A stretch of DNA of 64,000 bases, from positions 6,193 through 70,192 of the IMG/VR virus record IMGVR_UViG_3300046507_000526; one strand, 5' to 3'. A program made the position numbers and the translations under genes. Shown one piece after another: positions 1 to 64,000 of this stretch; within the stretch, counting starts at the first letter, position 1; the number at the start of each line of letters is the position of its first letter. Source of the stretch: a virus (taxonomy: Duplodnaviria; Heunggongvirae; Uroviricota; Caudoviricetes). A model generated the notes under the pieces. It was not told where the DNA came from. It was given only the letters and a program-made list of their open reading frames with translations, and made no database searches.

Positions 1-50
1 CAAACGTATTCGACAACTTCTGAAAGAGCAGTTACCGGAAGAAAAGAAGC

Positions 51-527
51 GTGATATTCCTAACCGATCCAAGGAGAGTTAACTTGTTTACCAAAGATAA
101 AGTAGAAGCCGTGTTCATGTTGGCAGGCGTTGAAGTTCAAGGCATGTACGAGATCCGGAATGAATATGGGTCCCAGGAATATCGAGGCCCGTGGTGGCTG
201 GTGAAAACGCCTTACGGGTTGGTTAAGATCGGTTGGCGGAAACGTGTTCTAAACATCGACTGGTCTGATACGCTGCTCCGTGTTAAGAAGGATGCTATTC
301 GCGATTATGAATTCCACTGCATGCCTCTTACTCGGGAGGATACGGATCAAGGAGAGACGTACATTCATGCCTGGAGTTACGGAGATGCTATCAAATATCT
401 GGATGAATTCGAAATCCGGATGCAACAAGTTGTATACGCTAATTCGCCTCAAGGTCTCATAGATCTTTCCGAAAGGAAGGTAAAGTATTTCAAGGAACAG
501 GAAGCAAAAGACAAGGCTACCGCTTAG
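51..527 (+). CDS. Conserved phage hypothetical protein
   Basis: 158-aa ORF, RBS-like GGAG follows for the next gene; aromatic-rich core (GPWWLVKTPYGLVKIGWRKRV) with no recognisable catalytic motif. Confidence 0.6.
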   Translation: MIFLTDPRRVNLFTKDKVEAVFMLAGVEVQGMYEIRNEYGSQEYRGPWWLVKTPYGLVKIGWRKRVLNIDWSDTLLRVKKDAIRDYEFHCMPLTREDTDQGETYIHAWSYGDAIKYLDEFEIRMQQVVYANSPQGLIDLSERKVKYFKEQEAKDKATA

Positions 528-537
528 AGGAGATTGG

Positions 538-738
538 ATGTCAAGGCTTACAGATGAAATCGTAAAAGAATTGATGCTGTCCCCTGCGAAGAATGTCTTC
601 ACGGTATCCAGAGATGAACTGATAGAACTCATGTTCGCACAGGATCTCTATCGCACAGAAGGTCTTTTCGGGGCGGCAGTCGATATTCACAAAAGGGAAG
701 AGTTAGAAAAAGAAAATCCCGGCATTGCACCGGGATGA
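538..738 (+). CDS. Small hypothetical protein
   Basis: AGAGGAG 6-7 nt upstream of ATG; 66 aa. Confidence 0.55.
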   Translation: MSRLTDEIVKELMLSPAKNVFTVSRDELIELMFAQDLYRTEGLFGAAVDIHKREELEKENPGIAPG

Positions 739-791
739 ATCTCAGTAGAAAGGAGCGAAACAACTGAGAATAGACTTATTGTAGTTATTCT

Positions 792-1130
792 TTGAAGTGG
801 CTGTACTTTGTTTCTCAAGAGTATATACGAATTTTAACACGTCAAGACCTTAAGGATCAAGCTATGTCTGGAATGACCATTAGTGCTCAACGCTATGACG
901 AAGCTGTCGCTCAAGTTCGAGTTGCAATCAAGGATCTGGAAAAAAACTCCGTGAAATTTGAGCAAGAGCGAACCAACCAAACTATGGCGGAGTATAAAGC
1001 GTCATATTGTTTGGCATATGGCATGTTGAGTATAATGAAGACGTTAGGTGTCAAAGCCGATATCGAAGCGTACATTCTGGAAAGCCATAAAAGTAAATGC
1101 GCTGTACCTTTCCTGAATTGGGAGAATTAA
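792..1130 (+). CDS. Hypothetical protein
   Basis: 112-aa ORF in the plus-strand run; start codon uncertain. Confidence 0.45.
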   Translation: MKWLYFVSQEYIRILTRQDLKDQAMSGMTISAQRYDEAVAQVRVAIKDLEKNSVKFEQERTNQTMAEYKASYCLAYGMLSIMKTLGVKADIEAYILESHKSKCAVPFLNWEN

Positions 1131-1131
1131 G

Positions 1132-1347
1132 TTGACGAGAGTAGAAAAGTGCATAGCAATTGTATTTGTGATTGCGTTGCTGATGTCTGGTTTTCAATTC
1201 CTCGTCGATTTTCTTCTGCATCGGTATTACGATTCCGGTAGTGCATTCACCAGAGTCCTCATCAGTATCTTCATAATTCGATGTGTCAACCGCTCTGTAA
1301 AACAAAGAGAAGATTTGCTATACCCATGGCGTAGAATCCTGGAGTAA
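1132..1347 (+). CDS. Small membrane protein
   Basis: Two hydrophobic segments (CIAIVFVIALLMSGFQFLV; VLISIFII); followed by a terminator. Confidence 0.5.
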   Translation: MTRVEKCIAIVFVIALLMSGFQFLVDFLLHRYYDSGSAFTRVLISIFIIRCVNRSVKQREDLLYPWRRILE

Positions 1348-1364
1348 GCTTCTTCTCAGGATAG

Positions 1365-1390
1365 GCCCGGCTAATCACCGGGCTTTTTTT
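1365..1390 (+). terminator. Rho-independent terminator
   Basis: GCCCGG-ctaatca-CCGGGC stem followed by T7. Confidence 0.8.
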
Positions 1391-1403
1391 AACCTACTCA
1401 TTT

Positions 1404-1412
1404 TGGTATAAG
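1404..1412 (+). promoter_or_regulatory. TGGTATAAG promoter (extended -10-like, non-structural gene class)
   Basis: Exact 9-mer just after a terminator and upstream of a plus-strand ORF; one of 14 exact copies seen. Confidence 0.75.
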
Positions 1413-1460
1413 GTATATAGAAACATCGCGTAGTATAACGCATTCATAAGGAGAAAAAAG

Positions 1461-1805
1461 GTGACATTAACTCCGTATGTAAAGACAAGAGTAAGTACCG
1501 GGGGTAAGTGTAAATTGATATCATTCGAAATACCAGGCGTAAGCCTGTTCCTTCTACAAGAGGAAGGTAAGCCTTTACAAGCTTTCAGTGAGAGACCAGG
1601 GCATGACATTGAAAATCTGTTCAAGGCAGCTAAGTACAACATTGATCTGGAAATGGCAAGTATAGCTGGAGTTCGATACATGAAATCCAGAATCGAGGCT
1701 TTGCAAAACGTTAAGCTGTACTTGGATGCCTTGATCGCTAACGATAAGATAGACTATATCAAGCGCGAGTCTTTAGAAGGCAGAGTAAAAGTATTTGAGA
1801 TTTAA
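1461..1805 (+). CDS. Hypothetical protein
   Basis: AAGGAG upstream; own promoter and terminator. Confidence 0.55.
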   Translation: MTLTPYVKTRVSTGGKCKLISFEIPGVSLFLLQEEGKPLQAFSERPGHDIENLFKAAKYNIDLEMASIAGVRYMKSRIEALQNVKLYLDALIANDKIDYIKRESLEGRVKVFEI

Positions 1806-1815
1806 ATCCCAAGAT

Positions 1816-1841
1816 AGCCCGAAGTAATTCGGGTTATTTTT
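1816..1841 (+). terminator. Rho-independent terminator
   Basis: AGCCCGAA-gtaa-TTCGGGTT stem plus T-run. Confidence 0.7.
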
Positions 1842-1853
1842 ACTTTGTCAAAC

Positions 1854-1862
1854 TGGTATAAG
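1854..1862 (+). promoter_or_regulatory. TGGTATAAG promoter
   Basis: Exact motif upstream of 1908. Confidence 0.75.
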
Positions 1863-1907
1863 TAGATTAGAAATAGAAGTACTTTACCAACTCACAAAGG
1901 GAAGGGT

Positions 1908-2351
1908 ATGTTTAAAAGTATATTGGAAGGCTTGTTCTGGCTGTACTTAATATATAGTCTCTTCATGTTCGGATTACACTACCTGGTGACCGCTAGTAAT
2001 AAATCTGCTCTTGTCGAAATGCATAGGTTATCCGTTGAAAGGATAGCTAAAGCCTACGTGGATCAGAGGCTCTCGGTTGAACCGTGGATAGTTATCCCTC
2101 AGGTATTTCTAGTAGGACTATCAATGGTGATAATAGGAAGATACCTTTCAGTATCAACCTTCATCTGGTTCCTATTCAGTGTAGGGTATCTCGGATTGAA
2201 TCTCACAGACTTCGACAAATACTATCTCCCTGGCTGGGAATTAGGGGAAAGGATACGTAAAGAAAAAATTCGGAGTCATATTTCCAGGGCTCTTAGCAGT
2301 GTGGATCGAGTAAACAAAAAGAAGTTTGAAAATCCAAATGAGGAGCTTTAG
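1908..2351 (+). CDS. Membrane protein (about 3 TM segments)
   Basis: Hydrophobic stretches at aa 5-28, 60-78 and 80-98; basic C-terminus. Confidence 0.6.
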   Translation: MFKSILEGLFWLYLIYSLFMFGLHYLVTASNKSALVEMHRLSVERIAKAYVDQRLSVEPWIVIPQVFLVGLSMVIIGRYLSVSTFIWFLFSVGYLGLNLTDFDKYYLPGWELGERIRKEKIRSHISRALSSVDRVNKKKFENPNEEL

Positions 2352-2356
2352 AAGTG

Positions 2357-2383
2357 AAAAAGCCCAGATTTCTCCGGGCTTTT
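2357..2383. terminator. Bidirectional terminator, identical 27-mer to 3820..3846
   Basis: AAAAAGCCCAGATTTCTCCGGGCTTTT between convergent genes. Confidence 0.8.
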
Positions 2384-2386
2384 CTT

Positions 2387-3064
2387 TTAGCTATTGAAGC
2401 TTACTGGAACTGGTCGATCAAACTGAATTGAAACGTTTTCTGCGATGACCGGCTGTGCACTTGCGACTGCGAAGCTGTAGTTCTGGAACATACAGTATTC
2501 GAGGTACAGACCTGCAAGAGGAACACCGAAACCATCTGAGCCACCGCCACGAGTCTTGAATACCATCAGAAGACCAAACGGTACTGCGAATGTTTCGGAG
2601 TCTAGATTCATCTGAACGTAAGTGTTCGGAGAATCAGCGCCAGGAGCACCGAAACCACCGTTGTCCATAATCGGACGATATGCTTGCTGTGAAAGCGCAT
2701 ACAGAACGTTGCCCTGGTCAGCCAGGAATTTAGAAAGCGAAATTGCGTGTTGAGTTTTTCCGCGTGTGAAGAACGAACGGTTCGAACCAATTTCGAACAG
2801 TCGTGCTAGACCTGCGTCTGCACTCATTTGAATGTTATCGGTAAGACCGATGGGTACCAGGTCACCTACACCGCTCGAAAGACCGGTGAAACGTGCTGGG
2901 CCTGCGAACAGGGCCGTGGTATCTGGAGATGCTGAATATTGTGAGAAGCGCTCGTAACCATCTTGGTTGAGCTTGGACATATATTCATTTTTCCAATCCC
3001 ATCCGAGCCCAAATCCCGACTCCTGGATGGTTGTTAGACGATCATTTGTAGCGTCGGCTGCCAT
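2387..3064 (-). CDS. Tail tube protein (probable)
   Basis: Lies downstream of the sheath gene; beta-rich; C-terminal pattern (YLEYCMFQNYSFAVASAQPVIAENVSIQFDR) typical of myovirus tube proteins. Confidence 0.65.
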   Translation of the reverse strand: MAADATNDRLTTIQESGFGLGWDWKNEYMSKLNQDGYERFSQYSASPDTTALFAGPARFTGLSSGVGDLVPIGLTDNIQMSADAGLARLFEIGSNRSFFTRGKTQHAISLSKFLADQGNVLYALSQQAYRPIMDNGGFGAPGADSPNTYVQMNLDSETFAVPFGLLMVFKTRGGGSDGFGVPLAGLYLEYCMFQNYSFAVASAQPVIAENVSIQFDRPVPVSFNS

Positions 3065-3084
3065 ACTGTGTTAGTCCTTAAATT

Positions 3085-3816
3085 ATGAATTTTTGGTACA
3101 AGGTAGTTGAACAACCTAGTACTCTACGGTTGTATTTTAATGGAAGTTTGGAAGTGAAACTTATAAACGAAAACAACTATGATTTGACACTACCTGGAAT
3201 TTACTGCATAAAAAACACAGTTAATGAGAAGGTCTACATCGGATCTGCAAAAGTGTTAAGAAACAGAATTTGGGAGCATCGGTCTGATCTTAAGAGAAAA
3301 CGTCATAAAAATATACATCTGACTCGTGCATATGAGCAGTATGGAGTCGAAGCTTTCGAAATTTTTATCCTCGAAGTAATTGAAAATTTAGATAAGTTGA
3401 AGGAACGTGAGCAATATTGGATGGATACCTACCGAAGCCATGACAAGGAAAAAGGATATAACATTTCTAAATTAGCCGAACGCTCCACGATGTCTGAAGA
3501 TGGTAAAAAACGATTATCCGAGTTGAGAAAAGGAAGACCTTTATCTGAAGCTCATAAAAAAGCTATATCAGAAGGAGGTAAGGGCCGCAAATTTACAGAG
3601 GAACATAGAAAAAGAATCGGAGATGCGCATAGAGGAAGGGCTAGGTCTGATGAAGTAAAGAAAATTCTCTCAGAGGCTAAAAAGAAATCAACGTATAGAC
3701 CTGATACTGAAAAACTCAGACTTGCAAATATCGGTAGGATACATTCTGAAGAAGAGCGTAGAAAAAGAGGAGATTCGATTCGTAGTTTCCACGAAAACAA
3801 AAAGAAAGCTTCGTAA
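3085..3816 (+). mobile_element. Free-standing GIY-YIG homing endonuclease with NUMOD3-type repeats (real start probably GTG 3154)
   Basis: GIYCIKNTVNEKVYIGSA, conserved R, EREQYW and GYN; C-terminal SEAHKKAISE/TEEHRKRIGD repeats. Confidence 0.9.
3133..3139 (-). promoter_or_regulatory. TAAAATA late-type promoter for the tail tube gene
   Basis: Same motif as upstream of other structural genes; 69 nt upstream of the tube ATG. Confidence 0.6.
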
Positions 3817-3819
3817 ATA

Positions 3820-3846
3820 AAAAAGCCCAGATTTCTCCGGGCTTTT
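3820..3846. terminator. Bidirectional terminator, identical to 2357..2383
   Basis: 27-bp exact repeat between the endonuclease and sheath stops. Confidence 0.8.
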
Positions 3847-3862
3847 TTTAGCTTATCTAAGG

Positions 3863-6499
3863 TTAGATAATCAGGTATAGATTGATGTAGTTCATCGGGT
3901 AGACGACTGAAATATTCAAATTGATGATTACCTGATCTTTATTATTCGGATCTTGAGCTAGACTCGTAATCTTATAACCTAAAAGCGGTGCACCGATCTT
4001 AGGAAGTTTCTGACCTTTGTAAAGCTCAGAAGCCGAAATAATAGTTTGACGCAAAGTATTCAAACTATCGGGTGTGATGTTCCATTTTCCGATGAATGAT
4101 TTCAATGTGTCTGAGTAGGCATATGATAACCAATCCCAGTTCTTAACTACAAGCAATTCACGATACTCAAGAACAGACATATCCGTGGTAAGTTCGTGAC
4201 GAACGTAAGGAATTGAACCTTGGGTTTCTTGTACGAACAGGAACGTACCAGCAGCAGCCATCGTATTCATCTGTGCTCTTGTGAAGAAAAAGTTTGAATA
4301 CTTCAGATCTGCAATACCAGCCACACCAACGTTTGTAAATCCTTGTTGCACAGGGAAGCCTGCAACCATACCGCCAAGAGCAGCACACAGATAGTAACCC
4401 GGCAGATACTTAACCACGCCACCGATAGTCACACCAACCGTATCCGGCTGAACGTGAATAACACGCTTGTCCGTAAACGTAGTGCTAACAGCAGCAACCG
4501 CAGCGGCCTTCTGAGCCTTAGTCAGCGTGCGAGTTACATAGTAGCTCACAGCTGTAGCAGTGCCCGTAGCAGCGACAACGACTTGCTGATTGCTCAGAAC
4601 TTGTTGAACTTGCAGCGAACCAACTTGAGTCGGCGTACCTGTAGCAGCCGTAACCACAACAGAGTCACCAGGAACAACACCGTCGCTCAGGAACGTAGCG
4701 TTAGAAGCCGTAAGCACGTAGTTACCGTTGATAACAGTAATTGCGTTGTTACCGCCATTAGCGTTTACAAAACCTGACGAGTAAGGACCGATATCCTGAA
4801 CAGTAGGAATAGCAGTGTTAACCAGAGCTACACGCCAAGCAGCCATTTGCGGAGTAGACATTTGATCTACGTGAGCTTGGAACATTGCCAGAATATCTTC
4901 TTCTTGCGTCAGCGGAACCAGTGCGTACAGGCGATGACCTTCAGCAAGCTCCAGAGCCGTTTCGTAACCAATCAGGTCATTTGAAGGCACAGCGATAACA
5001 TTGATTTGCGTCGTCGTGTTGGCCATACAAAGAACTGAAGCCAGACCCAGCGGATTCGCTTCGGAAGTATCACCTAGGATACCTTCGATATCACCAGTCG
5101 TAGTCAGAACCTGGATAGTTCCCGACAGATCTGTACGAAGACCACGGTACGCAAAGTGCACTTCACCGCTAACCACACGACCGTAAACGATGTACGGATT
5201 AGGTTCGATAGAAATCTGACCTGTCGTAGGAGCATTCGAAGCATCGTAGTTAGACGAGCTTGTATGCGGGTTTGTAGCAGGAAGAAGCTGGTTGTTATAT
5301 ACCTTGCGAGTCTTAACAGTGAACAGGGCCTTCTTGATAACAGCAACACCGCTCGACACAGTTGTACCGACAGCAGGCGAAATGGTAAGGACGTTAGATG
5401 CGACTGCAGAAACAGTAGCAACCAGGTCGGCATTGTTAGCACCAGCGCCGCGAATCAGGATCGTGTCACCAACGATGATACCTGTTGCGCTAGTAACAGT
5501 AACCGATGTAGCACCTGACGTAGCACCTGCTGAAAGCGTAGTTTGAACGCTAAGGTCAGAGGGAAGCACATCAGTCGTGTTCAGGGTAATAAGCGTAGAC
5601 GTAGGATTAGTTACTTGGGTAACCGTCGTCGTAAACGTCGAAGCTACAGCACTTACATTCGTATAATCGATTTCGATCTGATCACCGGCTTCAACCAGAA
5701 GGGTAGAAGTTGTCGAATTAACGTTTGAAATAGCCGCTTTGGTAATTACAGCGCCAGCTGCAGTCGTACCAGCTTGAGCAGAAATCGTGAACGTAGTACC
5801 CGAGATATTGGTAATCGTTGCAGTAAGTGCTGCACCAGCTGCACCTGCGCCTGCGATAGTGATCTGGTCACCGATAACAAAGCGTGTAGCGTTAGTCACC
5901 GAAGTGATAGAAGCTGAACCAGAAGTTGCAGAACCAGTACCGGTAGGAGCCGAAATATCCAGTTCGTTAGAACCAGAATAACCAAGGAATCCGCTTACAA
6001 GCGTTTCGATTTTTGCGTTGTTCAGATAAACCTGAACTGAGGTCGTATCTACAACTTGGCCAGGTTTGGTCGAAGGAAGACCGAACGTATTAACTACGCC
6101 AGAGTTGCTGATAACAGCCGTTTTCGTAACAGTAACACCGCTTACAGTTGTACCTGCAGCCGTGTCAGTCGTTGCCGTAAAGCCAGCTACTGAAAGAACT
6201 GTTGCGCTAAGTGTACTACCCGTGGAAGAAGCACCCGGAATAAGCAGAACATCACCGATAGCGAAAGGAACAGGCGCAGTAAAAGTAACCACAGCCGAAC
6301 CTGCTGTCATGCTACCAGAGGCGGAGACCGCTGGAACTGCTGCAGTTTGGATGAGAGATGCGGTCGAACCAGCTACGTAGCTAACTACGTTGTAAGCCGG
6401 ACCGACAAGGCACACTTCCAGATCAGGGGTAGTATTAGCAACACCGCCAGAGCTTTGCAGCTGTTGATAAACTAGTACTGATGGAATGACATATGACAT
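3863..6499 (-). CDS. Tail sheath protein with inserted beta-rich repeats
   Basis: 878 aa; N-terminal YVIPSVLVYQQ and C-terminal sheath domain (GYYLCAALGGMVAG, YVRHELTTD, REL..VKNWD..IGKWNIT, NLNISVVYPMNYI). Confidence 0.85.
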   Translation of the reverse strand: MSYVIPSVLVYQQLQSSGGVANTTPDLEVCLVGPAYNVVSYVAGSTASLIQTAAVPAVSASGSMTAGSAVVTFTAPVPFAIGDVLLIPGASSTGSTLSATVLSVAGFTATTDTAAGTTVSGVTVTKTAVISNSGVVNTFGLPSTKPGQVVDTTSVQVYLNNAKIETLVSGFLGYSGSNELDISAPTGTGSATSGSASITSVTNATRFVIGDQITIAGAGAAGAALTATITNISGTTFTISAQAGTTAAGAVITKAAISNVNSTTSTLLVEAGDQIEIDYTNVSAVASTFTTTVTQVTNPTSTLITLNTTDVLPSDLSVQTTLSAGATSGATSVTVTSATGIIVGDTILIRGAGANNADLVATVSAVASNVLTISPAVGTTVSSGVAVIKKALFTVKTRKVYNNQLLPATNPHTSSSNYDASNAPTTGQISIEPNPYIVYGRVVSGEVHFAYRGLRTDLSGTIQVLTTTGDIEGILGDTSEANPLGLASVLCMANTTTQINVIAVPSNDLIGYETALELAEGHRLYALVPLTQEEDILAMFQAHVDQMSTPQMAAWRVALVNTAIPTVQDIGPYSSGFVNANGGNNAITVINGNYVLTASNATFLSDGVVPGDSVVVTAATGTPTQVGSLQVQQVLSNQQVVVAATGTATAVSYYVTRTLTKAQKAAAVAAVSTTFTDKRVIHVQPDTVGVTIGGVVKYLPGYYLCAALGGMVAGFPVQQGFTNVGVAGIADLKYSNFFFTRAQMNTMAAAGTFLFVQETQGSIPYVRHELTTDMSVLEYRELLVVKNWDWLSYAYSDTLKSFIGKWNITPDSLNTLRQTIISASELYKGQKLPKIGAPLLGYKITSLAQDPNNKDQVIINLNISVVYPMNYINLYLII

Positions 6500-6572
6500 A
6501 TTTATTTCCTAAAAGGATTTTGATACTTGCAGCCACACGGCTACAAGCGAGAATTTTGACACGTTATGCAGG

Positions 6573-6579
6573 TATTTTA
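6573..6579 (-). promoter_or_regulatory. TAAAATA late-type promoter (sheath)
   Basis: Motif 74 nt upstream of the sheath ATG. Confidence 0.6.
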
Positions 6580-7188
6580 ATTTAAATTGATGCCGTCAGC
6601 CTGCATGTTGATGACGAAGTTTTTAATTTTTATACTATCGTTCGTCACCCTCCAACGTTCCTCTTTCATATAAGGCACAGAAATAGAAACTCTGAATTTA
6701 CCATTTGTTTCGTCCCCTACAAACTCACATGGACTTACTGATAGCGGAGAAGCAAAGTCTTTGAATCCTTGGGTTTCGCAGAGATAGGGCCTTGACCATA
6801 GAAGAAAATGCTGCACCATATCGGTAAGAATTTCGCAACTACCTTGTTGGGCAGCTTCTATAACTATCGTCGCTTGTCCTTGATACAATACGAAATTATT
6901 AATATCTTTTAAGCCAAAAGTTTCATTCATTGTTTTCCCTTCTGCAAGGTTATCAGTGAGAGAAAACTTGTTGACCGAATAAGGTCCCCTATCTACGAGG
7001 ATACGAGGTCTTTCATTGAACGTGATCTTGTGCATGTTATTAGAATACTCAAGTTCAACAGTTCTTTTCTTTTCATCAATGTCCCAATAAAAACTGGTAG
7101 GAGATGTGTATGTATTAAAAAAATAACGCAAAGGGCCAAGGATAAGTGAACTTAGATCCACTGGGCTGAAAAATGCTGCATCACTCAT
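6577..7188 (-). CDS. Tail completion/terminator-like protein
   Basis: Position between neck genes and sheath; 203 aa. Confidence 0.45.
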   Translation of the reverse strand: MSDAAFFSPVDLSSLILGPLRYFFNTYTSPTSFYWDIDEKKRTVELEYSNNMHKITFNERPRILVDRGPYSVNKFSLTDNLAEGKTMNETFGLKDINNFVLYQGQATIVIEAAQQGSCEILTDMVQHFLLWSRPYLCETQGFKDFASPLSVSPCEFVGDETNGKFRVSISVPYMKEERWRVTNDSIKIKNFVINMQADGINLN

Positions 7189-8069
7189 TAATATGGCTCC
7201 AAATACTGTGTTGGGAAGTCAGGTAGATTTCTTGTAACCAGTTGATATTCAACGTCCCCTTTGCTTAGCTGAATCAAGGTCAGCATTTGACGTACAACAT
7301 TTCCTTGAAGCTCAGTCGTACGAATGTTTGAAACTTCGTATAGATTCCAATCTCCTATCCGTACTAGAACGTCGCCTAACCGAATATCAGGCATAGAAAT
7401 AGTCCATGCTCCGATAGTGTTTTCTTCATCATGGCCTATGTATGACTTTACTTCCTGGTTTGGAGTTGGATCATACTGAAGGAATAGTTTCACGGGATCA
7501 AAGAATCCTCCTTGAAACGAAGTTCCCAAACACTGAGGGCAATGATCGTCAGTCACCTGTTCAGTAGTTGCATTCCAGCAGCGAGTACAGCGCATTCCAT
7601 AAGTCTTTTTACGAAACAGATAAGAGCCAATACCTGCGAATCTACTAAGCAACCAGTATTCTCTGCGCTGAACTTCAATGCTTCGCAGAGTGACCCAATT
7701 TCGTTGGTTTGTGTTCCATGTTGCAGGATCTGATCTAAGGGTAACATTATTTTTATCCTGTAGTATTGCTTCTACTACGTAGTACCCTTTGTTATATTTT
7801 GAATATTCTTCCGTAGTAGGATCTGCAAAAGTAGTTCCCGTTATCGGTGTTGAATTTAACTTTACAAATCCGCTATCTTCTACAGGAGAGAAATATACAT
7901 CGAATAAGCAGTGGCCAAAAGAAGCCGGTACAGACCACTCTACAGTCACCTGTTTGAACCATTGAGGGTAGACCTTCACTCGGATAGCCGAAGCCCTCCT
8001 AGCCGTTTCTAGGGGCAATTGAAGGGTTTGTATTAAGAACCCTGGGGTGACTGAGAGGTTGAATGCCAT
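7188..8069 (-). CDS. Neck/head-closure protein with Zn-finger motif
   Basis: N-terminal FN3-like strand pattern, CTRCW...CPQCLGT motif, C-terminal head-tail joining beta pattern (IRLGDVLVRIGDWNLYEV). Confidence 0.55.
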   Translation of the reverse strand: MAFNLSVTPGFLIQTLQLPLETARRASAIRVKVYPQWFKQVTVEWSVPASFGHCLFDVYFSPVEDSGFVKLNSTPITGTTFADPTTEEYSKYNKGYYVVEAILQDKNNVTLRSDPATWNTNQRNWVTLRSIEVQRREYWLLSRFAGIGSYLFRKKTYGMRCTRCWNATTEQVTDDHCPQCLGTSFQGGFFDPVKLFLQYDPTPNQEVKSYIGHDEENTIGAWTISMPDIRLGDVLVRIGDWNLYEVSNIRTTELQGNVVRQMLTLIQLSKGDVEYQLVTRNLPDFPTQYLEPY

Positions 8070-8131
8070 AGTACCTGTATTTTAAAAGCAAAAGCCTCCC
8101 GAAGGAGGCCTTGTATTAAGTATTGCTTAGA

Positions 8132-8581
8132 TCACCAAATTGGCATAATTGCCAGATCTGAAGATACATGTCCCCAACCGCTTTCCATGTTCAATTGAAT
8201 CTTCAGCTTTGTAGCCGATTCCATAAACTGTTGCTGGAAGTTAGCAGCTAGACTTCTATACAACTCGGCTCTTTCTTCGATTGGGATCTGAAGCCCACCG
8301 TCGCTGTATTGCATTGTGTTACGAGCTAAAAGCAAAGCTTTACCATCGTATGCGTGCCAAAGAGTTCCATAAAGAAGCAAAACTTTCGAAGGAAAGTTCT
8401 GAACTCCTATGTTTCCCTTGGGAGGAATCACGTTGAATGAATCTGCCGCAAAGGTCATACAAAGCTCAATGAACGTATCGGTCATTTCCTCACCTTCGAT
8501 GAGGTAATTATTTACTGCGTAATCACTTGTATATTCTCTAACCTCTTGCGGGGTGAGAACCTGCGGCATATTCACTGACAT
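8132..8581 (-). CDS. Head-tail adaptor (neck) protein
   Basis: Helical 149-aa protein downstream of the capsid gene; NTMQYSDGGLQI motif resembling adaptor proteins. Confidence 0.55.
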   Translation of the reverse strand: MSVNMPQVLTPQEVREYTSDYAVNNYLIEGEEMTDTFIELCMTFAADSFNVIPPKGNIGVQNFPSKVLLLYGTLWHAYDGKALLLARNTMQYSDGGLQIPIEERAELYRSLAANFQQQFMESATKLKIQLNMESGWGHVSSDLAIMPIW

Positions 8582-8585
8582 CTAA

Positions 8586-9032
8586 TTACTCCGTAGCTTC
8601 AGTTTTATCTGCTGCTTTGCGACCGCGTTTACCGGTATTCGTTTCTTCTGCTGACTTACCGATTGCTGTCGATGCTGCAGCTTCTCCAGTCTTTTCTACA
8701 CCGCTTTGGCCGAGGGCTACACTGCTTGCAGTGCTTTCAGCGGGAGTATCTGTTGACTTAAGCAGTTCTTCTGCAGTCAGGCCTTTATAGCCTTCTGTTT
8801 CGATAATCGGAACGATTGGCTTCGGAAGATCAGCAGCGTCAGGCACTTCAGAATGAACTTCAACCCAACCCTTGTTCACGGAATCCATGATGTCCGGATG
8901 TTCGAGATCAGATTCTAGAACCTTTGCAAAACCACCTACTTTTAGGGAGATATAACCCGCTTTCATAACCAGGCCAGTTTGGAGTTTGTTGACCAGGTAA
9001 AAATTCTTAAATACTACTTTTGACATTGTCAA
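8586..9032 (-). CDS. Virion protein, low-complexity C-terminus
   Basis: In the structural operon; A/S/T/E-rich tail. Confidence 0.5.
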   Translation of the reverse strand: MTMSKVVFKNFYLVNKLQTGLVMKAGYISLKVGGFAKVLESDLEHPDIMDSVNKGWVEVHSEVPDAADLPKPIVPIIETEGYKGLTAEELLKSTDTPAESTASSVALGQSGVEKTGEAAASTAIGKSAEETNTGKRGRKAADKTEATE

Positions 9033-9040
9033 TTCCTTTC

Positions 9041-9364
9041 TTAAGAGTTACCATTGTAAGGCGCGCCGTATAGTTTGTCAATCCGAGCAAGAATCTTATT
9101 ATCTTGATGTTGCATGTACTTATGCAAGCCCAGGAATCCACCACCTACGACAGCAGCTCCACCAACACCCAATTTAACCCTTGTCTGAAATGTTCTTCCA
9201 GCTTCTACTTTGGCCTTCCGTCTAGCTCTACCTGAAGTAAGACCGGATTTCTCCGCCTCTTCTAAAACTGAAGCTTTGTTAGCCCATGACTTAGCAGACT
9301 TACCAGAAGCAGTGTCTAGCATTTTCAAGGTCTTGGATAGGTATTTATTAAATGCACCTGCCAT
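9041..9364 (-). CDS. Putative internal head protein (variant tag FNKYLSK, glycine-rich hydrophobic segment)
   Basis: TAAAATA promoter at 9389..9395; LGVGGAAVVGGGFLGL segment. Confidence 0.6.
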   Translation of the reverse strand: MAGAFNKYLSKTLKMLDTASGKSAKSWANKASVLEEAEKSGLTSGRARRKAKVEAGRTFQTRVKLGVGGAAVVGGGFLGLHKYMQHQDNKILARIDKLYGAPYNGNS

Positions 9365-9419
9365 GTTGGTTTCCTTAAATTACAGAGTTATTTTAACAGA
9401 GTAAATGGATCTTGGAAAT

Positions 9420-9428
9420 TGGTATAAG
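9420..9428 (+). promoter_or_regulatory. TGGTATAAG promoter
   Basis: Exact motif, back-to-back with the late promoter at 9389. Confidence 0.75.
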
Positions 9429-9476
9429 GAATATAGAAAGACCGTGTAGCTGTATCTTTGTTATAAGGAGATATTA

Positions 9477-9749
9477 ATGAAGATTAGTGAAATGACAGAA
9501 TTCGTCAGCAGAGCCCCTTGGCCTTGCGTTGTTGCTTTGGACAGACTTGGGGAGAAAGATCCGGAAATAAAACGAAGGGTCGTTGCAGTAGATCATGCAC
9601 TCGTCATGGAATACAGCGAGCGGGTGATCAAGGTTTTGCTCGAAGAGCTTTTCCAGTACGTCGAGACCAAGTACCTCGTGCGTAAGCCTAAGCTGGAATC
9701 GCGGGTCGTGATGTTCATAGCGGATGCCCGCAGAAAGAAATCCGCTTAA
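9477..9749 (+). CDS. Hypothetical protein
   Basis: AAGGAG RBS, 90 aa. Confidence 0.6.
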   Translation: MKISEMTEFVSRAPWPCVVALDRLGEKDPEIKRRVVAVDHALVMEYSERVIKVLLEELFQYVETKYLVRKPKLESRVVMFIADARRKKSA

Positions 9750-9777
9750 TTAATAGTCAATCTGTACGGAGGGTATT

Positions 9778-9900
9778 ATGAGCAATGACGTAACGACCAA
9801 AGAACCGAGCAGTATGGATTTCTTACTTCTTATTATTGGTTGTATTATCCTGATAGGATTGTTTGGTAAAAAAACTGAAGACGATCATGAATCACGTTGA
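9778..9900 (+). CDS. 40-aa single-TM protein (not in ORF track)
   Basis: GGAGG RBS; MSNDVTTKEPSSMDFLLLIIGCIILIGLFGKKTEDDHESR. Confidence 0.6.
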   Translation: MSNDVTTKEPSSMDFLLLIIGCIILIGLFGKKTEDDHESR

Positions 9901-10081
9901 AAATAAAAGGATAATACAGGAGCTTGCTGATAACCCTGAACAGGTAAAAAGATTTACGCAATCTCGTAAATTCGTAAATCGTATAACAAAAGACCCCAAT
10001 AGACCTCCTCCGAGCCCGATCTTAATGGGTGCGTTAGCAGCTGCAGGGATGATAATGACCCTGCTAATTGTGACGCGATAA
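9887..10081 (+). CDS. Small C-terminally anchored membrane protein
   Basis: ATG 9887 overlaps the previous stop; C-terminal LMGALAAAGMIMTLLIV. Confidence 0.55.
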   Translation: MNHVENKRIIQELADNPEQVKRFTQSRKFVNRITKDPNRPPPSPILMGALAAAGMIMTLLIVTR

Positions 10082-10088
10082 CCTTAAT

Positions 10089-10118
10089 AAAAAGCCCCGA
10101 TTTCTCAGGGCTTTTTTT
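10089..10118. terminator. Bidirectional terminator, near-copy of the 2357/3820 element
   Basis: AAAAAGCCCCGATTTCTCAGGGCTTTTTTT, 2 mismatches to the 27-mer. Confidence 0.75.
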
Positions 10119-10124
10119 AGTCTT

Positions 10125-10844
10125 TCAAGTTTCGTACGCTTCTACAATCTTCTGCACAAGACCACTTCTTACAATATCTGCTCTAGTAAATTCGATCACT
10201 CTTACTTCTGGGATATGAGACAGCCTCTCTACTGCATCTGTAAGGCCACAGGTGCCTTTGATATCCATCTGGGTAGCATCCCCATTCACAATCGCAGTAC
10301 AGCCCTCTCCAAGCCTTGTTAAGAACATCTTCATCTGCTTTGGTGTTGTATTCTGGGCTTCATCAAGAATAACAATAGCATTTCTGAAAGTACGTCCTCG
10401 AATATAAGCTAGCGGAACTGCCTCTATTCTTTTACTGTTAATAAGATAATCTGTAAAAGATCTGCCTAGTCTACGATTTAAAACATCTCTGAAAGGTTGA
10501 AGGTATGGATCGAATTTCTCTTCAATTTCACCCGGCAAATGTCCTAGACTTTCTCCTGCTTCAATAGCGGGTCTAGTGATAATAATGCGATCTATTTTCT
10601 TTTCTGTGAGTAACTTTGCTGCAAACGCTGTGGCTAGAAAAGTTTTACCAACACCTGCAGGCCCTGTTGCGAATATCAGATTATTACCAGACATAGCTTT
10701 AAGGTATTGTTTCTGATTATCAGTCTGTCCAACTAAAGGACTATTATCTACGTGCTCTTTTCTAGGTTCTGGTTCTTGAAAATTATCAACTTGATCATAC
10801 TGCTTAGTGCCACGCTTATTTCTTGTAGTGTCAGATCTTTTCAT
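10125..10844 (-). CDS. phoH: PhoH family ATPase
   Basis: GPAGVGKT Walker A, RPAIEAGESLGHLPG, YIRGRTF, ILDEAQN, RSGLV. Confidence 0.95.
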   Translation of the reverse strand: MKRSDTTRNKRGTKQYDQVDNFQEPEPRKEHVDNSPLVGQTDNQKQYLKAMSGNNLIFATGPAGVGKTFLATAFAAKLLTEKKIDRIIITRPAIEAGESLGHLPGEIEEKFDPYLQPFRDVLNRRLGRSFTDYLINSKRIEAVPLAYIRGRTFRNAIVILDEAQNTTPKQMKMFLTRLGEGCTAIVNGDATQMDIKGTCGLTDAVERLSHIPEVRVIEFTRADIVRSGLVQKIVEAYET

Positions 10845-10906
10845 AGGTATCTCTAGTTACGTGAACCCTGTGAATTCCGGATTCACAATTTATTGTAGCA
10901 CCAAAT

Positions 10907-10937
10907 AAAAAAGCCCGGAATAACCGGGCTTTCTTTT
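10907..10937. terminator. Terminator after the capsid gene
   Basis: AAAAAGCCCGG-aataa-CCGGGCTTTCTTTT. Confidence 0.75.
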
Positions 10938-10961
10938 TTAAATCTATTCTTCCAATTTTGA

Positions 10962-11855
10962 TTAGAAGTTCAGCACAACTGCGCCGTTAACGTTACCGAT
11001 ACCTGCGCCAACAGCTTCGTAGGCGTGGAATTCGATAATGTCAGCTTCAGTCTTCAGGAAGACCGTCGGAGCTTGAAGTTCATAGAACTGACCAAGGTAG
11101 TTCTGCGGTGCAAACACAAGTGCTTGGTTCGTCGGCAGAATGTTTGCCTTGTTCGTCGTGATGATCTTGTAACCGAAGAACGTATCCAGCGAACCTTCAC
11201 CACGGAACAGGTCCGAAGCAGCAGGCGAACCGATATCCGTTGCAGCGAAAGTCAGCAGATCAGCATACATCGATTGCGTCATCAGGATACAACCAACAGG
11301 CAGCTTGTTCAGCAGCATGAACTTGATACCAGCCATCAGGTTAGCCTTTGTAAAGCCACCAGCGATAGTGTGGACATTGCTGTTTGCCGTAGCAATCGAA
11401 ACAATGTTGTTGTAGAAGTTCACGTCTTCTTGCTCTTGAATATCCTTAACGCTGTTTTCCTGAAGGATCGTGCGAATGTCGGTACGGTACGTAGCGAGTT
11501 CGAACTTGCTCTTGCGGAAATCTTGCGATTGAATCTTCTGGAAGGTCACCGGATAACGCGAAGTCTTCCAGTAACGAATTTCCGGACGGCCCAGGAACGG
11601 AGCAGTAGCTGCAACCGAGTCAGGTTCCTTTTCAACGATAACCGTCGGTTCTTCCGTCAGTTGGCGGTCGAGTTCCGAAGCAGTGATCTGAACAGGAGTC
11701 AGGATCTTACGGGTAAATCCGTCTTCACGAAGCTTCTGACGTACGAAAGCTGACATAGCATTCGAAGCTTCTTTGGTATGACCTTGGTCAATCTTATCGA
11801 GGAAAGATTGATTCAGGAATTGTACGTTTACAGTTTCTGTGGAATATGCGCTCAT
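10962..11855 (-). CDS. Major capsid protein (HK97/encapsulin-like fold)
   Basis: Gene order protease-scaffold-decoration-MCP-neck; HK97-like pattern (backbone helix VKDIQEQEDVNFY, FFGYKIITT, C-terminal P-domain strands EAVGAGIGN); optimised codon usage. Confidence 0.8.
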   Translation of the reverse strand: MSAYSTETVNVQFLNQSFLDKIDQGHTKEASNAMSAFVRQKLREDGFTRKILTPVQITASELDRQLTEEPTVIVEKEPDSVAATAPFLGRPEIRYWKTSRYPVTFQKIQSQDFRKSKFELATYRTDIRTILQENSVKDIQEQEDVNFYNNIVSIATANSNVHTIAGGFTKANLMAGIKFMLLNKLPVGCILMTQSMYADLLTFAATDIGSPAASDLFRGEGSLDTFFGYKIITTNKANILPTNQALVFAPQNYLGQFYELQAPTVFLKTEADIIEFHAYEAVGAGIGNVNGAVVLNF

Positions 11856-11867
11856 TTTATTTTCCTA

Positions 11868-12290
11868 TTACGCTACTTTAATTGTAAGATGAGCAGTTTC
11901 CGTCGTTGAACCAGTAACAACGTCGAGTACAAAGCCCACAATCGGATCAGTACCGACAACCCCAAGTGCGACTTGACCGCTCTTGACAGTAATCGGCGAA
12001 CCGGGAGCATAAGCACCTGCAGCATAGTTTGAAATCTTAGCCAGGAAATTGCCCCAAAGAACAAGTGCCTTGCCTGCATACGCTGCTGAACCACTATCGC
12101 CATTTCCGACGATAACCAGGCCTACTGAATTTGACGACGTCGCACCCGATTTATTGACAGTGTTATCGCTCTGCTTGGCAACCCAGTCACCATTCTGCAG
12201 AGTAGCAGCAGCTGTAATCGGTTCGACGCGCTCTAGAGAACCATCGTACGGCCAGCCACGGATGATCTCTGCGTTACGTTCCATTAACAT
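11868..12290 (-). CDS. Capsid decoration/cement protein
   Basis: 140-aa beta-rich protein immediately upstream of MCP, resembling beta-tulip decoration proteins. Confidence 0.65.
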   Translation of the reverse strand: MLMERNAEIIRGWPYDGSLERVEPITAAATLQNGDWVAKQSDNTVNKSGATSSNSVGLVIVGNGDSGSAAYAGKALVLWGNFLAKISNYAAGAYAPGSPITVKSGQVALGVVGTDPIVGFVLDVVTGSTTETAHLTIKVA

Positions 12291-12375
12291 ATTTGTTTCC
12301 TTGTATATGTTTCTTATTAAAAGAAGCTAAGTAAAACATTATTCAACTTAGCTCAAAATTTGTTCACAACATTCC

Positions 12376-12382
12376 TATTTTA
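12376..12382 (-). promoter_or_regulatory. TAAAATA late-type promoter (decoration/MCP)
   Basis: TTAAAATAGGAA upstream of 12290. Confidence 0.65.
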
Positions 12383-12429
12383 ATACGTCGTAAACGTGAT
12401 GTAGGAATTTGTTATTTCTTTTTAGTTTT

Positions 12430-13026
12430 TTAACTCAGCATAAACTCAAGCAGAGGATCGGTTTTAGGACGTGCTACTCCTACGCCATTACCCATGCCCC
12501 ACGGTTCTTCAATAGCAGACGCCATTTTAGTTAGAAGTTCCGGAGAAACGCGTTGGAGTTCTTCCAGATCTTCCTGCGTGAATTGAGCGGCAGAAGCAAT
12601 CTTGGTAATCTGTTCGGGCATATGCGCGACAGCATCAATATGATCGAGCTGTGATTGATGATCTGAAGCCTGCTTTTCGATATTCAGCTTAAGACCTTCG
12701 ATTTGAGCTTCAAGAGCTTCTACATACTCAGCTGCTTTTTGAAGAAGTTCAACCGTGGGGTTAGCTTCGATTTGAACCTTAAAACTATTCAGTTCAGCAA
12801 GGTTAAGATTTGCAGCCTTAACCATTTTTACAGCGTCTTCGTGATCCACGCCTTTCATAGCGAGAACGGAAGCTGCTTCTTTTTCCATTACATGCTGAGC
12901 AACTTGAAGATACGCATCTTCTTCAGTGAAACCCGCTTGTTTAAGATGTTCTACGGCAACTGCCTCAGGCGTCGAAAGACGAACGGTTTCAGCATGTTGT
13001 CTAAGAATTGATGATAGATTACTCAT
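12430..13026 (-). CDS. Scaffold-like head protein with K-x-A motifs
   Basis: Coiled-coil; MEKEAAS, LQKAAE, IEKQAS, ITKIAS, LTKMAS; two G-x-D/T-x-E-D-A helical repeats. Confidence 0.6.
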   Translation of the reverse strand: MSNLSSILRQHAETVRLSTPEAVAVEHLKQAGFTEEDAYLQVAQHVMEKEAASVLAMKGVDHEDAVKMVKAANLNLAELNSFKVQIEANPTVELLQKAAEYVEALEAQIEGLKLNIEKQASDHQSQLDHIDAVAHMPEQITKIASAAQFTQEDLEELQRVSPELLTKMASAIEEPWGMGNGVGVARPKTDPLLEFMLS

Positions 13027-13486
13027 TGTCTTTTCTCTTTTTTTCCATTACGCCTTTGGCGTGATTGTGTCTAACGTGATCCAGGATACTAGCGCCAGGA
13101 GTTGCGCCTATTACGCCACCCGCCAGAGTTCCAGCAGGTCTTAGGATAGCGTGCGTTTTTAAGCCCTTTTTAAGTGAGTCAGTAACATCGTAGGATCCTT
13201 CCCCGATTTTGCCAACACCCTTGATGACATTTTTATTAAGTGCACGTCTTGAAAGTACCTGGGCCAATTTCTTGCCACCAGCCATACCTCCGACTACACC
13301 TACTGCAGCGCCTATCGTACTCACTACATTCCCACCGGCTACTTTAGCTGCATTCTTAAAAGAAGAAATTCCAGCATCTCGGTACTCTTGCGTGTATGTA
13401 TGCTTCTCTTCTTTGCTCAGAGATTTATGGTACCCAATACTCGGGAAAAGCGCAGCGGCTTTTTCAAGATACTTGTTTGTCGACAT
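13019..13486 (-). CDS. Tagged internal head protein (MSTNKYLEKAAA), glycine-zipper segments
   Basis: N-terminal tag; IGAAVGVVGGMAGG and GTLAGGVIGA. Confidence 0.65.
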   Translation of the reverse strand: MSTNKYLEKAAALFPSIGYHKSLSKEEKHTYTQEYRDAGISSFKNAAKVAGGNVVSTIGAAVGVVGGMAGGKKLAQVLSRRALNKNVIKGVGKIGEGSYDVTDSLKKGLKTHAILRPAGTLAGGVIGATPGASILDHVRHNHAKGVMEKKRKDNE

Positions 13487-13913
13487 GTTTACTTATCATT
13501 TTGTTAATCTTAACGCCAGCATAATCCGCAGCAAGACTTGTAGCACCGGTTAGAGCTAGAAGTTTTGCATTGTGCATTCTTCCGCCAGTACCGATAAGTT
13601 TGGGGGTTAGCTTGTTAACAGCGAAGCCTGTACCCGCACCAAGTGTACCGATAACTCCAGTATCTATAGCGTCATGCTTCCAATTAGGATTTCGTTCCTG
13701 AAACGTTGAAGCCACTTTGTGTAAAGCTCTATTGAACAATGTCTTTGCTCCTTCAGATAGTTTAGCACCTGGAGAAACAACATGTTCAGGCTTTGCAACT
13801 TGGCCGAGATGTGTGCCCTTGTCGATCTCCATACCGGCTACTTTAATTCTACCGTGTTCATCGAGATCAATATCAAGGTTTGCAATTTTTTCGAGATATT
13901 TATTCATAGCCAA
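13464..13913 (-). CDS. Tagged internal head protein (MAMNKYLEKIAN)
   Basis: N-terminal tag; GVIGTLGAGTGFAV and LLALTGATSLAA. Confidence 0.65.
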   Translation of the reverse strand: MAMNKYLEKIANLDIDLDEHGRIKVAGMEIDKGTHLGQVAKPEHVVSPGAKLSEGAKTLFNRALHKVASTFQERNPNWKHDAIDTGVIGTLGAGTGFAVNKLTPKLIGTGGRMHNAKLLALTGATSLAADYAGVKINKMISKHVDKQVS

Positions 13914-13978
13914 TATGAAAAAAACCCCTCCATACCGAGGATACAGAGGGGCTTAGTACTTAGTTGTAATGCAGCTAA

Positions 13979-14805
13979 TTAGTCTTTCTTTTCGCCGTGA
14001 TGTTTCATAGCGGAATAAGCTTTGCCGCCGTAGAAACCACCTGCAACTTCGCCACCGATAGCAGCGGCCACAGCAGCGCCTGAGCTAAATTTGCGACCTA
14101 GTGCATAACCTAGTGCTGTCCCAGCCGAACCTCCAAGACCACCGCCTAGGATTGTACCGCCAACTTTGTCGCCTTTCTTGGAGCCCATGTACCCGGCTAC
14201 CAAACCAGCAACAGCAGCTTTTTCGATTTCAGCAGCTTTTTCGATTTCAGCAGCTTTCTTTTCAACCATTTCAACGGCTGAATCAAAATCAAGGCCATTT
14301 TCGACTAGCATGTCAACTGCGGCTTTCTTTTCACGGTCTTTGTCTTTTTTAGACATTGCGGCAGCAGCGACACCAGCACCCACTGCAGCAGCACCAGCAC
14401 CGATAGCTGCCTTAGCACCCATCCCCATGCCTTTCTTTGCAACAGCTACAGCCCGTGAAGGAAGTGCTTTAGGACCAAATGCTACTTTTTCCAACTCAGA
14501 TGCTTTCTTTTCAACCATTTGCACAGCTGAATCAAAGTCCACGCCTGATTCGATCAGGAGACCAACTGCGGCTTGCTTCTCTTGATCATTATTCTTTACA
14601 GCGGCGGTCACACCAGCACCAATCGCAGTTGCACCAAGTGCAGTAGCAGCGACGCGTGCTTTGTTAAGCTTCCGACCTTCGCCGAGAGCGTTTTTAACGC
14701 CCCCGCCCGTACCCGGAATACGTGTAACCTTCTGAGCTAACGACGTGCCTGGAACTTTACCTACTAGTTGCAGGACACCCGCTTCTTTCGTTAGCCCAGC
14801 TTTTT
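13979..14805 (-). CDS. -1 frame extension of the scaffold protein (ORF-track ORF 13979..14611 plus 65 open codons upstream)
   Basis: Frame is open from the A_AAA_AAG site through GTG 14611; begins KAGLTKEAG; no canonical start upstream of 14611. Confidence 0.7.
14212..14257. repeat. 18-bp tandem repeat (about 2.5 copies) encoding EIEKAA
   Basis: CAGCAGCTTTTTCGATTT twice plus a partial copy. Confidence 0.9.
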
Positions 14806-15660
14806 TACCAAGTTTACTGCAGTTTCGAAGTCGAAACCAGCTTCCATGAAGTGGTTAAGAGCAGCTTGCTTGATTTGAGCATCTTCTTCACGTTGAATTT
14901 CTTCCGCAGCAGCCTTTACCAGGTTAACTGCATCTTCGAAATCATGACCTTGCTCGACCAGTGCTGAAACAGCAGCAGCCTTTTCTTGAGCATCGCCAGC
15001 AACGGTAAATGCACCAGTAGCGACTTGGTTAGGAGTCTGTGCAGCAACTTGTGCGCCTTCTTCCTTAGCAACGCCAGGCGTAGGATTTTGATCAACAGGA
15101 GCTGCGCCACGAGCCATTGCGTCAGCAACGATTGCGTCGAAAATCTGGTTAATAGAACCACCATTACCACGACCATCCGTACCCGGTTGGTTTTGGATAA
15201 TGCGATCTTGTTCTGCTACTTGAGCAGCCAGGTCTACCTGGGTCTTAGTCGGCGTTGCGCTAGCAATACCGTTAGTAGTATTCATGTCACCAACTGAAGC
15301 CAGCTTCTCAAGAAGAGCTTCGGCCAGTGCCTTACCTGCGTCAGCAGCTTGTTTGTTCATAGTATCCTCTGTTGTTACTTGATCAAGTTTAATGGATGCA
15401 ACCTTTTGCATTACTTCTTTAGCTAACTCTGCACCCTTAGCCGCAGCTTCTTTGGTACGTTCGTCAGCATCGTTTTCCTTTTTGGCGTCTTTGACATCTT
15501 TCTCAGTCTTTTCTACATCTTTCTTGACTTCCTTGACGTCCTTATCGGCCTTTTCTTCATCTTTCTTCTCATCTTTCTCTGTCTCTTCGCTGGCGGACTT
15601 ATTAAGACCGGCGCTCTTTTCAAGATCCTGGATGAGATCATCAAGACTTAGATTCATCAT
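14791..15660 (-). CDS. Scaffolding protein
   Basis: Directly after the protease; acidic/basic coiled coil; eight or more K-x-A motifs. Confidence 0.7.
   Translation of the reverse strand: MMNLSLDDLIQDLEKSAGLNKSASEETEKDEKKDEEKADKDVKEVKKDVEKTEKDVKDAKKENDADERTKEAAAKGAELAKEVMQKVASIKLDQVTTEDTMNKQAADAGKALAEALLEKLASVGDMNTTNGIASATPTKTQVDLAAQVAEQDRIIQNQPGTDGRGNGGSINQIFDAIVADAMARGAAPVDQNPTPGVAKEEGAQVAAQTPNQVATGAFTVAGDAQEKAAAVSALVEQGHDFEDAVNLVKAAAEEIQREEDAQIKQAALNHFMEAGFDFETAVNLVKKLG
14800..14806 (-). other. Slippery heptamer A_AAA_AAG (programmed -1 frameshift candidate)
   Basis: GTA AAA AAG CTG GGC TAA, two codons before the scaffold stop. Confidence 0.65.
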
Positions 15661-15712
15661 GACTAATATCCTTTTTTAACGAGGCTACTGAATTGTAGCC
15701 TTATGAAAATCT

Positions 15713-17230
15713 TCAGTCAATCTTTTTGTTCTGAATCAACTTTAACATTGCCGATTTGGCTAATCTGTAAGTCAATTTGTAGTCAGAAGCAGATTTAACT
15801 AAAGGTATTTTAACACCAACTGAAACCCTATTCAATTCTTGATCTTTCATTTTTTTCTCAATTACTTGAGTGATATACCATTTAGCAGCCAGAGCAGCAC
15901 CACCGATGGCAACAATTGTATTTAGGATCTTTAGAAGTTGAGGTGTTTTATCAGCTGATTCAGTGAGATTCTGCTCACGGAATTTTTCATATACTGTAGA
16001 CTCGATGTGTGGGCCGTTACCGCTATAGCCTACGTTTGTGCCTTGTACAAAGCCATACGCTGAAGCCTGTTTATTAAATGCTACACGCTCCTCTACGTAT
16101 TCCGGGAAATACGAAGCATCTTGCATGTGGGGAAGCAGAGCATAAGCGATACCAAGATTAGGTTCTGTAATTTCGCCGAAATCTTTATCGAAATCCATTA
16201 ACCCGTCGATTCCAACTTTGTTGATATAAGCAGCTGTAAGAGGACCTATACCACGAGCATCACTGCCTAGTATTTTCCTACCAATCAGTTCAGCGAGAAA
16301 ACCCAATGAAGGGCTAATGCCAAGATGACCCAAGGTACTAAGAATCTCGTTAAGCTTATAGTTCTTAATAACGTCGATAACGTCACCTTGCGGATCCGAA
16401 ACTCGTGATACAAGATTATCAAAATTAGAATCGATAGATACAACATCACCGTCAACCTCTTTAAGCAATTCCGATAGCTTTTTAAGAGCAGCGGATTTGT
16501 TCATTGTTATCTCTTCGAGGCCAGCCGCCAATGCTTCATCAACAGAGCTAATAGCAGGTTGAGCAGAAGCTACTTTTTGTAGAACTGCGCTTGTAACATC
16601 GGCAGGGCGGAATACGATAGAAATATCGAAGAACTTAAGTGGCGCAAGATTTAGCGCCATAACCTTACGACCGTCTGGATAGACACGGCCAAGTTGTTCG
16701 CTAAGATGCTCGCAATATTGTTCACGGGTCTTAGCTTTGTTGCCACAAATACTGCAAACGTCAAAAGGCGTGCGGCATGCCATAGAAGTTTTGGGCCAAT
16801 CTCCGCTACCAATACGTTCTGCAATATCAGGAGCCTTATCGTTCCAAAGTTCAGCGATAAGTTCAACGCGATGCATACGTTCATTGTAAACAGAGAACAC
16901 AACTCTACCGATAGCGATGGCAGGATCTTTGTTTACGTGATTGCGGAAAATATGAGCAGGAGATGTTTCGAACGTCTTGTGATAATCGATCAGCGTAGAT
17001 TCTGGAAAATAATCAGCGTTGCGATTGGCACCATAGAACTCACCAGCTCCCATGGCCAGGATGTGAAGATACGTTTTACCATCTACGGGTGTAATTTTAG
17101 AGGCGAACTCCTGTACTCTAGAGTCCGTGGCTTGTTTAACAAGACTGCCTGTAAGATCCCTATTGTCAAGTACAGTAACATGAGGTTCGTCTTGATAAAA
17201 AGAAGAGGTGTCGATTAATTTCGTTAGCAT
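15713..17230 (-). CDS. Prohead (maturation) protease
   Basis: GANRNADYF, FRNH (His), TSMACR (Ser), CSICG...CEH Zn motif; head-module position; self K-x-A sites. Confidence 0.75.
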   Translation of the reverse strand: MLTKLIDTSSFYQDEPHVTVLDNRDLTGSLVKQATDSRVQEFASKITPVDGKTYLHILAMGAGEFYGANRNADYFPESTLIDYHKTFETSPAHIFRNHVNKDPAIAIGRVVFSVYNERMHRVELIAELWNDKAPDIAERIGSGDWPKTSMACRTPFDVCSICGNKAKTREQYCEHLSEQLGRVYPDGRKVMALNLAPLKFFDISIVFRPADVTSAVLQKVASAQPAISSVDEALAAGLEEITMNKSAALKKLSELLKEVDGDVVSIDSNFDNLVSRVSDPQGDVIDVIKNYKLNEILSTLGHLGISPSLGFLAELIGRKILGSDARGIGPLTAAYINKVGIDGLMDFDKDFGEITEPNLGIAYALLPHMQDASYFPEYVEERVAFNKQASAYGFVQGTNVGYSGNGPHIESTVYEKFREQNLTESADKTPQLLKILNTIVAIGGAALAAKWYITQVIEKKMKDQELNRVSVGVKIPLVKSASDYKLTYRLAKSAMLKLIQNKKID

Positions 17231-17235
17231 AGTTA

Positions 17236-17242
17236 TATTTTA
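17236..17242 (-). promoter_or_regulatory. TAAAATA late-type promoter, 5 nt before the protease ATG
   Basis: TAAAATA-TAACT-ATG. Confidence 0.6.
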
Positions 17243-17257
17243 CAGGCGAATCTAGTT

Positions 17258-17578
17258 TTAGTTGGACTCTGGATTGTCTTGATGGAGACGAAGGTTAACC
17301 GTTACCTTAGGTTTCTTCTTAAGAGACTCTGAAATAACTTTCAATTGGTTAAGAGATTGAGCTTCCAGTTCCGCCATATGTCGGCCTCGCTGTTTACTCT
17401 CTGTACTATTTTTAAAATTAGCAACGCCCAGTCCTAGACCAGATGCAGACATTGCTAATCCAATTTTCGAAGTGGTAGAACTACGTTTCCACCCTCTAGC
17501 GAAATCCTTACCAACCGCCTTAATGCCTTCTTTAACAGCCGACATTGAAGCAATCTTTTCAAGGTATTTATTTTCCAT
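17258..17578 (-). CDS. Tagged internal head protein (MENKYLEKIAS)
   Basis: Tag; IGLAMSASGLGLGVA segment; basic. Confidence 0.65.
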   Translation of the reverse strand: MENKYLEKIASMSAVKEGIKAVGKDFARGWKRSSTTSKIGLAMSASGLGLGVANFKNSTESKQRGRHMAELEAQSLNQLKVISESLKKKPKVTVNLRLHQDNPESN

Positions 17579-17580
17579 AA

Positions 17581-18363
17581 TTACTTCTTAAGTTGTTTGC
17601 TTGAATAATACGCACCAGCTCCAGCAAGAGCGGTTCCCAGGATAGATTTACCCAGGCCTTTTGCGAATCTCCCAGGCTTGGCTTTAATAAAGCTTTTAAT
17701 TTCGCCAAGGGAGTTTTTTGCATAAGCATCAGAACCCTTCATATACTTGTTAGATACTGAGCCTTTATTCGTAAATACCGACTTTTCAAGGGTATCGTAT
17801 ATTTTCTTCTTTTGCAATTTTTTGGCAAAAGGTGGAGTGAAAGGGTCTCCCTTCATATCCTTGAAAATCTTTTTAACTTCTGGATTACGTACTTTTTTAA
17901 ACTCATCAGATTTCCACGTAGGTGCATTGACATGAACTACTCCTTTAGAACTTTTAGTTCCGGGAATCATATCTTTGAACCTACTCATGGCATCGTGTAT
18001 TTTGAAAGTGCCTTCGTGAATTCTTTGGGCCTGATTTGCGTACGTATGAGCTTGATGTTTAGACTTTGTCATAAACACATGCTCTTTTGACTTCAACGCA
18101 TCTTCACCATGAACTTCTTCTGCGACGTCAATAATACCTTTAGAAGCTCGTGGTTTAAGCCCTTCTTTGAGAATCTTCTTTTTATGTTCTACTGCAGTTC
18201 CGTGATAAAGAGTTTCACGCCCAGTAAGATGGCCACGATCATATTGATCCTTGGCCATGCCGACGCCTGCTACGACTGCAGCACCACCAGCTATCGTCTT
18301 ATTGGTTTTGTTCTCATCTTTACCCCGGGAAGACTCTGCGACTTTCTCAAGGTATTTGTTCAT
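17581..18363 (-). CDS. Tagged ADP-ribosyltransferase-fold protein (Tpt1/PARP-like HY clade)
   Basis: MNKYLEKVA; LYHGT...ILKEGLKP, VFMT...AHTYA; hydrophobic segments at both ends. Confidence 0.6.
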   Translation of the reverse strand: MNKYLEKVAESSRGKDENKTNKTIAGGAAVVAGVGMAKDQYDRGHLTGRETLYHGTAVEHKKKILKEGLKPRASKGIIDVAEEVHGEDALKSKEHVFMTKSKHQAHTYANQAQRIHEGTFKIHDAMSRFKDMIPGTKSSKGVVHVNAPTWKSDEFKKVRNPEVKKIFKDMKGDPFTPPFAKKLQKKKIYDTLEKSVFTNKGSVSNKYMKGSDAYAKNSLGEIKSFIKAKPGRFAKGLGKSILGTALAGAGAYYSSKQLKK

Positions 18364-18366
18364 TTT

Positions 18367-18915
18367 TTAAACCAGTGACTTAGGATTCATCGCACCGTTT
18401 TCACGATAACGACCTTGAAGATCCGTTAGGCTTTTGATAGTCATAAGATCAATACCATCGCCAAGAACAGCGTTAGTAAGGACAGATTGTAGCAGGTTCG
18501 GGTCGACAGCGACCATAGGTGCAAATCGATAAATAGTATCTGCGTACTTCAGGACTTTCTTGTTATCATGTTCACGAAGAACGTGGGAATTAGCAATAGC
18601 TTGGTGCAATGCTTTTAGGAAACGCTGATAACGGAATTGATCTACTACCGTGCGGTATCCACCGATAAGAGCATTGACTGCCATATTTGACACGAATCCT
18701 GCAGACGACTTACCAGCTTCTGTAGCCATACCTTTCAGATAGTCACCAGTAATATCTTGCTGATGAGGTCCAGCTGCTTCTTTTTGTAGCTGTTCGACTT
18801 CTTGTGCTTCTTTTTCAATCATCACATGAGCGATAAACCCGGCAACGAATTGGTCGGCAAGTTCTTCATTCCCGGCAAATTTCTCAAGACCGAGTTCTTT
18901 AATTTTTTCTAGCAT
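18367..18915 (-). CDS. Head protein with K-x-A motifs
   Basis: LEKFAG, IEKEAQ, LQKEAA. Confidence 0.55.
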   Translation of the reverse strand: MLEKIKELGLEKFAGNEELADQFVAGFIAHVMIEKEAQEVEQLQKEAAGPHQQDITGDYLKGMATEAGKSSAGFVSNMAVNALIGGYRTVVDQFRYQRFLKALHQAIANSHVLREHDNKKVLKYADTIYRFAPMVAVDPNLLQSVLTNAVLGDGIDLMTIKSLTDLQGRYRENGAMNPKSLV

Positions 18916-18942
18916 TTTAAATTATTCCTTTGAGTTTCTTAA

Positions 18943-20046
18943 TTAATCACGTTGAAGAGCTGTCCACGCGTCATTGCTTCTTCCCGTAGTTGAATCCGTA
19001 CCTGGGTCATACAGGGCAGCGTCAATAGCAGGGCCAGTAGCAAGTCCGATAGCACCCTTAAGTACTGAACCGGAAGTTTTACCGACAGCCTTCACAATAG
19101 CCTTGGGTTTACCGACTCCCCCGCTCATAAGGTTATTGACGTTTGATTTTACGCTATTAGAAGCTGCTCTGCCTACTGCTGCAACACCTTTAAAAGGCAT
19201 AGCCGCAGCAGCTCCTACTGCCCTGCCTGCGACATAGCCAGGATTACCAAGATTCTTGGCAAATTGTCCTGACTTCTTACTGATATTTTTCATCGCATCT
19301 GAGAAGTTATTCTGATTAATTCCCTGTGCGGTAGCAGCGGCTTGTTTCTGAAGTTCTGAACGCTGACGCTGTTCACGAACTAGTTCCCGGGCTTGCTTAT
19401 ACAAATCTGCAAATCCTTTAACTTCGCTTAGCTGAGCTTCTTTAAAAAGACCTACACTTGCGATATCACGATACTTTTGTACGGAGCCTGAAACTAGAAT
19501 AGAGAGTTCTTTGAACTCCTGTTCCGTTGTAACACAGGCCAGTTTATCCATCCATTTCTCATCACTGTTGATTGCCTTAGCTGTTTTCACAAGCCTCTCA
19601 GCGACGTTCATGCTTTCAATCTGGATACGTTCAAGTGCCTCTTTATTAGCAGCTGCAGATTTTATGAAGTAAGCCAGCTTTTCGCCGTGCTCAAGTTCAC
19701 GATTTTCATAAGCAGAAGCTTGTTTTTCCATTGCGTCTTTTTGTTCAACGCTAATAGCTGCAGCAGATTTTTCTTGGAAGTTATCAGGCACTGTAGCTGC
19801 GGTCATGACTTCCGCGTATTTAGCAAGCGGAAATTCGATAGTGCGATCTTCTTTACTCAGTTGTAGAACTTTAAGGTATGCGATATTGTTCGTTGATTCC
19901 ACAGCACGCTTAACCTGTTCACTATTCAATTCGTAGGCGGCAGCTTGCTTTGCAAGACCCGCGCTAAGGGGAACGTTGTTGTTCAGGAAGTCTTCGACTG
20001 CCTTTACTGAGATATCTCTAATTTCTTCTGGGCTGATATTAGCCAT
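18943..20046 (-). CDS. Head/internal protein with K-x-A motifs and C-terminal Gly/Ala-rich segments
   Basis: LAKQAA, QEKSAA, MEKQAS, FIKSAA, LFKEAQ, LQKQAA; promoter 20072..20078. Confidence 0.6.
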   Translation of the reverse strand: MANISPEEIRDISVKAVEDFLNNNVPLSAGLAKQAAAYELNSEQVKRAVESTNNIAYLKVLQLSKEDRTIEFPLAKYAEVMTAATVPDNFQEKSAAAISVEQKDAMEKQASAYENRELEHGEKLAYFIKSAAANKEALERIQIESMNVAERLVKTAKAINSDEKWMDKLACVTTEQEFKELSILVSGSVQKYRDIASVGLFKEAQLSEVKGFADLYKQARELVREQRQRSELQKQAAATAQGINQNNFSDAMKNISKKSGQFAKNLGNPGYVAGRAVGAAAAMPFKGVAAVGRAASNSVKSNVNNLMSGGVGKPKAIVKAVGKTSGSVLKGAIGLATGPAIDAALYDPGTDSTTGRSNDAWTALQRD

Positions 20047-20194
20047 TGTGTCCTCGTTTTGACGATGTTCCTATTTTAGCATTGAGCGCTATAAAGGGCT
20101 TGCTTTTGGGGTGACGAATCGATTTTTGACCAGTCCTCATACGAAGTTGGCCTTGTTTCTTTTTAGCCGCGATTTTCTCTAGATATTTATTCAT
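20039..20194 (-). CDS. 51-aa tagged highly basic peptide (not in ORF track)
   Basis: MNKYLEKIAAKKKQGQLRMRTGQKSIRHPKSKPFIALNAKIGTSSKRGHNG; stop overlaps the ATG of the next gene. Confidence 0.8.
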   Translation of the reverse strand: MNKYLEKIAAKKKQGQLRMRTGQKSIRHPKSKPFIALNAKIGTSSKRGHNG

Positions 20195-20271
20195 GTGTGT
20201 TATTTAACTTCCAGATACAAACAGGGCCTACCAGTATAAAACTTAGTAAGCCCTTGTTTTTAGCTATATTC

Positions 20272-20994
20272 TTATTTTTCGGATTCGTCTTCTTCTGATT
20301 CTTTATCGTTCAACTCTTGTGATGCATCCCTTGCAGGTAGTTCACTCAACTCTTTAATATCGAATCCTTCCAAGCTATCGAAACCGTTAAAGTCCGGTAC
20401 AACTTCTCTAATAGCGATTTCAAGCTCTTGACGTGCTGCATGCGTATCTGTAGTCCATACTTTAAGCAATCTGGCAATATCCATGGACAGTTTCGTCCAT
20501 TTCGTAGCCTCTTTAGAAGCTTCAGCGACATTACCGCTGAACATTGCTTCCTTGCTTTTATAAACGCATGTCGTGAATAAATCGACCAGGCCATCAATCG
20601 GGGATATCGTAACTGCTTTCCCCATTCTCCACGCTATAAATTCGAGTCCTTGACTCAAAGCCCATAACTTAAGGTTTGCTTCGTCTTTATCTCGAACATC
20701 TAAAAGCTCCATCTTGGTAAGCTTGTCGCATTCCGTAACATCGTAGAAAATCTTGGAATACATTTCTACGACATCTACCGGGAGTTCAAGGATATTAGAG
20801 ATAGCTTCAAAATCATTGCTACATAAAAGCGCAGCTTCTACGTAGCCTTTTTTAAGCTTGGATTCCTTGATCGGAATAATTTTCAGATATGCGCGTCGTT
20901 CAGGGCAGTCCACCTCGCTAAGCAATAAATCTACTAGCGGGTCAACTCCCCTTTTCGTGTTGCGGATATGTAATTCGCGTTGATTTGGTCTCAT
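20272..20994 (-). CDS. Hypothetical protein with possible HTH
   Basis: EAISNILELPVDVVEMY helix-turn-helix-like segment; acidic tail. Confidence 0.45.
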   Translation of the reverse strand: MRPNQRELHIRNTKRGVDPLVDLLLSEVDCPERRAYLKIIPIKESKLKKGYVEAALLCSNDFEAISNILELPVDVVEMYSKIFYDVTECDKLTKMELLDVRDKDEANLKLWALSQGLEFIAWRMGKAVTISPIDGLVDLFTTCVYKSKEAMFSGNVAEASKEATKWTKLSMDIARLLKVWTTDTHAARQELEIAIREVVPDFNGFDSLEGFDIKELSELPARDASQELNDKESEEDESEK

Positions 20995-21003
20995 TGCACA
21001 TGT

Positions 21004-22965
21004 TTACTCTTTAACGCTTAATTGTTTTCCAGAAGATTCAGTATCAATAACGTCAGCAGTAGCCGAGTATTCTTTCAGCTTCAGGTAATTATCACCAAGA
21101 AGTCGATACACTGTTTTGAGACCTGCCAGGAATGCGTAGACTTGATCTGCGTCATTGGCTTCAGCAAGACGACCGATATGAACACGAGCCATAAACAATG
21201 TACGTCCGAGTTTATCGATAGCTTCCTCGATGTCGGGAAGATATTCGTTAATCAGCTCGAACATGTCTGGGGCTTGAAGAAGTTCAGAAATAATCGTCGC
21301 CTCTGTAACCTGAGCATCACCCGTAGCAAGAGCACCTTGAACATTAGGGATAAATTGACCGTTAGGTTTATAAGCCCCATTCATGGTAACTTCGTCAGGA
21401 TCAATACCGGTTTGATCTTCTTCCCCGTATTGCGGCATATTACCGTCATCCTGCGCATTCGTGAAGCCAGCTTTCTTAGTCATGTAGATTTTTACGAACT
21501 TCACTTCCTTAGCCTGTTTCACAAAGCTTGTCGCTACTTCTGGATCAATGCCTTCACCTACAACAAGGCGTTTCATAACATCTGATTCTACTCCAGCGGT
21601 TTTACCGTTAATGGCAAACTCTACGCCATCATATCCCAGGTTCATTTCCTGACCGAGCCACTGAATATCATGAAGTTTACGCTTATGCGAAGCAGAGTTT
21701 ACATTACGCTCAAGATCCCCTGTCAGATTCTTACCAAGCTTTAGAACGATGGAATTATAAGGGAGATAGATTTCCTTGCTACGACCACTGCCACATACTG
21801 CAGGACCTGGCTTAGCATTACGATATCCGTAAAGAACCATCTCATATCCATACCCCATTTCTGAAGAAGAGCCTTTTACTTCAACGCCTAGGCTGCTGAG
21901 AACAACTTGATCCACAGATACTGGACCTAGAAACTCTCCTGAATTAAGCACGATTACAATTCTATCACCATTCTCCACATCTTTCAACATGATAGGAGGA
22001 TTGTATTCAAACATCGTTTTGAGAACTTCTTTACGATCAAGAGTTTCCCCGACGGAAACAAAGCTGTCAGATAGAGCGTAGTCCCCTGTTGTGAAAATAG
22101 CCATTGAAGTCTTAGCGGCATCGCCAAGATCATTGGTTACACGTTTTGGGCTAGAACCCAAAGTATACATCTTAGGAATGTAAGCCTCACGAGACGTACC
22201 GTTAGACAGCATAATTTCAAAATCTCTATCTCCATCAAGATTTGAAATATTACGGAAAGTACCTGCTGTATCGAAATTATCAATAGCAACAGCAACCCGG
22301 GAAGTAGGTTGTTCGCCTTCAATGTGGTAACCGTCGTTCAGGATTGAGGAGATCTGATCATTGGTCATCGAAGGGTTTGCGGCAGTTACAACCGAGATCG
22401 GCGAATAATTAGTAACTGCTGCCATACTTTCAGGACGGCTTTTTAGAACATCAAAAATGGCCTTTAGTCCGTACATTTCATCAAGAGAATCGTACACCGA
22501 TTTTTCGGCTGCGATCTTCTCCATTGTTGCCTGTTTGATATAGTCCGGCAGACTAGCCATGAATTCAGTCAGGCGACTAGAACTAGCATAGACATGCTTG
22601 CCAGTACGGGGCGGGTTAATCATATCCGCTACGCTTGGGTTACCAACCACAGTTTTAGGAATATCTGTAGGTTTACCTTGACCGAGCTGGCTCGAAGTAA
22701 CAACAAGGGCTACAGTTTTTTTCGTAAGCGGGAAGAATTTCTTCTCGTTATCAAAAAAGATAGAGTCAATAGGGTACACGTTATCATTCTTCGATACTAC
22801 GGGGACGAAGAAGATTTCAGTTCCGACGCGTAATACGAAAACACCGACCTGAATGCCGGTATCGTCTTGGAGTTCTTCAGAAACATCCTTAAACGTGATA
22901 ATGTAATTCCCTAGCTCAGGAACAGTTTGAAGCAGTTTTGCTAGAGCAATGTCGGAGAAATCCAT
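21004..22965 (-). CDS. Large head-associated protein
   Basis: 653 aa; YIKQAT, MEKIAA, FVKQAK, MTKKAG; promoter 22993..22999. Confidence 0.55.
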   Translation of the reverse strand: MDFSDIALAKLLQTVPELGNYIITFKDVSEELQDDTGIQVGVFVLRVGTEIFFVPVVSKNDNVYPIDSIFFDNEKKFFPLTKKTVALVVTSSQLGQGKPTDIPKTVVGNPSVADMINPPRTGKHVYASSSRLTEFMASLPDYIKQATMEKIAAEKSVYDSLDEMYGLKAIFDVLKSRPESMAAVTNYSPISVVTAANPSMTNDQISSILNDGYHIEGEQPTSRVAVAIDNFDTAGTFRNISNLDGDRDFEIMLSNGTSREAYIPKMYTLGSSPKRVTNDLGDAAKTSMAIFTTGDYALSDSFVSVGETLDRKEVLKTMFEYNPPIMLKDVENGDRIVIVLNSGEFLGPVSVDQVVLSSLGVEVKGSSSEMGYGYEMVLYGYRNAKPGPAVCGSGRSKEIYLPYNSIVLKLGKNLTGDLERNVNSASHKRKLHDIQWLGQEMNLGYDGVEFAINGKTAGVESDVMKRLVVGEGIDPEVATSFVKQAKEVKFVKIYMTKKAGFTNAQDDGNMPQYGEEDQTGIDPDEVTMNGAYKPNGQFIPNVQGALATGDAQVTEATIISELLQAPDMFELINEYLPDIEEAIDKLGRTLFMARVHIGRLAEANDADQVYAFLAGLKTVYRLLGDNYLKLKEYSATADVIDTESSGKQLSVKE

Positions 22966-23031
22966 TTATAACAGTCCTTTGAAATATGCAGATATTTTAG
23001 CAGGATAAGCCGCGTTTAGTCTATTGTGATT

Positions 23032-23811
23032 TTAACATCCGGGTGGATGCTGATTATCACCAGAAGCAACGGTAATCGTCCCCGTGCCAGTACTAGACCC
23101 ATTTGCAACAGCCACACCCCCGCCTGAGCTATTTGCCTGATTGTAGGCAGCTCCGTAGTAAATACTTGCTACGTACGCCGAAGTAGAACTTCCGTTTCCT
23201 CGATCCGTAGCCGCTAATCCAATATAAGCCTGGAAAGTTGCTTCCATTCTGCTGTTATACGTGAATTGACCTATTGTGAATTTACTACCCGATTGTTTCA
23301 CTGCTTTATATTTGGATTCTAAAACTACGAGCCCTGCAAGCAGTTGATTTGATACAGTAGATGAGCCATTAAATTTAGCAGAAAGGCTCTCTCCTGGATT
23401 TACACAAAGTATAGACACAAGATCAGGTCTTGCAGTCTCGATCAGGCACTTACCTGTTTTCTGAGAAGCGCCTTTCACCTGGTTCCAACCCATAGTCTGT
23501 AGAAGACCCCAAGCTCGAAGGCCCTGATCTACGTTGACAGATTGCTGATTAATACCTCTTCCAACTATATTCTGTACAGCGCTAGAATTGTAATAATCCC
23601 TGGCACCTGACGAGTTTATAACGCTCAAAGCAGGGCCTTGAGCATTTACATTGAAATGGCTCTCGTATTGAATCTGAGCCATAACCAACTTTACAATATC
23701 GTTCTCTTTGCCAAGAGTATTGGGAAAATACTGATCAAGTAACTGTCTGATCGTTGTAGCACAAATCTGTTTAATAGAGGTATCTACGACGGTTCCTGTA
23801 ACAGCACCCAT
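23032..23811 (-). CDS. Virion-associated lytic transglycosylase (SLT-like)
   Basis: AQIQYESHFN catalytic Glu motif and AWGLLQTMG; ATG overlaps the beta'-C stop (TAATG). Confidence 0.65.
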   Translation of the reverse strand: MGAVTGTVVDTSIKQICATTIRQLLDQYFPNTLGKENDIVKLVMAQIQYESHFNVNAQGPALSVINSSGARDYYNSSAVQNIVGRGINQQSVNVDQGLRAWGLLQTMGWNQVKGASQKTGKCLIETARPDLVSILCVNPGESLSAKFNGSSTVSNQLLAGLVVLESKYKAVKQSGSKFTIGQFTYNSRMEATFQAYIGLAATDRGNGSSTSAYVASIYYGAAYNQANSSGGGVAVANGSSTGTGTITVASGDNQHPPGC

Positions 23812-25637
23812 TAGTACTTACCTCCCTCTCCTTCACCGAATTCATTGCCGATAATATACGAAGTAATGGGATCAGTACTGTGAATATGTGATTCAGATCC
23901 TACAGCTGCACTTTCACGTAAGGTGTTTTTAAGACCTGAGAATGAAAGCTTAGATACCCAGTTATCATCGAGTAATTTAGCTGTCTTAAGACCAGGCACA
24001 ATCGGAACTACTCGAAGTCCAGTCGGAGCCACAGGCACCTTGGTTACCCCCTTTTCACGCAATTCCTGAATATGATTACCGTCAAGAAGTGTTCCCGGCG
24101 TAAGCTCATAAACGCCTTTTGCTAAAAGTTTACCTTCAGCCTGGTCAAGAGGAACTTCTCCATGAGTGTCAGCAAAATACTTGCGCACTGTATTCACATC
24201 AATCTTTTGGCCAGGTAGGAAACCAGTTTCAGCAGGATCAATTACTTCAACGTGCTTGACCAGGTTCTTGGCAATCATTTCGAAATGGCGAGGATCAAGG
24301 CCTCCGCCGTATATTCCACGAAGCTCATGGGCCATGTACAGCCGACCTGCACCCAGACCTTTCAGTCCAACCAGTTTTCGAGGATTTACAACACCGGTAG
24401 AAAGGGCATCGCCTTTGAGAATCTTTTCGCCAACAGCAACTTTAAGATTCTGATTGTTAGGCACGAAGTGTGCCTGCTCGTTTACGAACACATTATGGTC
24501 ACCAAGAGGGGTTTGCTTAATTGCGGAAACCACGCCATTGATATTCGAGATCGTTGCTTCGTCTTTGAAGTTTTCCGAAGGATTACGCAGAAGATTCGAG
24601 GCTTGATCGTAAGAGTTACCCTTACGAGCACCAACAGAAGCTTTGTGCTTCGTAGAAAGCATGGACTGCGTCAAAACTTCAGATACAGATTGAGCAGCGA
24701 TAACACCAACGTTTTCACCAATCTCAGCAGGTTTACCATTTCCCATTAATCCATAGCATTTCTTGCAAACACCATCATGTGCTTCGCATGTCAATACACT
24801 ACGCACCTTCATGTCTTTATGGCCTGAATTTACAAGTTCTTTGTAATAGTGCTCATCGATTAAGGTGTTCGTACCAACTTCGTAGCGGCCAATAGCTCCC
24901 TTTTTGTCGGCGATTGGCAAAGTTATACCGTTTGTCGTCCCGCAATCGTCAATAGTAATTACTTCATGGAATACGGTAGGGGAAAGTTCCTTAAACAGAG
25001 CGCCTGGAAGAGCTGTAGACAACTGAGATAGAACGGTAGATCCACGACCCATATACGACATTGCGATAACCTCTGCAGGAGTCATACCTTGAGCAAAAGA
25101 ATGCTTAATAACGAAAGGAACAAGTTCCCCTTTAAGGTTGATCGACATAAGAGGGGTCGATGTACCAGTAGCAAGCTGCGTGGGATTACCACGCGCACCA
25201 GTACGAGCCATCTTTGCAGCAGTCGAGCCTTTGCTCAAAAGATAGTCAAGGTTTTGTTTTTCGATCTTACCGTTGTATTCGCCAGTTAGATTTCCCAGCG
25301 CATCATTCTCTTCTTTCTTTGAAAATTTCTTTGCAAAGATTTGATCAACCTTTGTTTGAAATTCATCGATGATAGCCTGACGTTCGTCAGATTCATTTAT
25401 GTAATCGCTGAGCGGAGTAGTAGCACCAATCTCGGTTGCCTTGTTGAAGAACTTCTTACCGAGATCATTAATCGTTTCATGGCTATTAGGCCCGCCGTGC
25501 TTAAGAAGTACATTGACCAAGTCGCTGATAGCGCCTTTATCAAGAGGCCTGTACAGATCGAAGTTGTCCTTCGCTTCTTGAGTGGGAAGTTCTGATTTGA
25601 GCCTAATGGCTCCAGGCGTGGTATATTTTTCAGTCAT
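23811..25637 (-). CDS. rpoC: RNA polymerase beta' subunit, C-terminal fragment
   Basis: ARTGARGN, VITIDDCGT, RSVLTC, CKKCYG, GENVGVIAAQSVSEVLTQSMLSTKH (trigger loop), PRHFEMI. Confidence 0.9.
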   Translation of the reverse strand: MTEKYTTPGAIRLKSELPTQEAKDNFDLYRPLDKGAISDLVNVLLKHGGPNSHETINDLGKKFFNKATEIGATTPLSDYINESDERQAIIDEFQTKVDQIFAKKFSKKEENDALGNLTGEYNGKIEKQNLDYLLSKGSTAAKMARTGARGNPTQLATGTSTPLMSINLKGELVPFVIKHSFAQGMTPAEVIAMSYMGRGSTVLSQLSTALPGALFKELSPTVFHEVITIDDCGTTNGITLPIADKKGAIGRYEVGTNTLIDEHYYKELVNSGHKDMKVRSVLTCEAHDGVCKKCYGLMGNGKPAEIGENVGVIAAQSVSEVLTQSMLSTKHKASVGARKGNSYDQASNLLRNPSENFKDEATISNINGVVSAIKQTPLGDHNVFVNEQAHFVPNNQNLKVAVGEKILKGDALSTGVVNPRKLVGLKGLGAGRLYMAHELRGIYGGGLDPRHFEMIAKNLVKHVEVIDPAETGFLPGQKIDVNTVRKYFADTHGEVPLDQAEGKLLAKGVYELTPGTLLDGNHIQELREKGVTKVPVAPTGLRVVPIVPGLKTAKLLDDNWVSKLSFSGLKNTLRESAAVGSESHIHSTDPITSYIIGNEFGEGEGGKY

Positions 25638-25662
25638 AGTTGTAGAAATTAAAATGCTTTCC

Positions 25663-25669
25663 TATTTTA
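25663..25669 (-). promoter_or_regulatory. TAAAATA late-type promoter (beta'-C operon)
   Basis: CTAAAATAGGAA 26 nt upstream of ATG 25637. Confidence 0.65.
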
Positions 25670-25724
25670 GCGCTAAGGCATGTCCGGCCCTACTCATTCC
25701 CTTTGCACATATTACCCTAAAACT

Positions 25725-25733
25725 TGGTATAAG
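25725..25733 (+). promoter_or_regulatory. TGGTATAAG promoter
   Basis: Exact motif upstream of 25779. Confidence 0.75.
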
Positions 25734-25778
25734 TAAATTACGGATAAACAATCCATCTTAACTTTAGTCGGAGGAAAT

Positions 25779-26045
25779 ATGAACGGTGCATGGCGTATTG
25801 AAATGACAGAAGTAGAGCATGGCTGGGGTCCCAGGCCTGACGGCTATCTTTATTCCCTGAACAAGGAAGCTGTTGAAGCAGCAGCCAAAGAAAGAACTTC
25901 CAAGAAATGGAAGGGAGTTACCATCGAATCTGGCCGGGCAGAATTTGTCCCGATAACTCCGGAACTTCACGTTGTCCTGATGGAAACTGTCTGCATCATT
26001 ACCGCTGTTGGGAAAAAGGCAGGCGATCTGACCATCGTTTCGTAA
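25779..26045 (+). CDS. Small protein, paralog of 26071
   Basis: WRIEMTEVEHGWGPRPDGYLYS. Confidence 0.6.
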   Translation: MNGAWRIEMTEVEHGWGPRPDGYLYSLNKEAVEAAAKERTSKKWKGVTIESGRAEFVPITPELHVVLMETVCIITAVGKKAGDLTIVS

Positions 26046-26070
26046 CCGCAGTACAACATAGAGGTGAGCT

Positions 26071-26415
26071 ATGTTTGCAGCATATCGAGTGCAGATCGAG
26101 GAATACGTTCCGGGTCAAGGTTGGGTCGACGATGGATACCTGTATAGTCCGGATCAGGTCAAACTTAAAGTCGAGGTAGAACGCCGTTTGACCTCCTGTT
26201 ACTTCAACCAGGAACGAGTACGTGCCAACGAAGCAAAGATTGTCGTTGTGCATGAAACGTTCTTGCGGGACCTGAAGACGACGCCTGTACTTTCAACGAT
26301 CAAAGGATTGCATCCCGCTGATCAAGGTACCCTTGAAGAGCATAAGAAAACCTTCAAGGCTCCGAAGGTCTCGAAGTATCAAGGTAGAAGTAATGGCCTT
26401 TCAATGCTTCGTTAA
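26071..26415 (+). CDS. Small protein, paralog of 25779
   Basis: YRVQIEEYVPGQGWVDDGYLYS; GAGG RBS. Confidence 0.6.
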   Translation: MFAAYRVQIEEYVPGQGWVDDGYLYSPDQVKLKVEVERRLTSCYFNQERVRANEAKIVVVHETFLRDLKTTPVLSTIKGLHPADQGTLEEHKKTFKAPKVSKYQGRSNGLSMLR

Positions 26416-26755
26416 CCTCGACAAGAGAGTAGTGTAGATCCCAGACTGGACTGAGCGGAGTGAGATAGATTCTCTCCGCCAGTCCGTATTTTTTAATCAA
26501 ATCAGAAATATGTTGGTATAAAGACTTAAAGATCCCCTTACCTTTATTTTTACTCTTTGCAAATGTCTTTGCAGTTCCTCCAAATTCACCAACAGAGTTT
26601 AGGATAAGGCAATTATCGTGAATCGTTATATCTATAGGCATTCCTGAAATCCAGGCGGTTCCAGGCAATATTTTTTCATCTTTGAATTCGATGGTCGTGT
26701 TTGCTGATTCAGCAAGGGCCTTTAGGAATTCGTTTTCTTTAACATGTGTATACAT
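26354..26755 (-). CDS. Possible GNAT-like protein
   Basis: KNKGKGIFKSLYQHI resembles the acetyl-CoA-binding motif A; weak. Confidence 0.35.
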   Translation of the reverse strand: MYTHVKENEFLKALAESANTTIEFKDEKILPGTAWISGMPIDITIHDNCLILNSVGEFGGTAKTFAKSKNKGKGIFKSLYQHISDLIKKYGLAERIYLTPLSPVWDLHYSLVEVNEALKGHYFYLDTSRPSEP

Positions 26756-27910
26756 ATGGCAATTAAAAATAAGGCTGTTGAACTTCCAAAGGCGGCGCTT
26801 CCAAAAGCTACTACTAACGTAAATGCTTCATACTGGACCCAACTTCCTAAAACCAGCGATGAATACGGAAAAATTCTCGATAAAGTAATTGATGAACTAA
26901 ATAAGTCGCATAAGAACTCAGGATATAGCATTTATGTTCGTAAATCTAACAGATTCAAGGAACTCTCGTCTGCTAAGTATACAGAGAAAATGTTCCTGTT
27001 TTTGGAAGCTAACTATTGGTCATACACTACAAAGGCCGGTGCTGAAGCTATCCAGTACATCATAGATCATTTCCAGCTTAACGATCAAAACGCAAGGCTT
27101 AGTCCGGACCGCAAGCACGTAGAATTTATGTACGACGGCGTACTTGTTGAAATTGGAGATCCGAGTGAACGACTTAGGAAAGCCAATAGTAACCCTGAGT
27201 CTCAGATCACCAATGTTATATACGGATACGGAGGAGAGCTGTATAAGGTGATCAAGATCCTGCTTAACAAGTTTGGATTTGATTTTACAGACGAAGCCAA
27301 GTTTCAGTTCAAGCTTATGGAAGGAGAGTCCGTATATAAAACGTACGAAGTTGCTACGGGTCTAGATAGTTTATATAAACTCCTGGGCACGAGTTCCAGA
27401 AACGCACCGTATATGTTTAATTTTACAAAGCGGTCTGAATTCGCAGACTGGGCAATGGGTTCACGCTACATCGGTAAATCAACATTTGATATCGATGAGC
27501 ACAATAACTATGTAGGGCCAGTGGATTATTACGGGTCATCTCTGTACAGGGAACTGGTTCATATTATTCGTGAGAAATACGTTTCTGACGCAGACAAGGC
27601 TACGCCTGAAGTTTTGCCAGAAACGATCCGTAAGTATCAGAATAAATTCTGGGAAGCCAGAAGCGTTTACGAATATAAAAAGATGCTGAAAGATATGGCA
27701 GTGTATCAGGAACGTAAGATCATTCGGAATAAATTTACTGATACTATGATCATGGAAGTAACTGGTACAAATAACAAAGAAGAAATAGATTCCTTCAAGT
27801 TGAGATTTGAAAATCATATCTCCAACAGCGAAGATTTCTCGTTCTTCTTGCTGAGTTCTTCCGAAGATACTATCCGTGAGAAAATAGCAGCATTCAGAGC
27901 TTCGAACTAA
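26756..27910 (+). CDS. Possible divergent nucleotidyltransferase-family protein
   Basis: C-terminal half (SEFADWAMGSRY; RNKFTDTMIMEVTG) recalls phage Pol-beta-like NTases, but no GD-x-D motif is seen. Confidence 0.35.
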   Translation: MAIKNKAVELPKAALPKATTNVNASYWTQLPKTSDEYGKILDKVIDELNKSHKNSGYSIYVRKSNRFKELSSAKYTEKMFLFLEANYWSYTTKAGAEAIQYIIDHFQLNDQNARLSPDRKHVEFMYDGVLVEIGDPSERLRKANSNPESQITNVIYGYGGELYKVIKILLNKFGFDFTDEAKFQFKLMEGESVYKTYEVATGLDSLYKLLGTSSRNAPYMFNFTKRSEFADWAMGSRYIGKSTFDIDEHNNYVGPVDYYGSSLYRELVHIIREKYVSDADKATPEVLPETIRKYQNKFWEARSVYEYKKMLKDMAVYQERKIIRNKFTDTMIMEVTGTNNKEEIDSFKLRFENHISNSEDFSFFLLSSSEDTIREKIAAFRASN

Positions 27911-27914
27911 GTTT

Positions 27915-27921
27915 TAAAATA
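27915..27921 (+). promoter_or_regulatory. TAAAATA late-type promoter on the plus strand
   Basis: TTTTAAAATAG overlapping the first arm of the terminator hairpin 27924..27957; only plus-strand intergenic copy noticed. Confidence 0.55.
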
Positions 27922-27982
27922 GTCTAGACGTGATATAATGCGTCTAGGCTTTTTTTAGCTTTTCAAAGGCGTCCGACAATAA

Positions 27983-28450
27983 ATGCTACAACCTAACGAT
28001 GAATTCCTTTTTACCCGTCAACGTCACGAAGCTGATGTAATGGGCCTGCATTACGATCTGAGACTCGTTCATGGAGACAAAGCGTATTCTTTTGCAACTC
28101 TCAAGGATATGCCTAAACCTGGTGAAATCATTGCCGTCTATGAGCAGCCTGTACATGATCGTGCATACGCACTTAGCAAGAAGGTTGTCATTCCTAAAGG
28201 TCAGTACGGCGCAGGGACTACGTATCTGGATTGGGTTCGTAAAGCAGTTGTAGCCCCGCATAGCACAGAAACTAGTCTGGTTATATTCACGAAGGATGGT
28301 GAGAAGTTTCTTCTGAAGAAATCTCCGACCAAAGAAAATGAAAAGTCCTGGATTTTTAGAAACATCACAGGCATGGGGAAGAGTCAGAATCCTTATTTGA
28401 AGAAAGTAGAGGAAATGCAGAAAAAAGCGATGCAGGCATTTTATGAATAA
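27983..28450 (+). CDS. LigD-type 3'-phosphoesterase (PE) domain protein
   Basis: QRHEA..LHYDLRL..SFA..K..P..AV..H..Y..IPKGQYGAG, the signature of LigD PE domains. Confidence 0.85.
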   Translation: MLQPNDEFLFTRQRHEADVMGLHYDLRLVHGDKAYSFATLKDMPKPGEIIAVYEQPVHDRAYALSKKVVIPKGQYGAGTTYLDWVRKAVVAPHSTETSLVIFTKDGEKFLLKKSPTKENEKSWIFRNITGMGKSQNPYLKKVEEMQKKAMQAFYE

Positions 28451-29903
28451 GTACCTTGAAAAAATTGCCAAGAAGCAGCCTAAGGAAGATCTTCAACCGC
28501 ATCAAAACGATGCCTTGGATCATCTCGACAAAGAGAAAGGCGTTGTCCTTCATCACAGCCTTGGCAGTGGCAAGACAAAGACGTTCCTTAAGGCTGTACA
28601 ACGCTATCAGGAAGAGAACCCGAAGAAACGGGCTCTTGTTATTGCCCCAGCGAGCCTCGTTACTAACGTCGATAAAGAACTTCAGAAACATCACATCACG
28701 ATTGATAAAAATCGACTGGATGTAATGTCTTATGAAAAGGCTGTAAATGAAGCCCATCACCTTCGAAAGAATCACTACGCAATCGCAGTTGCGGATGAAG
28801 CCCACCGTCTCCGCAATACAAATACCAAACGTGTAAAAGAGCTTCGTGACATTATCAGCGGGGCTGACCATAGACTTCTCGCTACTGCTACTGGTAATTA
28901 CAATAAGCTTTCTGATATTTCGGCACTGGTTAACATAGCGGCTAACGATAATGTTCTTCCCGAAGATTCCAAGAAAATGGAAGACAAGTACACGAAGGAC
29001 GAAACGATTAAGCCTAGCTTCAAAAATAGATTGCTCGGTGCTAAACCTGAAGTAGTAAAAACCCTTGACCGTAAAAAAGAACTTCGAGACATTCTTCAAC
29101 AATATGTGAGCTTTTACGATAGCAAGGATGATCCGAAGGCTAGAGACCATTTCCCCGAAAAGCATGAGAAATTTGTAGATGTTGAGATGTCTCCAGAGCA
29201 GCTCCGTTACTACAAATATGCTGAAGGTAAAATTCCATTCTTGCTTAGAATGAAGATCCGTCACAATATGCCGCTCGATAAAAAAGAGAAGTCGAATCTC
29301 AATGCTTTCTCAACCGGTGTTAGACAGGTTTCTAACGGTCACAGGCATCTCGTTGCTGACGGTAAGGCCGAGTACTCACCAAAGATACAGAAGGCCGTGG
29401 CGAGCCTCCAGGATGGCTTAAAACTGGATAAGAACTTCAAGGCTCTAGTGTATTCCAATTACTTGGATGCGGGCCTTAAAGATTACTCCCGCAAACTTAA
29501 CGAGCTTAAGATTCCACACGCTTTATACGATGGATCATTGTCTCGCAAAGAGAAAGACGATCTTGTAAAAGCATACAACTCTGGGAAGACAAAGGTTCTT
29601 CTTATTTCTTCAGCGGGTTCAGAAGGTCTGGATAGTAAAGGCACTAAGAGAGTGCAGGTTCTTGAGCCTCACTTTAATAAAGCCAAGGTTGACCAGGTAG
29701 TTGGACGTGCCGTACGTTTTGGAAGTCATGACCATCTGCCGAAAGAAGAGCGTAAAGTAGAAGTAGAGCATTTCCGTAGCGTGCATCCAAAACCGTTGTG
29801 GGGCAAAGCTCCGTATAGTATCGACAGGTATCTTTCGGAGAATTCGGATACGAAGCAGGATCTGTTTGAAGAAGTCAAAGGACTGATGAAGAAAGATGAT
29901 TAA
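28443..29903 (+). CDS. Tagged SF2 helicase/ATPase (SNF2-related, NPH-I/D6-D11-like)
   Basis: MNKYLEKIA; HSLGSGKT, DEAH, TATG, SSAGSEGLD, QVVGRAVRFGSH. Confidence 0.85.
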   Translation: MNKYLEKIAKKQPKEDLQPHQNDALDHLDKEKGVVLHHSLGSGKTKTFLKAVQRYQEENPKKRALVIAPASLVTNVDKELQKHHITIDKNRLDVMSYEKAVNEAHHLRKNHYAIAVADEAHRLRNTNTKRVKELRDIISGADHRLLATATGNYNKLSDISALVNIAANDNVLPEDSKKMEDKYTKDETIKPSFKNRLLGAKPEVVKTLDRKKELRDILQQYVSFYDSKDDPKARDHFPEKHEKFVDVEMSPEQLRYYKYAEGKIPFLLRMKIRHNMPLDKKEKSNLNAFSTGVRQVSNGHRHLVADGKAEYSPKIQKAVASLQDGLKLDKNFKALVYSNYLDAGLKDYSRKLNELKIPHALYDGSLSRKEKDDLVKAYNSGKTKVLLISSAGSEGLDSKGTKRVQVLEPHFNKAKVDQVVGRAVRFGSHDHLPKEERKVEVEHFRSVHPKPLWGKAPYSIDRYLSENSDTKQDLFEEVKGLMKKDD

Positions 29904-31272
29904 TAAATACCTTGAAAAGATCGCAGTACAGCTTAAAGAACCTGCCAGCCCAGAAGGGTTAGGATTTGACCTGTCCAAAGGTGATGAAAAAGAGCTATAT
30001 AAATGGCTTACAGCTGTTACTCTTTTTTCAAGGCCTATTCAACGCTCGGTAGCTACGATGGCTGCAAAGCATATGGCTGATAAAGGTTTCCATTCTCCAG
30101 AAGCTGTAGAATCTGCAGGATGGGAGACTCTTAGAGATAATCTCGTACAAGGTCATTATGCTCGGTTCGATGAGTCAACTGCTACGACTATGCTCGCCCA
30201 GGCTAAGCATTTGAAAGAGAAGTATGGAACTCTCGGCAACATGATCGCCAGTCGAACCCCTGAAGAAATTCGTGCCGAGATTCAGACATTCAGAGGTATC
30301 GGTCCCCTCGGCAGTCAGTTATTTCTCAATGGCGTAGTCCCTCATCTCGATGTATACAAAAATAAATACCTTCAAAAAGCGGCTTTCATCGAAGACTACG
30401 TTAGACATAAATATGTAGAGAAAGACTGGACTCAGCTCGAACACCCCGTTGCATCAAAGAAATGGGATGGCGCTCACTTTGTCGCTGATATTATGCCGGA
30501 TGGTAAAATCCGTTTCTTTTCCCGTAGACCAAGTGTAAGAGGTGGCTATCCGGAACGTACAGATCAGTTACCTCATATTACTTCAAAGCTAATTCCCGAG
30601 TATGCAGGTAATAGATTTGCCGTTGAACTTGTCCATACTGGAAAGGAAAAAACAGAGAAGGAATCTCACCCTACTGTTTCAGGTATCCTCAATTCAAAAA
30701 CGGAACGTTCAATTGCTACTCAAGAAGAGAAAGGCCCAGTTAGGGCAGTTCTTATTGACGTTAAAAAACCGGAACTGCCGACATATAAAGATAAGATTGA
30801 GTATCTCCAAGGCTTTGAAAAAGACTTTGGAAATAGCAATGTATTGTTCGCACCTCATCTTGAGCATGGCGTTGAGAACATCAATAAGTATCTTGACAAG
30901 ATTAAATCACTAGGTGGAGAAGGCCTGATCGTTGCGGATTATGAAAGTCCTGAAAATGAGTCTGTACGATATAAGGTCAAGAACTTCAACACTTATAATC
31001 TCAAGGTTGTTGGATTCCAGCAGGAAATCGACATACATGGCAATCCGAAAGATAGCATGGGTGCACTATTGTTAGAAGATGCTACTGGAAGAATGGTTGG
31101 AAAGGTTGGAACTGGGTTTGACCGTGCTACCAGAATAGATGCATGGAAGAATCCAGAGAAATGGAGAAACAGATTAATTCAGATAAGAGCGTATCCACCT
31201 AGCGTACCTGGAGGCCAAGTAAGATTTCCTATCTATAATGGCTATGCAGATGGTGAAATAGACACGGTTTAA
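29896..31272 (+). CDS. Tagged fusion: HhH/endonuclease III-like domain plus ATP-dependent DNA ligase
   Basis: MINKYLEKIA; FRGIGP HhH motif; second tag NKYLQKAA at aa 156; KKWDG, EGLIV, YKVK, GKVGTGF, RFP ligase motifs. Confidence 0.85.
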   Translation: MINKYLEKIAVQLKEPASPEGLGFDLSKGDEKELYKWLTAVTLFSRPIQRSVATMAAKHMADKGFHSPEAVESAGWETLRDNLVQGHYARFDESTATTMLAQAKHLKEKYGTLGNMIASRTPEEIRAEIQTFRGIGPLGSQLFLNGVVPHLDVYKNKYLQKAAFIEDYVRHKYVEKDWTQLEHPVASKKWDGAHFVADIMPDGKIRFFSRRPSVRGGYPERTDQLPHITSKLIPEYAGNRFAVELVHTGKEKTEKESHPTVSGILNSKTERSIATQEEKGPVRAVLIDVKKPELPTYKDKIEYLQGFEKDFGNSNVLFAPHLEHGVENINKYLDKIKSLGGEGLIVADYESPENESVRYKVKNFNTYNLKVVGFQQEIDIHGNPKDSMGALLLEDATGRMVGKVGTGFDRATRIDAWKNPEKWRNRLIQIRAYPPSVPGGQVRFPIYNGYADGEIDTV

Positions 31273-31288
31273 TATTGACCCTTCGATT

Positions 31289-31297
31289 TGGTATAAG
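31289..31297 (+). promoter_or_regulatory. TGGTATAAG promoter
   Basis: Exact motif upstream of 31370. Confidence 0.75.
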
Positions 31298-31369
31298 AAA
31301 AATGTAAGGAGATACCCTTTACTTCTTACATTCATTCTAATTATACTTTTTTCAAGAAGGACCAACTAA

Positions 31370-32149
31370 ATGTCAACCTCTATTGCCAAGCAACAGATCA
31401 TGAAGGCTCGTCAGCCGAAGGTGGTTAATGTGGAAAGTCTGATTTATGCTACTAACTCTGATGCAGTTTACCAGCTCATCAAGAAGTATGCAGGTGGACT
31501 TTCCAGATCTGACCTATGCACCGCACTTGTTCACAGCAAGTCGGACCTTAAGGAACACAGCGTGGATAACGCTTTGCTGCACCTTAAGAACAACGGCTTT
31601 ATTCGCGGGGAAGTAGGCAAAGATCGTGATGGTACGACCGTCTACTTCATCAACGAAGATAAGGAGTACAGGCCTCGCTCCAACAAAGTTGCACGGAAAA
31701 TAGCACCGAACGATAAGAAAGCTCAAAAGGCTGTTCGGCGTATGACTCGTGTGAAGGCAGTAGACCTCACCGAGGAACAGCAAGGTAACCTGCCTTTGGA
31801 GAATGCGAATGGCTCATCTGAAGCCCCTTCCGCACAGGCCAAGAAGAAGCCTGTTCAATCTCAAGATGCGAACCTTAAGGTCACGAAAAAGGCTGAGGGG
31901 AAATCTGGAGGTTTTGAATTCATTCAAGGGATGGCAGCGTTGGATCCGAGCAGCCCGCACTTTGGAGAGACGGCGCTTGACCTTGCTCAAAAGACGGGTC
32001 AGGTAGTAGAAATCCCGGAACCTACGGGCCCGGTAAAGCCTATCGCTTCGATGTTCTTTGAACTAGATGGAGGTCAATCGGTGGTTCTGTCCCCCGCCAG
32101 AGCTTACCAGTTGTATCTCGAACTCCACGCTGCATTTGGTAAGAAATAA
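31370..32149 (+). CDS. Winged-helix DNA-binding protein (probable)
   Basis: VYQLIKK..GLSRSDL..SVDNALLHLKNNGFI plus wing; basic linker. Confidence 0.55.
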   Translation: MSTSIAKQQIMKARQPKVVNVESLIYATNSDAVYQLIKKYAGGLSRSDLCTALVHSKSDLKEHSVDNALLHLKNNGFIRGEVGKDRDGTTVYFINEDKEYRPRSNKVARKIAPNDKKAQKAVRRMTRVKAVDLTEEQQGNLPLENANGSSEAPSAQAKKKPVQSQDANLKVTKKAEGKSGGFEFIQGMAALDPSSPHFGETALDLAQKTGQVVEIPEPTGPVKPIASMFFELDGGQSVVLSPARAYQLYLELHAAFGKK

Positions 32150-32246
32150 GTTGGCTCTTGAACGGCGGAGACGTATCATATTCTCTGCGACCGGCTCTGC
32201 CGTTCGAGGAGGTTGAGGAAGGGGTTCCTCCCCTCTTCCTCTTTTT

Positions 32247-33413
32247 TTACGCTTCGATTTTGATCGGCGTATTATCGTTGATTTCTCCACGCTCAAGAGC
32301 AGATAGTACTTCAGCTTCTGATTTGAATACACGAGGAGCTTGGGTCATGTCAGGCTCAGTCAAGGCCATAGATCCGATAACAGCTTCGTGTCCAGGAGCC
32401 ACCATTGATGCTCCCTGTCCTTTACGATAATCGTAAATGTGTTGTTGCGGCAATAGCTTCTTTTTAGCCTCTTCAACTGCCTCTGGCGTCATCGGTACAT
32501 GCAGTGTTAAAGCATCTCCGTCAAAGTCGCCTGCGTACATAGGAAGATGCAACGGATTAATACCTAGCGTCTTACCTTCAATAGGGACGGGGAAGTGAGC
32601 CGTGATGTTGGTACGCATAAGCGTTGGAGCACGGTTAAGGATAACCGGAATTTGCTTGATAACCTTGTTAAAGCTATTCGTTGCAGATACGTCTCTATTC
32701 GCTACAGCCTTACGAGCGGCCATCATATCGTATCCGTTACGGACAAGATCCCGAATGATATGGAACTCGTACATCGTCCAAAGCATGTCCTTCGGAGCAG
32801 CTACCTCATTGAAACCTAGATTAGGCTCAGCGTAAATCGTTGCACGTCCAGAGAAATCCTGTTTCTTCTTCAAAAGCTTATTGTGAAAAAAGCCGCCTTT
32901 AGGACCAGTATCTCCTGCAATTTGCTGGATGTAGCCCTTCAGATCTTTCCCACGTGCGCCGCCAGAAACTGCATCCCCAAGACCGAACACTGCTTTAAGA
33001 CCGTTATATGAATCCTTGCGCTCATTAACAAGCATGTCATGAGGCAGAAATTCAAGGTTGTCTTTAAGCCCATTGTTAATCAGCATATGGTCTCGGTATA
33101 GAGTATTCACATCGGCGAACTCGATACGGTTCCCTCCCATAGGAATACTGGGCCTTACTAACGGAGGAGTAACAGGCACATTGTGTAAGATATACGCATT
33201 TTCAGGACGTAGATCCATTTTCTGAAGCCCAGCAAGATATTTGATCTTCTTGATAATAGCATCACGCTTAGAAGGAGATTTCGTATCTTTGATTTCAGCT
33301 TTCAAAGCTTTAATCTGTGTATCTACATCAATTGTAGAAAGCATTTTATGAATTGCATCTCCTGAAACGGAGAGGCTATCTGTATCTACGCTGAGTTTTG
33401 TATTGTTATCCAT
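32247..33413 (-). CDS. rpoC: RNA polymerase beta' subunit, catalytic middle fragment
   Basis: VPVTPPLVRP, LLKKKQDFSGRATI, VILNRAPTL, YAGDFDGDALTLHVP (catalytic DxDGD). Confidence 0.92.
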   Translation of the reverse strand: MDNNTKLSVDTDSLSVSGDAIHKMLSTIDVDTQIKALKAEIKDTKSPSKRDAIIKKIKYLAGLQKMDLRPENAYILHNVPVTPPLVRPSIPMGGNRIEFADVNTLYRDHMLINNGLKDNLEFLPHDMLVNERKDSYNGLKAVFGLGDAVSGGARGKDLKGYIQQIAGDTGPKGGFFHNKLLKKKQDFSGRATIYAEPNLGFNEVAAPKDMLWTMYEFHIIRDLVRNGYDMMAARKAVANRDVSATNSFNKVIKQIPVILNRAPTLMRTNITAHFPVPIEGKTLGINPLHLPMYAGDFDGDALTLHVPMTPEAVEEAKKKLLPQQHIYDYRKGQGASMVAPGHEAVIGSMALTEPDMTQAPRVFKSEAEVLSALERGEINDNTPIKIEA

Positions 33414-33425
33414 GTTCTATGTTTG

Positions 33426-34211
33426 TTACCTGATATATGCAAAAGTTCGTCTTTTTACTCGTTTAGGATTATAGCTTATCCTGATCTGGCCACCCGCACC
33501 GTTACCGCCCGCTGATGAGCCCCAGCCGCCGCCGCCACCGCCACCTCCTGGAAAACCGCCATCTCCACCAAAGGGTCCGCTACCATTACCTACAGAACCA
33601 CCGCCACCACCGCCACCATTTGCGTTTGCAGTCCCAACAACACCGCTACCTCCGTTGCTACTGCTGCCGCCAGCTCCCCCAGTACCGCCTTTACTGTTAT
33701 CGCCAGAACCCCCATTACCTCCAACGCTCGAAGTAAACGTACTTCCGGCTACACCTGGTCCGTCTGGACCTGCAGAACCCCCTCCTCCACCGCCAGCTTG
33801 ATTGGTATTATCTGTACCGACACCACCGCTCCCGCCTGCGTATTTTATAGTTCCAACTGTGCCTGTTGTTGCCCCACCGGCACCTGGTGTTGCAGAGTTT
33901 GTGCCAGAACCGCCCTTTGCGCTACACGTACAACTTCCAATAACTGATCCGTTGAAAATTGTCGCTCCACCATCGGTGCCAGTACCGTTGCCACCGCCAT
34001 TACCGAGAATGTAGGGAATAGTTCCGCTAATATTTACGTTTGAAACACTCGAATATGCACCTCCTCCAGCTCCTCCGCCAGAAGCCGGGGGTCCACTTCC
34101 AGATGCACCTCCTGCGCCAAAACACTCTATAAGGTTATCAGAGGGGTTGAAATCTGAAGGCACAGAAAATGATGTGCCAGATACCAATAGAATTACTTTA
34201 GAATAAGCCAC
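33426..34211 (-). CDS. Glycine-rich fibre/virion protein
   Basis: Long GGxGG repeats typical of receptor-binding and fibre tips. Confidence 0.65.
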   Translation of the reverse strand: MAYSKVILLVSGTSFSVPSDFNPSDNLIECFGAGGASGSGPPASGGGAGGGAYSSVSNVNISGTIPYILGNGGGNGTGTDGGATIFNGSVIGSCTCSAKGGSGTNSATPGAGGATTGTVGTIKYAGGSGGVGTDNTNQAGGGGGGSAGPDGPGVAGSTFTSSVGGNGGSGDNSKGGTGGAGGSSSNGGSGVVGTANANGGGGGGGSVGNGSGPFGGDGGFPGGGGGGGGWGSSAGGNGAGGQIRISYNPKRVKRRTFAYIR

Positions 34212-34223
34212 TGTTTAACCTAG

Positions 34224-34748
34224 TTAAGGACGTGTACCCATAAGGTAAAATCTTGTTCCAGCTAACGTAGTATCTGCTGTCGCTGGACCTACTATTTCAA
34301 AAATGTCGCCAACTGAGAAAGTTACTGGTGAAGAGAAAGTAAGAGTGGCTACAGTTCCAGAAGCTGCGAAAACGGCAGTGCCGATAGAGGTCCCATTTTT
34401 AGTAAATGTAATTGTGGTCGAAGCCGTCGCTGCAGTCTTTGCATCAACGAGACTTCCTGTTAAACCGGTAGGTAATGTGAAGCTACGTCTTACATTCATG
34501 GAAAATACAGTTTCTGCATTACTCCATGTACCTTCTACGAATACGGGGATATCAAAAATTCCGGCTACTGTGATCGTAACATCGCCTGTACCGGAATCGG
34601 CTCCTGTGCTAGAAATACTCGTAGTTGTAGTATTGCCTACAAGTATTTTGGTAATGATGGCGCTACCCGCCGTAGACGTATTAATATCCGCTCGTACTAT
34701 CGTTCCGCTTGCGCCTTGCTCGCCGAGGTTAAGCTGCGTTCGTGCCAT
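34224..34748 (-). CDS. Virion fibre/decoration protein
   Basis: T/S/G-rich with a C-terminal beta-sandwich. Confidence 0.55.
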   Translation of the reverse strand: MARTQLNLGEQGASGTIVRADINTSTAGSAIITKILVGNTTTTSISSTGADSGTGDVTITVAGIFDIPVFVEGTWSNAETVFSMNVRRSFTLPTGLTGSLVDAKTAATASTTITFTKNGTSIGTAVFAASGTVATLTFSSPVTFSVGDIFEIVGPATADTTLAGTRFYLMGTRP

Positions 34749-34994
34749 TTATATTCTCTTTTTTCGCTGAGGCTGAACCACCTCTTTTAGCTCTGTATTA
34801 GCCTGCTCTAATTTTAGGATTCTTTCCTTGAGGTGAGATATCAATTCAGCGTCCTGCAAGACCTTCGCAGCCAGCCGTTCTTTCTGAATTTCAAGTAACC
34901 ACATATTAGAATATAAAACACCCAGCTCGTTTTGAATTTTCCCGAGCCAGGCGTCCTGTTCTGGTACTGTATTTTTTAGATCAATCATTTCCAA
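34749..34994 (-). CDS. Small coiled-coil protein (fibre assembly chaperone-like)
   Basis: Heptad pattern, located between fibre genes. Confidence 0.4.
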   Translation of the reverse strand: MEMIDLKNTVPEQDAWLGKIQNELGVLYSNMWLLEIQKERLAAKVLQDAELISHLKERILKLEQANTELKEVVQPQRKKRI

Positions 34995-36082
34995 TAGTAT
35001 GCTCTTAGCTTATCTCCACTCAATGGAGCGAACAGCATAGTTATAGCTGCTCCGCTAACAGTATAATCGTTTCCTGCGCCGGGTTCAAGCAGCTGACCGT
35101 TCAGGAAAAGCTCAAGCGATGAAACCTGAGGGGTATTGGCAAGTGAAAATGCTGTGTTTGAGCCATTAATAGTTCCGCTCGGAGTTTCGTTGTTTACCAT
35201 GTTCCCGTATTTCAGGAAGCCAGTACCAGCCGTGTTATTGACTGCGAATACCCCTGCGTTTGAAACTGTTACATCCCCGCTTGCACTTACCCATGCAGCC
35301 TGGTTAGAAGCGTTGGATACGATAAGTTGAGCTGCAGAACTAGAGTTAGTAATACCTACTCCACCCGCAGCAACAGTAAGCAAGCCGCCTGTAGCTGGAG
35401 TAATAGTTACATTATTCGAACCATCAAATGCCATGCCGTTACCAAGCTTAACCGCAAAAGTGGTTCCTGTAAGCGAAATACCCTGGCCATTAGTGTATGA
35501 AGTTCCTGACGTGTCTTGAGCCCATGTCGTAGTAGTTGTATCCACGGTTATAGCTCCAATATTAGAGCAATACCATTTGCTGTTCTTATACGTAGTGCCA
35601 TCAGGATCGACGAGAACGTATGCTCCTTCCTTTTGTGAACTTGCAGCAGCCCAGTCTGAGGGTCTGGTCCAGGAACCTGACTGAACCGTCCATAGACCAT
35701 TCTGTGCACCTGTAGTCTGACCAGTAAGAAGTACACGATCACTAACTGCCAGAGCTACACCATCTATGGTTTGGGTTCCTGACAGAGTTACGTTAGAAGA
35801 ACCGAGTGCCTTAACCGCATTTTTGAAACTTAGGCCATTGGCCAAGGCGTCGACGTAAGACTTTGTTGCACTATCAGTTCCGTTTACAGGAGTACCGAGA
35901 TTTGTGATTGTGAATCCACCCATACTAAGGGAAGCAGCCATTGCGACTGATCCAGTAGAACGGATAAACGAAGCGCCATCTTGTAATTGAGATGTCGGCA
36001 ATGCGAGTCCAGATACCAGCGCAGAAGCTGGAATGCTTTGTGCCATTATCTGGGTTGAACCGCGAATTAGAGATTGGGCCAT
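34985..36082 (-). CDS. Head/tail fibre protein
   Basis: DSATKSYVD motif, DRVLLTGQT..NGLW, C-terminal LFLNGQLL..DYTV..GDKL beta domain; promoter 36143..36149. Confidence 0.65.
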   Translation of the reverse strand: MAQSLIRGSTQIMAQSIPASALVSGLALPTSQLQDGASFIRSTGSVAMAASLSMGGFTITNLGTPVNGTDSATKSYVDALANGLSFKNAVKALGSSNVTLSGTQTIDGVALAVSDRVLLTGQTTGAQNGLWTVQSGSWTRPSDWAAASSQKEGAYVLVDPDGTTYKNSKWYCSNIGAITVDTTTTTWAQDTSGTSYTNGQGISLTGTTFAVKLGNGMAFDGSNNVTITPATGGLLTVAAGGVGITNSSSAAQLIVSNASNQAAWVSASGDVTVSNAGVFAVNNTAGTGFLKYGNMVNNETPSGTINGSNTAFSLANTPQVSSLELFLNGQLLEPGAGNDYTVSGAAITMLFAPLSGDKLRAYYWK

Positions 36083-36163
36083 TTAGGCTTTCCTTTATTA
36101 TTGAAAGAAAGGCCTTAAATAAGCCAGGCCTTAGCTATTGGTTATTTTAGAATCTGCAACAAA

Positions 36164-36526
36164 TTATTTCAGATATACGAATATTATGGTATCTCCCGTC
36201 ATCAGATTTAGCTCTTCATGCAATGTCAAAGACGAAGTATTTATAGTATATGAACTCTTATGTTGTATAAATCCATTTACAAATAACATTGAACTTGTAC
36301 CTATCGTATCTCCTACAGATAGGATTTGAGCCCCACCTGTAGTAAGAGTCTGTTCAAACTGAATTAAAGACGACGCTCCAGAAGACGTCGGAGCAGGAGT
36401 AGCGGATGGAACTACTACCGGAGTAGAAGGGTTTTGAAGTATTACCTCTGGCCCTTCTATACAAGGACTGTCTACTATATCGGAAATATCCGACAGGCCT
36501 CTTATAAACCGGTTAGGGTTTTGCAT
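36164..36526 (-). CDS. Small virion protein sharing the LFVNG..GD beta domain
   Basis: MLFVNGFIQHKSSYTI..GDTIIFVY parallels the C-terminus of 34985. Confidence 0.5.
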   Translation of the reverse strand: MQNPNRFIRGLSDISDIVDSPCIEGPEVILQNPSTPVVVPSATPAPTSSGASSLIQFEQTLTTGGAQILSVGDTIGTSSMLFVNGFIQHKSSYTINTSSLTLHEELNLMTGDTIIFVYLK

Positions 36527-36528
36527 TC

Positions 36529-39500
36529 TTACTCTCCTGCGTCTGCTACATTGGCGCTATTAACTTTGATAGTTTTGATATGTTTGCCATCTGCTGTGCT
36601 GTGCAAAGCAAAAGATCCCTCCCCCATATCTTTAACTCCGATAGTTCCTTGTACAATACCTTCGAACTCGCTAGACTTAAGACCTAGAAGGCTCTTGATA
36701 GGACGTTCGAATACAGGATTCGGAAGAGGCTCTGCAAGTTCGTAGTGAGTCCACTTGTTACCGCGTAGTCCACCCGTAGTAGCAGGATCATACAGTCCAC
36801 CCTTTTCAGGCTCAAGATTCTTTGCACTAAGAAGCTCCGGAGATTCAATCTTACCATTAGACATTTCGATAATATCAGTATCAGTTAAAGGAGAAGCAGT
36901 AACAACGCCATTCCTGATACTTGTCTTAATTCCTGAACCTTTCAGATAATCGAAAAACTTCTCTGTAGCAAAAGTCATGCGTGGCTTAGGAAGAGCCTGG
37001 CCCATCTTGAACTTAGCCCAATAGTCAGAGTTGTCCTGAGACTTAAGGGTAGAAATTTCCTTAAGATTCTTTCTTGCATTGGAACCTAGGAGACCAAGCA
37101 TTTCCATGTACCCAACTGACTTAGAACCTTCCTCACCACCTTTTTGAGGTTGAAGGACGTTATCATATGCGCCTACATTTCTAGCAGACCAGTTCTGGTC
37201 AGTCGTCTTATATAGTTTCAAGAAATACTGAGGTCCTGTAAGGATTCTCCCCAGATCTTTACCACTCTTAGGATCGACCATCATCTCAGTATCGCTGATT
37301 CCCAGATTATCCAACTCTTTCTTCAAATCAGAAACGTTGCTTCCTTTGCTGAAATTATGAAGAAAGTAAGGCTTACCCGTGGTTTTTGCAATTTTACCTG
37401 CTGCAGTTTCCATCAGCTGGCCAAGGTTAATACGAGAAGTAACGGATGCCGGGTTAAGAAGAATATCGACAGCTTCGCCATTTTCTTTCTTATAAGGCAT
37501 TTCATGATCCTCAAGAATCTTGGAGACGATACCTTTGTTACCATGCAGGCCGGTCAGTTTATCGCCAATTTCCAAAGGCTTAACTGAACGAACCAGGATA
37601 CGGATATTCTTACCTTCTGTGTGAGCATCCACGACAGTACCGTTTTCTTCATGGGTCCAAAGTTCCGCTGCAAGACGGAAAGGCGTAACCAGCGATTTAT
37701 GAAGCCGTGCAAGTAGCTTATCTTCAGCAGAAGGTTCACGTTTTTCCAGAACTGCATAAACGGGATCTCCATGCTTAAGGATAGCCCCGACTTTTGCAAA
37801 GCCTTGATCATCAAGATTTTCAAGTTGATCCTTGGTAAACTTTCCAGGATACCAACGATTGATCAAAGCCTTATTCATTGTCGTAATAGGCTGCACTGCA
37901 TAGTCAATCTTATACGCATGATGACTGCTCAGGCTTTCTGCGCATGAACGGCTGATCACCAAACCATCTTCGTGGTTGTAGCCCTTGTACGGCATGTACG
38001 CAACTTCGAGATTTTTCCCAAGCGCCAGTTCACCATCAACGGTGTAGTTGTTATCAGCTACAGGCTGATTCACAGAAACTTTATCGCCAACCTTAACCAA
38101 TGGCTTTTCATCATCCAGGAATCCTTTCATATTAAAAGGAAGGTTTTTAACAAGGTCTATCTTGTGAGTCTTACCATCATCATCCTTGATATGAATCTGG
38201 GTTTTTGTAATATTAGTTACTGTGCCTGCAGAAGGAGAAACTGTGCTTACAACTTGACCGATTGCTTTAACGAAGCTTGTACCGGCACCGTTAACAGTCT
38301 GGACCAGAGGCTTCTCACGTTCAACAAGAGATAGAGCTTGGGGAATAGCTTTGCCTGCCATCGTAAGACGGCCAGGATGATTACTATTAAGGAACGGTAC
38401 CAGATTAGTTGTAATCGTGTACATGTCTGTAGTATCCCCAAGCCAGTAGTCTACGCTTGAGAACGGAACTTCTTTAAGATCTCCCTTAACCTGAGCCTGT
38501 ACTATCTTTTTGCCTTCTTGATGAGGAAAGCCAATAGTATGGGTCATCATTTCCTGAACTGACAGGTAATGTTGTTTCCCTTGTTTATCAATAACACGTG
38601 CGTACAAATTCCCGCTATCGTCACGACGAGCTGAGATAGTGAAACGCTGGTCGATACCTGCATGGCCAGATTCTGGCGTACGGCTAGGATCGATAATACC
38701 AAGATGTGACGGATCGATATCTCGTGCAGACATAGGTACGCCACGGTCAGAAGCAATACCGCCTTCGCCCGCGCCAAGAACTGTTACCTTACCCACGCTT
38801 TCCAAAGATTCAATCGGATTAGTTTCCGAAGGTGTCGAAACAAGATTACTTTCAATGATGTAGTTAGACATAACCTTGTTATATGGCTTGCTTACTACAA
38901 CATCTCGAATTGAAGGATTTTTTGTCTTATCCAAATTAGCAAGCAACTTCCTACGAATACCGGGAAGAAGCTCATGCTTGTTAAATCTGGTAGTAATAAA
39001 ATCGGGCAGATTCTGAACACGTTTAAATTGCAGAGAATCTCGATTGTCTTCCGGCCTTTCGCCTGCGTGAACCTGGACCAGATTACGCATAGCTCTGAGA
39101 ATTGAGTCAGAGTTAACTGAGGGGACAGATTTACCAAGAGTAACAAGAGTCGTTTGCGGAGAAAGAGACGAAGCTTCCATGGATTCACGAAGCTGCATCA
39201 TTTTCTCTTCTGTGCTTGCAGTAGGCTTTTGCTTTCCAGTGGATACTAGCTTACCGTAGAGATCATTGATGATCTTTTGTTCTTTCCCAGCAGAAGCCGC
39301 AAGATTAGCTTCCCAAACCTGAGCAGGAATGTACTGAGAAACTTCTTTAGGTCCAATGCCAAAAACCTTGGATACTAAAGGTCCAAGGGGGATTGTTGAA
39401 GACGAGCTTGCAGGATGAACTGAAAACTGGAATGTCTGCGGATCTAGCGTGATAGAAAAGCTACGTCCAGAACCGGTGTTGAAGTGAGACTCCAATTCCC

Positions 39501-39906
39501 CGGTTTCTTTGCTACGCGTATACACTCCTGGATTAAGCTGAAGCTGATTTGCAACGGAATAGTTATTTCCCTTGTAAACCATGGTGTGCTTAGGAGTGAT
39601 ATAAAAAGCATCCATCAACGAGAAGTTCTTATTCTCGTCCACTACTTTACCGGTAGCCTTATCAATCAACTTGATATGGCCTTTAATAGGATACGACAGG
39701 GACTTCGATTTAAGAATCGCGTCTTTCTCATCTGCATGAGTAAACTCTTTAGGCTCAGCCCGAAGATCAGAGAGTGTGAGAATGTAATTCTTACCTTCGA
39801 TAGGGAACTGCGACACAATGCCTTGCATCAATGAGCCGTCAACACGGGTATTGATTTCCCGTGGAGAAGAGAAGATTAATTGTAGATTAGTCGCGGGCGT
39901 TGGCAT
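36529..39906 (-). CDS. rpoB: RNA polymerase beta subunit fused to the beta' N-terminus
   Basis: HLGIIDPSRTPES, VPFLNSNHPGRLTMAGK, GELALGKN..GYNHEDG, GDKLTGLHGNKG, DILLNP, GYMEM..TLKS; then beta'-type GGLYDP..HYELAEPLPNP. Confidence 0.92.
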   Translation of the reverse strand: MPTPATNLQLIFSSPREINTRVDGSLMQGIVSQFPIEGKNYILTLSDLRAEPKEFTHADEKDAILKSKSLSYPIKGHIKLIDKATGKVVDENKNFSLMDAFYITPKHTMVYKGNNYSVANQLQLNPGVYTRSKETGELESHFNTGSGRSFSITLDPQTFQFSVHPASSSSTIPLGPLVSKVFGIGPKEVSQYIPAQVWEANLAASAGKEQKIINDLYGKLVSTGKQKPTASTEEKMMQLRESMEASSLSPQTTLVTLGKSVPSVNSDSILRAMRNLVQVHAGERPEDNRDSLQFKRVQNLPDFITTRFNKHELLPGIRRKLLANLDKTKNPSIRDVVVSKPYNKVMSNYIIESNLVSTPSETNPIESLESVGKVTVLGAGEGGIASDRGVPMSARDIDPSHLGIIDPSRTPESGHAGIDQRFTISARRDDSGNLYARVIDKQGKQHYLSVQEMMTHTIGFPHQEGKKIVQAQVKGDLKEVPFSSVDYWLGDTTDMYTITTNLVPFLNSNHPGRLTMAGKAIPQALSLVEREKPLVQTVNGAGTSFVKAIGQVVSTVSPSAGTVTNITKTQIHIKDDDGKTHKIDLVKNLPFNMKGFLDDEKPLVKVGDKVSVNQPVADNNYTVDGELALGKNLEVAYMPYKGYNHEDGLVISRSCAESLSSHHAYKIDYAVQPITTMNKALINRWYPGKFTKDQLENLDDQGFAKVGAILKHGDPVYAVLEKREPSAEDKLLARLHKSLVTPFRLAAELWTHEENGTVVDAHTEGKNIRILVRSVKPLEIGDKLTGLHGNKGIVSKILEDHEMPYKKENGEAVDILLNPASVTSRINLGQLMETAAGKIAKTTGKPYFLHNFSKGSNVSDLKKELDNLGISDTEMMVDPKSGKDLGRILTGPQYFLKLYKTTDQNWSARNVGAYDNVLQPQKGGEEGSKSVGYMEMLGLLGSNARKNLKEISTLKSQDNSDYWAKFKMGQALPKPRMTFATEKFFDYLKGSGIKTSIRNGVVTASPLTDTDIIEMSNGKIESPELLSAKNLEPEKGGLYDPATTGGLRGNKWTHYELAEPLPNPVFERPIKSLLGLKSSEFEGIVQGTIGVKDMGEGSFALHSTADGKHIKTIKVNSANVADAGE

Positions 39907-40180
39907 TTGTCTCTAGTTCCAGATAGCTTACTACCATATAGTATTTGTCCATGAAGGTGAATGTGTCTTTAGTCAAAACAATTACGCCTTGATTCTTAAT
40001 AGCTCTAGTTTCTATGATTTCAAGTTCAGCACGTGAACCCGGATCCATAATATCGATTTGAGCATATCGGACCCGATAATTAGTCACGTCCGAGTCATCT
40101 ACCTTTTTAGGGCCGAAGCCCGGAAAGGTATTTTCTTCTTGAATAACGAGTGAGTTTGTAACTCCGTTAGACTTCGCCAT
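39887..40180 (-). CDS. Hypothetical protein between portal and RNAP
   Basis: 97 aa, overlaps the RNAP start. Confidence 0.5.
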   Translation of the reverse strand: MAKSNGVTNSLVIQEENTFPGFGPKKVDDSDVTNYRVRYAQIDIMDPGSRAELEIIETRAIKNQGVIVLTKDTFTFMDKYYMVVSYLELETNANARD

Positions 40181-40189
40181 CTCTTATCC

Positions 40190-42079
40190 TTACTGTTTGT
40201 CAGGAGGGCCACCAGCAGAATCTTCCTGCTTTTCCTCACCTGAACCATTTTGACTATCAGAAGTGCCTACTCCATTAGTAGACTCTTCTTCCTCTTGACC
40301 GGGAGCTTGGCCTTGTGCCTGTCCAGGTTGTCCTGGCTGACCTGGAATCGGTTTCCCGTCTGGGCCTACTTGTTGCACTTGAGTTGCCTGCTCTTCGGCA
40401 TATTCTTCAAGAAGTTTACCGACAAGCATGTACATTGCGTAATCTTCTAATTTTAGACGGTTAAGTATAGCACGTTTTGTACCATCATCAGCAGTATAAA
40501 GCTGTTCTGCAATCTGTTGAGCTTTGGCAAGTGCAACTTTGTAATCACCGCTTCTATCGAAGGTATCGCCAGTTTCTTTTGCAGCAAGATAAGTACTTTG
40601 ATCAACCTGAAGCTTAGTCTTAACTTCATTAACTGCACGAGCTACAGCATCTTCACGCATATTGTCCAGTTCATCACTAAACTTCATGCCGAAAGATTCA
40701 TACAGACTTGACAGCGAACCGTTATTGGTTTGTACAGTCTGGATAAGCATCTGTTGAAGGTTAGGATCATCCGTAAGCTTAAACGGTGTAAGGTCTACTT
40801 CGCAGCTTTCCACTCCAAGATACTTGGATACCCGAGACATTACCCAGGAGATAAGTTCCGTGATTTGCCCCGTATAGCAAAGCATAGTATTTTCTAGAAG
40901 GCGAAGACCTGTCGTGGAACTAGTCCAATTGGTTGTGCCAGCTAGCAATTCTCTCGAAACCCCAAGGGCCAAGAGGATCGAGTCTTCAGCCTGCTGAATC
41001 TCAGTAGCTACAAGCAGATTTTTACCTTCACCACTGATTGCCTGGTATCCGATAGGAGTCGGTGCCACTACAACGTGGTTATTATCTTGCTTATGCTTTA
41101 CAAGGTTTGCCTGCATCCGTTCTACGAAATTGCGCAAGCTAATGCTCGATACCGGATCACTGTTTGCAGTCTGTGCCTGAGGAAAAATCACTCTAAGCGG
41201 AGACATGAAATCCGTAGCAATAGACTCATTTGCTTTACGTAGCGTTGCCTGGTAAAAAACCAGATAGAACAGCGACACTAGCGGAGGTACTGCAACGCCA
41301 TTAATCTGTTGGCCTGCTGACAGATTCTTCAAATGGAAGATGTTGTTCTTATCGAATTTGAAGTCTTGATTATTCTGAACAGCCTCGATGAAGCCCCATG
41401 GAACGCTATTTACAAAAAGCTTATCCCCTTCTCGAATTCTACGCTTAACGTCATTCGGGATTTTGTAGTAATACTCGTATTCTCCAGTAATAGGATTGAA
41501 GTTTACGTTGATATTTATAGGATCCCATTGGATCAAATTCATATCTTCAATATTTACAGACTTAGTATCACGGCGATGAAAAGTAACACCTTTAGCATCA
41601 CAGTGTGGGCAATTGCCTACGAACTGATAATTCTTGAATTGTGCAAATTCTGCAGCTTTTGCAGCTGTGTTGCCATTACATACTGGGCAATACAGGGTTC
41701 TATGGATCGGGAAGTAGATCGATACAAATACGTTCCCTACTGTGTAGTACTCGAAACCAATGTTATGAAGAGCTGATTTGAGTTTGAAGCTTTTGAAAAT
41801 CTCTTCATACTTTGACTTAGTTGCTTCTGACTTAGTTTTTACAATGAAATCAGTAATGGGGTACGTCGCAAACTTCCGGATAACCTCTGTAGTAACAGGA
41901 GATTGCACGGTAATGTACTTAGCCCAACGAATAACATCGTGCAGGTTCCGAGGGAGAAACTGATTAGATACTGAAAACCAAGGACTGCTTGATGTTGCAA
42001 AGTTGCCGCCTTGTAATTGCCCGGAAGTTCCAGGAATCGGAGGAGGCTGGTATGGAGTGTAAAAACCGTTAGTTGACAT
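40190..42079 (-). CDS. Portal protein (probable), with Zn-ribbon insertion
   Basis: Portal-like organisation (IFHLKN, VPPLVSLF, ILLALGVSRELL); CPVC...CPHC insert; Q/P/G-rich C-tail; promoter 42106..42112. Confidence 0.7.
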   Translation of the reverse strand: MSTNGFYTPYQPPPIPGTSGQLQGGNFATSSSPWFSVSNQFLPRNLHDVIRWAKYITVQSPVTTEVIRKFATYPITDFIVKTKSEATKSKYEEIFKSFKLKSALHNIGFEYYTVGNVFVSIYFPIHRTLYCPVCNGNTAAKAAEFAQFKNYQFVGNCPHCDAKGVTFHRRDTKSVNIEDMNLIQWDPININVNFNPITGEYEYYYKIPNDVKRRIREGDKLFVNSVPWGFIEAVQNNQDFKFDKNNIFHLKNLSAGQQINGVAVPPLVSLFYLVFYQATLRKANESIATDFMSPLRVIFPQAQTANSDPVSSISLRNFVERMQANLVKHKQDNNHVVVAPTPIGYQAISGEGKNLLVATEIQQAEDSILLALGVSRELLAGTTNWTSSTTGLRLLENTMLCYTGQITELISWVMSRVSKYLGVESCEVDLTPFKLTDDPNLQQMLIQTVQTNNGSLSSLYESFGMKFSDELDNMREDAVARAVNEVKTKLQVDQSTYLAAKETGDTFDRSGDYKVALAKAQQIAEQLYTADDGTKRAILNRLKLEDYAMYMLVGKLLEEYAEEQATQVQQVGPDGKPIPGQPGQPGQAQGQAPGQEEEESTNGVGTSDSQNGSGEEKQEDSAGGPPDKQ

Positions 42080-42167
42080 GTCTTGACCGGATTGTTAGAT
42101 ACCCGTATTTTAAACTGACCTATAGTTTAGGTCAAGTACGCAAAATTCAATTTTCTAACATATGATT

Positions 42168-42251
42168 TGGTATAAGTAAAGTACCGGGAAAACATATTCA
42201 TTTCGGTTAGCCCGCCCACAATTCCATTTTCAGGTAGAAACCTGGTATAAG
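42168..42251 (+). promoter_or_regulatory. Tandem TGGTATAAG promoters (42168 and 42243)
   Basis: Two exact copies 75 bp apart. Confidence 0.7.
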
Positions 42252-42300
42252 CGAATTGTAGGAAAATCTATATTCTTTCATACCTCCCAGGAGAGCTAGC

Positions 42301-42612
42301 ATGACAACCGCAAATCAAGGCAAGGCAGCACGTGACAGCGAAACGACGTCGCAAGACGAACGCAATGCCCAGGAAGCACGTGGCCATTCGGAGCGCGTCG
42401 AGCGTGAAGAAACGGTTCATCGCCGGACCGTCGACATCGACGACACCAACAAGTTCAAGCAGTCGTTGCGTCGTGTCGGCGGCATGTGGATTCAGGCAGC
42501 ATGCGTGGCAGCAGGCGCTGCAGTTGGCGTCGGCGGAACGTTGCTGGTTCAGAAGCGCATGAACCGCTCGGCTGTCAACAGCGCACACGATACCGGTGCG
42601 CACCAGGAGTAA
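42301..42612 (+). CDS. C-terminally anchored membrane protein
   Basis: GGAG RBS; charged N-terminus; WIQAACVAAGAAVGVGGTLLV. Confidence 0.65.
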   Translation: MTTANQGKAARDSETTSQDERNAQEARGHSERVEREETVHRRTVDIDDTNKFKQSLRRVGGMWIQAACVAAGAAVGVGGTLLVQKRMNRSAVNSAHDTGAHQE

Positions 42613-42712
42613 GAGGTATGAGCTGGAAACCCCAGCTCGCCTCTTCTTCGCCAAGAAGAAACCGGCACCCCCTGCCCGGTTTTTTTAGTCTTTCAAAGTA
42701 AAGTCAGTATTT

Positions 42713-42721
42713 TGGTATAAG
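42713..42721 (+). promoter_or_regulatory. TGGTATAAG promoter
   Basis: Exact motif after the terminator at 42661..42687. Confidence 0.75.
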
Positions 42722-42837
42722 GATATTGTACAGAAGCATTACTCTTTGTACGTTCGCCTACCTTAAAAATTCAAATAGTGGTAGTTAACACATTGACTTA
42801 TCAGCAGGAAGGTCTATCAAAATCGGGAGTGTGCATC

Positions 42838-42990
42838 ATGTTTCAGTCCAAGCCCAATCCGGAGAAACGAAACGCTAAACAAGACCAAATCTTTAGCAGC
42901 GCCTTCAAAGAACTGTTTCACTCTGCAGGTGTTGTTATCGGGGGTTTGCTCGTTACGGCATTGCTAGTTTCGCAAGAAGGGCGGCACTGA
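42838..42990 (+). CDS. Small C-anchored membrane protein
   Basis: GGGAG RBS; AGVVIGGLLVTALLV. Confidence 0.55.
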   Translation: MFQSKPNPEKRNAKQDQIFSSAFKELFHSAGVVIGGLLVTALLVSQEGRH

Positions 42991-43108
42991 CGACTAATGC
43001 CTGCAAAAGGGGTAGTCAAAAGAAGCCCTTGGCGATTACAAAAAGCAGTAATAAGTGTTGCAATTGTTGGTTCATCAGGTATTTAACGTGTTCCTAGGAG
43101 CATTGATC

Positions 43109-43333
43109 ATGGCTACAAAACAGTATAAAGCGGGGACCCGAGACGGGGGCGTCGAAGTTGAAATTGACGCAGAGGAGGGGGAGTTCCCAAGACTTGCAGC
43201 AGAGGGCTTAAGAGGTCTGTTGCGTATTACCGGATACGCAGCATTGGCGATGATAGCGGGTTACAGCGCTGGATTCGCAATGTCGAATTACCAGGAAACT
43301 CGTGGACGTCACCCGAACGTTCCGGGTCACTGA
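43109..43333 (+). CDS. Small C-anchored membrane protein
   Basis: AGGAG RBS; ITGYAALAMIAGYSAGFAM. Confidence 0.6.
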   Translation: MATKQYKAGTRDGGVEVEIDAEEGEFPRLAAEGLRGLLRITGYAALAMIAGYSAGFAMSNYQETRGRHPNVPGH

Positions 43334-43380
43334 TTAACACCCTGACATATTGATAAACCAAATTCCCTATTGAGGACAAA

Positions 43381-43992
43381 ATGTCAGGGGTAGAAGAAAA
43401 CCTTCGCGCCGATTGGAAAGACCGACTCGCAACGCTTCGGGGTCAGGTTCCTTCGGCCTTCGACGATGAGATTGGAGAAATTGGAGGATTTAAATCCATA
43501 CGCAACAATCGTCGAGGAAATAGTAGCACTAGACGGGTCATCGATCCGTTTGGAGAAGAAATCGTAGTAAAGGCAAGACGAAGAGACCGCAGTGGCAAGT
43601 CTGAGGATGAGTGCCGGGGGGCCGAAACTTTGTTTCGTAAGATTCCTGAAGACATCGGAAGTTCAGCCACTGAAAATGCTATTGGCGAAGAAGAGGTTCC
43701 TATTATGAGTAAAAACTCAGACCAACCTTCGAACGATGAAAATCCGGAGAGGGATTATTCCTCAACCACCAGGAGTAGACGTAGTAAGGCTGAAGGCGAA
43801 TTTCAGGAAGAATATGAGCAGAGTCCTGAAGAAATTGAAAAGAAACGTAAACTAGACTCTACGAATGCATCTATCAAAAGAGTCGTTAAGCTAGGTATAC
43901 TTAGCATAGGTACGCTTGCAGTGATGTCCGGTGTTGCAGCCATCAGCATGGGACTGTTTGGAAAGCATAAGTCTAACATCATGAATATGTGA
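43381..43992 (+). CDS. Charged, disordered protein with C-terminal TM anchor
   Basis: R/E/S-rich; LGILSIGTLAVMSGVAAISMGLF. Confidence 0.6.
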   Translation: MSGVEENLRADWKDRLATLRGQVPSAFDDEIGEIGGFKSIRNNRRGNSSTRRVIDPFGEEIVVKARRRDRSGKSEDECRGAETLFRKIPEDIGSSATENAIGEEEVPIMSKNSDQPSNDENPERDYSSTTRSRRSKAEGEFQEEYEQSPEEIEKKRKLDSTNASIKRVVKLGILSIGTLAVMSGVAAISMGLFGKHKSNIMNM

Positions 43993-44059
43993 TGTTACAA
44001 TGAGAAGATAGGGACCTGAGATACTTCAGGTCCTTTCCTACCTTAAACAGGATTTTTTT

Positions 44060-44407
44060 ATGTCTCTTAATGATTTCAGTTTTAAAAATACGCAGATCAA
44101 AGCTTACTTCGAAGGTTCTGACGAATACGTGCCTTCATCGGAATTGATTTATATTCATTCTCACCCATTAGTAAAACCTAATTTTTTAGATGAGATGGAA
44201 TCCATCATTCTGAAGACTGCCGCTCTGATAGAAAAGAAGAGTATACGAGGCGCAGTAATTGATAAACTTACGAATCTCACAATGCAATTCGGAGCAGAAC
44301 TCCCAACTATCAGTCAGGAGAACGCTCCGAAAATTTTAGGTCACTTACGTGATATCTACAAGCTTTGTACCGGGTTATTGAAAAACAACAACATCGTGTA
44401 TTCGTAG
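44060..44407 (+). CDS. Hypothetical protein
   Basis: 115 aa; 3' end overlaps the convergent gene by 33 bp. Confidence 0.45.
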   Translation: MSLNDFSFKNTQIKAYFEGSDEYVPSSELIYIHSHPLVKPNFLDEMESIILKTAALIEKKSIRGAVIDKLTNLTMQFGAELPTISQENAPKILGHLRDIYKLCTGLLKNNNIVYS

Positions 44408-45562
44408 ATTACCAGTATTAGTATCTGCAACGTTAGCGCCAAGACGATTCAGGGTAAGGAAAAGCTTCTCGCAATTGATAGCCCAGTTGTTATTAACGAA
44501 GCCAGAAAATGCTGTAGCCGGAATAATAGCAGTAGCAGTAGCGTAGGTTTGCATCGCATTCGCAGTTACGTTCATAGCTACAGTTTCGATTGAGGTATTA
44601 GTTAGACCTGTCGTAGTACTGGCTCCGACTCCTACTGCAAGATACGAAAGCTGAAGCGCGTAATTTCCGCCTGCTGTATCCCCTGAGAACGCAAGACGGA
44701 GTTTGACAGGCACATACGGATTCGTGTTCTGGCTACGCAAAGGAACTGGTACTGCAATTCCCTGGGTAGATCCGTCTGCAAACGAGAACGAAGGTATACC
44801 GGCAACGTTTACCTGCGTAGCAGATGCCGTCGTAAGTAGACTTGGACTCGTCGAATGATTTAGACCTTTGATTGCTGGTGCACTGGCTTGGGCATATACA
44901 GTAGGATTAGTTACACCGTACGTTACAACGATAGTGTAAAGTCCAAACCATCCTGGATCAATAGAAGGCTCAACTTGGGTACCGGTTGCTGCTTGAGTAC
45001 CTGCCTTAAGTTGCAGCTTCAATTCTTTGTTAAGAAGCAAACATGGTAGGAACGTATTTGTCGAATCCAGGAATGATGCAGGCAGTCCTGATGAAGGCAT
45101 ATTGGCCGAAGAGATATCCGAAAATTGTGCTTCGATTACATATGCAATGGAAGTACCCGCATTGGACGGCGATACCAGGTTGAAACTTACTGGGGCAAAT
45201 AAAAGTGCCTGTTTTACAATCGTTTGAGCAACAGTATCATTGGTAGCCTGAGCTTGATACACGGCACCAGGGTTGACAGTGATGATGTTAGAGCCTGGAT
45301 AACTTACCGAAAGTCCAGACATGACGAACGAGTTATTCGCATTGGTGAATAGCTCTTGGTAAACCGATGAGATTGCAAGTTGATTGAGAAGAACCGCGCG
45401 TCTAGCCGAGTCTCCGCCGCCAGAGCTGATCGTGGTAATATTTTGGGCAAGATCCGTTAGCGGTCTGTTATCAACTGCGTAATGATACGGATCGAACTGA
45501 GTATAGTAACGGACTTGTGCTAGGGAGTTACTATCCTGAGCGATGAAACCTGGTGTAGACAT
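44375..45562 (-). CDS. Virion (baseplate/tail-associated) protein
   Basis: YHYAVDNRPLTDL motif; structural composition; own TAAAATA promoter at 45606..45612. Confidence 0.55.
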   Translation of the reverse strand: MSTPGFIAQDSNSLAQVRYYTQFDPYHYAVDNRPLTDLAQNITTISSGGGDSARRAVLLNQLAISSVYQELFTNANNSFVMSGLSVSYPGSNIITVNPGAVYQAQATNDTVAQTIVKQALLFAPVSFNLVSPSNAGTSIAYVIEAQFSDISSANMPSSGLPASFLDSTNTFLPCLLLNKELKLQLKAGTQAATGTQVEPSIDPGWFGLYTIVVTYGVTNPTVYAQASAPAIKGLNHSTSPSLLTTASATQVNVAGIPSFSFADGSTQGIAVPVPLRSQNTNPYVPVKLRLAFSGDTAGGNYALQLSYLAVGVGASTTTGLTNTSIETVAMNVTANAMQTYATATAIIPATAFSGFVNNNWAINCEKLFLTLNRLGANVADTNTGNLRIHDVVVFQ

Positions 45563-45637
45563 ATGGGTTGAATTCCGATTTAAGTGTGGTACAATATCTG
45601 TGGCTTATTTTACAGCAATTATATTTCGACTTCAACA

Positions 45638-46102
45638 ATGAAACTTACAGACAAAGGAATTGTCTTCGGATACCACGGAGATACTATTACGCGGCGCTGG
45701 CCCTGGAAAGATCGTCATGGGTCTAAGTTTTTCAGCCAAGAATACTCTATGTATTTTAACGATTTCAACACTTACTGGAAGCATGTTGGGGTCGCACAGA
45801 TTGCATTTTCTGGTCGAAGCGAGAAACTACAAGGCTTCACGTATGGAGAAATCATCGGCCAATGGGTCCAACTCAAGTATCCGTATGAAAGTATAGTGGT
45901 GTTAAAAGATGTGAATGTGAGTGAGCGTGGTCTATCCTTCTGGGCAAGAATTCCTAAGGATAAAATCCAGCACATTCAAAAAGATATTATCGTTCTTCGT
46001 TGCGGAAGCAAAGAAAACGCATGTGAAATCGTAGATTCTATAGAACGTACTTTTGCAGAAGCGTTTGCTTTCTCAGGTGGAATACTTATTAACTATAACT
46101 AA
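45638..46102 (+). CDS. Hypothetical protein
   Basis: Variant promoter TGGTACAAT at 45587..45595. Confidence 0.5.
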   Translation: MKLTDKGIVFGYHGDTITRRWPWKDRHGSKFFSQEYSMYFNDFNTYWKHVGVAQIAFSGRSEKLQGFTYGEIIGQWVQLKYPYESIVVLKDVNVSERGLSFWARIPKDKIQHIQKDIIVLRCGSKENACEIVDSIERTFAEAFAFSGGILINYN

Positions 46103-46103
46103 T

Positions 46104-46394
46104 ATGAAAGGTTACGCTTTTTTAGACGTGGATTTCAGACTCCAGTACAGGAGCAAAGAATACATTGAGGTAGACAATCCCTTTTTCTGGCAACAGAACA
46201 AGTATGATATTCTCAATAAGTGGAAATTCGATACCGATGATCTGGATTCCATGTTTTTTATGTTTAGACAGATACGTGACGTTTTTCGAGGCAGCAAATT
46301 AAGCCAGGAAACGGTTAAGGACTTCTGCAAGATTATCGGTTTCGATATGAAGGTTTTAAAAGATGCGTATAAAATTCAACCAGAACAAGACTAA
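46104..46394 (+). CDS. Hypothetical protein
   Basis: ATG immediately after the previous stop. Confidence 0.5.
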   Translation: MKGYAFLDVDFRLQYRSKEYIEVDNPFFWQQNKYDILNKWKFDTDDLDSMFFMFRQIRDVFRGSKLSQETVKDFCKIIGFDMKVLKDAYKIQPEQD

Positions 46395-48165
46395 GGTATA
46401 TTTCATCAACGATGATATACAGGAGTATAAGTTCCTGTTCAACTATCCGGCCTTTCTTCGTGAAGGGCCTTATTTTTTCGTACCTGCTAAATGGGCAGTA
46501 GCACGTAATGTGTTCAATCGCCTTAGACATGACGCCCCGAAAAAGACGAAATGGGCAATAGACAAGGATGTACATGAATTTCTTAATACGCAGCCCAAGC
46601 TTAAAGAGATCCCTGAATCATTCAAGTTCTTCACAGAGCCTATGGATTTCCAACGCATTGCGCTTAGATTCATGTACACCGTTGGCAGTGGAGGTATTCT
46701 TCTCGATCCAGGTATGGGCAAATCCAAGGTAACTCTGGATTACATTGCATTACAGGGATTTAAAAGGGTAATGATTGTTTGTCCTAAACCGTTGCTATTC
46801 GTTTGGGAAGATGAAATTGGAATTCATAGACCAGACCTTAGCTTCCATACGGTAAAAACCACTGACTGGGAAAAAGAGAAAGTGGGGATTATGTCCAAGC
46901 AGGTTACGATAATAAACTACAACAAAGCAATCACCTTCGCAGAGGAATTAGCTGAGGTTGGATACGAGTATATCCATCTTGACGAGTTTCTAATTAAAGA
47001 TCCTAAAACGGATCGTACAAAAATACTGACAAAGTTAGCATTGAAAATCCCTTATAGATCTGGGGGATCGGGAACTCTTATTAATAATAGCATTATGGAT
47101 GTGTATTGCCCGGTTAGGTATCTGGAGCCTTCCCTGGTAGGTTTGAATTATAAGAACTTCCTGGATCGTCATGCTGTAAAGAAACTGATGACACGGGGGG
47201 AAGGTGCATCTGTGCAGCAAATTGTTGCTTTTAAAGGAATGGATATTGCTAGATCCGTTCTTGAGTCATGCTCGATAGTTATGACAAAAGAAGAATGGCT
47301 TAAAGGTAAGATTCCTGAAAAGAGATTCCATGATATATACGTAACTCCTTCCCAAACTCAAAAGGAATTAATCGATTCTTTGACTCGTAACTATATTGCA
47401 GAATACAAAGGCGAGTTTATAGAAATAGATAATCCTCTTGTTATGCTGAGTAAACTTTATCAGATTTCAAATGGATTTCTATATAAGGCTGATAAAGAAG
47501 AAACTGGAATGAAGGAGTCTGATGCAATGGCTGTTAATGATCTGGATGATTTGCTTCAAAATACAGATCGTAAAAGACGTCCCAAACGTAAAACGCTGCT
47601 GTTCGATGAACAGCCAAAGATCGAAGCTCTACGTGAACTGGTCTGTAACAAGATCCCTGAACGCAAAGCAATTATATGGTTTAATATGTCAGCCGAATTT
47701 GAACTGATTAAAACCTTGTTGGAGAAAGAAGGTAAGAAATATGAAAGTATTAGGGGCGGGGAAGCGAATATCGGCAAGAAGGTTAGACAGTTTAATGCTG
47801 ATCCTTCGATACAGTATCTGGTTTGTCAAGCCAAGGCTGTCAATTACGGAATTACAGTACTTGGAACGACGATTGAAAAACTCGAAGAAGAAGATAATGA
47901 ATTTGAAATAATGCCAAATATCAATCCTGAGGTTCATACCGAGATATTCTACAGTATGAATTTCAGCTTGGAAGTATATCTACAACAGCAAGACCGTATT
48001 CACCGTATAGGTCAAAAACATGTATGCGATTATTATAGGATTTTCCTTAATACCTCAATTGAGCATCAGATTCGTAAAGCGGCTATTGAGAAAATGACCA
48101 TCAGAGAAGAGATGCTTATTGACATTGCGCATAAACTTCGAGAATCAGATGGTAATTTGGTATAA
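46363..48165 (+). CDS. SNF2-family helicase
   Basis: DPGMGKS, HLDE, GSGTLINN, QQQDRIHRIGQ. Confidence 0.85.
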   Translation: MRIKFNQNKTKVYFINDDIQEYKFLFNYPAFLREGPYFFVPAKWAVARNVFNRLRHDAPKKTKWAIDKDVHEFLNTQPKLKEIPESFKFFTEPMDFQRIALRFMYTVGSGGILLDPGMGKSKVTLDYIALQGFKRVMIVCPKPLLFVWEDEIGIHRPDLSFHTVKTTDWEKEKVGIMSKQVTIINYNKAITFAEELAEVGYEYIHLDEFLIKDPKTDRTKILTKLALKIPYRSGGSGTLINNSIMDVYCPVRYLEPSLVGLNYKNFLDRHAVKKLMTRGEGASVQQIVAFKGMDIARSVLESCSIVMTKEEWLKGKIPEKRFHDIYVTPSQTQKELIDSLTRNYIAEYKGEFIEIDNPLVMLSKLYQISNGFLYKADKEETGMKESDAMAVNDLDDLLQNTDRKRRPKRKTLLFDEQPKIEALRELVCNKIPERKAIIWFNMSAEFELIKTLLEKEGKKYESIRGGEANIGKKVRQFNADPSIQYLVCQAKAVNYGITVLGTTIEKLEEEDNEFEIMPNINPEVHTEIFYSMNFSLEVYLQQQDRIHRIGQKHVCDYYRIFLNTSIEHQIRKAAIEKMTIREEMLIDIAHKLRESDGNLV

Positions 48166-48166
48166 G
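48158..48166 (+). promoter_or_regulatory. TGGTATAAG promoter overlapping the helicase stop
   Basis: TTG GTA TAA G. Confidence 0.7.
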
Positions 48167-48207
48167 AGTATTGGGTAAAACTGTAACTTTTACAGGGCTA
48201 AAAGGAA

Positions 48208-48489
48208 ATGTGGATTTGTAAATTCTGTATTGTGCGCATGAAGAAGAAGGTTCCTGAGGTACTGACCTTTAATGCGTGCGGACAGTGCTTTAACCCGATG
48301 GCGGAATGTGCTGAAGAGTCAGCTCTTTTCAATATTGGATCCTCAAATTGGCATAAGCATACTGAGGAAAACAACCATTCTTCTAGCCCTGCGGATCTTC
48401 CGATTCCGGAGAATGGATTATACCTCTGGCTCAGGCCAATAACTCAAACCAGCAGTAAGACCGACTTAAAAGGCGCTAGCAATGAATAA
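48208..48489 (+). CDS. Small Cys-rich protein
   Basis: CKFC and CGQC pairs, possible Zn ribbon. Confidence 0.4.
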   Translation: MWICKFCIVRMKKKVPEVLTFNACGQCFNPMAECAEESALFNIGSSNWHKHTEENNHSSSPADLPIPENGLYLWLRPITQTSSKTDLKGASNE

Positions 48490-49123
48490 CGCAGAAATGA
48501 AACACATTTTCAACGAAGAAGCTATCAACAACGCTGTCAATGCGGCAGTCGTGGGTTGGATGGCAAAGAACCCGACGCATACGTCTGAAGAACGTGCTGC
48601 AGTATCCGACAGCATCCGTGCAAACATCCTCTCCTCGCGGACCAAGGACAAGTTCCTGAATTCCAAAGCGAATCGCTCGGCTCGGCGTGCACATGTCGCT
48701 GAAGAAGTGGCGAAGCATGGTCTGCAGTTCACGACGGCAACGGATCTGGCCGAAGTCGACGACACGTTCCGATTCACGGACGAAGAAAGTCGTGGTATTC
48801 CGCTCCTGTCGATACTCATCGAAGAGTTCGTCAACAGTTTCGGAATGACGAAACAAGTCGAACGTGCAGTGACGTTCTGCTTCAAGGCCGAAGAAATCGG
48901 TTACGGCCACATCGGCATCAAGGTTGCAATGTCCTTCCAGAATCCGGCGGATGAACCGGACTCGCTGGTGGCACGAGAATACGCCTTGTCCAGGTTCCTG
49001 GATGGCAAGTTCGTCGAAGTTGCAGTACCGAAGCTAGCCGTCGAAAAGCTCGGCCTCAATCGCGTTATCCGTGAATGTCTGAATTCCGACGTTCCGGCGC
49101 GGTACATAGCGAAGTATCTGTAA
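48482..49123 (+). CDS. Hypothetical protein
   Basis: 213 aa, GC-richer codon usage. Confidence 0.6.
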   Translation: MNNAEMKHIFNEEAINNAVNAAVVGWMAKNPTHTSEERAAVSDSIRANILSSRTKDKFLNSKANRSARRAHVAEEVAKHGLQFTTATDLAEVDDTFRFTDEESRGIPLLSILIEEFVNSFGMTKQVERAVTFCFKAEEIGYGHIGIKVAMSFQNPADEPDSLVAREYALSRFLDGKFVEVAVPKLAVEKLGLNRVIRECLNSDVPARYIAKYL

Positions 49124-49254
49124 CAAAGTTTCGGGGGCGGGGAGACCAAAATTCCCCTCCGAATTGCTCTACGGGACCGCCAATCCAATAAGAGTGTAGT
49201 TTCCTGGCATAATAACCTTGTAGTAAAAACCAAACCTTTCTCAGGAGAAGCACC

Positions 49255-49791
49255 ATGCGTAAATTCAACAAGTTCGTAGCAGCAATCGCTCTGGCATTCG
49301 GCGCAACGGCAGCAATGGCAAATCCGGTCGGCGATCACGGCAATCAGGTCGCTGGTGGTTCGGTGTCGGGCGGCCTGTCCGTCGGCGGCGAATACACCCT
49401 GGGCACCGTGTCGGGCGCAGTTTCGGCAAACAGCTCGACGTCGGGCAACGCAGTGTCGGCAACCCGTGTGAACGGAAACGGCTACAGCGCTCAGCAAACG
49501 ACGTCGGTTGGCGTGGGTTCGGCTACCGCTGGCATCAACGTGACGCCGACTTCGGTGACGACCGTGACCGGTCAAACCGCATCGTCCAACGTGGTGTCGG
49601 TCGGCGTGTCGAACGGCAATACCCCGGCAACGGATAGCAGCGGCCTGATCGTCAACGGCACCGCTGGCGTGGCACAAGTCACGAACAACGCTGCAGCCAC
49701 GGCAACGCAGACGTTCGTCGGCGCAACGGGTCAGCTGGGCATTGCTGGCACCGCTGGCTATCAGGCAACCGGCGCTCTCGCAGGCTGGTAA
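49255..49791 (+). CDS. Secreted low-complexity (G/S/T/A/V/N) beta-rich protein
   Basis: Sec signal peptide ending AMA; AGGAG RBS; C-terminal Trp; variant promoter TGGCATAAT at 49205. Confidence 0.75.
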   Translation: MRKFNKFVAAIALAFGATAAMANPVGDHGNQVAGGSVSGGLSVGGEYTLGTVSGAVSANSSTSGNAVSATRVNGNGYSAQQTTSVGVGSATAGINVTPTSVTTVTGQTASSNVVSVGVSNGNTPATDSSGLIVNGTAGVAQVTNNAAATATQTFVGATGQLGIAGTAGYQATGALAGW

Positions 49792-49873
49792 GCAGGGCAG
49801 TAGGCAAGTAAGGACCAGGCGGATCGGGGAACTGATCCGTCTTTCATAACAACAAGCTTGGGGTAGTGAAATC

Positions 49874-50569
49874 ATGAACAAGAAAATCATTGTTGCTTTG
49901 GGCATTGCTCTGAGCTTTGCTGTCAGCGGTGCATATGCACAAATCAGCGCAGGTTCCACGAGCACCAACACCAATGGTTCGCAAAGCACTTCTGCGAATC
50001 AAGGTGTGAATCAAGGTATTACGTTTAATTCGGTTACGCCGACTGAAACGACGGTTCACGAACACATCAGTGGCATCACGGGCTCCAACCAGTCCATCGG
50101 TCTGAGCGGTTACGCTGGCTCGTTTTCTCCCAATTACTGCGGTGGTACAGCACAAGCGGGGGTGAGCGCCCCGTACGTTACCATCGCTGCAGGTAAGCCG
50201 GTTCTTGGCGAACCCGGCGTCGCCTGTGTCACGGAAGTGGCATCGGTCCATACGATGGAATTTTCGGCCACGTATGGCACAGCCGCTGCAAAGGCCGCTC
50301 AAGCTGGAAATAGTGAATTGGCCAAGCAGTATGCGGATATGTCCGGTAAGCTTGCAAACGCTGCTGTGAACATGCAGTGCAGCGTTTCGGACATCGTTCG
50401 TAAAAGCATGCGTGATGCTGGTATCAATTGTCCGCTGTCGGATGCTGAGAAATCGGCAAAGTCGGCTGCGGATGCAGAGCTGGTCAAGAAGGAAGTTGTT
50501 GCACGAGGCGAGTCCCTGGACCCGTTCGTGCGTCGTCGTGAAGGCCTGCCTGTACTGGCAGCGCAATAA
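49874..50569 (+). CDS. Secreted protein with four Cys
   Basis: Signal peptide ending AYA; S/T/N/Q-rich N-part; C..C..C..CP pattern. Confidence 0.75.
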   Translation: MNKKIIVALGIALSFAVSGAYAQISAGSTSTNTNGSQSTSANQGVNQGITFNSVTPTETTVHEHISGITGSNQSIGLSGYAGSFSPNYCGGTAQAGVSAPYVTIAAGKPVLGEPGVACVTEVASVHTMEFSATYGTAAAKAAQAGNSELAKQYADMSGKLANAAVNMQCSVSDIVRKSMRDAGINCPLSDAEKSAKSAADAELVKKEVVARGESLDPFVRRREGLPVLAAQ

Positions 50570-50644
50570 CAGGGCTAGGGCAGGATACATAAGAACTTCT
50601 GCCCTGTTCTGAATTCTAATATAACTTGTCAAAGGTAATCGACC

Positions 50645-50998
50645 ATGAAAATTCTGAATCTGTTTTCCCGTAAGAACAATCTCATCGAAGACGGCGTAGT
50701 TCTCGACAAGCAATTCAAACCCAGTCTGCCGCTGGACATCTACCAAGAACTTCCCCCGATGCCGATCAGCAAGGTCGGACCGAACGGCGAAGGCCTCTTC
50801 AAGATGATCGCCGACGCATATCCCGAGGGCGTGCTCTATCCGCAAGCTCGGGAAAATCGTATCAAGTTGTATCAAGCAATTCACTTCCTTCGTACGACAA
50901 GTTCCACACCGTGGGTGTACGACGTGGAAGAACCTGCCTATGTAGCTAAGGTACCTTTGCTTACACGTGTTGCACGCACGCAACACATGGTGCACTGA
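50645..50998 (+). CDS. Hypothetical protein
   Basis: 117 aa, followed by a terminator at about 51027..51060. Confidence 0.55.
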   Translation: MKILNLFSRKNNLIEDGVVLDKQFKPSLPLDIYQELPPMPISKVGPNGEGLFKMIADAYPEGVLYPQARENRIKLYQAIHFLRTTSSTPWVYDVEEPAYVAKVPLLTRVARTQHMVH

Positions 50999-51084
50999 AG
51001 CAGGGTGAATGGGTTAAACTCATTCAAAGGGCTCTCGACGTAAGTCGCCGAGCCTTTTTTTATTCACTTATGGAGGTTTACCTA

Positions 51085-51738
51085 ATGGCTTACATCCGAC
51101 GATGGGTAGGTGTTTTCTCTGCACTAGTAGTATCGGTGCTACTCTCGGCGTGCGGCTCACAAGAAGTCAAACTTGATACTCAAATCAAAACGCCTGTTTT
51201 ATCAACAACCCCTCTCAGCAGTTCAACCGACGTAATAACCGTTTTCCAGCAGCAAAACTTCTCCTTGACGGGACTTGGGAATCTTCCAGATCCTACTTTT
51301 GAAGAAGATCAACATACGTTACGCTTGATCCAATTTGTTGCAAGTAGATTCAATAAGCCGGAATCGCTCATCTCAAAGATAGTTCATTATGCGCAGAAAT
51401 ACGCACGAGATGATTTTCCGAAAACGGAAGACATCCTCGCTATCATAGCGGTGGAGTCTACTTACAACACTAACGCACGTCATCGGGGCTCATGGGGCTT
51501 GATGCAAATAGAAGCCAAATCTCACCGGAGTAAGTATTCTGGTGGAAATTTGACAAGCATCGATACGAATATTCGTGTCGGTTCAGAGATACTGAATGAA
51601 TACTATGTCTCAACGGGATCCAGATCGAATGCGATCATGGCATACAACGTTGGCATAGGAAGCTTTCTAAAGGGTCGACGGCCTCACGAGTACCTGAGTA
51701 AGGTAAACCGTGAACGGGACGCTCTAAGACGCATCTGA
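51085..51738 (+). CDS. Lipoprotein lytic transglycosylase (SLT)
   Basis: GGAGG RBS; lipobox LLSAC; IIAVESTYN, WGLMQI, AIMAYNVG. Confidence 0.85.
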   Translation: MAYIRRWVGVFSALVVSVLLSACGSQEVKLDTQIKTPVLSTTPLSSSTDVITVFQQQNFSLTGLGNLPDPTFEEDQHTLRLIQFVASRFNKPESLISKIVHYAQKYARDDFPKTEDILAIIAVESTYNTNARHRGSWGLMQIEAKSHRSKYSGGNLTSIDTNIRVGSEILNEYYVSTGSRSNAIMAYNVGIGSFLKGRRPHEYLSKVNRERDALRRI

Positions 51739-51760
51739 CGTCAATACGGCTACCCTGACT

Positions 51761-51769
51761 TGGTATAAG
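51761..51769 (+). promoter_or_regulatory. TGGTATAAG promoter
   Basis: Exact motif upstream of 51812. Confidence 0.75.
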
Positions 51770-51811
51770 AGTATTGGGTATAACAATATTTTTTGGAAAG
51801 GTGAGTTCCAA

Positions 51812-52045
51812 ATGAACATGATCAACATTGACGGACGTCATATCCTCGAAGGTCAGAAAGCTCAGAAGTTTGACGCTCGAATGAGAACTGCCTTCTTTGC
51901 TGTTGCGACGGTGGTTATCGTGGGTCTTGCCGCAACGTACAACAATTATGTCCGTCTTCCGGAGAAAGCCGTGTGTGCCAACTCGGCTCAATCCTCAAAG
52001 CTGGATGCGAAATTCTCTGCATACTACGTAGAGTGCAATCGCTAA
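51812..52045 (+). CDS. Small single-TM protein
   Basis: TAFFAVATVVIVGLAA; two periplasmic Cys. Confidence 0.6.
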   Translation: MNMINIDGRHILEGQKAQKFDARMRTAFFAVATVVIVGLAATYNNYVRLPEKAVCANSAQSSKLDAKFSAYYVECNR

Positions 52046-52061
52046 CAGCCAGGAGGCTGTC

Positions 52062-52220
52062 GTGTTAACCTTCATAGCTAAATTTATAATCATTCTGCTA
52101 TTTCTCGGAGTCTTGATGATCGTTGCTGGCGCTATGATAGTCTCGGCGATAGCAGGAGGAATTGCAGGATTATGCTCATATTTCTTCGGTGGGAAATCCC
52201 ACACCGACGATATAGACTAA
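52062..52220 (+). CDS. 52-aa membrane protein (not in ORF track)
   Basis: AGGAGG RBS, GTG start, nearly all hydrophobic; terminator follows. Confidence 0.6.
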   Translation: MLTFIAKFIIILLFLGVLMIVAGAMIVSAIAGGIAGLCSYFFGGKSHTDDID

Positions 52221-52325
52221 GAAGGCGCTCCGAATTCTGGAGCGTCTTTTTTTATTGGCTTTAAAATCCGAGGCCTTTTTTTAGCTTAATAATCAAGTAT
52301 AGGCTAACCTCCGGAGTGCTTAAAG

Positions 52326-52652
52326 ATGGACAAAATTAAACCCAAAGATTACAATAAGATGCCAACCAAGGTGAGGGTACTTGGTAAGAATTTCAAAATC
52401 GTTGAAATGCAAGAAGGCGTGGATGAAGACGCAGACGGTTTATGCAAAATCGCTGAACAGGAGTTGCATGTAAGGCTTCAACCAGCAATTTCGTATTGTC
52501 AAGACACGCTTTTACATGAAACGATACATGCTATCGACGAGACATTAGTCTTGAAAATGTCAGAAAGACAGGTAAGTAATTTAGCCAGTGTTCTTCTGGC
52601 TGTATTTAAGGATAACCCCGAATACATTAAATGGATTTTGCAAGATGAGTAA
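52326..52652 (+). CDS. HExxH metallopeptidase-like phage protein
   Basis: DTLLHETIHAI. Confidence 0.6.
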   Translation: MDKIKPKDYNKMPTKVRVLGKNFKIVEMQEGVDEDADGLCKIAEQELHVRLQPAISYCQDTLLHETIHAIDETLVLKMSERQVSNLASVLLAVFKDNPEYIKWILQDE

Positions 52653-53319
52653 CGAAAACAGTAAGCGGCCAGAAGTATGGTTCATTCATGGCGCTAATGC
52701 AACACCGCTATCTTTTACCCATATTCAGGAAGGGCTCAAGAATAGTGACGGTATAGAAAGTATGAAATTTGTGAATGTACGATATGATTGTCAAGATCCT
52801 ATCTCTACAACTACTGAGATAATTGCAGATAATTTACCAAGTAATACTCCAGTGTATCTAGTGGGACATAGCTTAGGCGGCGTATTAGCTGTAGCAGTTT
52901 CTCAACGCGTTAAACATTTCGGTCTAAGCAAAGATATCAAAGCAGTTGTCACATTAGCTTCACCTCTAGGTGGATGCGAAGGAGCAGATTACCTTCAATG
53001 GATGTTCCCTCACTACCATCTATTCAAAAATATATCTACGAAAAATAGGGTGATCAATGATTTACGAGCAGTAGGTGCCGTAGTTCCTACTTTGAGTTTC
53101 ATTACAACTTCAGGTAATAATCCTATCTACCCAGAAGCTAATGATGGAGTAGTAACTGTAAATTCCCAGAGAGCGCTTGTTAATTCCAAGAAAATAGAAG
53201 CTCCCTATAATCATTTTGAAGTTTTACTAAGCAGCGATATTGTTGAGCATATAAAGAACGTGATTATCAACCCTGAAACTGTTTTTGGATTAGGCTTCGA
53301 TGTCAAGGAAGCGAATTAA
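52645..53319 (+). CDS. Alpha/beta hydrolase (lipase/esterase)
   Basis: FIHGA oxyanion loop, GHSLGG nucleophile, NDGVV, NHFE triad. Confidence 0.85.
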   Translation: MSNENSKRPEVWFIHGANATPLSFTHIQEGLKNSDGIESMKFVNVRYDCQDPISTTTEIIADNLPSNTPVYLVGHSLGGVLAVAVSQRVKHFGLSKDIKAVVTLASPLGGCEGADYLQWMFPHYHLFKNISTKNRVINDLRAVGAVVPTLSFITTSGNNPIYPEANDGVVTVNSQRALVNSKKIEAPYNHFEVLLSSDIVEHIKNVIINPETVFGLGFDVKEAN

Positions 53320-53321
53320 TT

Positions 53322-53330
53322 TGGTATAAG
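53322..53330 (+). promoter_or_regulatory. TGGTATAAG promoter
   Basis: Exact motif upstream of 53355. Confidence 0.75.
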
Positions 53331-53354
53331 CCTCTTGTAAACATAGGAGGCATT

Positions 53355-54611
53355 ATGCAAATTTTTCATGTAGTTCCGGATAAAGAATGTCGAGATAATC
53401 ATCTTTTAGCTATCGGAAGTGATGCTTATAACAAAATCAGGTACAGGGCTGGCTTTCGCGGTTCTATACCTGGTTGGATTTCTAATCTTAAACGGGACCT
53501 TTTGCAAAAACAGAACGGCACATTTGTAAGTGAAAGAAAAGAGAGTGGGCGAATACTGAGCCCTGCAGCAGCTGGTCTAAGGCGAGATTTTAAAGACTGT
53601 GTATATACCAATCTTCACTTTAAATCAAAAACGTTTGAGTATAATGCAACGACTTACGAATTCAAAGTTAATGGCAAATATGTCGCAACGTTAGATTTTG
53701 AAAAAGGTGTGGTGGGACATTTTTCTATTCAATATATAAATGATAAGTATAGTCGTTATAGATTGAGAGATTTGGGTATTCGTCTAATTTCAAAAGATGG
53801 AAAAACATTTTGGAAATTCGGGGTCGAAAAAGGATACTATGATTACCTCATGTCTATCCATGGATCTTTAGCAAATTTACGTAAATTCTTTAAACCGGTA
53901 TTTCCAACTATAAAAGTTGAGAAGAAGGGTGATATCGATGAGGAATTAATTGATTATGTAATTGTTTTTGTATGCGAATTACGTAACGATATTAAATATC
54001 CAGTATGCCCTTCTGCTGAATTGCATTCGTTTTATGTAGGTGGGAATTCTTCATTCGGATACGTAAGTGGTATATTCCATAATTACAAAGAAGAGTACGG
54101 CTCGATATCTAAGGTAGATACCAAGAGTGAGTCATATAAGAGTTCTGAACGATTCACGACAGAACTTAACAATATACTTCTAGTTCCTGAGCAAGAACGT
54201 ATTTATCATTTAAAAATGCTGCTTACGTCTTCTCTACAAAATTTCAATATAATTATACATTTAAATAGATCATTGAAAAACAGAAGTATTTGGACGTATT
54301 CTACTTACGGAGTAGATATCTCTATGGATACCCTGAAGAGGGAAGTAAAACTGGAGGATAAAAATACCGTAGTAGTAGCATCCTTCGATGAATTAGAAAT
54401 AGATAGATACTTCAAAGGAGACAAACTTGTATTTATTCCTGAGAGCACCTGGGAACTTGTACAGCTAAAAGATGAATGTACTGCTCCTGATACCTTAACC
54501 ATTAACGTTAACACCGAAGAGGGACTGATACCATTGCCTCTTCATCATAGATTTTTCAGAACAAATGATATACTTGAAAAACTGGTTGGCAAAGAGTTGC
54601 TAATCGGATAA
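53355..54611 (+). CDS. Hypothetical protein
   Basis: 418 aa, AT-rich, AGGAGG RBS. Confidence 0.55.
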   Translation: MQIFHVVPDKECRDNHLLAIGSDAYNKIRYRAGFRGSIPGWISNLKRDLLQKQNGTFVSERKESGRILSPAAAGLRRDFKDCVYTNLHFKSKTFEYNATTYEFKVNGKYVATLDFEKGVVGHFSIQYINDKYSRYRLRDLGIRLISKDGKTFWKFGVEKGYYDYLMSIHGSLANLRKFFKPVFPTIKVEKKGDIDEELIDYVIVFVCELRNDIKYPVCPSAELHSFYVGGNSSFGYVSGIFHNYKEEYGSISKVDTKSESYKSSERFTTELNNILLVPEQERIYHLKMLLTSSLQNFNIIIHLNRSLKNRSIWTYSTYGVDISMDTLKREVKLEDKNTVVVASFDELEIDRYFKGDKLVFIPESTWELVQLKDECTAPDTLTINVNTEEGLIPLPLHHRFFRTNDILEKLVGKELLIG

Positions 54612-54632
54612 GCTGTAGTTTTTGAGGTAGTT

Positions 54633-55139
54633 ATGGAAGAGATTTACAAACTTACATCCAGAGGTCTTGACGAGTACCTCGAAAATGAGAAATATGTCCA
54701 AGCTGAAGATCTTATCTCTGCTTGTAATTTGAATATCCTAAGCTCATCAGTTGGGATTATGTGTTCGATGTACGAGGTTAGAGGTCTGGGTGAAAAACCA
54801 AATGATAAAAACATACGCAAAGATCTTCAAATCATAGTAGAGCATATAGGTATTCTCGCTCATTGCCTTGATATTGAAATTCCTGAACTGGAAGAGCTTG
54901 AGGAATATTTCGAAGACGAAGTAATGATGTCATTGAAAATGGATGTAACTATGGCATGTACAAACATTAACTTCATTACTTCTAACATTACACTTGAATA
55001 TTTCTCTACAGAATTCGGTGACGAAGACCTGGTTGACAAAGATATGCTCCAGGTTGGAATCCTTGATATGATTACTTCTGTAATGGCTATGTGCAGTAGA
55101 CTTAAATACGATTTTATCGATGTAATCGTCCGTGGTTAA
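54633..55139 (+). CDS. Acidic helical protein, possibly degenerate MazG-like
   Basis: IRKDLQIIVEHIGILAHCLDI resembles the MazG helix but lacks ELGD. Confidence 0.35.
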   Translation: MEEIYKLTSRGLDEYLENEKYVQAEDLISACNLNILSSSVGIMCSMYEVRGLGEKPNDKNIRKDLQIIVEHIGILAHCLDIEIPELEELEEYFEDEVMMSLKMDVTMACTNINFITSNITLEYFSTEFGDEDLVDKDMLQVGILDMITSVMAMCSRLKYDFIDVIVRG

Positions 55140-55152
55140 AACCTCGGGTTTT

Positions 55153-55161
55153 TGGTATAAG
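55153..55161 (+). promoter_or_regulatory. TGGTATAAG promoter
   Basis: Exact motif upstream of the DinG gene. Confidence 0.7.
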
Positions 55162-55310
55162 AATGTTGGGAAAGGCTATCGCTGATCATTGAACGCTCAC
55201 CTCGTTCGATTTCCAGTCTGTCGCCAAGGTTGGCACGCTAAGGCGCTACTATCAATACCCGTTGGTAAGATAGTCCTTTCCCGCTTTCTAATTAATCTGG
55301 TGAAACATCC

Positions 55311-56930
55311 ATGCAACAAACCGATATTCTTTCTTTTTTCCCTCTCGAAAAACCAAGAGCGAATCAGAAAGCAGTTCTTCTGGAAATTGAAAAAGCATTT
55401 GCAGAAGGTAAGAAATTCATCATACTGGAAGCACCTGTTGGCTCTGGTAAATCTCCAGTAGCAATGACTTTCGCAAGAAAGTTTCAAGACTCTCATATCC
55501 TAACACCGCAGAAATCTCTGCAAAACCAATACTACGAAGATTTTGAGGAAGATTCTGTCCTTATGAAAGGCCGGAATGCTTATCCGTGTACTCGTGGTAA
55601 AAGTAAACGCATATATCTCAAAGCTATTAACGATATCAACAAAGGGCAGATTAGACAGCCTGGCCGTGACGAGGATAACTGTGCAACAGCTCCTTGCCGT
55701 AACAGTGAAGCTATTTTCAATCTGTGTGTGCAATCTCAAGGCATGTGTCCTTACACTGCAGCCATAGAGACTGCGCAGAAGCACCACACGGTTATTCACA
55801 ACATTCATTCTTTTATCTTTCAGACTAACTTTGGTGAGAAATTTGAAAAACGGAAGCTACTCGTAGTTGACGAAGCTCACTTGATTGAAGGTATCATTCG
55901 AGACTTCATAACCAAGAAGATTACAGTCAAGGGATTGGTCGAAGCTATCGATACCCCTAATGATAACAAGGTAGAAGCGTGGTGTGACTTCTTTGAGACT
56001 GAACGTTTTCTTCCGCCTTTGACAAAAGCAGAACAGTCTATGAAAGAAGTAGACGAAACGTATGTAACTGAACAAGATAGGTATCTTGAACAGATTATAT
56101 CGTTCCGTGAAAAAGCAGATTACTACGGAGAAGCGTTCACTGTTAAACGAATCCCTAATTATGTTGGGGAGCGCTGCGTAAGCACTACTTTTGAGTTCAT
56201 CCCTCATAGTGTAGGTAATGCGCCTACAAATTTGATTTTCCAGTACGGTGAACACGTTCTTCTGATGTCAGGTACGATTTACGATAAGAATATGTTTTGC
56301 AAGAGTATCGGGGTTAAACCTGATGACGCTTATTTTATTCGTGTACCTTCTACGTTTCCGTTGAAGACTCGTCCTATTTACTTGAAGCCGGATTATCAGG
56401 TTGATACTTCATTTGCAAACTGGGATGGTAATTTTAGGGAGATGATCGAGAAGATCAACAAGATTCTTAAAATCTTCCACGATGCTAAAGGATTAATACA
56501 TGTTCCGTCCTATCAGGCAGCTGAAGACATTGCGAGCTGGCTTCCCCCAGGTCGTGTCGTTTATCACGACAAATCAAATGTCCAGGAGAAACTTCAAGAA
56601 TTTTACAACTCCACAGAACCTAAGGTCTTTCTATCTCCTGTATGCCAACAAGGAGTTGACTTCAAATACGACCGTGCGAGATTCCAGATCGTACTACGTA
56701 TCCCGTACCTCAACACGTCGGATGAGTTTGTAAACTATAAAGTTAAAAACGATTTTTCATGGTACAATTACCAAGCAATGCTTACCTTCGGCCAGCAGAT
56801 AGGTCGAGTTAATCGTGCAGAAGATGATTTCGGAGTAACGTTTCTGATGGATTCCCGGTTCAACAAGTTTATCCAAAAGAATTCAGCTAAATTTCCGAAG
56901 TGGCTTAAAGACTCATTCATTTACAAGTAG
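55311..56930 (+). CDS. DinG/XPD-family helicase with Fe-S cluster
   Basis: EAPVGSGKS, KGRNAYPC..C..C..CPY, VVDEAH, MSGT, QGVDF, QQIGRVNR. Confidence 0.88.
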   Translation: MQQTDILSFFPLEKPRANQKAVLLEIEKAFAEGKKFIILEAPVGSGKSPVAMTFARKFQDSHILTPQKSLQNQYYEDFEEDSVLMKGRNAYPCTRGKSKRIYLKAINDINKGQIRQPGRDEDNCATAPCRNSEAIFNLCVQSQGMCPYTAAIETAQKHHTVIHNIHSFIFQTNFGEKFEKRKLLVVDEAHLIEGIIRDFITKKITVKGLVEAIDTPNDNKVEAWCDFFETERFLPPLTKAEQSMKEVDETYVTEQDRYLEQIISFREKADYYGEAFTVKRIPNYVGERCVSTTFEFIPHSVGNAPTNLIFQYGEHVLLMSGTIYDKNMFCKSIGVKPDDAYFIRVPSTFPLKTRPIYLKPDYQVDTSFANWDGNFREMIEKINKILKIFHDAKGLIHVPSYQAAEDIASWLPPGRVVYHDKSNVQEKLQEFYNSTEPKVFLSPVCQQGVDFKYDRARFQIVLRIPYLNTSDEFVNYKVKNDFSWYNYQAMLTFGQQIGRVNRAEDDFGVTFLMDSRFNKFIQKNSAKFPKWLKDSFIYK

Positions 56931-56936
56931 GTAGTT

Positions 56937-57137
56937 ATGTTTTTCCAATTCGATGAAAAGACCCTCAAGGACGCTATTGAGAACCAGAAGCGCAGAGAGG
57001 CAGAAGCTAAGGCTAATGAACCGAAGTTTGAGTATGAAGGTCATAAGCTGAAGTTCTTCCACGCTGTCGACGGTGAACTTATCGTAGATGCAGATCCACC
57101 GCTTGTGACTGAAGTAAAGGAAAAAACAAGCGAGTAG
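56937..57137 (+). CDS. Small hypothetical protein
   Basis: 66 aa in operon. Confidence 0.5.
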   Translation: MFFQFDEKTLKDAIENQKRREAEAKANEPKFEYEGHKLKFFHAVDGELIVDADPPLVTEVKEKTSE

Positions 57138-57139
57138 GT

Positions 57140-57418
57140 ATGTATATAATGTTGTTGATTTATTTGATAACTCTAGGGCTTTGTACTTGGTTCGGCCCTA
57201 AAGTAGCGGCTGTAATAGAAGAACGTGACGCAAGAGCGGAAGCCAGTAATGTTCACGCCATTGCGGCATTTTTGCTGGGTATCATCCCTGCATTAAATGT
57301 CCTGTTCTTGTTCTTCGGAGCTATATTGTTAGTTGATATAGCAAAGGTGCTTAAAGCGGATGACAAGGCGGGCATTTATGAATTTAATAAAAAACTAAGA
57401 GAATTGTTTGATGAGTAA
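57140..57418 (+). CDS. Two-TM membrane protein
   Basis: Two hydrophobic helices. Confidence 0.55.
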   Translation: MYIMLLIYLITLGLCTWFGPKVAAVIEERDARAEASNVHAIAAFLLGIIPALNVLFLFFGAILLVDIAKVLKADDKAGIYEFNKKLRELFDE

Positions 57419-57872
57419 CAGTATCCAAAAACATATGGCTCATGCAAAATTCATTGGTGAGCTATACAGTAAAGATCCATCTAGTAAAGTTGGTGCCCTT
57501 ATCCTTGGTTCCGATAACGAACCATTATCCTGGGGATACAACGGATTTCCGAGAGGAGCAAATGATGATCCGGATCAACACCCTGAAAGACATGATAGGA
57601 CAAAAGAGAAGTACCAGTGGGCAGAGCATGCTGAACGCAATGCTATCTACAGTGCTGCCCGCTCTGGCCATCAGTTGCGCGGTAGTAGAATCTTCGTATC
57701 TACTTTACCTACCTGTGTGGATTGTGCTCGTGCAATAGTTCAAGCCGGTATCAAGGAAGTGTATGTAGAAGCTGACGCTTTGCTGGTTGAACGCTGGCAG
57801 GAAAGTTGGGGCCTGGCTCAAAAGATTTATAAAGAGACAGGTGTTATTGTTTACGCAATGCCTAATACGTAA
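57408..57872 (+). CDS. dCMP deaminase
   Basis: SKDPSSKVGA, GYNGFPRG, HAERNAI, PTCVDC. Confidence 0.9.
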   Translation: MMSNSIQKHMAHAKFIGELYSKDPSSKVGALILGSDNEPLSWGYNGFPRGANDDPDQHPERHDRTKEKYQWAEHAERNAIYSAARSGHQLRGSRIFVSTLPTCVDCARAIVQAGIKEVYVEADALLVERWQESWGLAQKIYKETGVIVYAMPNT

Positions 57873-57878
57873 CTAAAA

Positions 57879-58511
57879 ATGAACAAACCGCTCCACTACG
57901 AAATTCATGTAACAGTTAAAACAGAAGAAGTAAACAGGTTTATGGAAGAGTGTGGAGCGGTGGGCGTAAAGCCTATTGTTCTAGACTTACAGAAGCAGGA
58001 CGGCGGTATCATCCAGGATGTGATGACCTCTTCGAAATTAACGGGGGATGATACAGATGCCTGGAACAGAATGAAAGAAGTGACGTGGTATTTACAGGCA
58101 AAAGGGTTTAACGTTGTTCGGGAAAAGATCGAAACTGTGCCTTGGCATTCGAAAGCGCTTATACATGATGCGAATTCGCAAGAGGGTTACTTTGAAACTC
58201 ACATACCAGTTATTGTGAAAGAGGATGAAGTAGCAGGCCTCATTAAAGTGGCTAAGTTTCTAGATCTACATCCAAGCAAAAACGCTCTCAAAAAGTTAGC
58301 CAGAAAACAAGTAGTACAAATGGTTACTTTAAGAAGAAAGGACTGTTCTAGTGAACAGTTTAAGAATTGGGTAGACTGGGCTTTAGAGTCTCTTCACAAG
58401 TACGGATACTCCTTACTGAAAGAACCTGAAATCGAGTATGCCCTTTACGATTCAAATGTCAATCACGACGCTTCCTGGATCGGTCAAAATTCCCCATCAG
58501 TTTTGGTATAA
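57879..58511 (+). CDS. Conserved phage protein with duplicated (Y/F)E-x-H motifs
   Basis: YEIHVTV and FETHIPV in two similar halves. Confidence 0.5.
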   Translation: MNKPLHYEIHVTVKTEEVNRFMEECGAVGVKPIVLDLQKQDGGIIQDVMTSSKLTGDDTDAWNRMKEVTWYLQAKGFNVVREKIETVPWHSKALIHDANSQEGYFETHIPVIVKEDEVAGLIKVAKFLDLHPSKNALKKLARKQVVQMVTLRRKDCSSEQFKNWVDWALESLHKYGYSLLKEPEIEYALYDSNVNHDASWIGQNSPSVLV

Positions 58512-58512
58512 G
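58504..58512 (+). promoter_or_regulatory. TGGTATAAG promoter overlapping a stop codon
   Basis: Exact motif upstream of 58623. Confidence 0.7.
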
Positions 58513-58622
58513 AGTATTGTGAAGTAGTACAAACATCTTAATTGCGCTAATTTTTTCGCCGTGCCAACCTGGAGTCAGAAAATGCAGATGCTGGACCTGT
58601 CGTTGAAAGAAAGGAATGAAAC

Positions 58623-59051
58623 ATGTCTAAACGAACCGATACTTCAAAAGAAGAAGATCAGGTTAAGCCGGAAGCCTTCTACTGGCCATTTCCGAGATTT
58701 AATTTTGGAAAAAACTCCAGCCAGGTTTTTTCAGGACCGACGGCAGTCGAAGATTTCAAACGAAGTAAAGAAGGTAACAATTCCTCTGCTGGAGGAAATA
58801 TCTCTGGAAGAAGTAATGTCGGAATTAAATCTTCCGATGTCTTGCCTGGGTCTGGGAAGCGGCGAGGACGACCACCAAAGAACGCAGGAATTTTGGACCA
58901 ACATAGGGATCTACCGATAGTATCACCATCTGAAGCTACTACAGTTTGGATGGAAACCCCTGGTGAATCAAAAACTTTAGCTTCTCAAAATGGAGAACAG
59001 CCTGTCAAGCGTGGAAGAGGCAGGCCCCGTAAGATTAAGCCTCTGGACTGA
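58623..59051 (+). CDS. Disordered protein with two AT-hook motifs
   Basis: KRRGRPPK (aa 79-86) and KRGRGRPRK (aa 129-137); AAGGA RBS. Confidence 0.7.
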   Translation: MSKRTDTSKEEDQVKPEAFYWPFPRFNFGKNSSQVFSGPTAVEDFKRSKEGNNSSAGGNISGRSNVGIKSSDVLPGSGKRRGRPPKNAGILDQHRDLPIVSPSEATTVWMETPGESKTLASQNGEQPVKRGRGRPRKIKPLD

Positions 59052-59135
59052 CTGAAAGAGATTTTTAGCTTTACTCGTAGGTAGAGACAAATGCCTTGGA
59101 ATTGGGACTGCTGGCCGGTGCCTCCGACGAAGTAA

Positions 59136-59918
59136 CTATCTCGTTGGGACCAGCTTTTCCTTAAGCATTTCCATTGCTTCCCGTTTATATGCGCGGAGTT
59201 GATCTTTGGAGATGCTAAGGTTTGATGCCATCTCCGCATGAGTTTTTTCATCACCGTCTTTCATGCCGTACGACATTGTGATGATTTCTTTGTGCGGGCT
59301 AGGTAGTTCATCGATCATCTGATGAATACGTTCTTTATCAATTCGGCTCTCTACTTCGGTCCCAATGGGATCGATTTCAAATTCAGGTCCATCTGAACCC
59401 ATATCCTCAATATAATATGTGAGGAATTTACTTTCTGAAAGTTCCCTGAGGTCTTTATCTGAGACTTCGGGGAATTGTTTCCTAAGATCTTCAAAAGAAC
59501 AATTGTCAGGATTCGCTTCCATGTATTTCTGAATACGTTGTCCAAGTTGTTGCCTCCAAATGGGAAGAGCTACAATACGGACTTTTGACATGGCATACAG
59601 AATTCTTTGATTCACCCACCACCCAGCATAGGAGAGGAATCGTACCTCTGGGGTTGGTTTATATTTTTCAAATCCGACAAGCAAGCCTTCGTTGGCTGCA
59701 CCGATTAGTTCTTCGAAAAGGTAGAGATCTCCGTTGCTAAAATATTTGGCTTGCTTGAATGAGAATCGGAGGTTACTCTGAATGATCCTATTTTTGATCA
59801 TTTCTTTTTTAGCTACAGATACACCGGGGTCATTAAATTCGAGAAATAAATCATACTCCTCTTCCCGTGTCAAGAGAGGCTGTGTGCAAATGCTTTCGTA
59901 ATATTTACTGAGATCCAT
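59136..59918 (-). CDS. Sigma-70 family sigma factor
   Basis: PLLTREEE (region 1.2), SNLRF..AK (2.1), ELIGAANEGLLVGFEKY..RFLSYAGWWV (2.2-2.4), HTH region 4. Confidence 0.9.
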   Translation of the reverse strand: MDLSKYYESICTQPLLTREEEYDLFLEFNDPGVSVAKKEMIKNRIIQSNLRFSFKQAKYFSNGDLYLFEELIGAANEGLLVGFEKYKPTPEVRFLSYAGWWVNQRILYAMSKVRIVALPIWRQQLGQRIQKYMEANPDNCSFEDLRKQFPEVSDKDLRELSESKFLTYYIEDMGSDGPEFEIDPIGTEVESRIDKERIHQMIDELPSPHKEIITMSYGMKDGDEKTHAEMASNLSISKDQLRAYKREAMEMLKEKLVPTR

Positions 59919-59999
59919 TTATAATTCCGTTTGAGACTCTTGCAGTCTCCTATGAAGGTAATGTATCATAGGGTACGTTAATAAAGCAAGAGCAATCTA

Positions 60000-60608
60000 A
60001 TGTCTAAATACCTAATTACCATCACTGGTCCTAGTGGATCAGGGAAAACTGAATTATTGAACAAGCTTTGCGAGACTGGGAAATTTTCCAGACTCATCAG
60101 TGTAGCCACCCGTCCTCCTCGTGCAGGTGAAAAAGATGGGGTTGATTATCACTTCACCAGTATTCCTGTTTTTGAAAGGCTGTTAGAACAGGATGCTTTC
60201 GTACAACATGTAAACTTTAGAGATCAGTACTACGGTACATTAAAAGATGATGCTAAGTCCGCAGTCAATTCAGAAACTGTGCCAGTCGTTATTGTAGAAC
60301 CGACAGGTGTTCCTCAGTTTCAAAAATTCTGCGAAGAGCAAGGGTTTACTCTATTCACCATCTTTGTCCAGGCAGACTTTGAAGTATTGGTCCATCGATA
60401 CATGACAAGGCTTGCACCAACTGATCTGGAAGATAGAGATAAAGTTGCCTATCATTCCAAGAGAATCGCAGCAATCCACAATGAACATTCGGATTGGCCG
60501 TCAACCACAAGTTTCAATTGCACCTTTCATAACTCGGGAAACAACTTGCGGTACATCGATGAAATGGCTACAATGGTTGGTAATTTCCTCATGGACAATA
60601 AACAATGA
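60000..60608 (+). CDS. Guanylate kinase-like NMP kinase
   Basis: GPSGSGKT, SVATRPPRAGEKDGVDYHF, YYGT. Confidence 0.88.
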   Translation: MSKYLITITGPSGSGKTELLNKLCETGKFSRLISVATRPPRAGEKDGVDYHFTSIPVFERLLEQDAFVQHVNFRDQYYGTLKDDAKSAVNSETVPVVIVEPTGVPQFQKFCEEQGFTLFTIFVQADFEVLVHRYMTRLAPTDLEDRDKVAYHSKRIAAIHNEHSDWPSTTSFNCTFHNSGNNLRYIDEMATMVGNFLMDNKQ

Positions 60609-60790
60609 CAGTAAAATGTGAAATGGAAACGAACGAAGAGCAGAAAATTATTGCTTTGTCGTTCACGAGTAGTACAGATACAGAACTCGATGTTCTTGAT
60701 GCGATTCGTACAGCGATGTTCGGTGACTTTGACAAACGTGGTGGTTATGTGAAATCCAACCAGCTAGTTGTTCAAATCAAGACCGAGTAA
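60605..60790 (+). CDS. Small hypothetical protein
   Basis: ATGA overlap with the kinase stop. Confidence 0.45.
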   Translation: MTVKCEMETNEEQKIIALSFTSSTDTELDVLDAIRTAMFGDFDKRGGYVKSNQLVVQIKTE

Positions 60791-61001
60791 ACAAATTGAG
60801 AATTTTTGGTATAACAGTAGTGAGACGATAAATGCTTGAAAAACAAGGTATGGTCGTCTTGACCGATGAGGACCTCGAAGAGTATAATAGAGGCAAAGTC
60901 TCCTCACGAGTACAAGAAACATGGGATCTCTCTTTTAGCGATCTCAAAGATATAATTGCGTCAAAGCAATACGTAACAATCAAAGTTAAGGAATAGAAGT
61001 A

Positions 61002-61853
61002 ATGAATCTCGATTCACTGAAAGCACTGGCAGCAAATCTCCCTGAATCGCATAAGCAAAATGCTCAGGATCTTCTTGAGCGCATGGAAGCAGTTGTTGAA
61101 GGTATCGGTGACGAACCGATTCGTTGGCGTGCTCCGATGCTGCGTATGCTTCAAGCAACGTCAGATCGTAGTAAAGCTCCGAAGGGTGCAGGTCCTGGTG
61201 ACTTCATTCTCGGCGAAGACAAGCTGGATCAACCCCTGCCCTTCATCATCCTGACTATCTACAATGGTCGTCAGTATTGGAGTCCGGATAAAGACGAGAA
61301 CAAGATGCTTTGTTCGAGCCCGGATGGTAAGGTAGGTTATATCGGCATGGAATGTAACAAGTGCCCGCATGGCAAGTTCGATGAAGAAGCTCGTAAGTCG
61401 GATTGCGGCAAGGTTAAGCAGGCATTGGTTATTACGGCAGACTTCAAGGAAATCTTTGTTCTGAATTTCTCGAAGACCAATTATACTGTCGGTATGGAAC
61501 TGGAAACGTTTGCCAAGAAGGCTGGCGTTGCTCCGTATCGTCGAGTTTACAATCTCAGCTCGAAGACTAATTCCAAGTATAAGAACGTTGAACAATTCGT
61601 TGTTGAACCGGCAGCAGGTACAGAAAAGAACGTGGCGGCTGAACTCGTTGATTTCCTGAAGGAACTCTTCGAAGTTGTCCGTGATGATCGTAAAGCTTCG
61701 CTGGAGAAGTTCTACGAAATTATCGAAGTGAAGCGTCAAGGCGGTGCCCCGGCCCTGACCAATGAAAGTGCTGATTCTGTAGTTCTGCTCGAAGGTCCGT
61801 CTGATGGCGGTGCCGAGGGCGACAATGATCTGGCAAGTAAGTATTCGGTTTAA
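61002..61853 (+). CDS. Single-stranded DNA-binding/recombination protein (probable)
   Basis: CSSPDG..C..CP..C pattern, acidic C-tail, highly expressed codon usage, terminator after. Confidence 0.55.
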   Translation: MNLDSLKALAANLPESHKQNAQDLLERMEAVVEGIGDEPIRWRAPMLRMLQATSDRSKAPKGAGPGDFILGEDKLDQPLPFIILTIYNGRQYWSPDKDENKMLCSSPDGKVGYIGMECNKCPHGKFDEEARKSDCGKVKQALVITADFKEIFVLNFSKTNYTVGMELETFAKKAGVAPYRRVYNLSSKTNSKYKNVEQFVVEPAAGTEKNVAAELVDFLKELFEVVRDDRKASLEKFYEIIEVKRQGGAPALTNESADSVVLLEGPSDGGAEGDNDLASKYSV

Positions 61854-61907
61854 GAAAATGTAAGACAAGGCTCCGTTCGCGGGGCCTTTTTCCTTAGGTA
61901 ATTCGCC

Positions 61908-62468
61908 GTGCAAGAAATTGAAAAGAACGCTCCGGTTCAAGAGAGCGAAGTTGACAATGAACATATTCCAGAATACATGAAAACGTGTATTCAACTGTCT
62001 ATTAATGAGCCGTTGGCTGAGACTGAGATCCGGGATAGATGCTTCCACTTGCTTAGTGGAGGGGCTATTTTCGGAGTTTGTATCGGAGAACTTCCGGACT
62101 CTTTTTTAGTCTCTAACAGTTGTCAGCTAGTTAGCGAATCTGGGAAAATAGACGGTAAACCTTTTGCCAGGTCCAGGGTCATTCGTCTTTTCCGTAATAG
62201 TATTGCGTTCATCTCTATTCCAGATAGGGAACATCGTTACTATTACTTTAAGTGGTTGAAAAAGCAGTTCAGCGATCAGATTGAATTCTTCAATAAAGAA
62301 CGCCGTGACATTATAGAGAAATACGTGTATGCTTATGAAAACAGCAAAACGAAAGTTGAGCAATCAGATGTACCAGAAGATAATGTCCATGACGTAGAAG
62401 AAGAAAGTGCTTCCATGATTGGCCTTGACTCATTCTGGTCAATTCATAACAGCACGGAATTTCACTAA
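61908..62468 (+). CDS. Hypothetical protein
   Basis: 186 aa. Confidence 0.5.
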   Translation: MQEIEKNAPVQESEVDNEHIPEYMKTCIQLSINEPLAETEIRDRCFHLLSGGAIFGVCIGELPDSFLVSNSCQLVSESGKIDGKPFARSRVIRLFRNSIAFISIPDREHRYYYFKWLKKQFSDQIEFFNKERRDIIEKYVYAYENSKTKVEQSDVPEDNVHDVEEESASMIGLDSFWSIHNSTEFH

Positions 62469-62469
62469 T

Positions 62470-63450
62470 ATGACGACGGAAATTAACAGCGTTTCAGACG
62501 TTGGAGATAAAGATGACAAGCTAAAAGAGATCTACAAGGATTTCCTTAAAACCCTGTACACTCAAAGCGACGCATTAGAAGAAGTAAAAATGGACGATAT
62601 CTCACTTGGACCATGGAGCCATAGTAAGCTCAAGGTTCTTGAGAAATGCCCGTTGCAGTTCTATTTGAAATATATCCTCAAGGCAAAGCTACCAATTCAA
62701 TTGGCAGAGGATCAAGATACCAGCATGGCGGATACAGGATCGGCGGCACACAAGATCCTGGAGTTGATTTTCGTTGGGCATAGTGTGAAAAGCGCATATG
62801 CAATGGCGAAGACCGAATTTGTGCCTGCTAGACTCACAGAAGAAATGTGGGTAGAAAAGATTGAAGGTGTTGAATTCAACATTACTCAGTTTTATGATCG
62901 TATTGAGTCGTTCAAGAAACGACACAAGATCAAGAAGATTTATACAGAACTTCGTCTCGGTATTACCAGAGATTGGAAGCCTACGAAGTTCTTTGCATCA
63001 GATGTGTGGATGCGGGGTGTGGTTGACTTTGTTATCATTCTGGAAAATGGGGATGCTCTTATTCTGGATTGGAAGTATGGTCCCCCGGCAGCAGCGGGTA
63101 TCAGAAATTATAAACAGCAACTAGATAGCTATAAACCGCTCATTAACTTCGGTCTGAAGCAGATTCGAGGAGCTACTTCCGGAGTAGGGTTTATCAAGGA
63201 TGGAGAAATCATTCTTGACGAGTTCACGCCAAGTGAAGACATTGAAGGTAAAATGAAGAACACCATCGAATTTAACGTCGAAGGTGCAATCGAATCAGTA
63301 AAGACTGCTGGTGAATTTGAACACCGCGTTGGATCCTGGTGTAAATGGTGCGAGTATGCTCCCTGGTGCAAAGCTAAGAAAGCTGATGGTAATCTCAAAC
63401 AGTTGGAAGCTGGCACCAAGAAGTTCTTTAAAATCGAAAAAGTGGTATAA
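62470..63450 (+). CDS. PD-(D/E)XK exonuclease with 4-Cys cluster (Cas4/RecB-like)
   Basis: SHSKLKVLEKCP, GSAAHKILE, RGVVDF..ILDWK, QLDSY, CKWCEY..C. Confidence 0.8.
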   Translation: MTTEINSVSDVGDKDDKLKEIYKDFLKTLYTQSDALEEVKMDDISLGPWSHSKLKVLEKCPLQFYLKYILKAKLPIQLAEDQDTSMADTGSAAHKILELIFVGHSVKSAYAMAKTEFVPARLTEEMWVEKIEGVEFNITQFYDRIESFKKRHKIKKIYTELRLGITRDWKPTKFFASDVWMRGVVDFVIILENGDALILDWKYGPPAAAGIRNYKQQLDSYKPLINFGLKQIRGATSGVGFIKDGEIILDEFTPSEDIEGKMKNTIEFNVEGAIESVKTAGEFEHRVGSWCKWCEYAPWCKAKKADGNLKQLEAGTKKFFKIEKVV

Positions 63451-63451
63451 G
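63443..63451 (+). promoter_or_regulatory. TGGTATAAG promoter overlapping the nuclease stop
   Basis: Exact motif upstream of the primase. Confidence 0.65.
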
Positions 63452-63554
63452 AGAACAGCTTTAGGGCTGTGATTAACAAAGCGGGCTTCACGTCCGCTTT
63501 TTTAATTTCTAGAAGTGTAGTATCCTTGTTGACTTGATTAAGGCGACGGTGAAG

Positions 63555-64000
63555 ATGTTTGACATAATTAAAAAGAGCGTTAACCTGCTTGAGCAGATTG
63601 CTAATGATACCGAGCAGGCTATTGTTGAGTGTGGTAGTGATACGTATAAATTCGAGGAAGATGAGGAAGTAGGTTGTTTCTTTTGCGGACACAAAGGGTG
63701 TCTGAAATTCTTCCTTAAGGAAGATGAGCCTGAGCGTGCTGGATATCATTGTTTTAGTTGCGAAGCTCATGGAGATGTAATTGGTTGGACTATGGAGTTT
63801 GCAAAGTCCAAAGGTGAGGAGTTAAATGCTCGTGACGCTGCTATCAAGCTGGCGAAAGAGCATGGCATTAAACTGCCGTCGGACTACAATCCGATTGCAG
63901 AGATTTTTCAACTAGCGGCTACGTATTATGAAACGTGCTTCTGGGAAGAATGCAATAAGCCGTACATGGAGTTAGCAAAGCTAACCCCAGCTCAGTACCA
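63555..64000 (+). CDS. dnaG: DNA primase, N-terminal Zn-binding domain (truncated by window end; not in ORF track)
   Basis: Translated by hand: CFFCGH..YHCFSCEAHGDVI..DAAIKLAKEHGIKL, a CHC2-type Zn domain. Confidence 0.8.
   Translation, partial: MFDIIKKSVNLLEQIANDTEQAIVECGSDTYKFEEDEEVGCFFCGHKGCLKFFLKEDEPERAGYHCFSCEAHGDVIGWTMEFAKSKGEELNARDAAIKLAKEHGIKLPSDYNPIAEIFQLAATYYETCFWEECNKPYMELAKLTPAQY

Follow-up and report, generated by a model that had tools for sequence, protein, structure and literature searches.

Seven proteins of an uncultured phage begin with the short peptide MNKYLEKIA or a close variant of it, which is best regarded as a natural 'load into capsid, then clip off' label. This N-terminal propeptide would direct the proteins into the head by a tag-and-cleave route like that of the T4 capsid targeting sequence (CTS); this reading is given a probability of about two in three. 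Sequence comparison suggests that the phage's own prohead protease, which has the gp21/assemblin fold, recognises a motif whose most frequent form is the L-E-K-I-A part of the tag; this protease most likely cuts after the alanine of the tag. We infer that the tagged proteins are cleaved, encapsidated and injected.

The phage genome is 134,192 bp in size; the window is a stretch of 64,000 nucleotides within it. The tag, in the form M(x0–2)-NKYLEK[IVA]A, opens seven ORFs with otherwise unrelated bodies. In the six-frame translation of the entire genome, the string KYLEK occurs seven times, each time one to three residues past a start codon; all seven copies lie at 13–31 kb of the window, and no others were found genome-wide. 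The first bases of the asparagine codons are at positions 13477, 13904, 17572, 18360 and 20191 on the minus strand and 28446 and 29902 on the plus strand. All seven N-terminal copies were thus found where the preliminary description had placed them, as was its internal copy in the ligase, NKYLQKAA (30361, plus strand, ligase residues 156–163), and the codons of the copies do differ at synonymous positions, as it had claimed. One of its ORFs, taken to start with TTG at 13913, does contain the tag, but most likely starts with ATG at 13907, since this start yields MNKYLEKIAN, as in orthologues. Strings that had been listed as variants of the tag near 9364 and in the major capsid protein (MCP) exist but do not represent cleavable tags of this type. 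FNKYLSKTL (9349, minus strand) is without the alanine of the tag; in the 107-aa protein that contains it (9041–9364, minus strand), the tag is degenerate but conserved, as MAG-x-FN[KR]YLSKT, again without alanine. NQSFLDKID of the MCP forms a conserved stretch of the N-arm, and a separate K-E-A site lies downstream of it. NPYLKKV of the phosphoesterase, likewise listed, is also of another kind and is followed by MQKKA.

Five of the tagged proteins are encoded on the minus strand. A 155-aa protein with Gly/Ala-rich, glycine-zipper-like segments (13019–13486; tag NKYLEKAA, 13454–13477) has tagged orthologues in the related loci L019, L040 and L042, and its slot in locus L056 is taken by an unrelated tagged gene. 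The next protein, of about 147 aa (13464–13907, with the probable start ATG 13907; tag 13881–13904), has LHKVA-S as a further site at residue ~64 (counting from the TTG start); the tag of its orthologues is identical despite an overall identity of 53–64%. A 106-aa protein (17258–17578; tag 17549–17572) begins with MENKYLEKIA-S and was the partner in the complex model described below. A 260-aa protein (17581–18363; tag 18337–18360) has an LYHGT motif and a central domain flanked by two Gly/Ala-rich hydrophobic segments. It is probably of the ADP-ribosyltransferase (ART) type of fold; the leads are weak but agree, and include Pfam Tpt1/KptA (E 0.0076), PDB profile matches to RNA 2′-phosphotransferases (E 0.05), atlas leads to DarT, scabin and PARP, and a homologue in locus L067 that matches PARP at 3e-4. 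The fifth is a highly basic 51-aa peptide (20039–20194; tag 20168–20191); orthologues, likewise tagged, are conserved in eight of the retrieved loci (L015, L038, L040, L042, L076, L082, L094 and L098).

Two further tags are found on the plus strand. A 486-aa SNF2-type helicase (28443–29903; tag 28446–28469) matches Pfam SNF2-rel_dom at 3e-19 and Helicase_C at 4e-15. The ORF at 29896–31272 (PHROG 114 ligase, 6e-25) consists of a tagged N-terminal domain (tag 29902–29925) fused to an ATP-dependent DNA ligase core; the internal NKYLQKAA (30361–30384) is located exactly at the domain joint. A LigD-type 3′-phosphoesterase (27983–28450, plus strand; Pfam LigD_N, 5e-8) is without an N-terminal tag and has a tag-like C-terminal stretch, NPYLKKV followed by MQKKA-M; in loci L026, L046 and L068, the C-terminus of its orthologue reads NKYLEKLSHYA. 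The β′ piece of the virion RNA polymerase (23811–25637) carries no tag.

Related loci in IMG/VR contain 133 distinct N-terminal copies of the tag, and in about 148 of 168 pattern matches the start codon is no more than three residues away. BLAST sorts the 112 unique tagged proteins into 59 clusters, giving at least 59 unrelated families; because the tag pattern itself was used to gather this set, ascertainment accounts for part of the invariance of the tag. Variants among orthologues include NKYLTKIA, NKYLLKLA and NPFLDKAA. Every position uses all its synonymous codons (Asn 88/45, Tyr 67/66, six Leu codons and four Ala codons), and conservation drops sharply directly after the alanine. Since synonymous codons are free and amino acids are fixed, selection on the tag acts at the level of the peptide. 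The residue following the alanine (P1′) varies widely, which would be uncommon for a protease of high specificity. Five complete or nearly complete relatives of 168–193 kb have four to seven tags each within a 7–40-kb stretch; the reversed tag pattern, used as a control, had no matches. The tag is confined to the head-gene neighbourhood, both here and in these relatives. Many tag-bearing loci share the same head module, with MCPs 54–99% identical. None of the tag-bearing phages is cultured, and the motif is absent from the literature searched.

The last five residues of the tag fit the pattern Φ-x-K-x-A. The 15 genes of the head block contain 46 instances of [LIMVF]-x-K-x-A, whereas within-protein shuffling predicts 10.1 ± 3.0 (4.6-fold; maximum 20 in 500 shuffles), which agrees with the earlier remark that K-x-A is abundant in the head proteins; the other 188 genes show no enrichment (55 against 51 ± 7.6). 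At 908 internal sites in orthologous head proteins, P5 is Leu or Met, P4 is mostly Glu and P1′ is Ser, Ala or Gly. There is no preference for N-K-Y upstream of these 908 sites, so NKY is specific to the tag. Near the N-terminus of the MCP (10962–11855, minus strand; PHROG 2522 major head protein, 3e-13) lies a single conserved site, [LMH]-[TE]-K-E-A-[GS], at residues 26–31 (nt ~11763–11780). This site is kept in 27 aligned orthologues at 50–98% identity, including those of Arash and D69; the most distant match (L018, 32%) has a related GLQKTA. Six Φ-x-K-x-A sites are present in a scaffold-like 198-aa protein (12430–13026, minus strand), the orthologues of which have 34 sites per 1000 aa. Two more scaffold-like proteins, 210 and 289 aa in length (13979–15660, minus strand), are composed of repeated short helical modules bordered by such sites. 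Two head-module proteins of 182 and 367 aa (18367–20046, minus strand) have conserved N-terminal sites, GLEKFA-G at 10–14 and GLAKQA-A at 31–35, and further internal ones.

The prohead protease is a 505-aa protein (15713–17230, minus strand; PHROG head maturation protease, 6e-7) in which a gp21/assemblin-fold domain (residues ~35–222) is followed by a helical, scaffold-like C-terminal part and a tail of 24 residues. Residues 30–34, 217–221 and 477–481 form conserved Φ-x-K-x-A sites. In the alignment of orthologues, H56, H98 and S149 are invariant, as are K32/A34, K219/A221 and K479/A481. The model of the protease has a core pLDDT of ~80–88, and the three motif sites are at or adjoin low-confidence linkers. 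Comparison with T4 gp21 (5jbl) gave a VIA Z of 11.4 (rmsd 3.0, 132 residues aligned) and comparison with herpesvirus proteases (assemblins) a VIA Z of 8–10.5; the best Foldseek matches belong to the same families. The protease also contains a Cys/His cluster insertion.

When protease residues 35–225 were modelled in complex with residues 1–40 of the tagged 106-aa protein, the score was 0.63, compared with 0.01 for the best control. This passes a mark that 58 of 80 solved complexes reached, as did 2 of 110 mismatched pairs. The runs share at least 40% of their contacts and the partner pLDDT is at least 39, though one of the three runs scored only 0.14; this is an enzyme–substrate case with low partner pLDDT, and the pass may partly mirror solved herpesvirus protease–peptide complexes. 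In the model, the contacts of the protease are limited to residues 4–12 of the tagged protein: Ile9, Ala10 and Ser11 are placed at Ser149 and His98, and Lys8 at the invariant Asp73 and Asp157. The modelled complex thus suggests that the tag sits in the protease groove with its Ala/Ser at the catalytic Ser/His.

In nature, cargo has been swapped precisely where the tag ends. The DNA of loci L042 and L056 matches at 99.4% identity through the final base of the tag, then gives way to ~450 bp of unrelated cargo before homology returns. Natural fusions have tags at their joints as well. In L052, the phosphoesterase continues in frame into the helicase, the joint being marked by the tag, and L067 encodes a triple fusion with a tag or the motif at the joint. 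Relatives of the ligase fusion have IQKQA-S at the same domain joint, and the stand-alone ligase cores of other phages begin 3–5 residues past the NKYLQKAA joint. The earlier suggestion that the ligase is packaged is unsupported, the ligase core being a separate, untagged gene in many relatives.

According to the proposed scheme, tag-bearing proteins would be recruited into the core of the assembling prohead, possibly by a scaffold receptor or by the substrate groove of the protease, which itself may be anchored via its scaffold-like C-terminal half. Once activated, the protease would clip the tag off and, at the same motif, would trim the N-arm of the MCP, detach from its own scaffold-like portion and its C-terminal tail and cut the scaffold-like proteins into small pieces. 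The mature cargo (glycine-zipper membrane-active proteins, the ART-fold enzyme, the basic peptide, the SNF2 helicase and the ligase, presumably together with the phosphoesterase) would remain in the head and is probably delivered with the DNA. The capsid-addressing tag of the preliminary description is partly supported: every part open to testing in silico speaks for it, namely peptide selection, restriction to head genes, the motif, the protease fold, modelled docking, cargo exchange and the abundance of a helicase orthologue in virions of phage Arash.

The tag might alternatively be a cleavable pro-sequence only: by serving as an optimal protease site, it would keep toxic or membrane-active proteins from acting before they reach the interior of the prohead, and head entry would be governed by other features of each protein or by co-assembly. 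The overlap of the general cleavage motif with the tag is consistent with this, as are the glycine-zipper segments of many cargo proteins, which could be harmful if active early. Data on the cultured Salmonella phage Arash point the same way. Its Gp217, an untagged orthologue of the tagged helicase, was detected in virions with 38 unique peptides and 1148 spectra (PMC10585845), at an abundance comparable to that of the β′ subunit of the virion RNA polymerase (PMC10585845); the 'virion' proteome of 116 proteins includes many metabolic enzymes and is not stringent (PMC10585845). Arash thus packages an untagged helicase, and the tag is not the sole route into the head. The NKYLEK tag is absent from both Arash and D69, and both have the Φ-x-K-x-A motif. 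A pure pro-sequence is nevertheless unlikely: the bodies of the tagged proteins are unrelated (59 clusters), so that the tag alone is shared and could explain a common routing; N-K-Y is kept in tags and missing at the 908 internal sites, implying information beyond cleavage; and the prohead protease is active only inside proheads, where its substrate must arrive first.

Two other explanations dispense with head loading. The peptide could be a binding or regulatory element unrelated to the capsid, recognised by a chaperone, a membrane or compartment, or machinery for timed degradation, its likeness to the head motif being coincidental. Helicases, ligases and phosphoesterases are indeed normally enzymes of replication or repair, but the tags are found only beside head genes, L-E-K-x-A is common to the tags and to the MCP, protease and scaffold sites, the docking model has the tag in the protease active site, and the tag-like joints of natural fusions behave like cleavable linkers; this explanation is accordingly rated as quite improbable. 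Barely credible, and already disfavoured, is conservation of the nucleic acid itself, as a translation-initiation or downstream-box element, a promoter or a recombination linker. Synonymous codons are free at all eight positions while the amino acids are fixed, and in-frame internal copies occur at protein domain joints, which outweighs the facts that the tag is A-rich, always abuts the start codon and ends where the recombination junction lies.

The tag-and-cleave label can be set beside several known loading systems. Encapsulin cargo-loading peptides, most often located at the C-terminus, attach directly to the shell protein and stay uncleaved. Like them, the tag is short and portable and would address unrelated cargo into an HK97-fold shell; assignment to the encapsulin type was rejected, the tag being N-terminal and coinciding with a protease motif. 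N-terminal signals or propeptides directing proteins into myovirus heads, as the tag may do, are also found in phage P1 and in SPN3US/phiKZ. P1 DarB has an N-terminal packaging signal of ~30 residues on a single protein (PMC9024508). Propeptides of SPN3US/phiKZ head proteins are mostly 100–250 residues long and share no short tag, and those of SPN3US are removed by a gp21-like protease at A-X-E (PMC5694885, PMC10052503).

The protease apparently has a herpesvirus-like protease–scaffold architecture, with a domain, a release site, a scaffold part and a maturation site. As in herpesvirus pUL26, an assemblin-fold protease forms the N-terminus of a longer protein, and herpesvirus proteases cut after alanine, e.g., at YLQA-T and VQA-S in PrV (PMC4498786). 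The predicted site at 217–221, directly after the protease domain, corresponds to the R-site of pUL26, and that at 477–481, ~24 residues from the C-terminus, to the M-site. P1 is Ala and P1′ is often Ser in both, and YLQA-T of PrV resembles YLEKIA-S and YLQKAA-F here. The present phage differs in that its motif requires P3 to be Lys and P5 to be hydrophobic, and in the Cys/His cluster insertion of its protease. Herpesviruses are not known to have a portable N-terminal cargo tag.

The closest parallel is the CTS of T4, on which Mullaney and Black reportedly worked in 1996. The CTS is present on internal proteins IPI–III, Alt and gp24 and is removed by the prohead protease gp21 (PMC3012670, PMC5694885, PMC8442874). 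Both systems have a peptide of about ten N-terminal residues on unrelated proteins, ending, here putatively, in the motif of a gp21-fold protease; the cargo genes of either system are diverse and can be exchanged, and the scaffold is cut, here presumably, at many copies of one motif. This phage thus resembles a T4-type system in its shared N-terminal peptide, in a probable cleavage motif that recurs in scaffold and capsid proteins, and in a gp21/assemblin-fold protease encoded in the head module; the claim that the present system is independent of that of T4 is unsupported, as the protease is structurally related to gp21. Aligned from Met, the tag and the T4 CTS, MKTYQEFIAE, agree at five of nine positions (M, Y, E, I and A), with different cut positions and in a 9-mer too short to indicate homology. 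Here, the lineage is that of Arash/D69-related phages of ~170–190 kb with a virion RNA polymerase, the cargo has a helicase, a ligase and probably a phosphoesterase, and the tag is also found at natural polyprotein joints. What is new relative to T4-type tag-and-cleave loading is the sequence of the tag, MNKYLEKIA rather than MKTYQEFIAE, and the apparent protease specificity, Φ-x-K-x-A cut after Ala rather than [LI]-x-E cut after Glu.

The window lies on a single phage contig of 134,192 bp with a GC content of 44.5%; megablast with 20 kb as the query found no match in the phage collection. The peptide M(x0–2)-N-K-Y-L-E-K-[I/V/A]-A opens seven ORFs, all of which were found at 13–31 kb, as the preliminary description had claimed. 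Five, interspersed with the head genes and read from the minus strand, encode a 155-aa protein (13019–13486), a protein of about 147 aa (13464–13907), a 106-aa protein (17258–17578), a 260-aa protein (17581–18363) and a 51-aa peptide (20039–20194); two, on the plus strand just beyond the head genes, encode an SNF2 helicase (28443–29903) and a ligase (29896–31272). The ORF placed earlier at 13913 (TTG) does carry the tag, and its start is more likely ATG 13907. A six-frame translation of all 134,192 bp contains seven instances of KYLEK, each 1–3 residues past a start codon and all in this part of the window. No family was found in Pfam or PHROGs for the 155-, 149-, 106- and 51-aa tagged proteins. 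The tagged 260-aa protein gives weak, concordant leads to an ADP-ribosyltransferase-type (ART) fold (Tpt1/KptA, DarT, PARP), with Gly/Ala-rich hydrophobic segments on both sides of the ART-like part; as a putative ART it parallels T4 Alt, which is a packaged, processed ART. The stretch immediately upstream of the tagged ORF at 13907, which separates it from the gene for a 210-aa scaffold-like protein, contains a GC-rich hairpin with a T-run after it (~13915–13960, minus strand; cccctc...gaggggttttttt) that looks like an intrinsic terminator within the head operon. In a 107-aa protein (9041–9364, minus strand), the tag is degenerate and conserved as MAG-x-FN[KR]YLSKT[LI], with the Ala replaced; it may represent a non-cleavable version that keeps N-K-Y-L-x-K.

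A search of IMG/VR with a degenerate DNA pattern for NKYLEK[IV]A yielded 106 stretches with 168 occurrences of the peptide, about 148 of them no more than three residues from a start codon. The approximately 20 matches that are not N-terminal are probably unrelated or due to chance; one recurring example carries ...GNKYLEKIAKLQT... at the C-terminus, on small contigs. De-duplication left 112 tagged proteins, the bodies of which form 59 BLAST clusters (E < 1e-4). Pfam had no family for most of 35 cargo representatives; those recognised are helicase, one PARP-like match, glycine-zipper domains and one DnaJ. Conservation is gone at the residue after the tag Ala (S29, A19, E18, G14, L11, K11 and others in 133 copies). 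The tag is present in 4–7 copies in each of five complete or near-complete relatives of 168–193 kb, all within one 7–40-kb stretch, and the reversed pattern gave no matches in these genomes. Many tag-bearing loci also contain the head module of the window (MCP identity 54–99%). A comparison of orthologues revealed the variants NRYLEKIA, NKYLEKLA, NKYLTKIA, NKYLLKLA and NPFLDKAA, which vary least at Y, L, K and A.

The tag also marks a border of gene exchange. In the compared stretch of two contigs, L042 and L056, the DNA is 99.4% identical as far as position 1524, where the 24-nt tag ends; beyond it, about 450 bp of unrelated cargo precede renewed homology at 95%. Exchange of cargo genes has therefore taken place, and the tag formed its left border. 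The ligase consists of a tagged N-terminal domain and a ligase core, and the internal copy NKYLQKAA previously reported in it is real and lies at the joint (NKYLQKAA-F here, IQKQA-S in four relatives). Ten other loci have the core as an ORF of its own, starting with (M)Y-x-R-x-K-Y, 3–5 residues past the joint. In a complete 181-kb IMG/VR genome, phosphoesterase and SNF2 helicase constitute one 643-aa ORF (L052:5891–7819, minus strand) with an internal tag at the joint (...SIEKRA-W...NVYLEKIA-K), which is, judging from its sequence, a natural polyprotein. A 436-aa ORF of another relative (L067) comprises a tagged segment, NPFLDKAA-S with a homologue of the 106-aa protein, and QEKRA-E with a homologue of the 260-aa protein. 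In these four cases, the tag or its motif apparently behaves like a cleavable linker. The LigD-type phosphoesterase of the window (27983–28450, plus strand) has an untagged N-terminus and a tag-like C-terminal NPYLKKV..MQKKA-M; its orthologues in L026 (4179–4580, plus strand), L046 and L068 end in ...MPNKYLEKLSHYA, and the tag may also be functional at a C-terminus.

The last five residues of the tag, Φ-x-K-x-A, recur inside the head proteins. The 15 head-block genes contain 46 copies of [LIMVF]-x-K-x-A, with 10.1 ± 3.0 expected from within-protein shuffles, and the other 188 genes contain 55, with 51 ± 7.6 expected. Scaffold-like proteins have 4–10 copies apiece. The MCP (10962–11855, minus strand) has exactly one, [LMH]-[TE]-K-E-A-[GS], at about residue 30; it is kept in all 27 aligned orthologues of at least 50% identity, those of Salmonella phage Arash and Vibrio phage D69 included, and the most distant match (L018) has the related GLQKTA. 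In the Arash MCP, Gp226, it reads LVKEA, at residue 29, after which the mature protein would start. Among 908 internal sites of orthologous head proteins, P5 is L in 51% and M in 28%, E is commonest at P4, and P1′ is S in 28%, A in 22% and G in 12%; none of these sites show a preference for N-K-Y at P8–P6. By these preferences, L-E-K-I-A represents the modal site, to which the tag alone adds the information of N-K-Y.

The scaffold-like proteins (13979–15660, minus strand) contain repeated modules of about 35 residues (..AAV..L.E.G.DF..AV..V..) with flanking Φ-x-K-x-A; the orthologue of the 289-aa one has 405–539 aa in relatives such as L076, L101 and L014. The MCP N-arm (11766–11855, minus strand) has FLNQSF[LI]DKID upstream of the K-E-A site in most aligned orthologues, including Arash, with the counterpart FLNNAFIDKLD in D69; its aromatic–aliphatic–acidic–K–aliphatic pattern resembles Y-L-E-K-I of the tag. 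PHROGs and Pfam gave nothing for most head-module proteins, including a 653-aa protein beside the RNAP piece, which is not called portal here because it has no family match; the annotated portal of Arash is a different gene from its counterpart.

The prohead protease (505 aa, 15713–17230, minus strand) matches the PHROG head maturation protease (6e-7). In a 16-sequence alignment, K32/A34, K219/A221 and K479/A481 are invariant while their flanks have diverged; the AlphaFold model built from this alignment has a confident core at about 35–222 (pLDDT about 80–88), and the three conserved sites are at or beside low-confidence linkers. The best Foldseek matches are herpesvirus assemblins and T4 gp21, at weak E-values of 0.01–0.05. 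A second look with VIA gave Z 11.4 for gp21 (rmsd 3.0, 132/164 residues) and Z 8–10.5 for herpesvirus proteases, with unrelated MCE-domain entries at about Z 6; the attribution to the gp21/assemblin fold rests on this comparison and on the agreement in family of the best Foldseek matches. The invariant H98 and S149 are separated by 51 residues. Right after the catalytic Ser149, residues 159–175 carry an inserted invariant cluster, C159-x2-C162...C173-x-H175, which looks like a zinc knuckle.

A complex was modelled between protease residues 35–225 and residues 1–40 of the tagged 106-aa protein. The median score was 0.63, a level that 58 of 80 solved complexes attain and that 2 mismatched pairs out of 110 also attain, although this result may reflect family likeness, since the pair is an enzyme with its presumed substrate and the family has solved peptide complexes; the best of three controls scored 0.01. 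A score of 0.14 came from one of the three runs; the runs share at least 40% of contacts, with partner pLDDT of at least 39. In the model, the protease contacts only tag residues 4–12: Ile9, Ala10 and Ser11 are at Ser149 and His98, Lys8 is at the invariant Asp73 and Asp157, predicted to form a Lys pocket, and at Asn194, and Leu6 packs against residues 153–157 and 166–169. The docked contacts fit P1 = Ala, P3 = Lys and P5 = Leu, and both the tag peptide Ac-MENKYLEKIASMSA and the 106-aa protein are expected to be cut between Ala10 and Ser11.

The closest cultured phages are Arash and Vibrio phages D69, D181 and D148, which share the head module (MCP about 50–56% identity, 653-aa head-module protein 27–31%). 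Two small ORFs in the head region of D69 (L002; 17516–17695 and 26399–26707) start with MDKVA-K and MFKSA-S, placing the initiator Met at the would-be P5; they may have a minimal five-residue cleavable N-terminus.

The best-supported reading, with a probability of about two in three, is T4-like loading of tagged proteins into the head followed by cleavage, and cleavage at the tag, taken separately, is highly probable. A pro-sequence serving cleavage only is considered unlikely, since N-K-Y, for which the internal sites show no preference, holds information beyond cleavage. A signal unrelated to the capsid is very unlikely. The 42-kb head regions of Arash and D69 do not contain the tag, and the Arash orthologue of the tagged helicase, Gp217 (41% identity), is without the 14-residue tagged extension. 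Gp217 was detected in the Arash virion proteome with 38 unique peptides and 1148 spectra, counts close to those of Gp216, the virion RNAP β′ piece, and of Gp218, a neighbouring structural protein; this proteome, which reports no cleavage sites, is not stringent because its 116 proteins include metabolic enzymes (PMC10585845). A nucleic-acid element as the explanation of the tag was rejected and is effectively excluded by the codon data: the copies in the genome vary synonymously (AAT/AAC, TAT/TAC, CTT/CTA/CTC, GCA/GCC/GCG/GCT), bearing out the codon differences noted earlier, and 133 distinct N-terminal tags use every synonymous codon at all eight positions with the amino acids fixed, an invariance due in part to the set having been gathered with the tag pattern itself.

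Within the loading-and-cleavage reading, it is doubtful that the prohead protease doubles as the cargo receptor. The tag would then be an extended high-affinity substrate (P8–P1) held in the groove of the inactive, scaffold-anchored protease, making loading and release one device; the docking model and the tag-specific N-K-Y would allow such capture. A gene of any kind would become virion cargo once recombination had placed it behind the 24-nt tag, and the clade would deliver three proteins for DNA-end repair (LigD-type phosphoesterase, SNF2 helicase and ligase), with the injected kit also holding an ART-fold enzyme and membrane-active proteins.

Loading followed by cleavage, if confirmed, would provide a second well-defined short portable capsid-targeting tag after that of T4, from an unrelated, mostly uncultured clade of ~170–190-kb phages. 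It would also give a one-line rule for spotting injected or internal proteins of these phages and a natural plug-and-play handle through which proteins could be loaded into phage heads. The tagged cargo comprises at least 59 families, nearly all uncharacterised; by analogy with T4 internal proteins, they are likely to be anti-defence or take-over factors. The recombination junction exactly at the tag end shows a route by which the cargo repertoire evolves, and this boundary, the breadth of cargo and the new protease motif make the system directly testable.

The protease layout (domain, predicted site 217–221, helical part, predicted site 477–481, 24-residue tail) mirrors that of herpesvirus pUL26 with its R-site and M-site; both pUL26 sites are cleaved after Ala (YLQA-T and VQA-S in PrV) (PMC4498786). 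If confirmed, the new prohead-protease specificity, Φ-x-K-x-A cut after Ala, would link phage gp21-type enzymes with the Ala-specific herpesvirus assemblins. T4 internal proteins, Alt and gp24 carry a 10–20-residue N-terminal CTS, MKTYQEFIAE in the internal proteins, which directs them, and foreign proteins too, to the scaffolding core before gp21 cuts it off (PMC3012670, PMC5694885, PMC8442874). In contrast to the capture by the protease considered above, the T4 CTS is described as linking proteins to the core structure (PMC5694885). The tag is not a new kind of system, since the CTS concept is already known; the string NKYLEK was not found in a literature search of about 8.4 million full texts. 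The two differ in tag sequence, lineage and cleavage motif, which is [LI]-x-E in T4 and would be Φ-x-K-x-A, cut after Ala, here. MNKYLEKIA and MKTYQEFIAE agree at 5 of 9 positions counted from Met, with the presumed cut one residue apart, and this agreement could reflect chance, convergence or a common binding mode.

Follow-up and report, generated by a model that had tools for sequence, protein, structure and literature searches.

Predicted programmed -1 frameshifting in a scaffold-like head gene of an uncultured soil phage related to Salmonella phage Arash

In tailed phages, programmed -1 frameshifting belongs to the textbook picture of the tail assembly chaperones, and some capsid proteins are known to use it as well; the conserved tail-assembly-chaperone frameshift, lambda gpG/gpGT included, was reportedly described by Xu, Hendrix and Duda in 2004. 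In dnaX, an SD-like stimulator lies upstream of the slip site, the downstream spacer measures 6 nt and the frameshift product is the shorter protein. The scaffolding protein gp8 of P22 is acidic and helical, is encoded beside the capsid gene and ends in a helix-turn-helix coat-binding domain. Lambda gpG/gpGT and the conserved chaperone frameshift are cited in PMC10885494 and PMC9965538. In Kuraviruses, the major capsid protein (MCP) is subject to -1 programmed ribosomal frameshifting (PRF) at GGGAAAG (PMC9965538), and in the MSTV1-like archaeal viruses the MCP depends on PRF in most members and on a direct fusion in one (PMC11375127). The literature that we searched describes tail-chaperone and capsid cases only, and none in which a scaffold or internal head gene undergoes a -1 frameshift.

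The window, by which we mean the whole stretch of 64,000 nucleotides that was analysed, comes from a soil phage that has not been cultured and that is a relative of Salmonella phage Arash. It contains a scaffold-like gene between a prohead-protease-like gene and the major capsid gene, in a gene order identical to that of Arash, and the label scaffold comes from this position only. The features of the locus are the following.

15713-17230: prohead-protease-like gene, matching phrog_18299 (head maturation protease)
15692..15720, minus strand: candidate sigma-70-like promoter (TTGACT, 17-nt spacer, TACAAT; 10 of 12 matches in a consensus scan), just upstream of the scaffold start
14791..15660, minus strand: 0-frame ORF from the ORF call, short scaffold-like isoform of 289 aa
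14887..14991, minus strand: repeat R1, in the 0-frame part
14791..14880, minus strand: repeat R2, in the 0-frame part, its last helix containing the heptamer
14800..14806, minus strand: slippery heptamer A_AAA_AAG, in 0-frame phase (GTA AAA AAG)
14733..14798, minus strand: candidate stimulatory RNA hairpin of two stems, from alignment folding of 7 and of 8 lineages
14791..14793, minus strand: 0-frame stop TAA, 6 nt past the heptamer, within the 5' arm of stem 1
13979..14806, minus strand: -1 frame extension, 274 aa after the shift (translation P0001, 275 aa)
14612..14799, minus strand: bridge, 65 codons of the -1 frame without ATG, GTG or TTG
14597..14653, minus strand: Gly/Ala-rich hydrophobic segment 1, P0001 residues 52-70 (Kyte-Doolittle mean 1.68 over 19 residues)
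14483..14587, minus strand: repeat R3, helix-turn-helix unit, consensus EKQAAVxxLVExGxDFDxAVxLVxxKAxEL
14351..14416, minus strand: Gly/Ala-rich hydrophobic segment 2, P0001 residues 131-152 (Kyte-Doolittle mean 1.43-1.74)
14234..14338, minus strand: repeat R4, helix-turn-helix unit
13922..13954, minus strand: intrinsic-terminator-like hairpin, 15 pairs followed by a T-run, 25 nt past the -1-frame stop
10962-11855: major capsid gene, matching phrog_2522

In the short isoform, an LxDLIxDLEKSAGL motif at the N-terminus is accompanied by an acidic Lys/Glu-rich region and a central domain, besides the repeats R1 and R2. An earlier note on this DNA had proposed that the scaffold ORF ends GTA AAA AAG CTG GGC TAA and carries there a slippery heptamer from which a -1 frame continues, and re-reading of the sequence bears this out: A_AAA_AAG lies in phase on the minus strand, the -1 frame, beginning KKAGLTKEAG, is open over 275 codons as far as the stop at 13979-13981, and it contains no ATG, GTG or TTG before the GTG at 14611, which lies 65 codons downstream of the heptamer. 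The size of about 560 aa given there for the long product agrees with the 561 aa (287 + 274) of the joined translation, and all four expected copies of the repeat of about 35 aa (R1 to R4) were found. The extension opens with the bridge and the first Gly/Ala-rich segment; R3, the second Gly/Ala-rich segment and R4 come next, and a Gly-rich module precedes the basic tail. The heptamer by itself is unremarkable, since A_AAA_AAG occurs 32 times in the window, where shuffles lead one to expect 25.8; what exceeds chance is an open -1 frame of 275 codons starting exactly at the heptamer, together with the conservation of this layout in eight diverged lineages, and to this may be added the colinearity, judged from translated sequence, of the trans-frame product with single-ORF relatives.

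The split layout is found in seven IMG/VR contigs from seven samples and in the Logan/JGI contigs L019-L023, with an identical A6G run in most of them; in all, it is kept in eight lineages from more than 12 samples, which stand dS 0.4-1.0 apart. In Logan contigs from three further runs belonging to two other studies, the sequencing runs being examined as assembled contigs and not as raw reads, the site is spanned without an indel, one of these contigs being about 90% identical. The earlier note had asked for conservation of the heptamer, and A_AAA_AAG proved identical in L004-L010, L021 and L022/23, with an equal A6G count across independent assemblies, so that the canonical heptamer is present in six of the eight split lineages, the window's own and five others. 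In L033, whose scaffold is 69% identical, the gene is split as well, with A_AAA_AAA in place of this heptamer, one extra codon ahead of the stop and a homologous -1 frame. The contigs L019 and L020 read GTA AAA ACA, a non-canonical A_AAA_ACA with an A-run of only A5; as this sequence is incapable of a tandem slip, a P-site-only slip on A_AAA or another site, such as the invariant G_GGC_TAA, must serve these two. No match came from comparing the DNA of the region with 50,697 phage records, and pattern scans of viral and metagenome contigs for a conserved 22-mer recovered only lineages that were already known.

Most of the family encodes the long product in a single reading frame. An exhaustive profile search returned 274 clusters, the majority of which are continuous proteins of 360-450 aa with an end-to-end profile match; the ORF is continuous in L002, L003, L011 and P0016, which are 72-75% identical, and also in the distant homologs P0006 and P0008-P0012. 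Their architecture of two repeats, a Gly/Ala-rich linker and a terminal repeat equals that of the trans-frame product, the -1 extension aligns to their C-terminal module, and the counterpart of the first Gly/Ala-rich segment sits ahead of their terminal repeat. The earlier note had named a continuous ORF in relatives as a refutation of the frameshift; such an ORF does exist in L002, L003, L011 and most of the family, and the fusion is not thereby refuted, because at their junction, which reads VKQAG or VKAAG, the continuous relatives carry neither the heptamer nor the conserved block and so support the fusion product. The short family members P0090 and P0120 (L034 and L035) contain no hidden extension.

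The bridge, in spite of having no start codon, evolves as a protein under purifying selection in the -1 frame. Its variable sites are distributed as 15, 14 and 39 over the three -1-frame codon positions (each of 54); in seven lineages dN/dS in this frame is 0.11-0.50 at dS 0.43-1.06; and the ratios of synonymous to non-synonymous changes are 19:14, 21:14 and 16:18 when read in the -1 frame, whereas reading in the 0 frame gives 4:30-33. Nor is the GTG at 14611 kept: L004 has ATG in its place, and L007 and L009 have GTT. Gene callers choose a different internal Met codon in each relative, and in all the relatives examined they list the extension as a hypothetical protein of its own with a shifted start. 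The A-rich leader that precedes real starts nearby is absent upstream of this GTG.

Constraint at the level of the RNA is also seen near the site. Codons for conserved residues are nucleotide-invariant in nine of ten cases at positions -2 to +8 and in 22 of 94 elsewhere (Fisher p=5.8e-5), and in the 3' arm of the stem the codons TCG TTA never vary among the lineages. All eight split lineages have a two-stem hairpin after the slip site: stem 1, of 11 bp, pairs 14788-14798 with 14733-14743 and is followed by an 8-nt internal loop (14780-14787), and stem 2 pairs 14771-14779 with 14744-14751 beneath a variable apical region. Of the hairpin cells, 97.7% are paired, against 26-47% in slid registers, and the changes comprise two compensatory pairs and five one-sided, wobble-compatible substitutions; the observed hairpin score was reached by 73 of 500 shuffles of the seven-lineage alignment A1, and covariation support is thus thin. 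The base of the hairpin lies only 1-3 nt past the heptamer in the window's clade, where 5-9 nt is usual, and in the minimum free energy fold of L033 this architecture recurs, with a spacer of 6 nt. Local folding energies are unexceptional (z -1.07 in the window and -1.9 in L033). No SD-like stimulator was found upstream of the heptamer, and SD pairing is weak at the phage's own starts as well.

The model we propose, for which the constancy of A6G, the conservation of the split, the selection on the bridge and the identity of the long product with the ancestral single-ORF architecture all speak, is that programmed -1 ribosomal frameshifting sets the ratio of the short and long isoforms of a scaffold-like protein, and on the sequence data we hold it to be probable. 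A single transcription unit on the minus strand, from about 15720 to 13922, would be decoded in two ways. Ribosomes remaining in frame would halt at the TAA (14791) and release the 289-aa short form with its two helix-turn-helix repeats, whereas a fraction of them would slip back by one base at A_AAA_AAG through a tandem slip of two Lys-tRNAs, probably aided by the conserved two-stem hairpin 1-3 nt downstream, and would read 274 further codons to yield the 561-aa long form. The slip on the A-run would create the junction VKKAG, with TAVNLVKKAGLTKE as the predicted Glu-C junction peptide. The long form would thereby regain the C-terminal module, made of the Gly/Ala-rich hydrophobic linker and the terminal-type repeat, that is near-universal in the family as a single ORF, and would also gain a Gly-rich module resembling that of stand-alone small head proteins. 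The shift appears to be ribosomal, the hairpin its likely stimulator and the long form presumably the minor species; by analogy with lambda G/GT, T7 10A/10B and Gag/Gag-Pol, the short:long ratio may be fixed during prohead assembly. In every split lineage the terminator-like hairpin comes after the -1 stop, and in the continuous relatives it comes after their only stop; between the 0-frame stop and 13979, the minus strand has no terminator match. As the window is without tRNA genes, there is no phage-encoded Lys-tRNA to consider.

Another place for the slip is offered by G_GGC_TAA, a 'shifty stop' at which the P-site Gly-tRNA would move from GGC to GGG, instead of or besides the slip on the A-run, and the junction would read ...VKKLG-LTKEAG. 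P-site slippage is known to be promoted when a stop codon in the A site is decoded slowly, and CTG GGC TAA (or CAG GGC TAA) is invariant in the eight split lineages, the non-canonical L019 and L020 included. We nevertheless consider both this route and its junction unlikely: a wobble mismatch remains after the move from GGC to GGG, the site falls inside stem 1 with stem 2 beginning 11 nt past the stop, which is a poor spacing, the canonical heptamer persists in six of the eight lineages and L033 has switched to a canonical A_AAA_AAA rather than losing the heptamer, and the VKQAG/VKAAG of the continuous relatives is nearer to the VKKAG of the A-run slip.

Productive transcriptional slippage typically occurs on runs of about 7-9 or more A/T, and the run here is A6, and merely A5 in L019 and L020. 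That the host or phage RNA polymerase adds one A to the A6 run, some A7 mRNAs then encoding the fusion in one frame, is quite unlikely for this reason and also because the conserved element is a downstream hairpin, placed as ribosomal frameshift stimulators typically are. The product would be the same, one extra A giving a protein identical to that of the -1 ribosomal slip, and the phage, with RNA polymerase beta phrog matches at 23811-25637, has its own multisubunit RNA polymerase, as Arash does (PMC10585845).

If the extension were instead a second gene, translated from the GTG at 14611 or from some other internal or non-canonical start, the heptamer would be merely a Lys-Lys pair. This is what the gene callers annotate, and in Arash the scaffold homolog is indeed followed by an independent gene for a Gly/Ala-rich protein; it is, however, very unlikely here, as there is no conserved start codon, the GTG has neither an A-rich nor an SD leader, neither a terminator nor an intergenic spacer separates the frames, and the 65-82 upstream codons, whose homolog in the single-ORF relatives is the linker, are under -1-frame purifying selection. 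Finally, although close relatives carry a continuous gene, an assembly miscount of the homopolymer or a recent frameshift mutation making a pseudogene of that gene is hardly conceivable, because the same split is kept in eight lineages and more than 12 samples at dS 0.4-1.0, the downstream frame is intact and its bridge selected as coding sequence, the GTG at 14611 is unconserved, bridging contigs show no indel and the AAAAACA variants are not restorable by any homopolymer miscount.

The protein added by the predicted -1 frameshift is modelled with uneven confidence. In the AF2 model of the whole extension (mean pLDDT 59.7), R3 is predicted as helices 73-86 and 91-110 (pLDDT 69-86) and R4 as helices 153-169 and 174-209 (pLDDT 93-98); confidence is low over the second Gly/Ala-rich segment. 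The segments that the earlier note had called membrane-like are present as Gly/Ala-rich stretches; a membrane nature is not borne out by a borderline hydropathy of 1.4-1.7 over 19 residues and a low-confidence model. A wide structural search with the extension model returned generic helical hairpins only (Z <= 6.2), the ESM Atlas gave only neighbours without names (scores 0.81, TM <= 0.42), Pfam and PHROG searches with the scaffold-like ORF and the extension gave nothing usable, and when PDB sequences were searched, a full-length homolog and a 28-member repeat profile yielded no match or chance matches only; across these searches, no homology to any characterised scaffolding family was found by sequence or fold.

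A more speculative proposal, which we regard as possible and rather doubtful, is a loading of the Gag/Gag-Pol type, in which the short form would build the core and the rare long form would carry a fixed, small number of Gly-rich, possibly membrane-active cargo modules into each prohead. The long form would co-assemble through the common N-terminal scaffold body, and the cargo module would bring its own putative capsid-binding helix-turn-helix repeats and be of the kind for which neighbouring genes would use the N-terminal NKYLEKIA tag as a means of delivery. Under such a loading, the A_AAA_ACA lineages would reveal a second, non-heptamer shift route, either a P-site-only slip or a shifty stop.

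Arash, the nearest cultured relative, encodes the scaffold-like homolog Gp223 (OQ632216), which shows 33% identity over residues 167-287; its gene lies between those of the protease homolog Gp222 and the MCP, the latter 56% identical. Gp223 shares the DFDxAV-type repeats; unlike the window's gene, that of Gp223 consists of one ORF of about 255 aa in which three repeats adjoin one another, with no Gly/Ala linker and no heptamer, a terminator lies right past its stop and the Gly/Ala-rich Gp224 is encoded separately. A frameshift between gp223 and gp224 was considered and rejected, a terminator and an SD-ATG lying between the genes; Gp224, with its own SD and ATG behind the terminator, indicates that phages of this group are viable with a separately encoded downstream protein. 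Gp223 was detected with nine unique peptides in purified virions of Arash, in a preparation listing 116 of 272 proteins, and the phage is described as encoding its own multisubunit RNA polymerase (PMC10585845). From this detection, Gp223 may not exit the head as a classical scaffold does.

Compared with the known systems, the locus shares with dnaX tau/gamma of E. coli the identical heptamer A_AAA_AAG, a conserved downstream stem-loop and, on the proposed model, two products at a ratio set by recoding; it differs in having no SD-like element, a spacer of 1-3 nt (6 nt in L033) and a predicted shifted product that is 272 aa longer. IS3-family OrfAB (IS911, IS150) uses the same heptamer with a near 0-frame stop, a branched or extended downstream RNA and a fusion that adds a domain, but these are transposases with no sequence relationship to the present proteins and no part in virion assembly. 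With P22 gp8 there is a resemblance only, in an acidic helical protein, a capsid-adjacent gene and, in the AF2 model, a C-terminal short helix-turn-helix unit, and no sequence or fold match was found in PDB and structural searches. T7/T3 10A/10B, the Kuraviruses and the MSTV1-like viruses likewise extend a capsid-module gene C-terminally by -1 PRF near its stop, and the mixture of PRF and fusion in the MSTV1-like group matches that of split and fused genes in the present family; those cases, however, extend the MCP, often with an Ig-like decoration, whereas here a scaffold-like gene between protease and capsid would be extended by repeats of its own modules. Lambda gpG/gpGT offers a further parallel: a late morphogenesis gene yields an abundant short and a rare long form with a common N-terminal part, as is predicted here, the long form adds a domain tying the chaperone to another component, and in neither system would the product be meant as a major virion protein. 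The lambda pair belongs to the tail and not to the head, uses G_GGA_AAG and is of a different protein family.

A known recoding mechanism would thus operate in a class of genes for which we found no earlier description, with the practical consequence that gene callers mis-annotate the extension as a separate protein. Within about 70% identity, the family combines fused, short-only and split genes, the latter with three variants of the A-run, and thanks to this natural experiment it can be tested directly what the C-terminal Gly/Ala-rich-plus-repeat module does and what a fixed short:long ratio is worth.

The model we propose for the scaffold-like gene of the window is that of a single transcription unit which would give rise to two products, a 289-aa short form and a 561-aa long form. 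It is very probable that some recoding event joins the two frames, and programmed -1 ribosomal frameshifting at an A-run is its likely form. The gene lies in the head module on the minus strand of the window, which is itself part of a 134-kb IMG/VR virus record with an estimated completeness of 73%. The module runs, in order, from a protease-like gene through the 289-aa ORF and small ORFs to the major capsid gene:

15713-17230, minus strand: 505-aa protein related to head maturation proteases (phrog_18299 and relatives)
just upstream of the scaffold ATG: sigma-70-like match, at consensus level only
14791-15660, minus strand: acidic 289-aa ORF, no family match
13922-13954: strong terminator-like hairpin with T-run, directly after the -1 stop
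between the 289-aa ORF and the major capsid gene, minus strand: several small ORFs
10962-11855, minus strand: major capsid gene (phrog_2522, E=2.9e-13)

The sequence NKYLEK[IV]A opens small ORFs of the module (13464-13913, 13019-13486, 17258-17578 and 17581-18363) and the corresponding ORFs of the related contigs L002-L010, and the scaffold N-terminus, DLEKSAGL, is similar to it. Every genuine start between 10000 and 26000 is an ATG preceded by an A-rich leader, and SD pairing is weak, the best duplex being mostly -1 to -6 kcal/mol with a single exception at 23811 (GGAGAGGGAGG); this may hint at a host with little reliance on SD.

The 289-aa ORF ends GTA AAA AAG CTG GGC TAA and thus carries A_AAA_AAG (14800-14806) in the correct phase. 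From this heptamer the -1 frame is open to 13979 (its translation is P0001), the earliest possible start in it is GTG 14611, 65 codons in, and the joined product counts 561 aa. The earlier note, which had put forward a candidate programmed -1 frameshift here, was right in everything it stated about the sequence, including the ORF end, the heptamer, the open frame and the GTG. Related loci were collected as ten contigs through a protease search and five more through extension homology searches and contig look-ups, and one further lineage, L033, was reached through an exhaustive profile search. The two-frame, or split, layout is kept in eight distinct lineages (the window, L004/5/6, L007/10, L008/9, L019, L020, L021 and L022/23) and in L033. 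The expected conservation of the heptamer holds in large part: A_AAA_AAG is present in six split lineages, and L033, with GTA AAA AAA CTC CAG GGC TAA, has the other canonical heptamer, A_AAA_AAA, one codon more before the stop, and a -1 frame encoding a homologous bridge (...GLMKEAGALAVIGK...SLA...TRIPGSGG), the bridge being the start-less stretch that follows the slip site. It fails in two lineages, where GTA AAA ACA CTG GGC TAA takes its place (L019:2270-2285, L020:2060-2075). This identical two-base change, found in lineages otherwise dissimilar, cannot support a tandem slip, and both nevertheless retain the hairpin described below and an intact, conserved -1 frame. The possible routes left to them are a P-site slip on A_AAA only, or a slip at G_GGC_TAA two codons on. 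Since the latter is invariant, also in these two lineages, a slip there has an outside chance of being the general event.

The junction bears the marks of selection on the RNA. Among columns with the same residue in all seven lineages, 9/10 codons from -2 to +8 are nucleotide-invariant, against 22/94 elsewhere (Fisher p=5.8e-5). A second small cluster of such codons (R E E .. Q. K Q A), at codons -30 to -21 (about 14866-14896), could reflect a further RNA element or mere coincidence. RNAalifold predicts a hairpin whose stem 1, of 11 bp, has a 5' arm that starts 1-2 nt after the heptamer and includes the 0-frame stop; the invariant codons TCG TTA GCT, lying 38-68 nt downstream, make up its 3' arm, and an 8-nt internal loop leads to a stem 2 of 8-9 bp. 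The spacer of 1-3 nt in the window's clade is shorter than usual. Paired cells reach 97.7% over the seven lineages versus 26-47% when the partners are slid. Both stems are kept in L019 despite a 24-nt apical insertion, and the addition of L033 brings compensatory double changes at two pairs (U-A to C-G; G-C to A-U) and wobble-compatible one-sided changes at five; L033 alone folds to the same architecture (stem 1, 8-nt loop, stem 2; -36.1 kcal/mol, z=-1.9, spacer 6 nt). The covariation is thin, 73/500 shuffles of the seven-lineage alignment reaching the observed score, the local fold of the window is unexceptional (z=-1.07), and no SD-like element was found upstream of the slip site. The conserved hairpin would be the probable stimulator of a -1 shift by the ribosome, and slippage during transcription is an improbable origin of the long form.

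Independent initiation of the downstream ORF is more doubtful still. GTG 14611 is ATG in L004 and GTT in L007/L009, the internal Met chosen by gene callers differs from relative to relative, and the sequence upstream of the GTG is GC-rich, without the A-rich or AAGGA-type leader of the neighbouring genuine ATG starts. No spacer and no terminator separate the two frames. In all split lineages the terminator-like element comes after the -1 stop, in continuous-gene relatives after the single stop, and its sequence (CCCCTCTGTATCCTCG[AG]T[AG]T[AG]GAGGGG plus T-run) is strongly conserved from the window to L004-L022, across lineages whose coding divergence is dS ~1. Together with the upstream sigma-70-like match, these features make the 0-frame ORF and its extension look like one gene.

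The bridge shows pairwise dS of 0.43-1.06 and -1-frame dN/dS of 0.11-0.50; its variable sites fall 15/14/39 at -1-frame codon positions 1/2/3 (four sequences), and synonymous versus non-synonymous differences number 16-21 vs 14-18 in the -1 frame and 4 vs 30-33 in the 0 frame. It follows that this start-less stretch has been translated in the -1 frame since long ago, and the split lineages, which originate from many samples and several studies, are by their sequence divergence old. The heptamer is bridged without indel in assembled Logan contigs (not raw reads) of three further runs, one with 77 differences in 772 bases, so that at contig level the assembly indel feared earlier is not found; an assembly error or a pseudogene is excluded for practical purposes. 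A 3.1-kb contig of a run not labelled as metagenome (X6, 54 million letters, longest contig 103 kb) carries a relative of the region at about 90% identity; perhaps a cultured host or an isolated phage of the group lies behind this run.

The family clarifies what the shift would add. Its profile, searched against 1.84 billion cluster representatives, retrieved 274 clusters (136 at E<=1e-30), most of them of 360-450 aa with an end-to-end match, many of 500-774 aa with duplicated modules, and about a dozen of 280-303 aa ending after repeat 2. The typical order is an N-terminal LxxLLxxLE motif, an acidic region, a central domain, repeats R1 and R2, a Gly/Ala-rich hydrophobic linker and a terminal repeat ...ELYG; in the window's clade, all parts beyond R2 are reachable through the -1 frame only. 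A hidden extension, looked for in the short members L034 and L035, was not found, so a short-only scaffold is also viable. The relatives with the most similar protease (83%), L002, L003 and L011, do encode one continuous ORF (405-419 aa) that aligns with the trans-frame product through the junction into the third repeat; such ORFs had been named as evidence against a shift, but the heptamer and the conserved block are absent there. More distant homologs (P0006, P0008-P0012, P0015; 323-431 aa) are continuous too, and split and fused forms occur intermingled at around 70% identity (to the window's protein, split P0054 69%, fused P0016 72%). P0009, a full-length continuous homolog, is assigned at NCBI to a Methanosarcina sp. 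MAG; as the family belongs to phages, mis-binning of a viral contig is the most likely cause.

The repeats (consensus EKQAAVxxLVExGxDFDxAVxLVxxKAxEL) are modelled as helix-turn-helix, with pLDDT 93-98 for R4 and 69-86 for R3, both in the extension. The "membrane-like segments" of the earlier note exist as Gly/Ala-rich segments, but these are only borderline hydrophobic and modelled with low confidence. Solved structures and families gave no match for the scaffold or extension beyond generic helical hairpins. Two scaffold-type repeats (12871-12975, 12790-12894) recur two genes downstream in a 198-aa ORF (12430-13026, minus strand) with a C-terminus (...EPWGMGNGVGVARPKTDPLLEFMLS) that is kept in every relative. 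The stand-alone metagenome proteins P0007, P0013 and P0014 consist of a repeat, a Gly-rich body and a terminal repeat ending ELYGD, and in proteins of this type the repeat is typically the extreme C-terminus of otherwise unrelated Gly-rich bodies. This distribution suggests that the repeat would be a portable capsid-targeting unit binding the capsid interior, the Gly-rich pieces being its putative cargo.

The nearest cultured relative, Salmonella phage Arash, a myovirus of 180.8 kb with a packaged RNA polymerase (PMC10585845), has a 56% identical MCP and the same gene order. Its scaffold homolog, Gp223, is encoded in one uninterrupted ORF and has three repeats in direct succession, and a separate Gly/Ala-rich gene, gp224, follows gp223 behind a terminator. 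Gp223 was found in purified particles (PMC10585845), so that the label of scaffold rests on position and composition only. The mechanism proposed for the window is canonical, of the dnaX and IS3 type; within the literature we searched, its occurrence in a scaffold-like gene is new, and its closest analogues are extensions of capsid proteins that are fused in some relatives and frameshifted in others (PMC11375127, PMC9965538).

Follow-up and report, generated by a model that had tools for sequence, protein, structure and literature searches.

Several enzymes are known to be packaged in phage virions, including RNA polymerases (RNAPs), ADP-ribosyltransferases and anti-restriction proteins, and in poxviruses NPH-I is packaged with the virion RNAP. 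In phage T4, unrelated cargo carries one common leader (PMC3012670), the capsid targeting sequence MKTYQEFIAE (PMC8442874), and in phage P1 the helicase/methyltransferase DarB enters the capsid by means of an N-terminal signal and protects the DNA together with which it is delivered (PMC9024508). The LigD 3'-phosphoesterase (PE) and ATP-dependent ligases are components of bacterial NHEJ, and six PE residues are essential, namely two His and an Asp for Mn, an Arg and a His for phosphate, and a Tyr (PMC3082917). Finally, jumbo phages have an RNAP-linked Swi2/Snf2 helicase adjoining the beta'/beta genes, for which a RapA-like role has been proposed (Iyer et al. 2021; PMC7824862).

Here we describe a plus-strand operon of a large soil phage, in which three overlapping genes code for a PE, an SNF2 ATPase and an HhH-ligase. 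The window, i.e., the whole stretch of DNA that was analyzed, comprises 64,000 nucleotides of a 134-kb contig, and the genes are placed in it as follows:

27983-28450, plus strand: PE ORF (155 aa), a stand-alone LigD-type 3'-phosphoesterase
28443-29903, plus strand: SNF2-family ATPase/translocase ORF (486 aa), here called the helicase
29896-31272, plus strand: HhH-ligase ORF (458 aa)

With a large SF2-helicase-containing enzyme whose N-terminal signal would bring it into the capsid, the system resembles P1 Dar; however, DarB works by modification that blocks type I restriction, without end-healing or ligation, and the Dar proteins have no common leader. The system also resembles the jumbo-phage Swi2/Snf2 helicases, RapA and NPH-I, in that the gene of the SNF2 ATPase adjoins virion RNAP subunit genes and its ortholog in phage Arash is found in virions, but only here and in many relatives is such a motor fused or coupled to a PE and a DNA ligase. 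With bacterial LigD and the archaeal stand-alone PE and ligase it shares the PE fold, all six catalytic residues and an ATP-dependent ligase partner; in contrast to them, the phage has neither Ku nor an AEP polymerase, the PE has an SNF2 motor as partner, and in place of the LigD ligase architecture there is a minimal NTase-OB ligase that carries an HhH-GPD-derived domain.

Organization of the operon

As the original prediction, made from the sequence of the window, had proposed, the three genes are coupled by two 8-bp overlaps (ATGAATAA and ATGATTAA). The operon lies between both beta' genes. The split between PE and helicase is no assembly error, because a 97%-identical strain from an independent study has the identical junction with zero indels. 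A programmed frameshift linking the two was considered and rejected, as a convincing slippery site is absent and the 8-bp overlap offers a simpler explanation in termination-reinitiation. Comparison with the same strain revealed strong purifying selection on all three genes, with pN/pS values of 0.02-0.05 (0.02 for the PE, 0.05 for the helicase and 0.045 for the ligase). Blastn searches with the operon gave zero matches in GenBank phages, the sequencing runs listed as holding it were soil and rhizosphere DNA contigs only and none RNA, and the 388-aa ORF upstream matched neither PHROG nor Pfam.

The three enzymes

The PE matches the Pfam LigD_N profile (PF13298) at 33.4 bits (cut-off 31.1; 33.7 bits in the genome scan), and in an alignment its residues H15, H23, D25, R27, H58 and Y62 correspond to H36, H42, D44, R46, H78 and Y82 of MbaPE (3P43). 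With 6/6 catalytic residues kept, its active site is predicted to be intact, and both profile and residues place it in the LigD 3'-phosphoesterase superfamily. The helicase is matched by the SNF2-rel_dom (PF00176, 3e-19) and Helicase_C (PF00271, 4e-15) profiles and also by ResIII; its sequence contains the motifs GSGKT (Walker A) and DEAH. The best match in the PDB is the Sulfolobus SNF2/Rad54 core (1Z63, 5e-13), and there is a weak match to vaccinia NPH-I (6RFL chain Y). Its predicted N-lobe and Helicase_C lobe, Walker A motif and DExH box are those of the SNF2 family.

The ligase ORF combines two domains:

29953-30345, plus strand: HhH domain, the six-helix-barrel half of the HhH-GPD glycosylase fold
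30388-31272, plus strand: minimal ATP-dependent DNA ligase core (nucleotidyltransferase and OB)

The structure of the HhH domain was modeled with a pLDDT of 95.8, and all top Foldseek matches are EndoIII/NTHL1, OGG or MagIII; query residues ~30-144 align with EndoIII 28-130, which covers the six-helix-barrel/HhH half only. In its GIGPL motif a Leu occupies the position of EndoIII K120, and no catalytic Asp following the HhH was found among the nearly invariant columns of the alignment of its homologs (n = 376, few of which match Pfam Ogg-HhH or HHH_5). The domain has the HhH-GPD fold but is no glycosylase; it probably binds DNA.

The ligase core, modeled with a pLDDT above 90, has a fold similar to the T4, Chlorella virus and Lig E ligases and matches ATP DNA ligases at an E-value of 1e-15, as well as PHROG 114 (ATP-dependent DNA ligase) at 6e-25. 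Across 30 sequences K189-x-D191-G192, E244, E342-G343 and K360/K362 are invariant. Neither PF01068 nor PF14743 scored above the Pfam gathering score (the only hit, to PF14743, scored 16.5 bits, below its cut-off of 28), and tblastn found remote ligases only, at 25-31% identity. Despite the sub-threshold Pfam score, we assign it to this type because motifs I (KxDG), III, IV and V and the OB fold are present; it is a divergent branch of the ATP-dependent DNA ligases whose membership rests on motifs and fold. Since no NAD-dependent ligase was found and the PF01068 scan gave only a Pnkp-like ORF, the operon ligase may be the only one that the phage has, and replication could require it. Thus, of the enzymes originally predicted, the stand-alone LigD PE and the HhH-fused ATP-dependent ligase are upheld by these profiles, residues, motifs and fold, and the SF2 ATPase can be narrowed to the SNF2 family; the HhH domain is present as predicted but corresponds to one half of an HhH-GPD glycosylase, the six-helix barrel, and is devoid of the catalytic Lys.

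A leader peptide shared with head-assembly genes

The helicase and ligase begin with nearly the same peptide, of which further copies or variants are found at other sites in the window:

28443-28469, plus strand: helicase leader, MNKYLEKIA
29896-29925, plus strand: ligase leader, MINKYLEKIA
30358-30387, plus strand: second, internal tag, KNKYLQKAAF, at the junction of HhH domain and ligase
28388-28447, plus strand: C-terminal tail of the PE, with the tag variant NPYLKKVEE followed by the junction motif MQKKA
15713-17230, minus strand: prohead protease, identified by PHROG matches only
13019-13486, 13464-13907, 17258-17578, 17581-18363 and 20039-20194, minus strand: five small tagged ORFs, interleaved with the prohead protease and scaffold-like genes in the region 13019-20194

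Searched as a degenerate DNA pattern, NKYLEK(I/V/A)A had seven matches in the window and none in 100 shuffles, and four related genomes carry 6-9 tag copies per genome against 0 in reversed controls. The seven tagged ORFs are the helicase, the ligase and the five small ORFs adjoining the prohead protease, for which a PDB sequence search returned nothing useful. The small ORFs have neither PHROG nor Pfam matches and no homolog in Arash or D69, whereas all their untagged neighbors have one and keep their order; they appear to be accessory insertions in a head-gene backbone common to Arash and D69. The predicted N-terminal tag on helicase and ligase is therefore real, as is the variant at the C-terminal end of the PE, which lacks an N-terminal tag.

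The leader NKYLEKIA contains a hydrophobic-x-K-x-A motif that is typical of the head module. Head-module proteins contain [LIMV]xKxA[AGST] at a density of 8.1 per 1000 aa, compared with 0.25 elsewhere, a 32-fold difference (27 observed; 2.6 +/- 1.6 in shuffles). Among 30 ligases with an N-terminal extension, 25 also have the hydrophobic-x-K-x-A motif immediately before the ligase core, and the multi-domain ligases have it at every domain junction. This enrichment in the head module, together with the placement at junctions, suggests a putative prohead-protease processing motif, comparable to that of the T4 capsid targeting sequence. Most relatives encode the PE and helicase as a single fusion with the tag inside it, and the tail of the PE aligns with the PE-helicase linker of these fused relatives, and also with NPYLKKIEEGMDKQAS in L004 (whose PE has an extra domain matching neither PHROG nor Pfam). 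In L008 the ligase has no HhH domain and begins with the tag, at the position that the internal tag has here. The tag, first taken as an N-terminal address, does lead the helicase and ligase, but its internal position in the fused relatives makes it a junction or processing element and not such an address alone.

A nucleotide-level signal such as a translation enhancer was rejected because synonymous sites vary among the tag copies and the peptide is also internal. We also rejected INKYLDKIK (~residues 322-331 of the ligase) as a third tag, because it is the nucleotidyltransferase helix before motif IV, is present in untagged ligases too and has K-I-K instead of K-I-A.

By its sequence, the leader is of the T4 type in being short, N-terminal and common to unrelated proteins in or near the head module. 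It is identical to the T4 leader at M1, Y4, E6, I8 and A9, and the T4 IPI-III and Alt proteins similarly bear a ~10-aa N-terminal leader on unrelated cargo and are encoded by variable insertions in the neighborhood of head genes. At its end, the T4 leader has a prohead-protease site and the one described here the head-enriched motif. The two systems differ in the cleavage motif (L/I-x-E in T4, putatively hydrophobic-x-K-x-A here), in the cargo, which here includes DNA repair enzymes, and in the additional presence of the peptide at domain junctions of fusion proteins. The analogy suggests that the leader might direct capsid incorporation and be removed by the prohead protease, as in T4. Since the helicase and ligase have a leader common to head-assembly genes, the repair kit is probably loaded into the capsid.

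Promoter-like motifs upstream of the operon

The following elements were identified around the operon:

27915-27921, plus strand: TAAAATA promoter-like motif of the structural-gene class
27921-27957, plus strand: intrinsic-terminator-like hairpin (12 pairs) with a T7 run, from a terminator scan, ending the upstream unit
27931-27939, plus strand: TGATATAAT in the hairpin loop, a putative weak variant of the TGGTATAAG class
25725-25733, plus strand: TGGTATAAG promoter-like site of the upstream plus-strand unit
31289-31297, plus strand: TGGTATAAG promoter-like site of the downstream plus-strand unit (31370-32149)

The 134-kb contig has 24 copies of TAAAATA, of which 11 are intergenic. The copy at 27915 is the only intergenic one on the plus strand, so that what had been noticed in the window holds for the whole contig, and each of the other 10, all minus-strand, precedes a structural or virion-RNAP gene by 5-85 nt. 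All 31 copies of TGGTATAAG are on the plus strand and serve every other plus-strand unit, the operon alone among them having TAAAATA. This motif upstream of the PE is kept in L002, L003, L004, L006 and the more distant L008. The motif class suggests late timing of the operon. The hairpin, which is not mentioned in the original prediction, separates TAAAATA from the PE start and is conserved, with pairs changed on both sides in relatives; the site in its loop reads TGGTATAAT in L004. Given the terminator-like hairpin and its weak TGGTATAAG-like loop site, some read-through or early transcription of the operon is conceivable.

Virion data from Arash

Arash gp217 is the ortholog of the helicase (40.5% identical). 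In purified virions of Salmonella phage Arash, a relative in culture, analyzed by LC-MS, it was detected with 38 unique peptides and 1148 spectra (PMC10585845). It is thus among the most abundant virion proteins, per residue similar to RNAP beta and beta', in comparison with 2 peptides each for the other Arash helicases and the Arash DNA ligase. Arash has neither the PE nor the operon-type ligase, and gp217 is untagged; hence, virion residence of the helicase needs no tag, and these data say nothing direct on the PE and ligase. By analogy, gp217 lends independent support to virion loading of the helicase.

The SNF2 ATPase could alternatively be a RapA-like recycling or DNA-pulling factor of the virion RNAP, with PE and ligase as later add-ons for transcription-coupled nick repair or only loosely related to it. 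The jumbo-phage precedent (Iyer et al. 2021; PMC7824862) and the position of the operon between both beta' genes speak for this. However, fusions of SNF2 with PE or ligase link the motor to DNA end chemistry and not to transcription alone, and RNAP binding by SNF2 is putative; as the whole account we consider it unlikely. It is compatible with, rather than exclusive of, packaging of the three enzymes, and the primary partner of the helicase may be the virion RNAP.

The PE-SNF2-ligase module in large phages

The three enzymes recur in varied fusions: PE-SNF2 in L002, L003, L006, L008 and L050, PE-ligase in P0026, P0046, P0085, P0110 and P0118, and SNF2-ligase in P0056. Relatives also have HhH-X-ligase or X-GNAT-ligase architectures, in which the domain "X" matches neither PHROG nor Pfam. 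This recurrence in distant large phages indicates that PE, SNF2 and ligase constitute one functional module, which is widespread in large phages.

The ligase homologs examined are mostly untagged (88 of 118, ~294 aa), from which it follows that the core job of the module needs no packaging. An ordinary cytoplasmic repair or replication module, acting on replicating phage DNA and never packaged, would fit this majority as well as L050, which retains the triad with an untagged ligase, the lack of any other detected DNA ligase in the contig and in a complete 181-kb relative (G001), and the hairpin with its loop site upstream of the PE; the peptide would then dock the enzymes to the phage factory or a partner, or be a linker inherited by gene shuffling. 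We regard this as rather improbable, since the peptide is otherwise limited to accessory ORFs within the head-morphogenesis module and holds the motif enriched in head proteins, the structural-gene motif is unique to the operon among plus-strand units, and the Arash ortholog of the helicase is a major virion protein.

Ku (PF02735) and the LigD polymerase (TIGR02778), which the original prediction had found missing from the window, are likewise absent from the whole contig and from the complete relative, in searches whose controls matched, and the module is therefore not one of canonical end joining. Since bacterial NHEJ employs the LigD PE and ATP-dependent ligases (PMC3082917), Ku-dependent joining or circularization of the injected genome, or repair of restriction or CRISPR breaks, might still proceed via host Ku; yet the phage ligase is of the minimal nick-sealing type, like Lig E and that of Chlorella virus. 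Moreover, restriction and Cas cuts leave 3'-OH ends, for which a PE is unnecessary. Together with the missing partners, this renders such a role very improbable.

A proposed packaged repair module

The structural-gene promoter type and the leader/junction peptide lead us to consider recruitment into the prohead the most likely fate of these enzymes, and we favor, at a probability of about one half, a 3'-end-healing and nick-sealing module that is loaded into the prohead, processed, and ejected with the genome and virion RNAP. The PE would remove 3'-phosphate or 3'-ribonucleotide blocks, the SNF2 motor would translocate along duplex DNA, and the minimal ligase would seal the nick, with the HhH domain holding it on the DNA. 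In the clade of the source phage, this module stands behind the structural-gene promoter type and bears the leader/junction peptide, and the prohead protease would trim or separate the enzymes inside the prohead. Ejected with the genome and the virion RNAP, they could mend nicks and blocked ends of the incoming DNA before phage gene expression. A more specific and tentative version has tagged "cargo polyproteins" (PE-SNF2 and HhH-ligase, and in relatives HhH-X-ligase and X-GNAT-ligase), which might be loaded by the leader, cut at hydrophobic-x-K-x-A and co-ejected with the virion RNAP, nicks and blocked 3' ends acquired in the dormant virion being healed during early transcription.

The sequence observations behind the original prediction of a co-injected heal-and-seal kit are thus confirmed, and its interpretation is supported in part, as regards the enzymes, the tag, the motif class and the absence of Ku.

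Implications

We found no report of a phage that packages a DNA ligase or a kit for 3'-end healing; in full-text searches, NKYLEKIA gave no match, and LigD PE in phage virions nothing relevant. If the proposed packaging is true, phages carry their own first-aid for extracellular genome damage, as giant eukaryotic viruses do. PE-SNF2-ligase would then represent a conserved Ku-independent pathway in large phages, and the leader is a short, portable, sequence-defined candidate for a code of capsid addressing and processing, by which capsids could be loaded with foreign proteins.

Genomic setting and the three operon genes

The IMG/VR virus record, which comes from soil/rhizosphere metagenomes, is 134 kb long with an estimated completeness of 73%, and the window is part of it. 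Its cultured relatives are Salmonella phage Arash and the Vibrio phages D69, D148 and D181. The multisubunit RNA polymerase is split over three genes interleaved with structural genes:

10962-11855: major head protein
15713-17230, minus strand: prohead protease
23811-25637: RNA polymerase beta' C-terminal gene
27983-28450, plus strand: LigD-type 3'-phosphoesterase (PE), 155 aa
28443-29903, plus strand: helicase, 486 aa
29896-31272, plus strand: ligase, 458 aa
32247-33413: RNA polymerase beta' N-terminal gene
36529-39906: RNA polymerase beta gene
40190-42079: portal

A glycine-rich 261-aa protein with long G/S/A/N runs (33426-34211, minus strand) is encoded between the beta' N-terminal gene and further minus-strand genes.

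The PE, helicase and ligase genes overlap by 8 bp, and their frames and domain content agree with the original prediction. Alignment of the PE to the Methanosarcina barkeri PE structure 3P43 revealed that H15, H23, D25, R27, H58 and Y62, the six residues essential by mutagenesis (PMC3082917), are all kept. The helicase belongs to the SNF2 family of ATPases and has GSGKT and DEAH motifs. The ligase core (approximately residues 165-458) retains K189, the invariant lysine of motif I, together with motifs III-V; its predicted fold (pLDDT > 90) matches ATP-dependent DNA ligases, the most compact matches being minimal enzymes (Lig E and Chlorella virus ligases). The N-terminal helix-hairpin-helix (HhH) domain of the ligase has 376 homologs, free-standing in most cases, and structural matches to its predicted fold (pLDDT 95.8) are limited to the six-helix-barrel/HhH half of HhH-GPD glycosylases. 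As Leu replaces the catalytic Lys of EndoIII and the second glycosylase domain is absent, we read the modeled domain as a probable DNA-binding module. A 97%-identical strain from a separate study shares this gene layout with zero indels, and pN/pS between the two is 0.02 (PE), 0.05 (helicase) and 0.045 (ligase); all three genes, the stand-alone PE among them, are therefore functional, and the PE-helicase split is real.

Directly 5' of the operon is a conserved plus-strand ORF of 388 aa (26744-27910) with no family match; the only structural neighbors of its low-confidence Atlas model are Pol-beta-type nucleotidyltransferases (TM 0.22-0.33), a weak lead towards a possible fourth repair activity.

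Permuted fusions point to one module

In relatives with 63–77% ligase identity, the PE and helicase form a single protein of 636–644 aa; in contigs L004 and L005 the PE is instead fused to a 270-aa domain of no known kind. PE-ligase, SNF2-ligase, GNAT-ligase and ‘X’-ligase fusions occur among 120 ligase homologs. More distant large-phage contigs retain the PE-SNF2-ligase triad in different permutations: a PE-SNF2 fusion adjoining an untagged ligase (L050), a PE-ligase fusion with a SNF2 gene nearby (L051), and PE-X followed by a SNF2-ligase fusion (L052). These recurrent fusions show that the three activities act jointly. Ku-type end joining is most improbable: the original prediction had seen neither Ku nor a polymerase domain in the window, and the same is true of Ku and the LigD polymerase across the 134-kb contig and a complete 181-kb relative, so the operon is something other than the canonical NHEJ set.

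The ‘X’ domain (~140 aa; F-x-P-D-L-[ST]-P ... W-Y-x-W-Y ... G-[KR]-R ... D-D-x-R-Q) occurs in relatives as a fusion with ligase or PE (ligase homologs P0011, residues 10-150, P0002 and P0009; L052:4527-5366), is flanked by the junction motif described below in every case, and has only viral hypothetical proteins as structural neighbors. Two of the distant contigs also carry RVT_1 reverse-transcriptase genes near the triad (L050:989-1885; L052:1-275); that of L052 adjoins an array of seven DUF8296 paralogs (L052:778-3982), possibly a diversity-generating retroelement.

Promoter-like motifs

Two promoter-like classes divide the genome. The extended -10-like 9-mer TGGTATAAG occurs 31 times in the whole contig (in the window, e.g., at 25725, 31289, 42168, 42243 and 53322), without exception on the plus strand, and 25 of these copies are intergenic, ahead of non-structural genes. 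It probably serves the packaged RNA polymerase with a sigma-like factor. The second, TAAAATA, has 10 intergenic minus-strand copies ahead of structural and RNA polymerase genes, and the genes downstream of it suggest that this class is late. As originally predicted, its single plus-strand intergenic copy precedes the PE (27915); the plus-strand units flanking the operon carry TGGTATAAG (25725 and 31289), and the TAAAATA is kept even in contig L008 despite differing flanks. Between it and the PE start, a hairpin with a T7 run (27921-27957) is conserved, with compensatory changes in relatives. Transcription from T4 late promoters starts a few bases past the motif. A comparable start here would leave the 5' arm of the hairpin incomplete, such that these transcripts may escape termination while upstream transcripts stop.

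Evidence for a virion location

We favor, at roughly even odds, a heal-and-seal module that is recruited to the virion. A place in the virion for the helicase lineage is supported by LC-MS of purified Arash particles, where the helicase ortholog gp217 was represented by 38 unique peptides and 1148 spectra, alongside RNAP beta (128; 3516), RNAP beta' (40; 1210) and the major capsid protein (30; 1333); two further helicases and the DNA ligase of Arash yielded 2 unique peptides each (PMC10585845). The gp217 gene lies immediately 3' of the beta' gene, within the head module. The protein has no tag, and the PE and this ligase type are absent from Arash. That the SNF2 motor primarily works with the virion RNA polymerase, a role put forward in jumbo phages (PMC7824862), is rather unlikely here, though compatible with virion recruitment. 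The main rival, a heal-and-seal module active in the cytoplasm only, is possible but doubtful; it draws on the majority of homologs being untagged, on no second DNA ligase having been found, and on the upstream hairpin, which complicates the promoter reading.

A leader and junction peptide of the head module

Recruitment to the virion draws on the peptide MNKYLEKIA (helicase) or MINKYLEKIA (ligase). The tag noticed earlier on these proteins is found on seven ORFs in the window versus none expected; related genomes have 6–9 copies in each of four, with 0 in reversed controls. Synonymous positions differ among the copies, so it is the peptide that is under selection. Five of the seven carriers are small ORFs flanking the prohead protease and scaffold-like genes; Arash and D69 lack homologs of these but have one of every untagged neighbor, in the same order, so the five are accessory insertions into a conserved head backbone.

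The leader closes with L-E-K-I-A. Head-module proteins (3332 residues) contain 27 instances of the motif [LIMV]xKxA[AGST], versus 9 in the remaining 35,630 residues and 2.6 +/- 1.6 in shuffled head proteins, and hydrophobic-x-K-x-A-[AS] motifs, also seen in Arash and D69 head proteins, are 32-fold denser in the head module (12430-22965, minus strand) than in the rest of the genome. The motif-rich proteins, all on the minus strand, are the protease and:

12430-13026: head-module protein
13979-14611: head-module protein
14791-15660: scaffold-like protein
18943-20046: head-module protein

Such enrichment is as expected for a prohead protease site, making the motif a candidate for one. [LIMV]xKxA[AGST] also occurs at every domain junction of extended ligases, 25 of 30 of which have it immediately N-terminal to their ligase core. 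In fused forms it separates PE from helicase, and the stand-alone PE has it at its C-terminus, where the predicted tag variant is borne out. Hence, the peptide is both leader and junction element, and its position suggests that fused cargo may be cut apart after loading.

The LigD PE superfamily, SNF2 motors, minimal ligases and capsid-targeting leaders are known kinds; in the literature searched, we found no description of the conserved PE-SNF2-ligase triad, its permuted fusions linked by a head-module motif, or a DNA repair kit that a phage probably loads into its capsid. MKTYQEFIAE, the sequence that targets T4 proteins to the capsid (PMC8442874), agrees with the leader at 5 of 9 positions in the same register, a lead towards homology rather than proof, and T4 internal-protein genes are likewise accessory insertions in the head backbone. 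One of the five small tagged ORFs, of 260 aa (17581-18363, minus strand), has weak matches to the PARP (E 0.03) and Tpt1/KptA (0.008) ADP-ribosyltransferase folds; if real, this activity would parallel the packaged Alt enzyme of T4.
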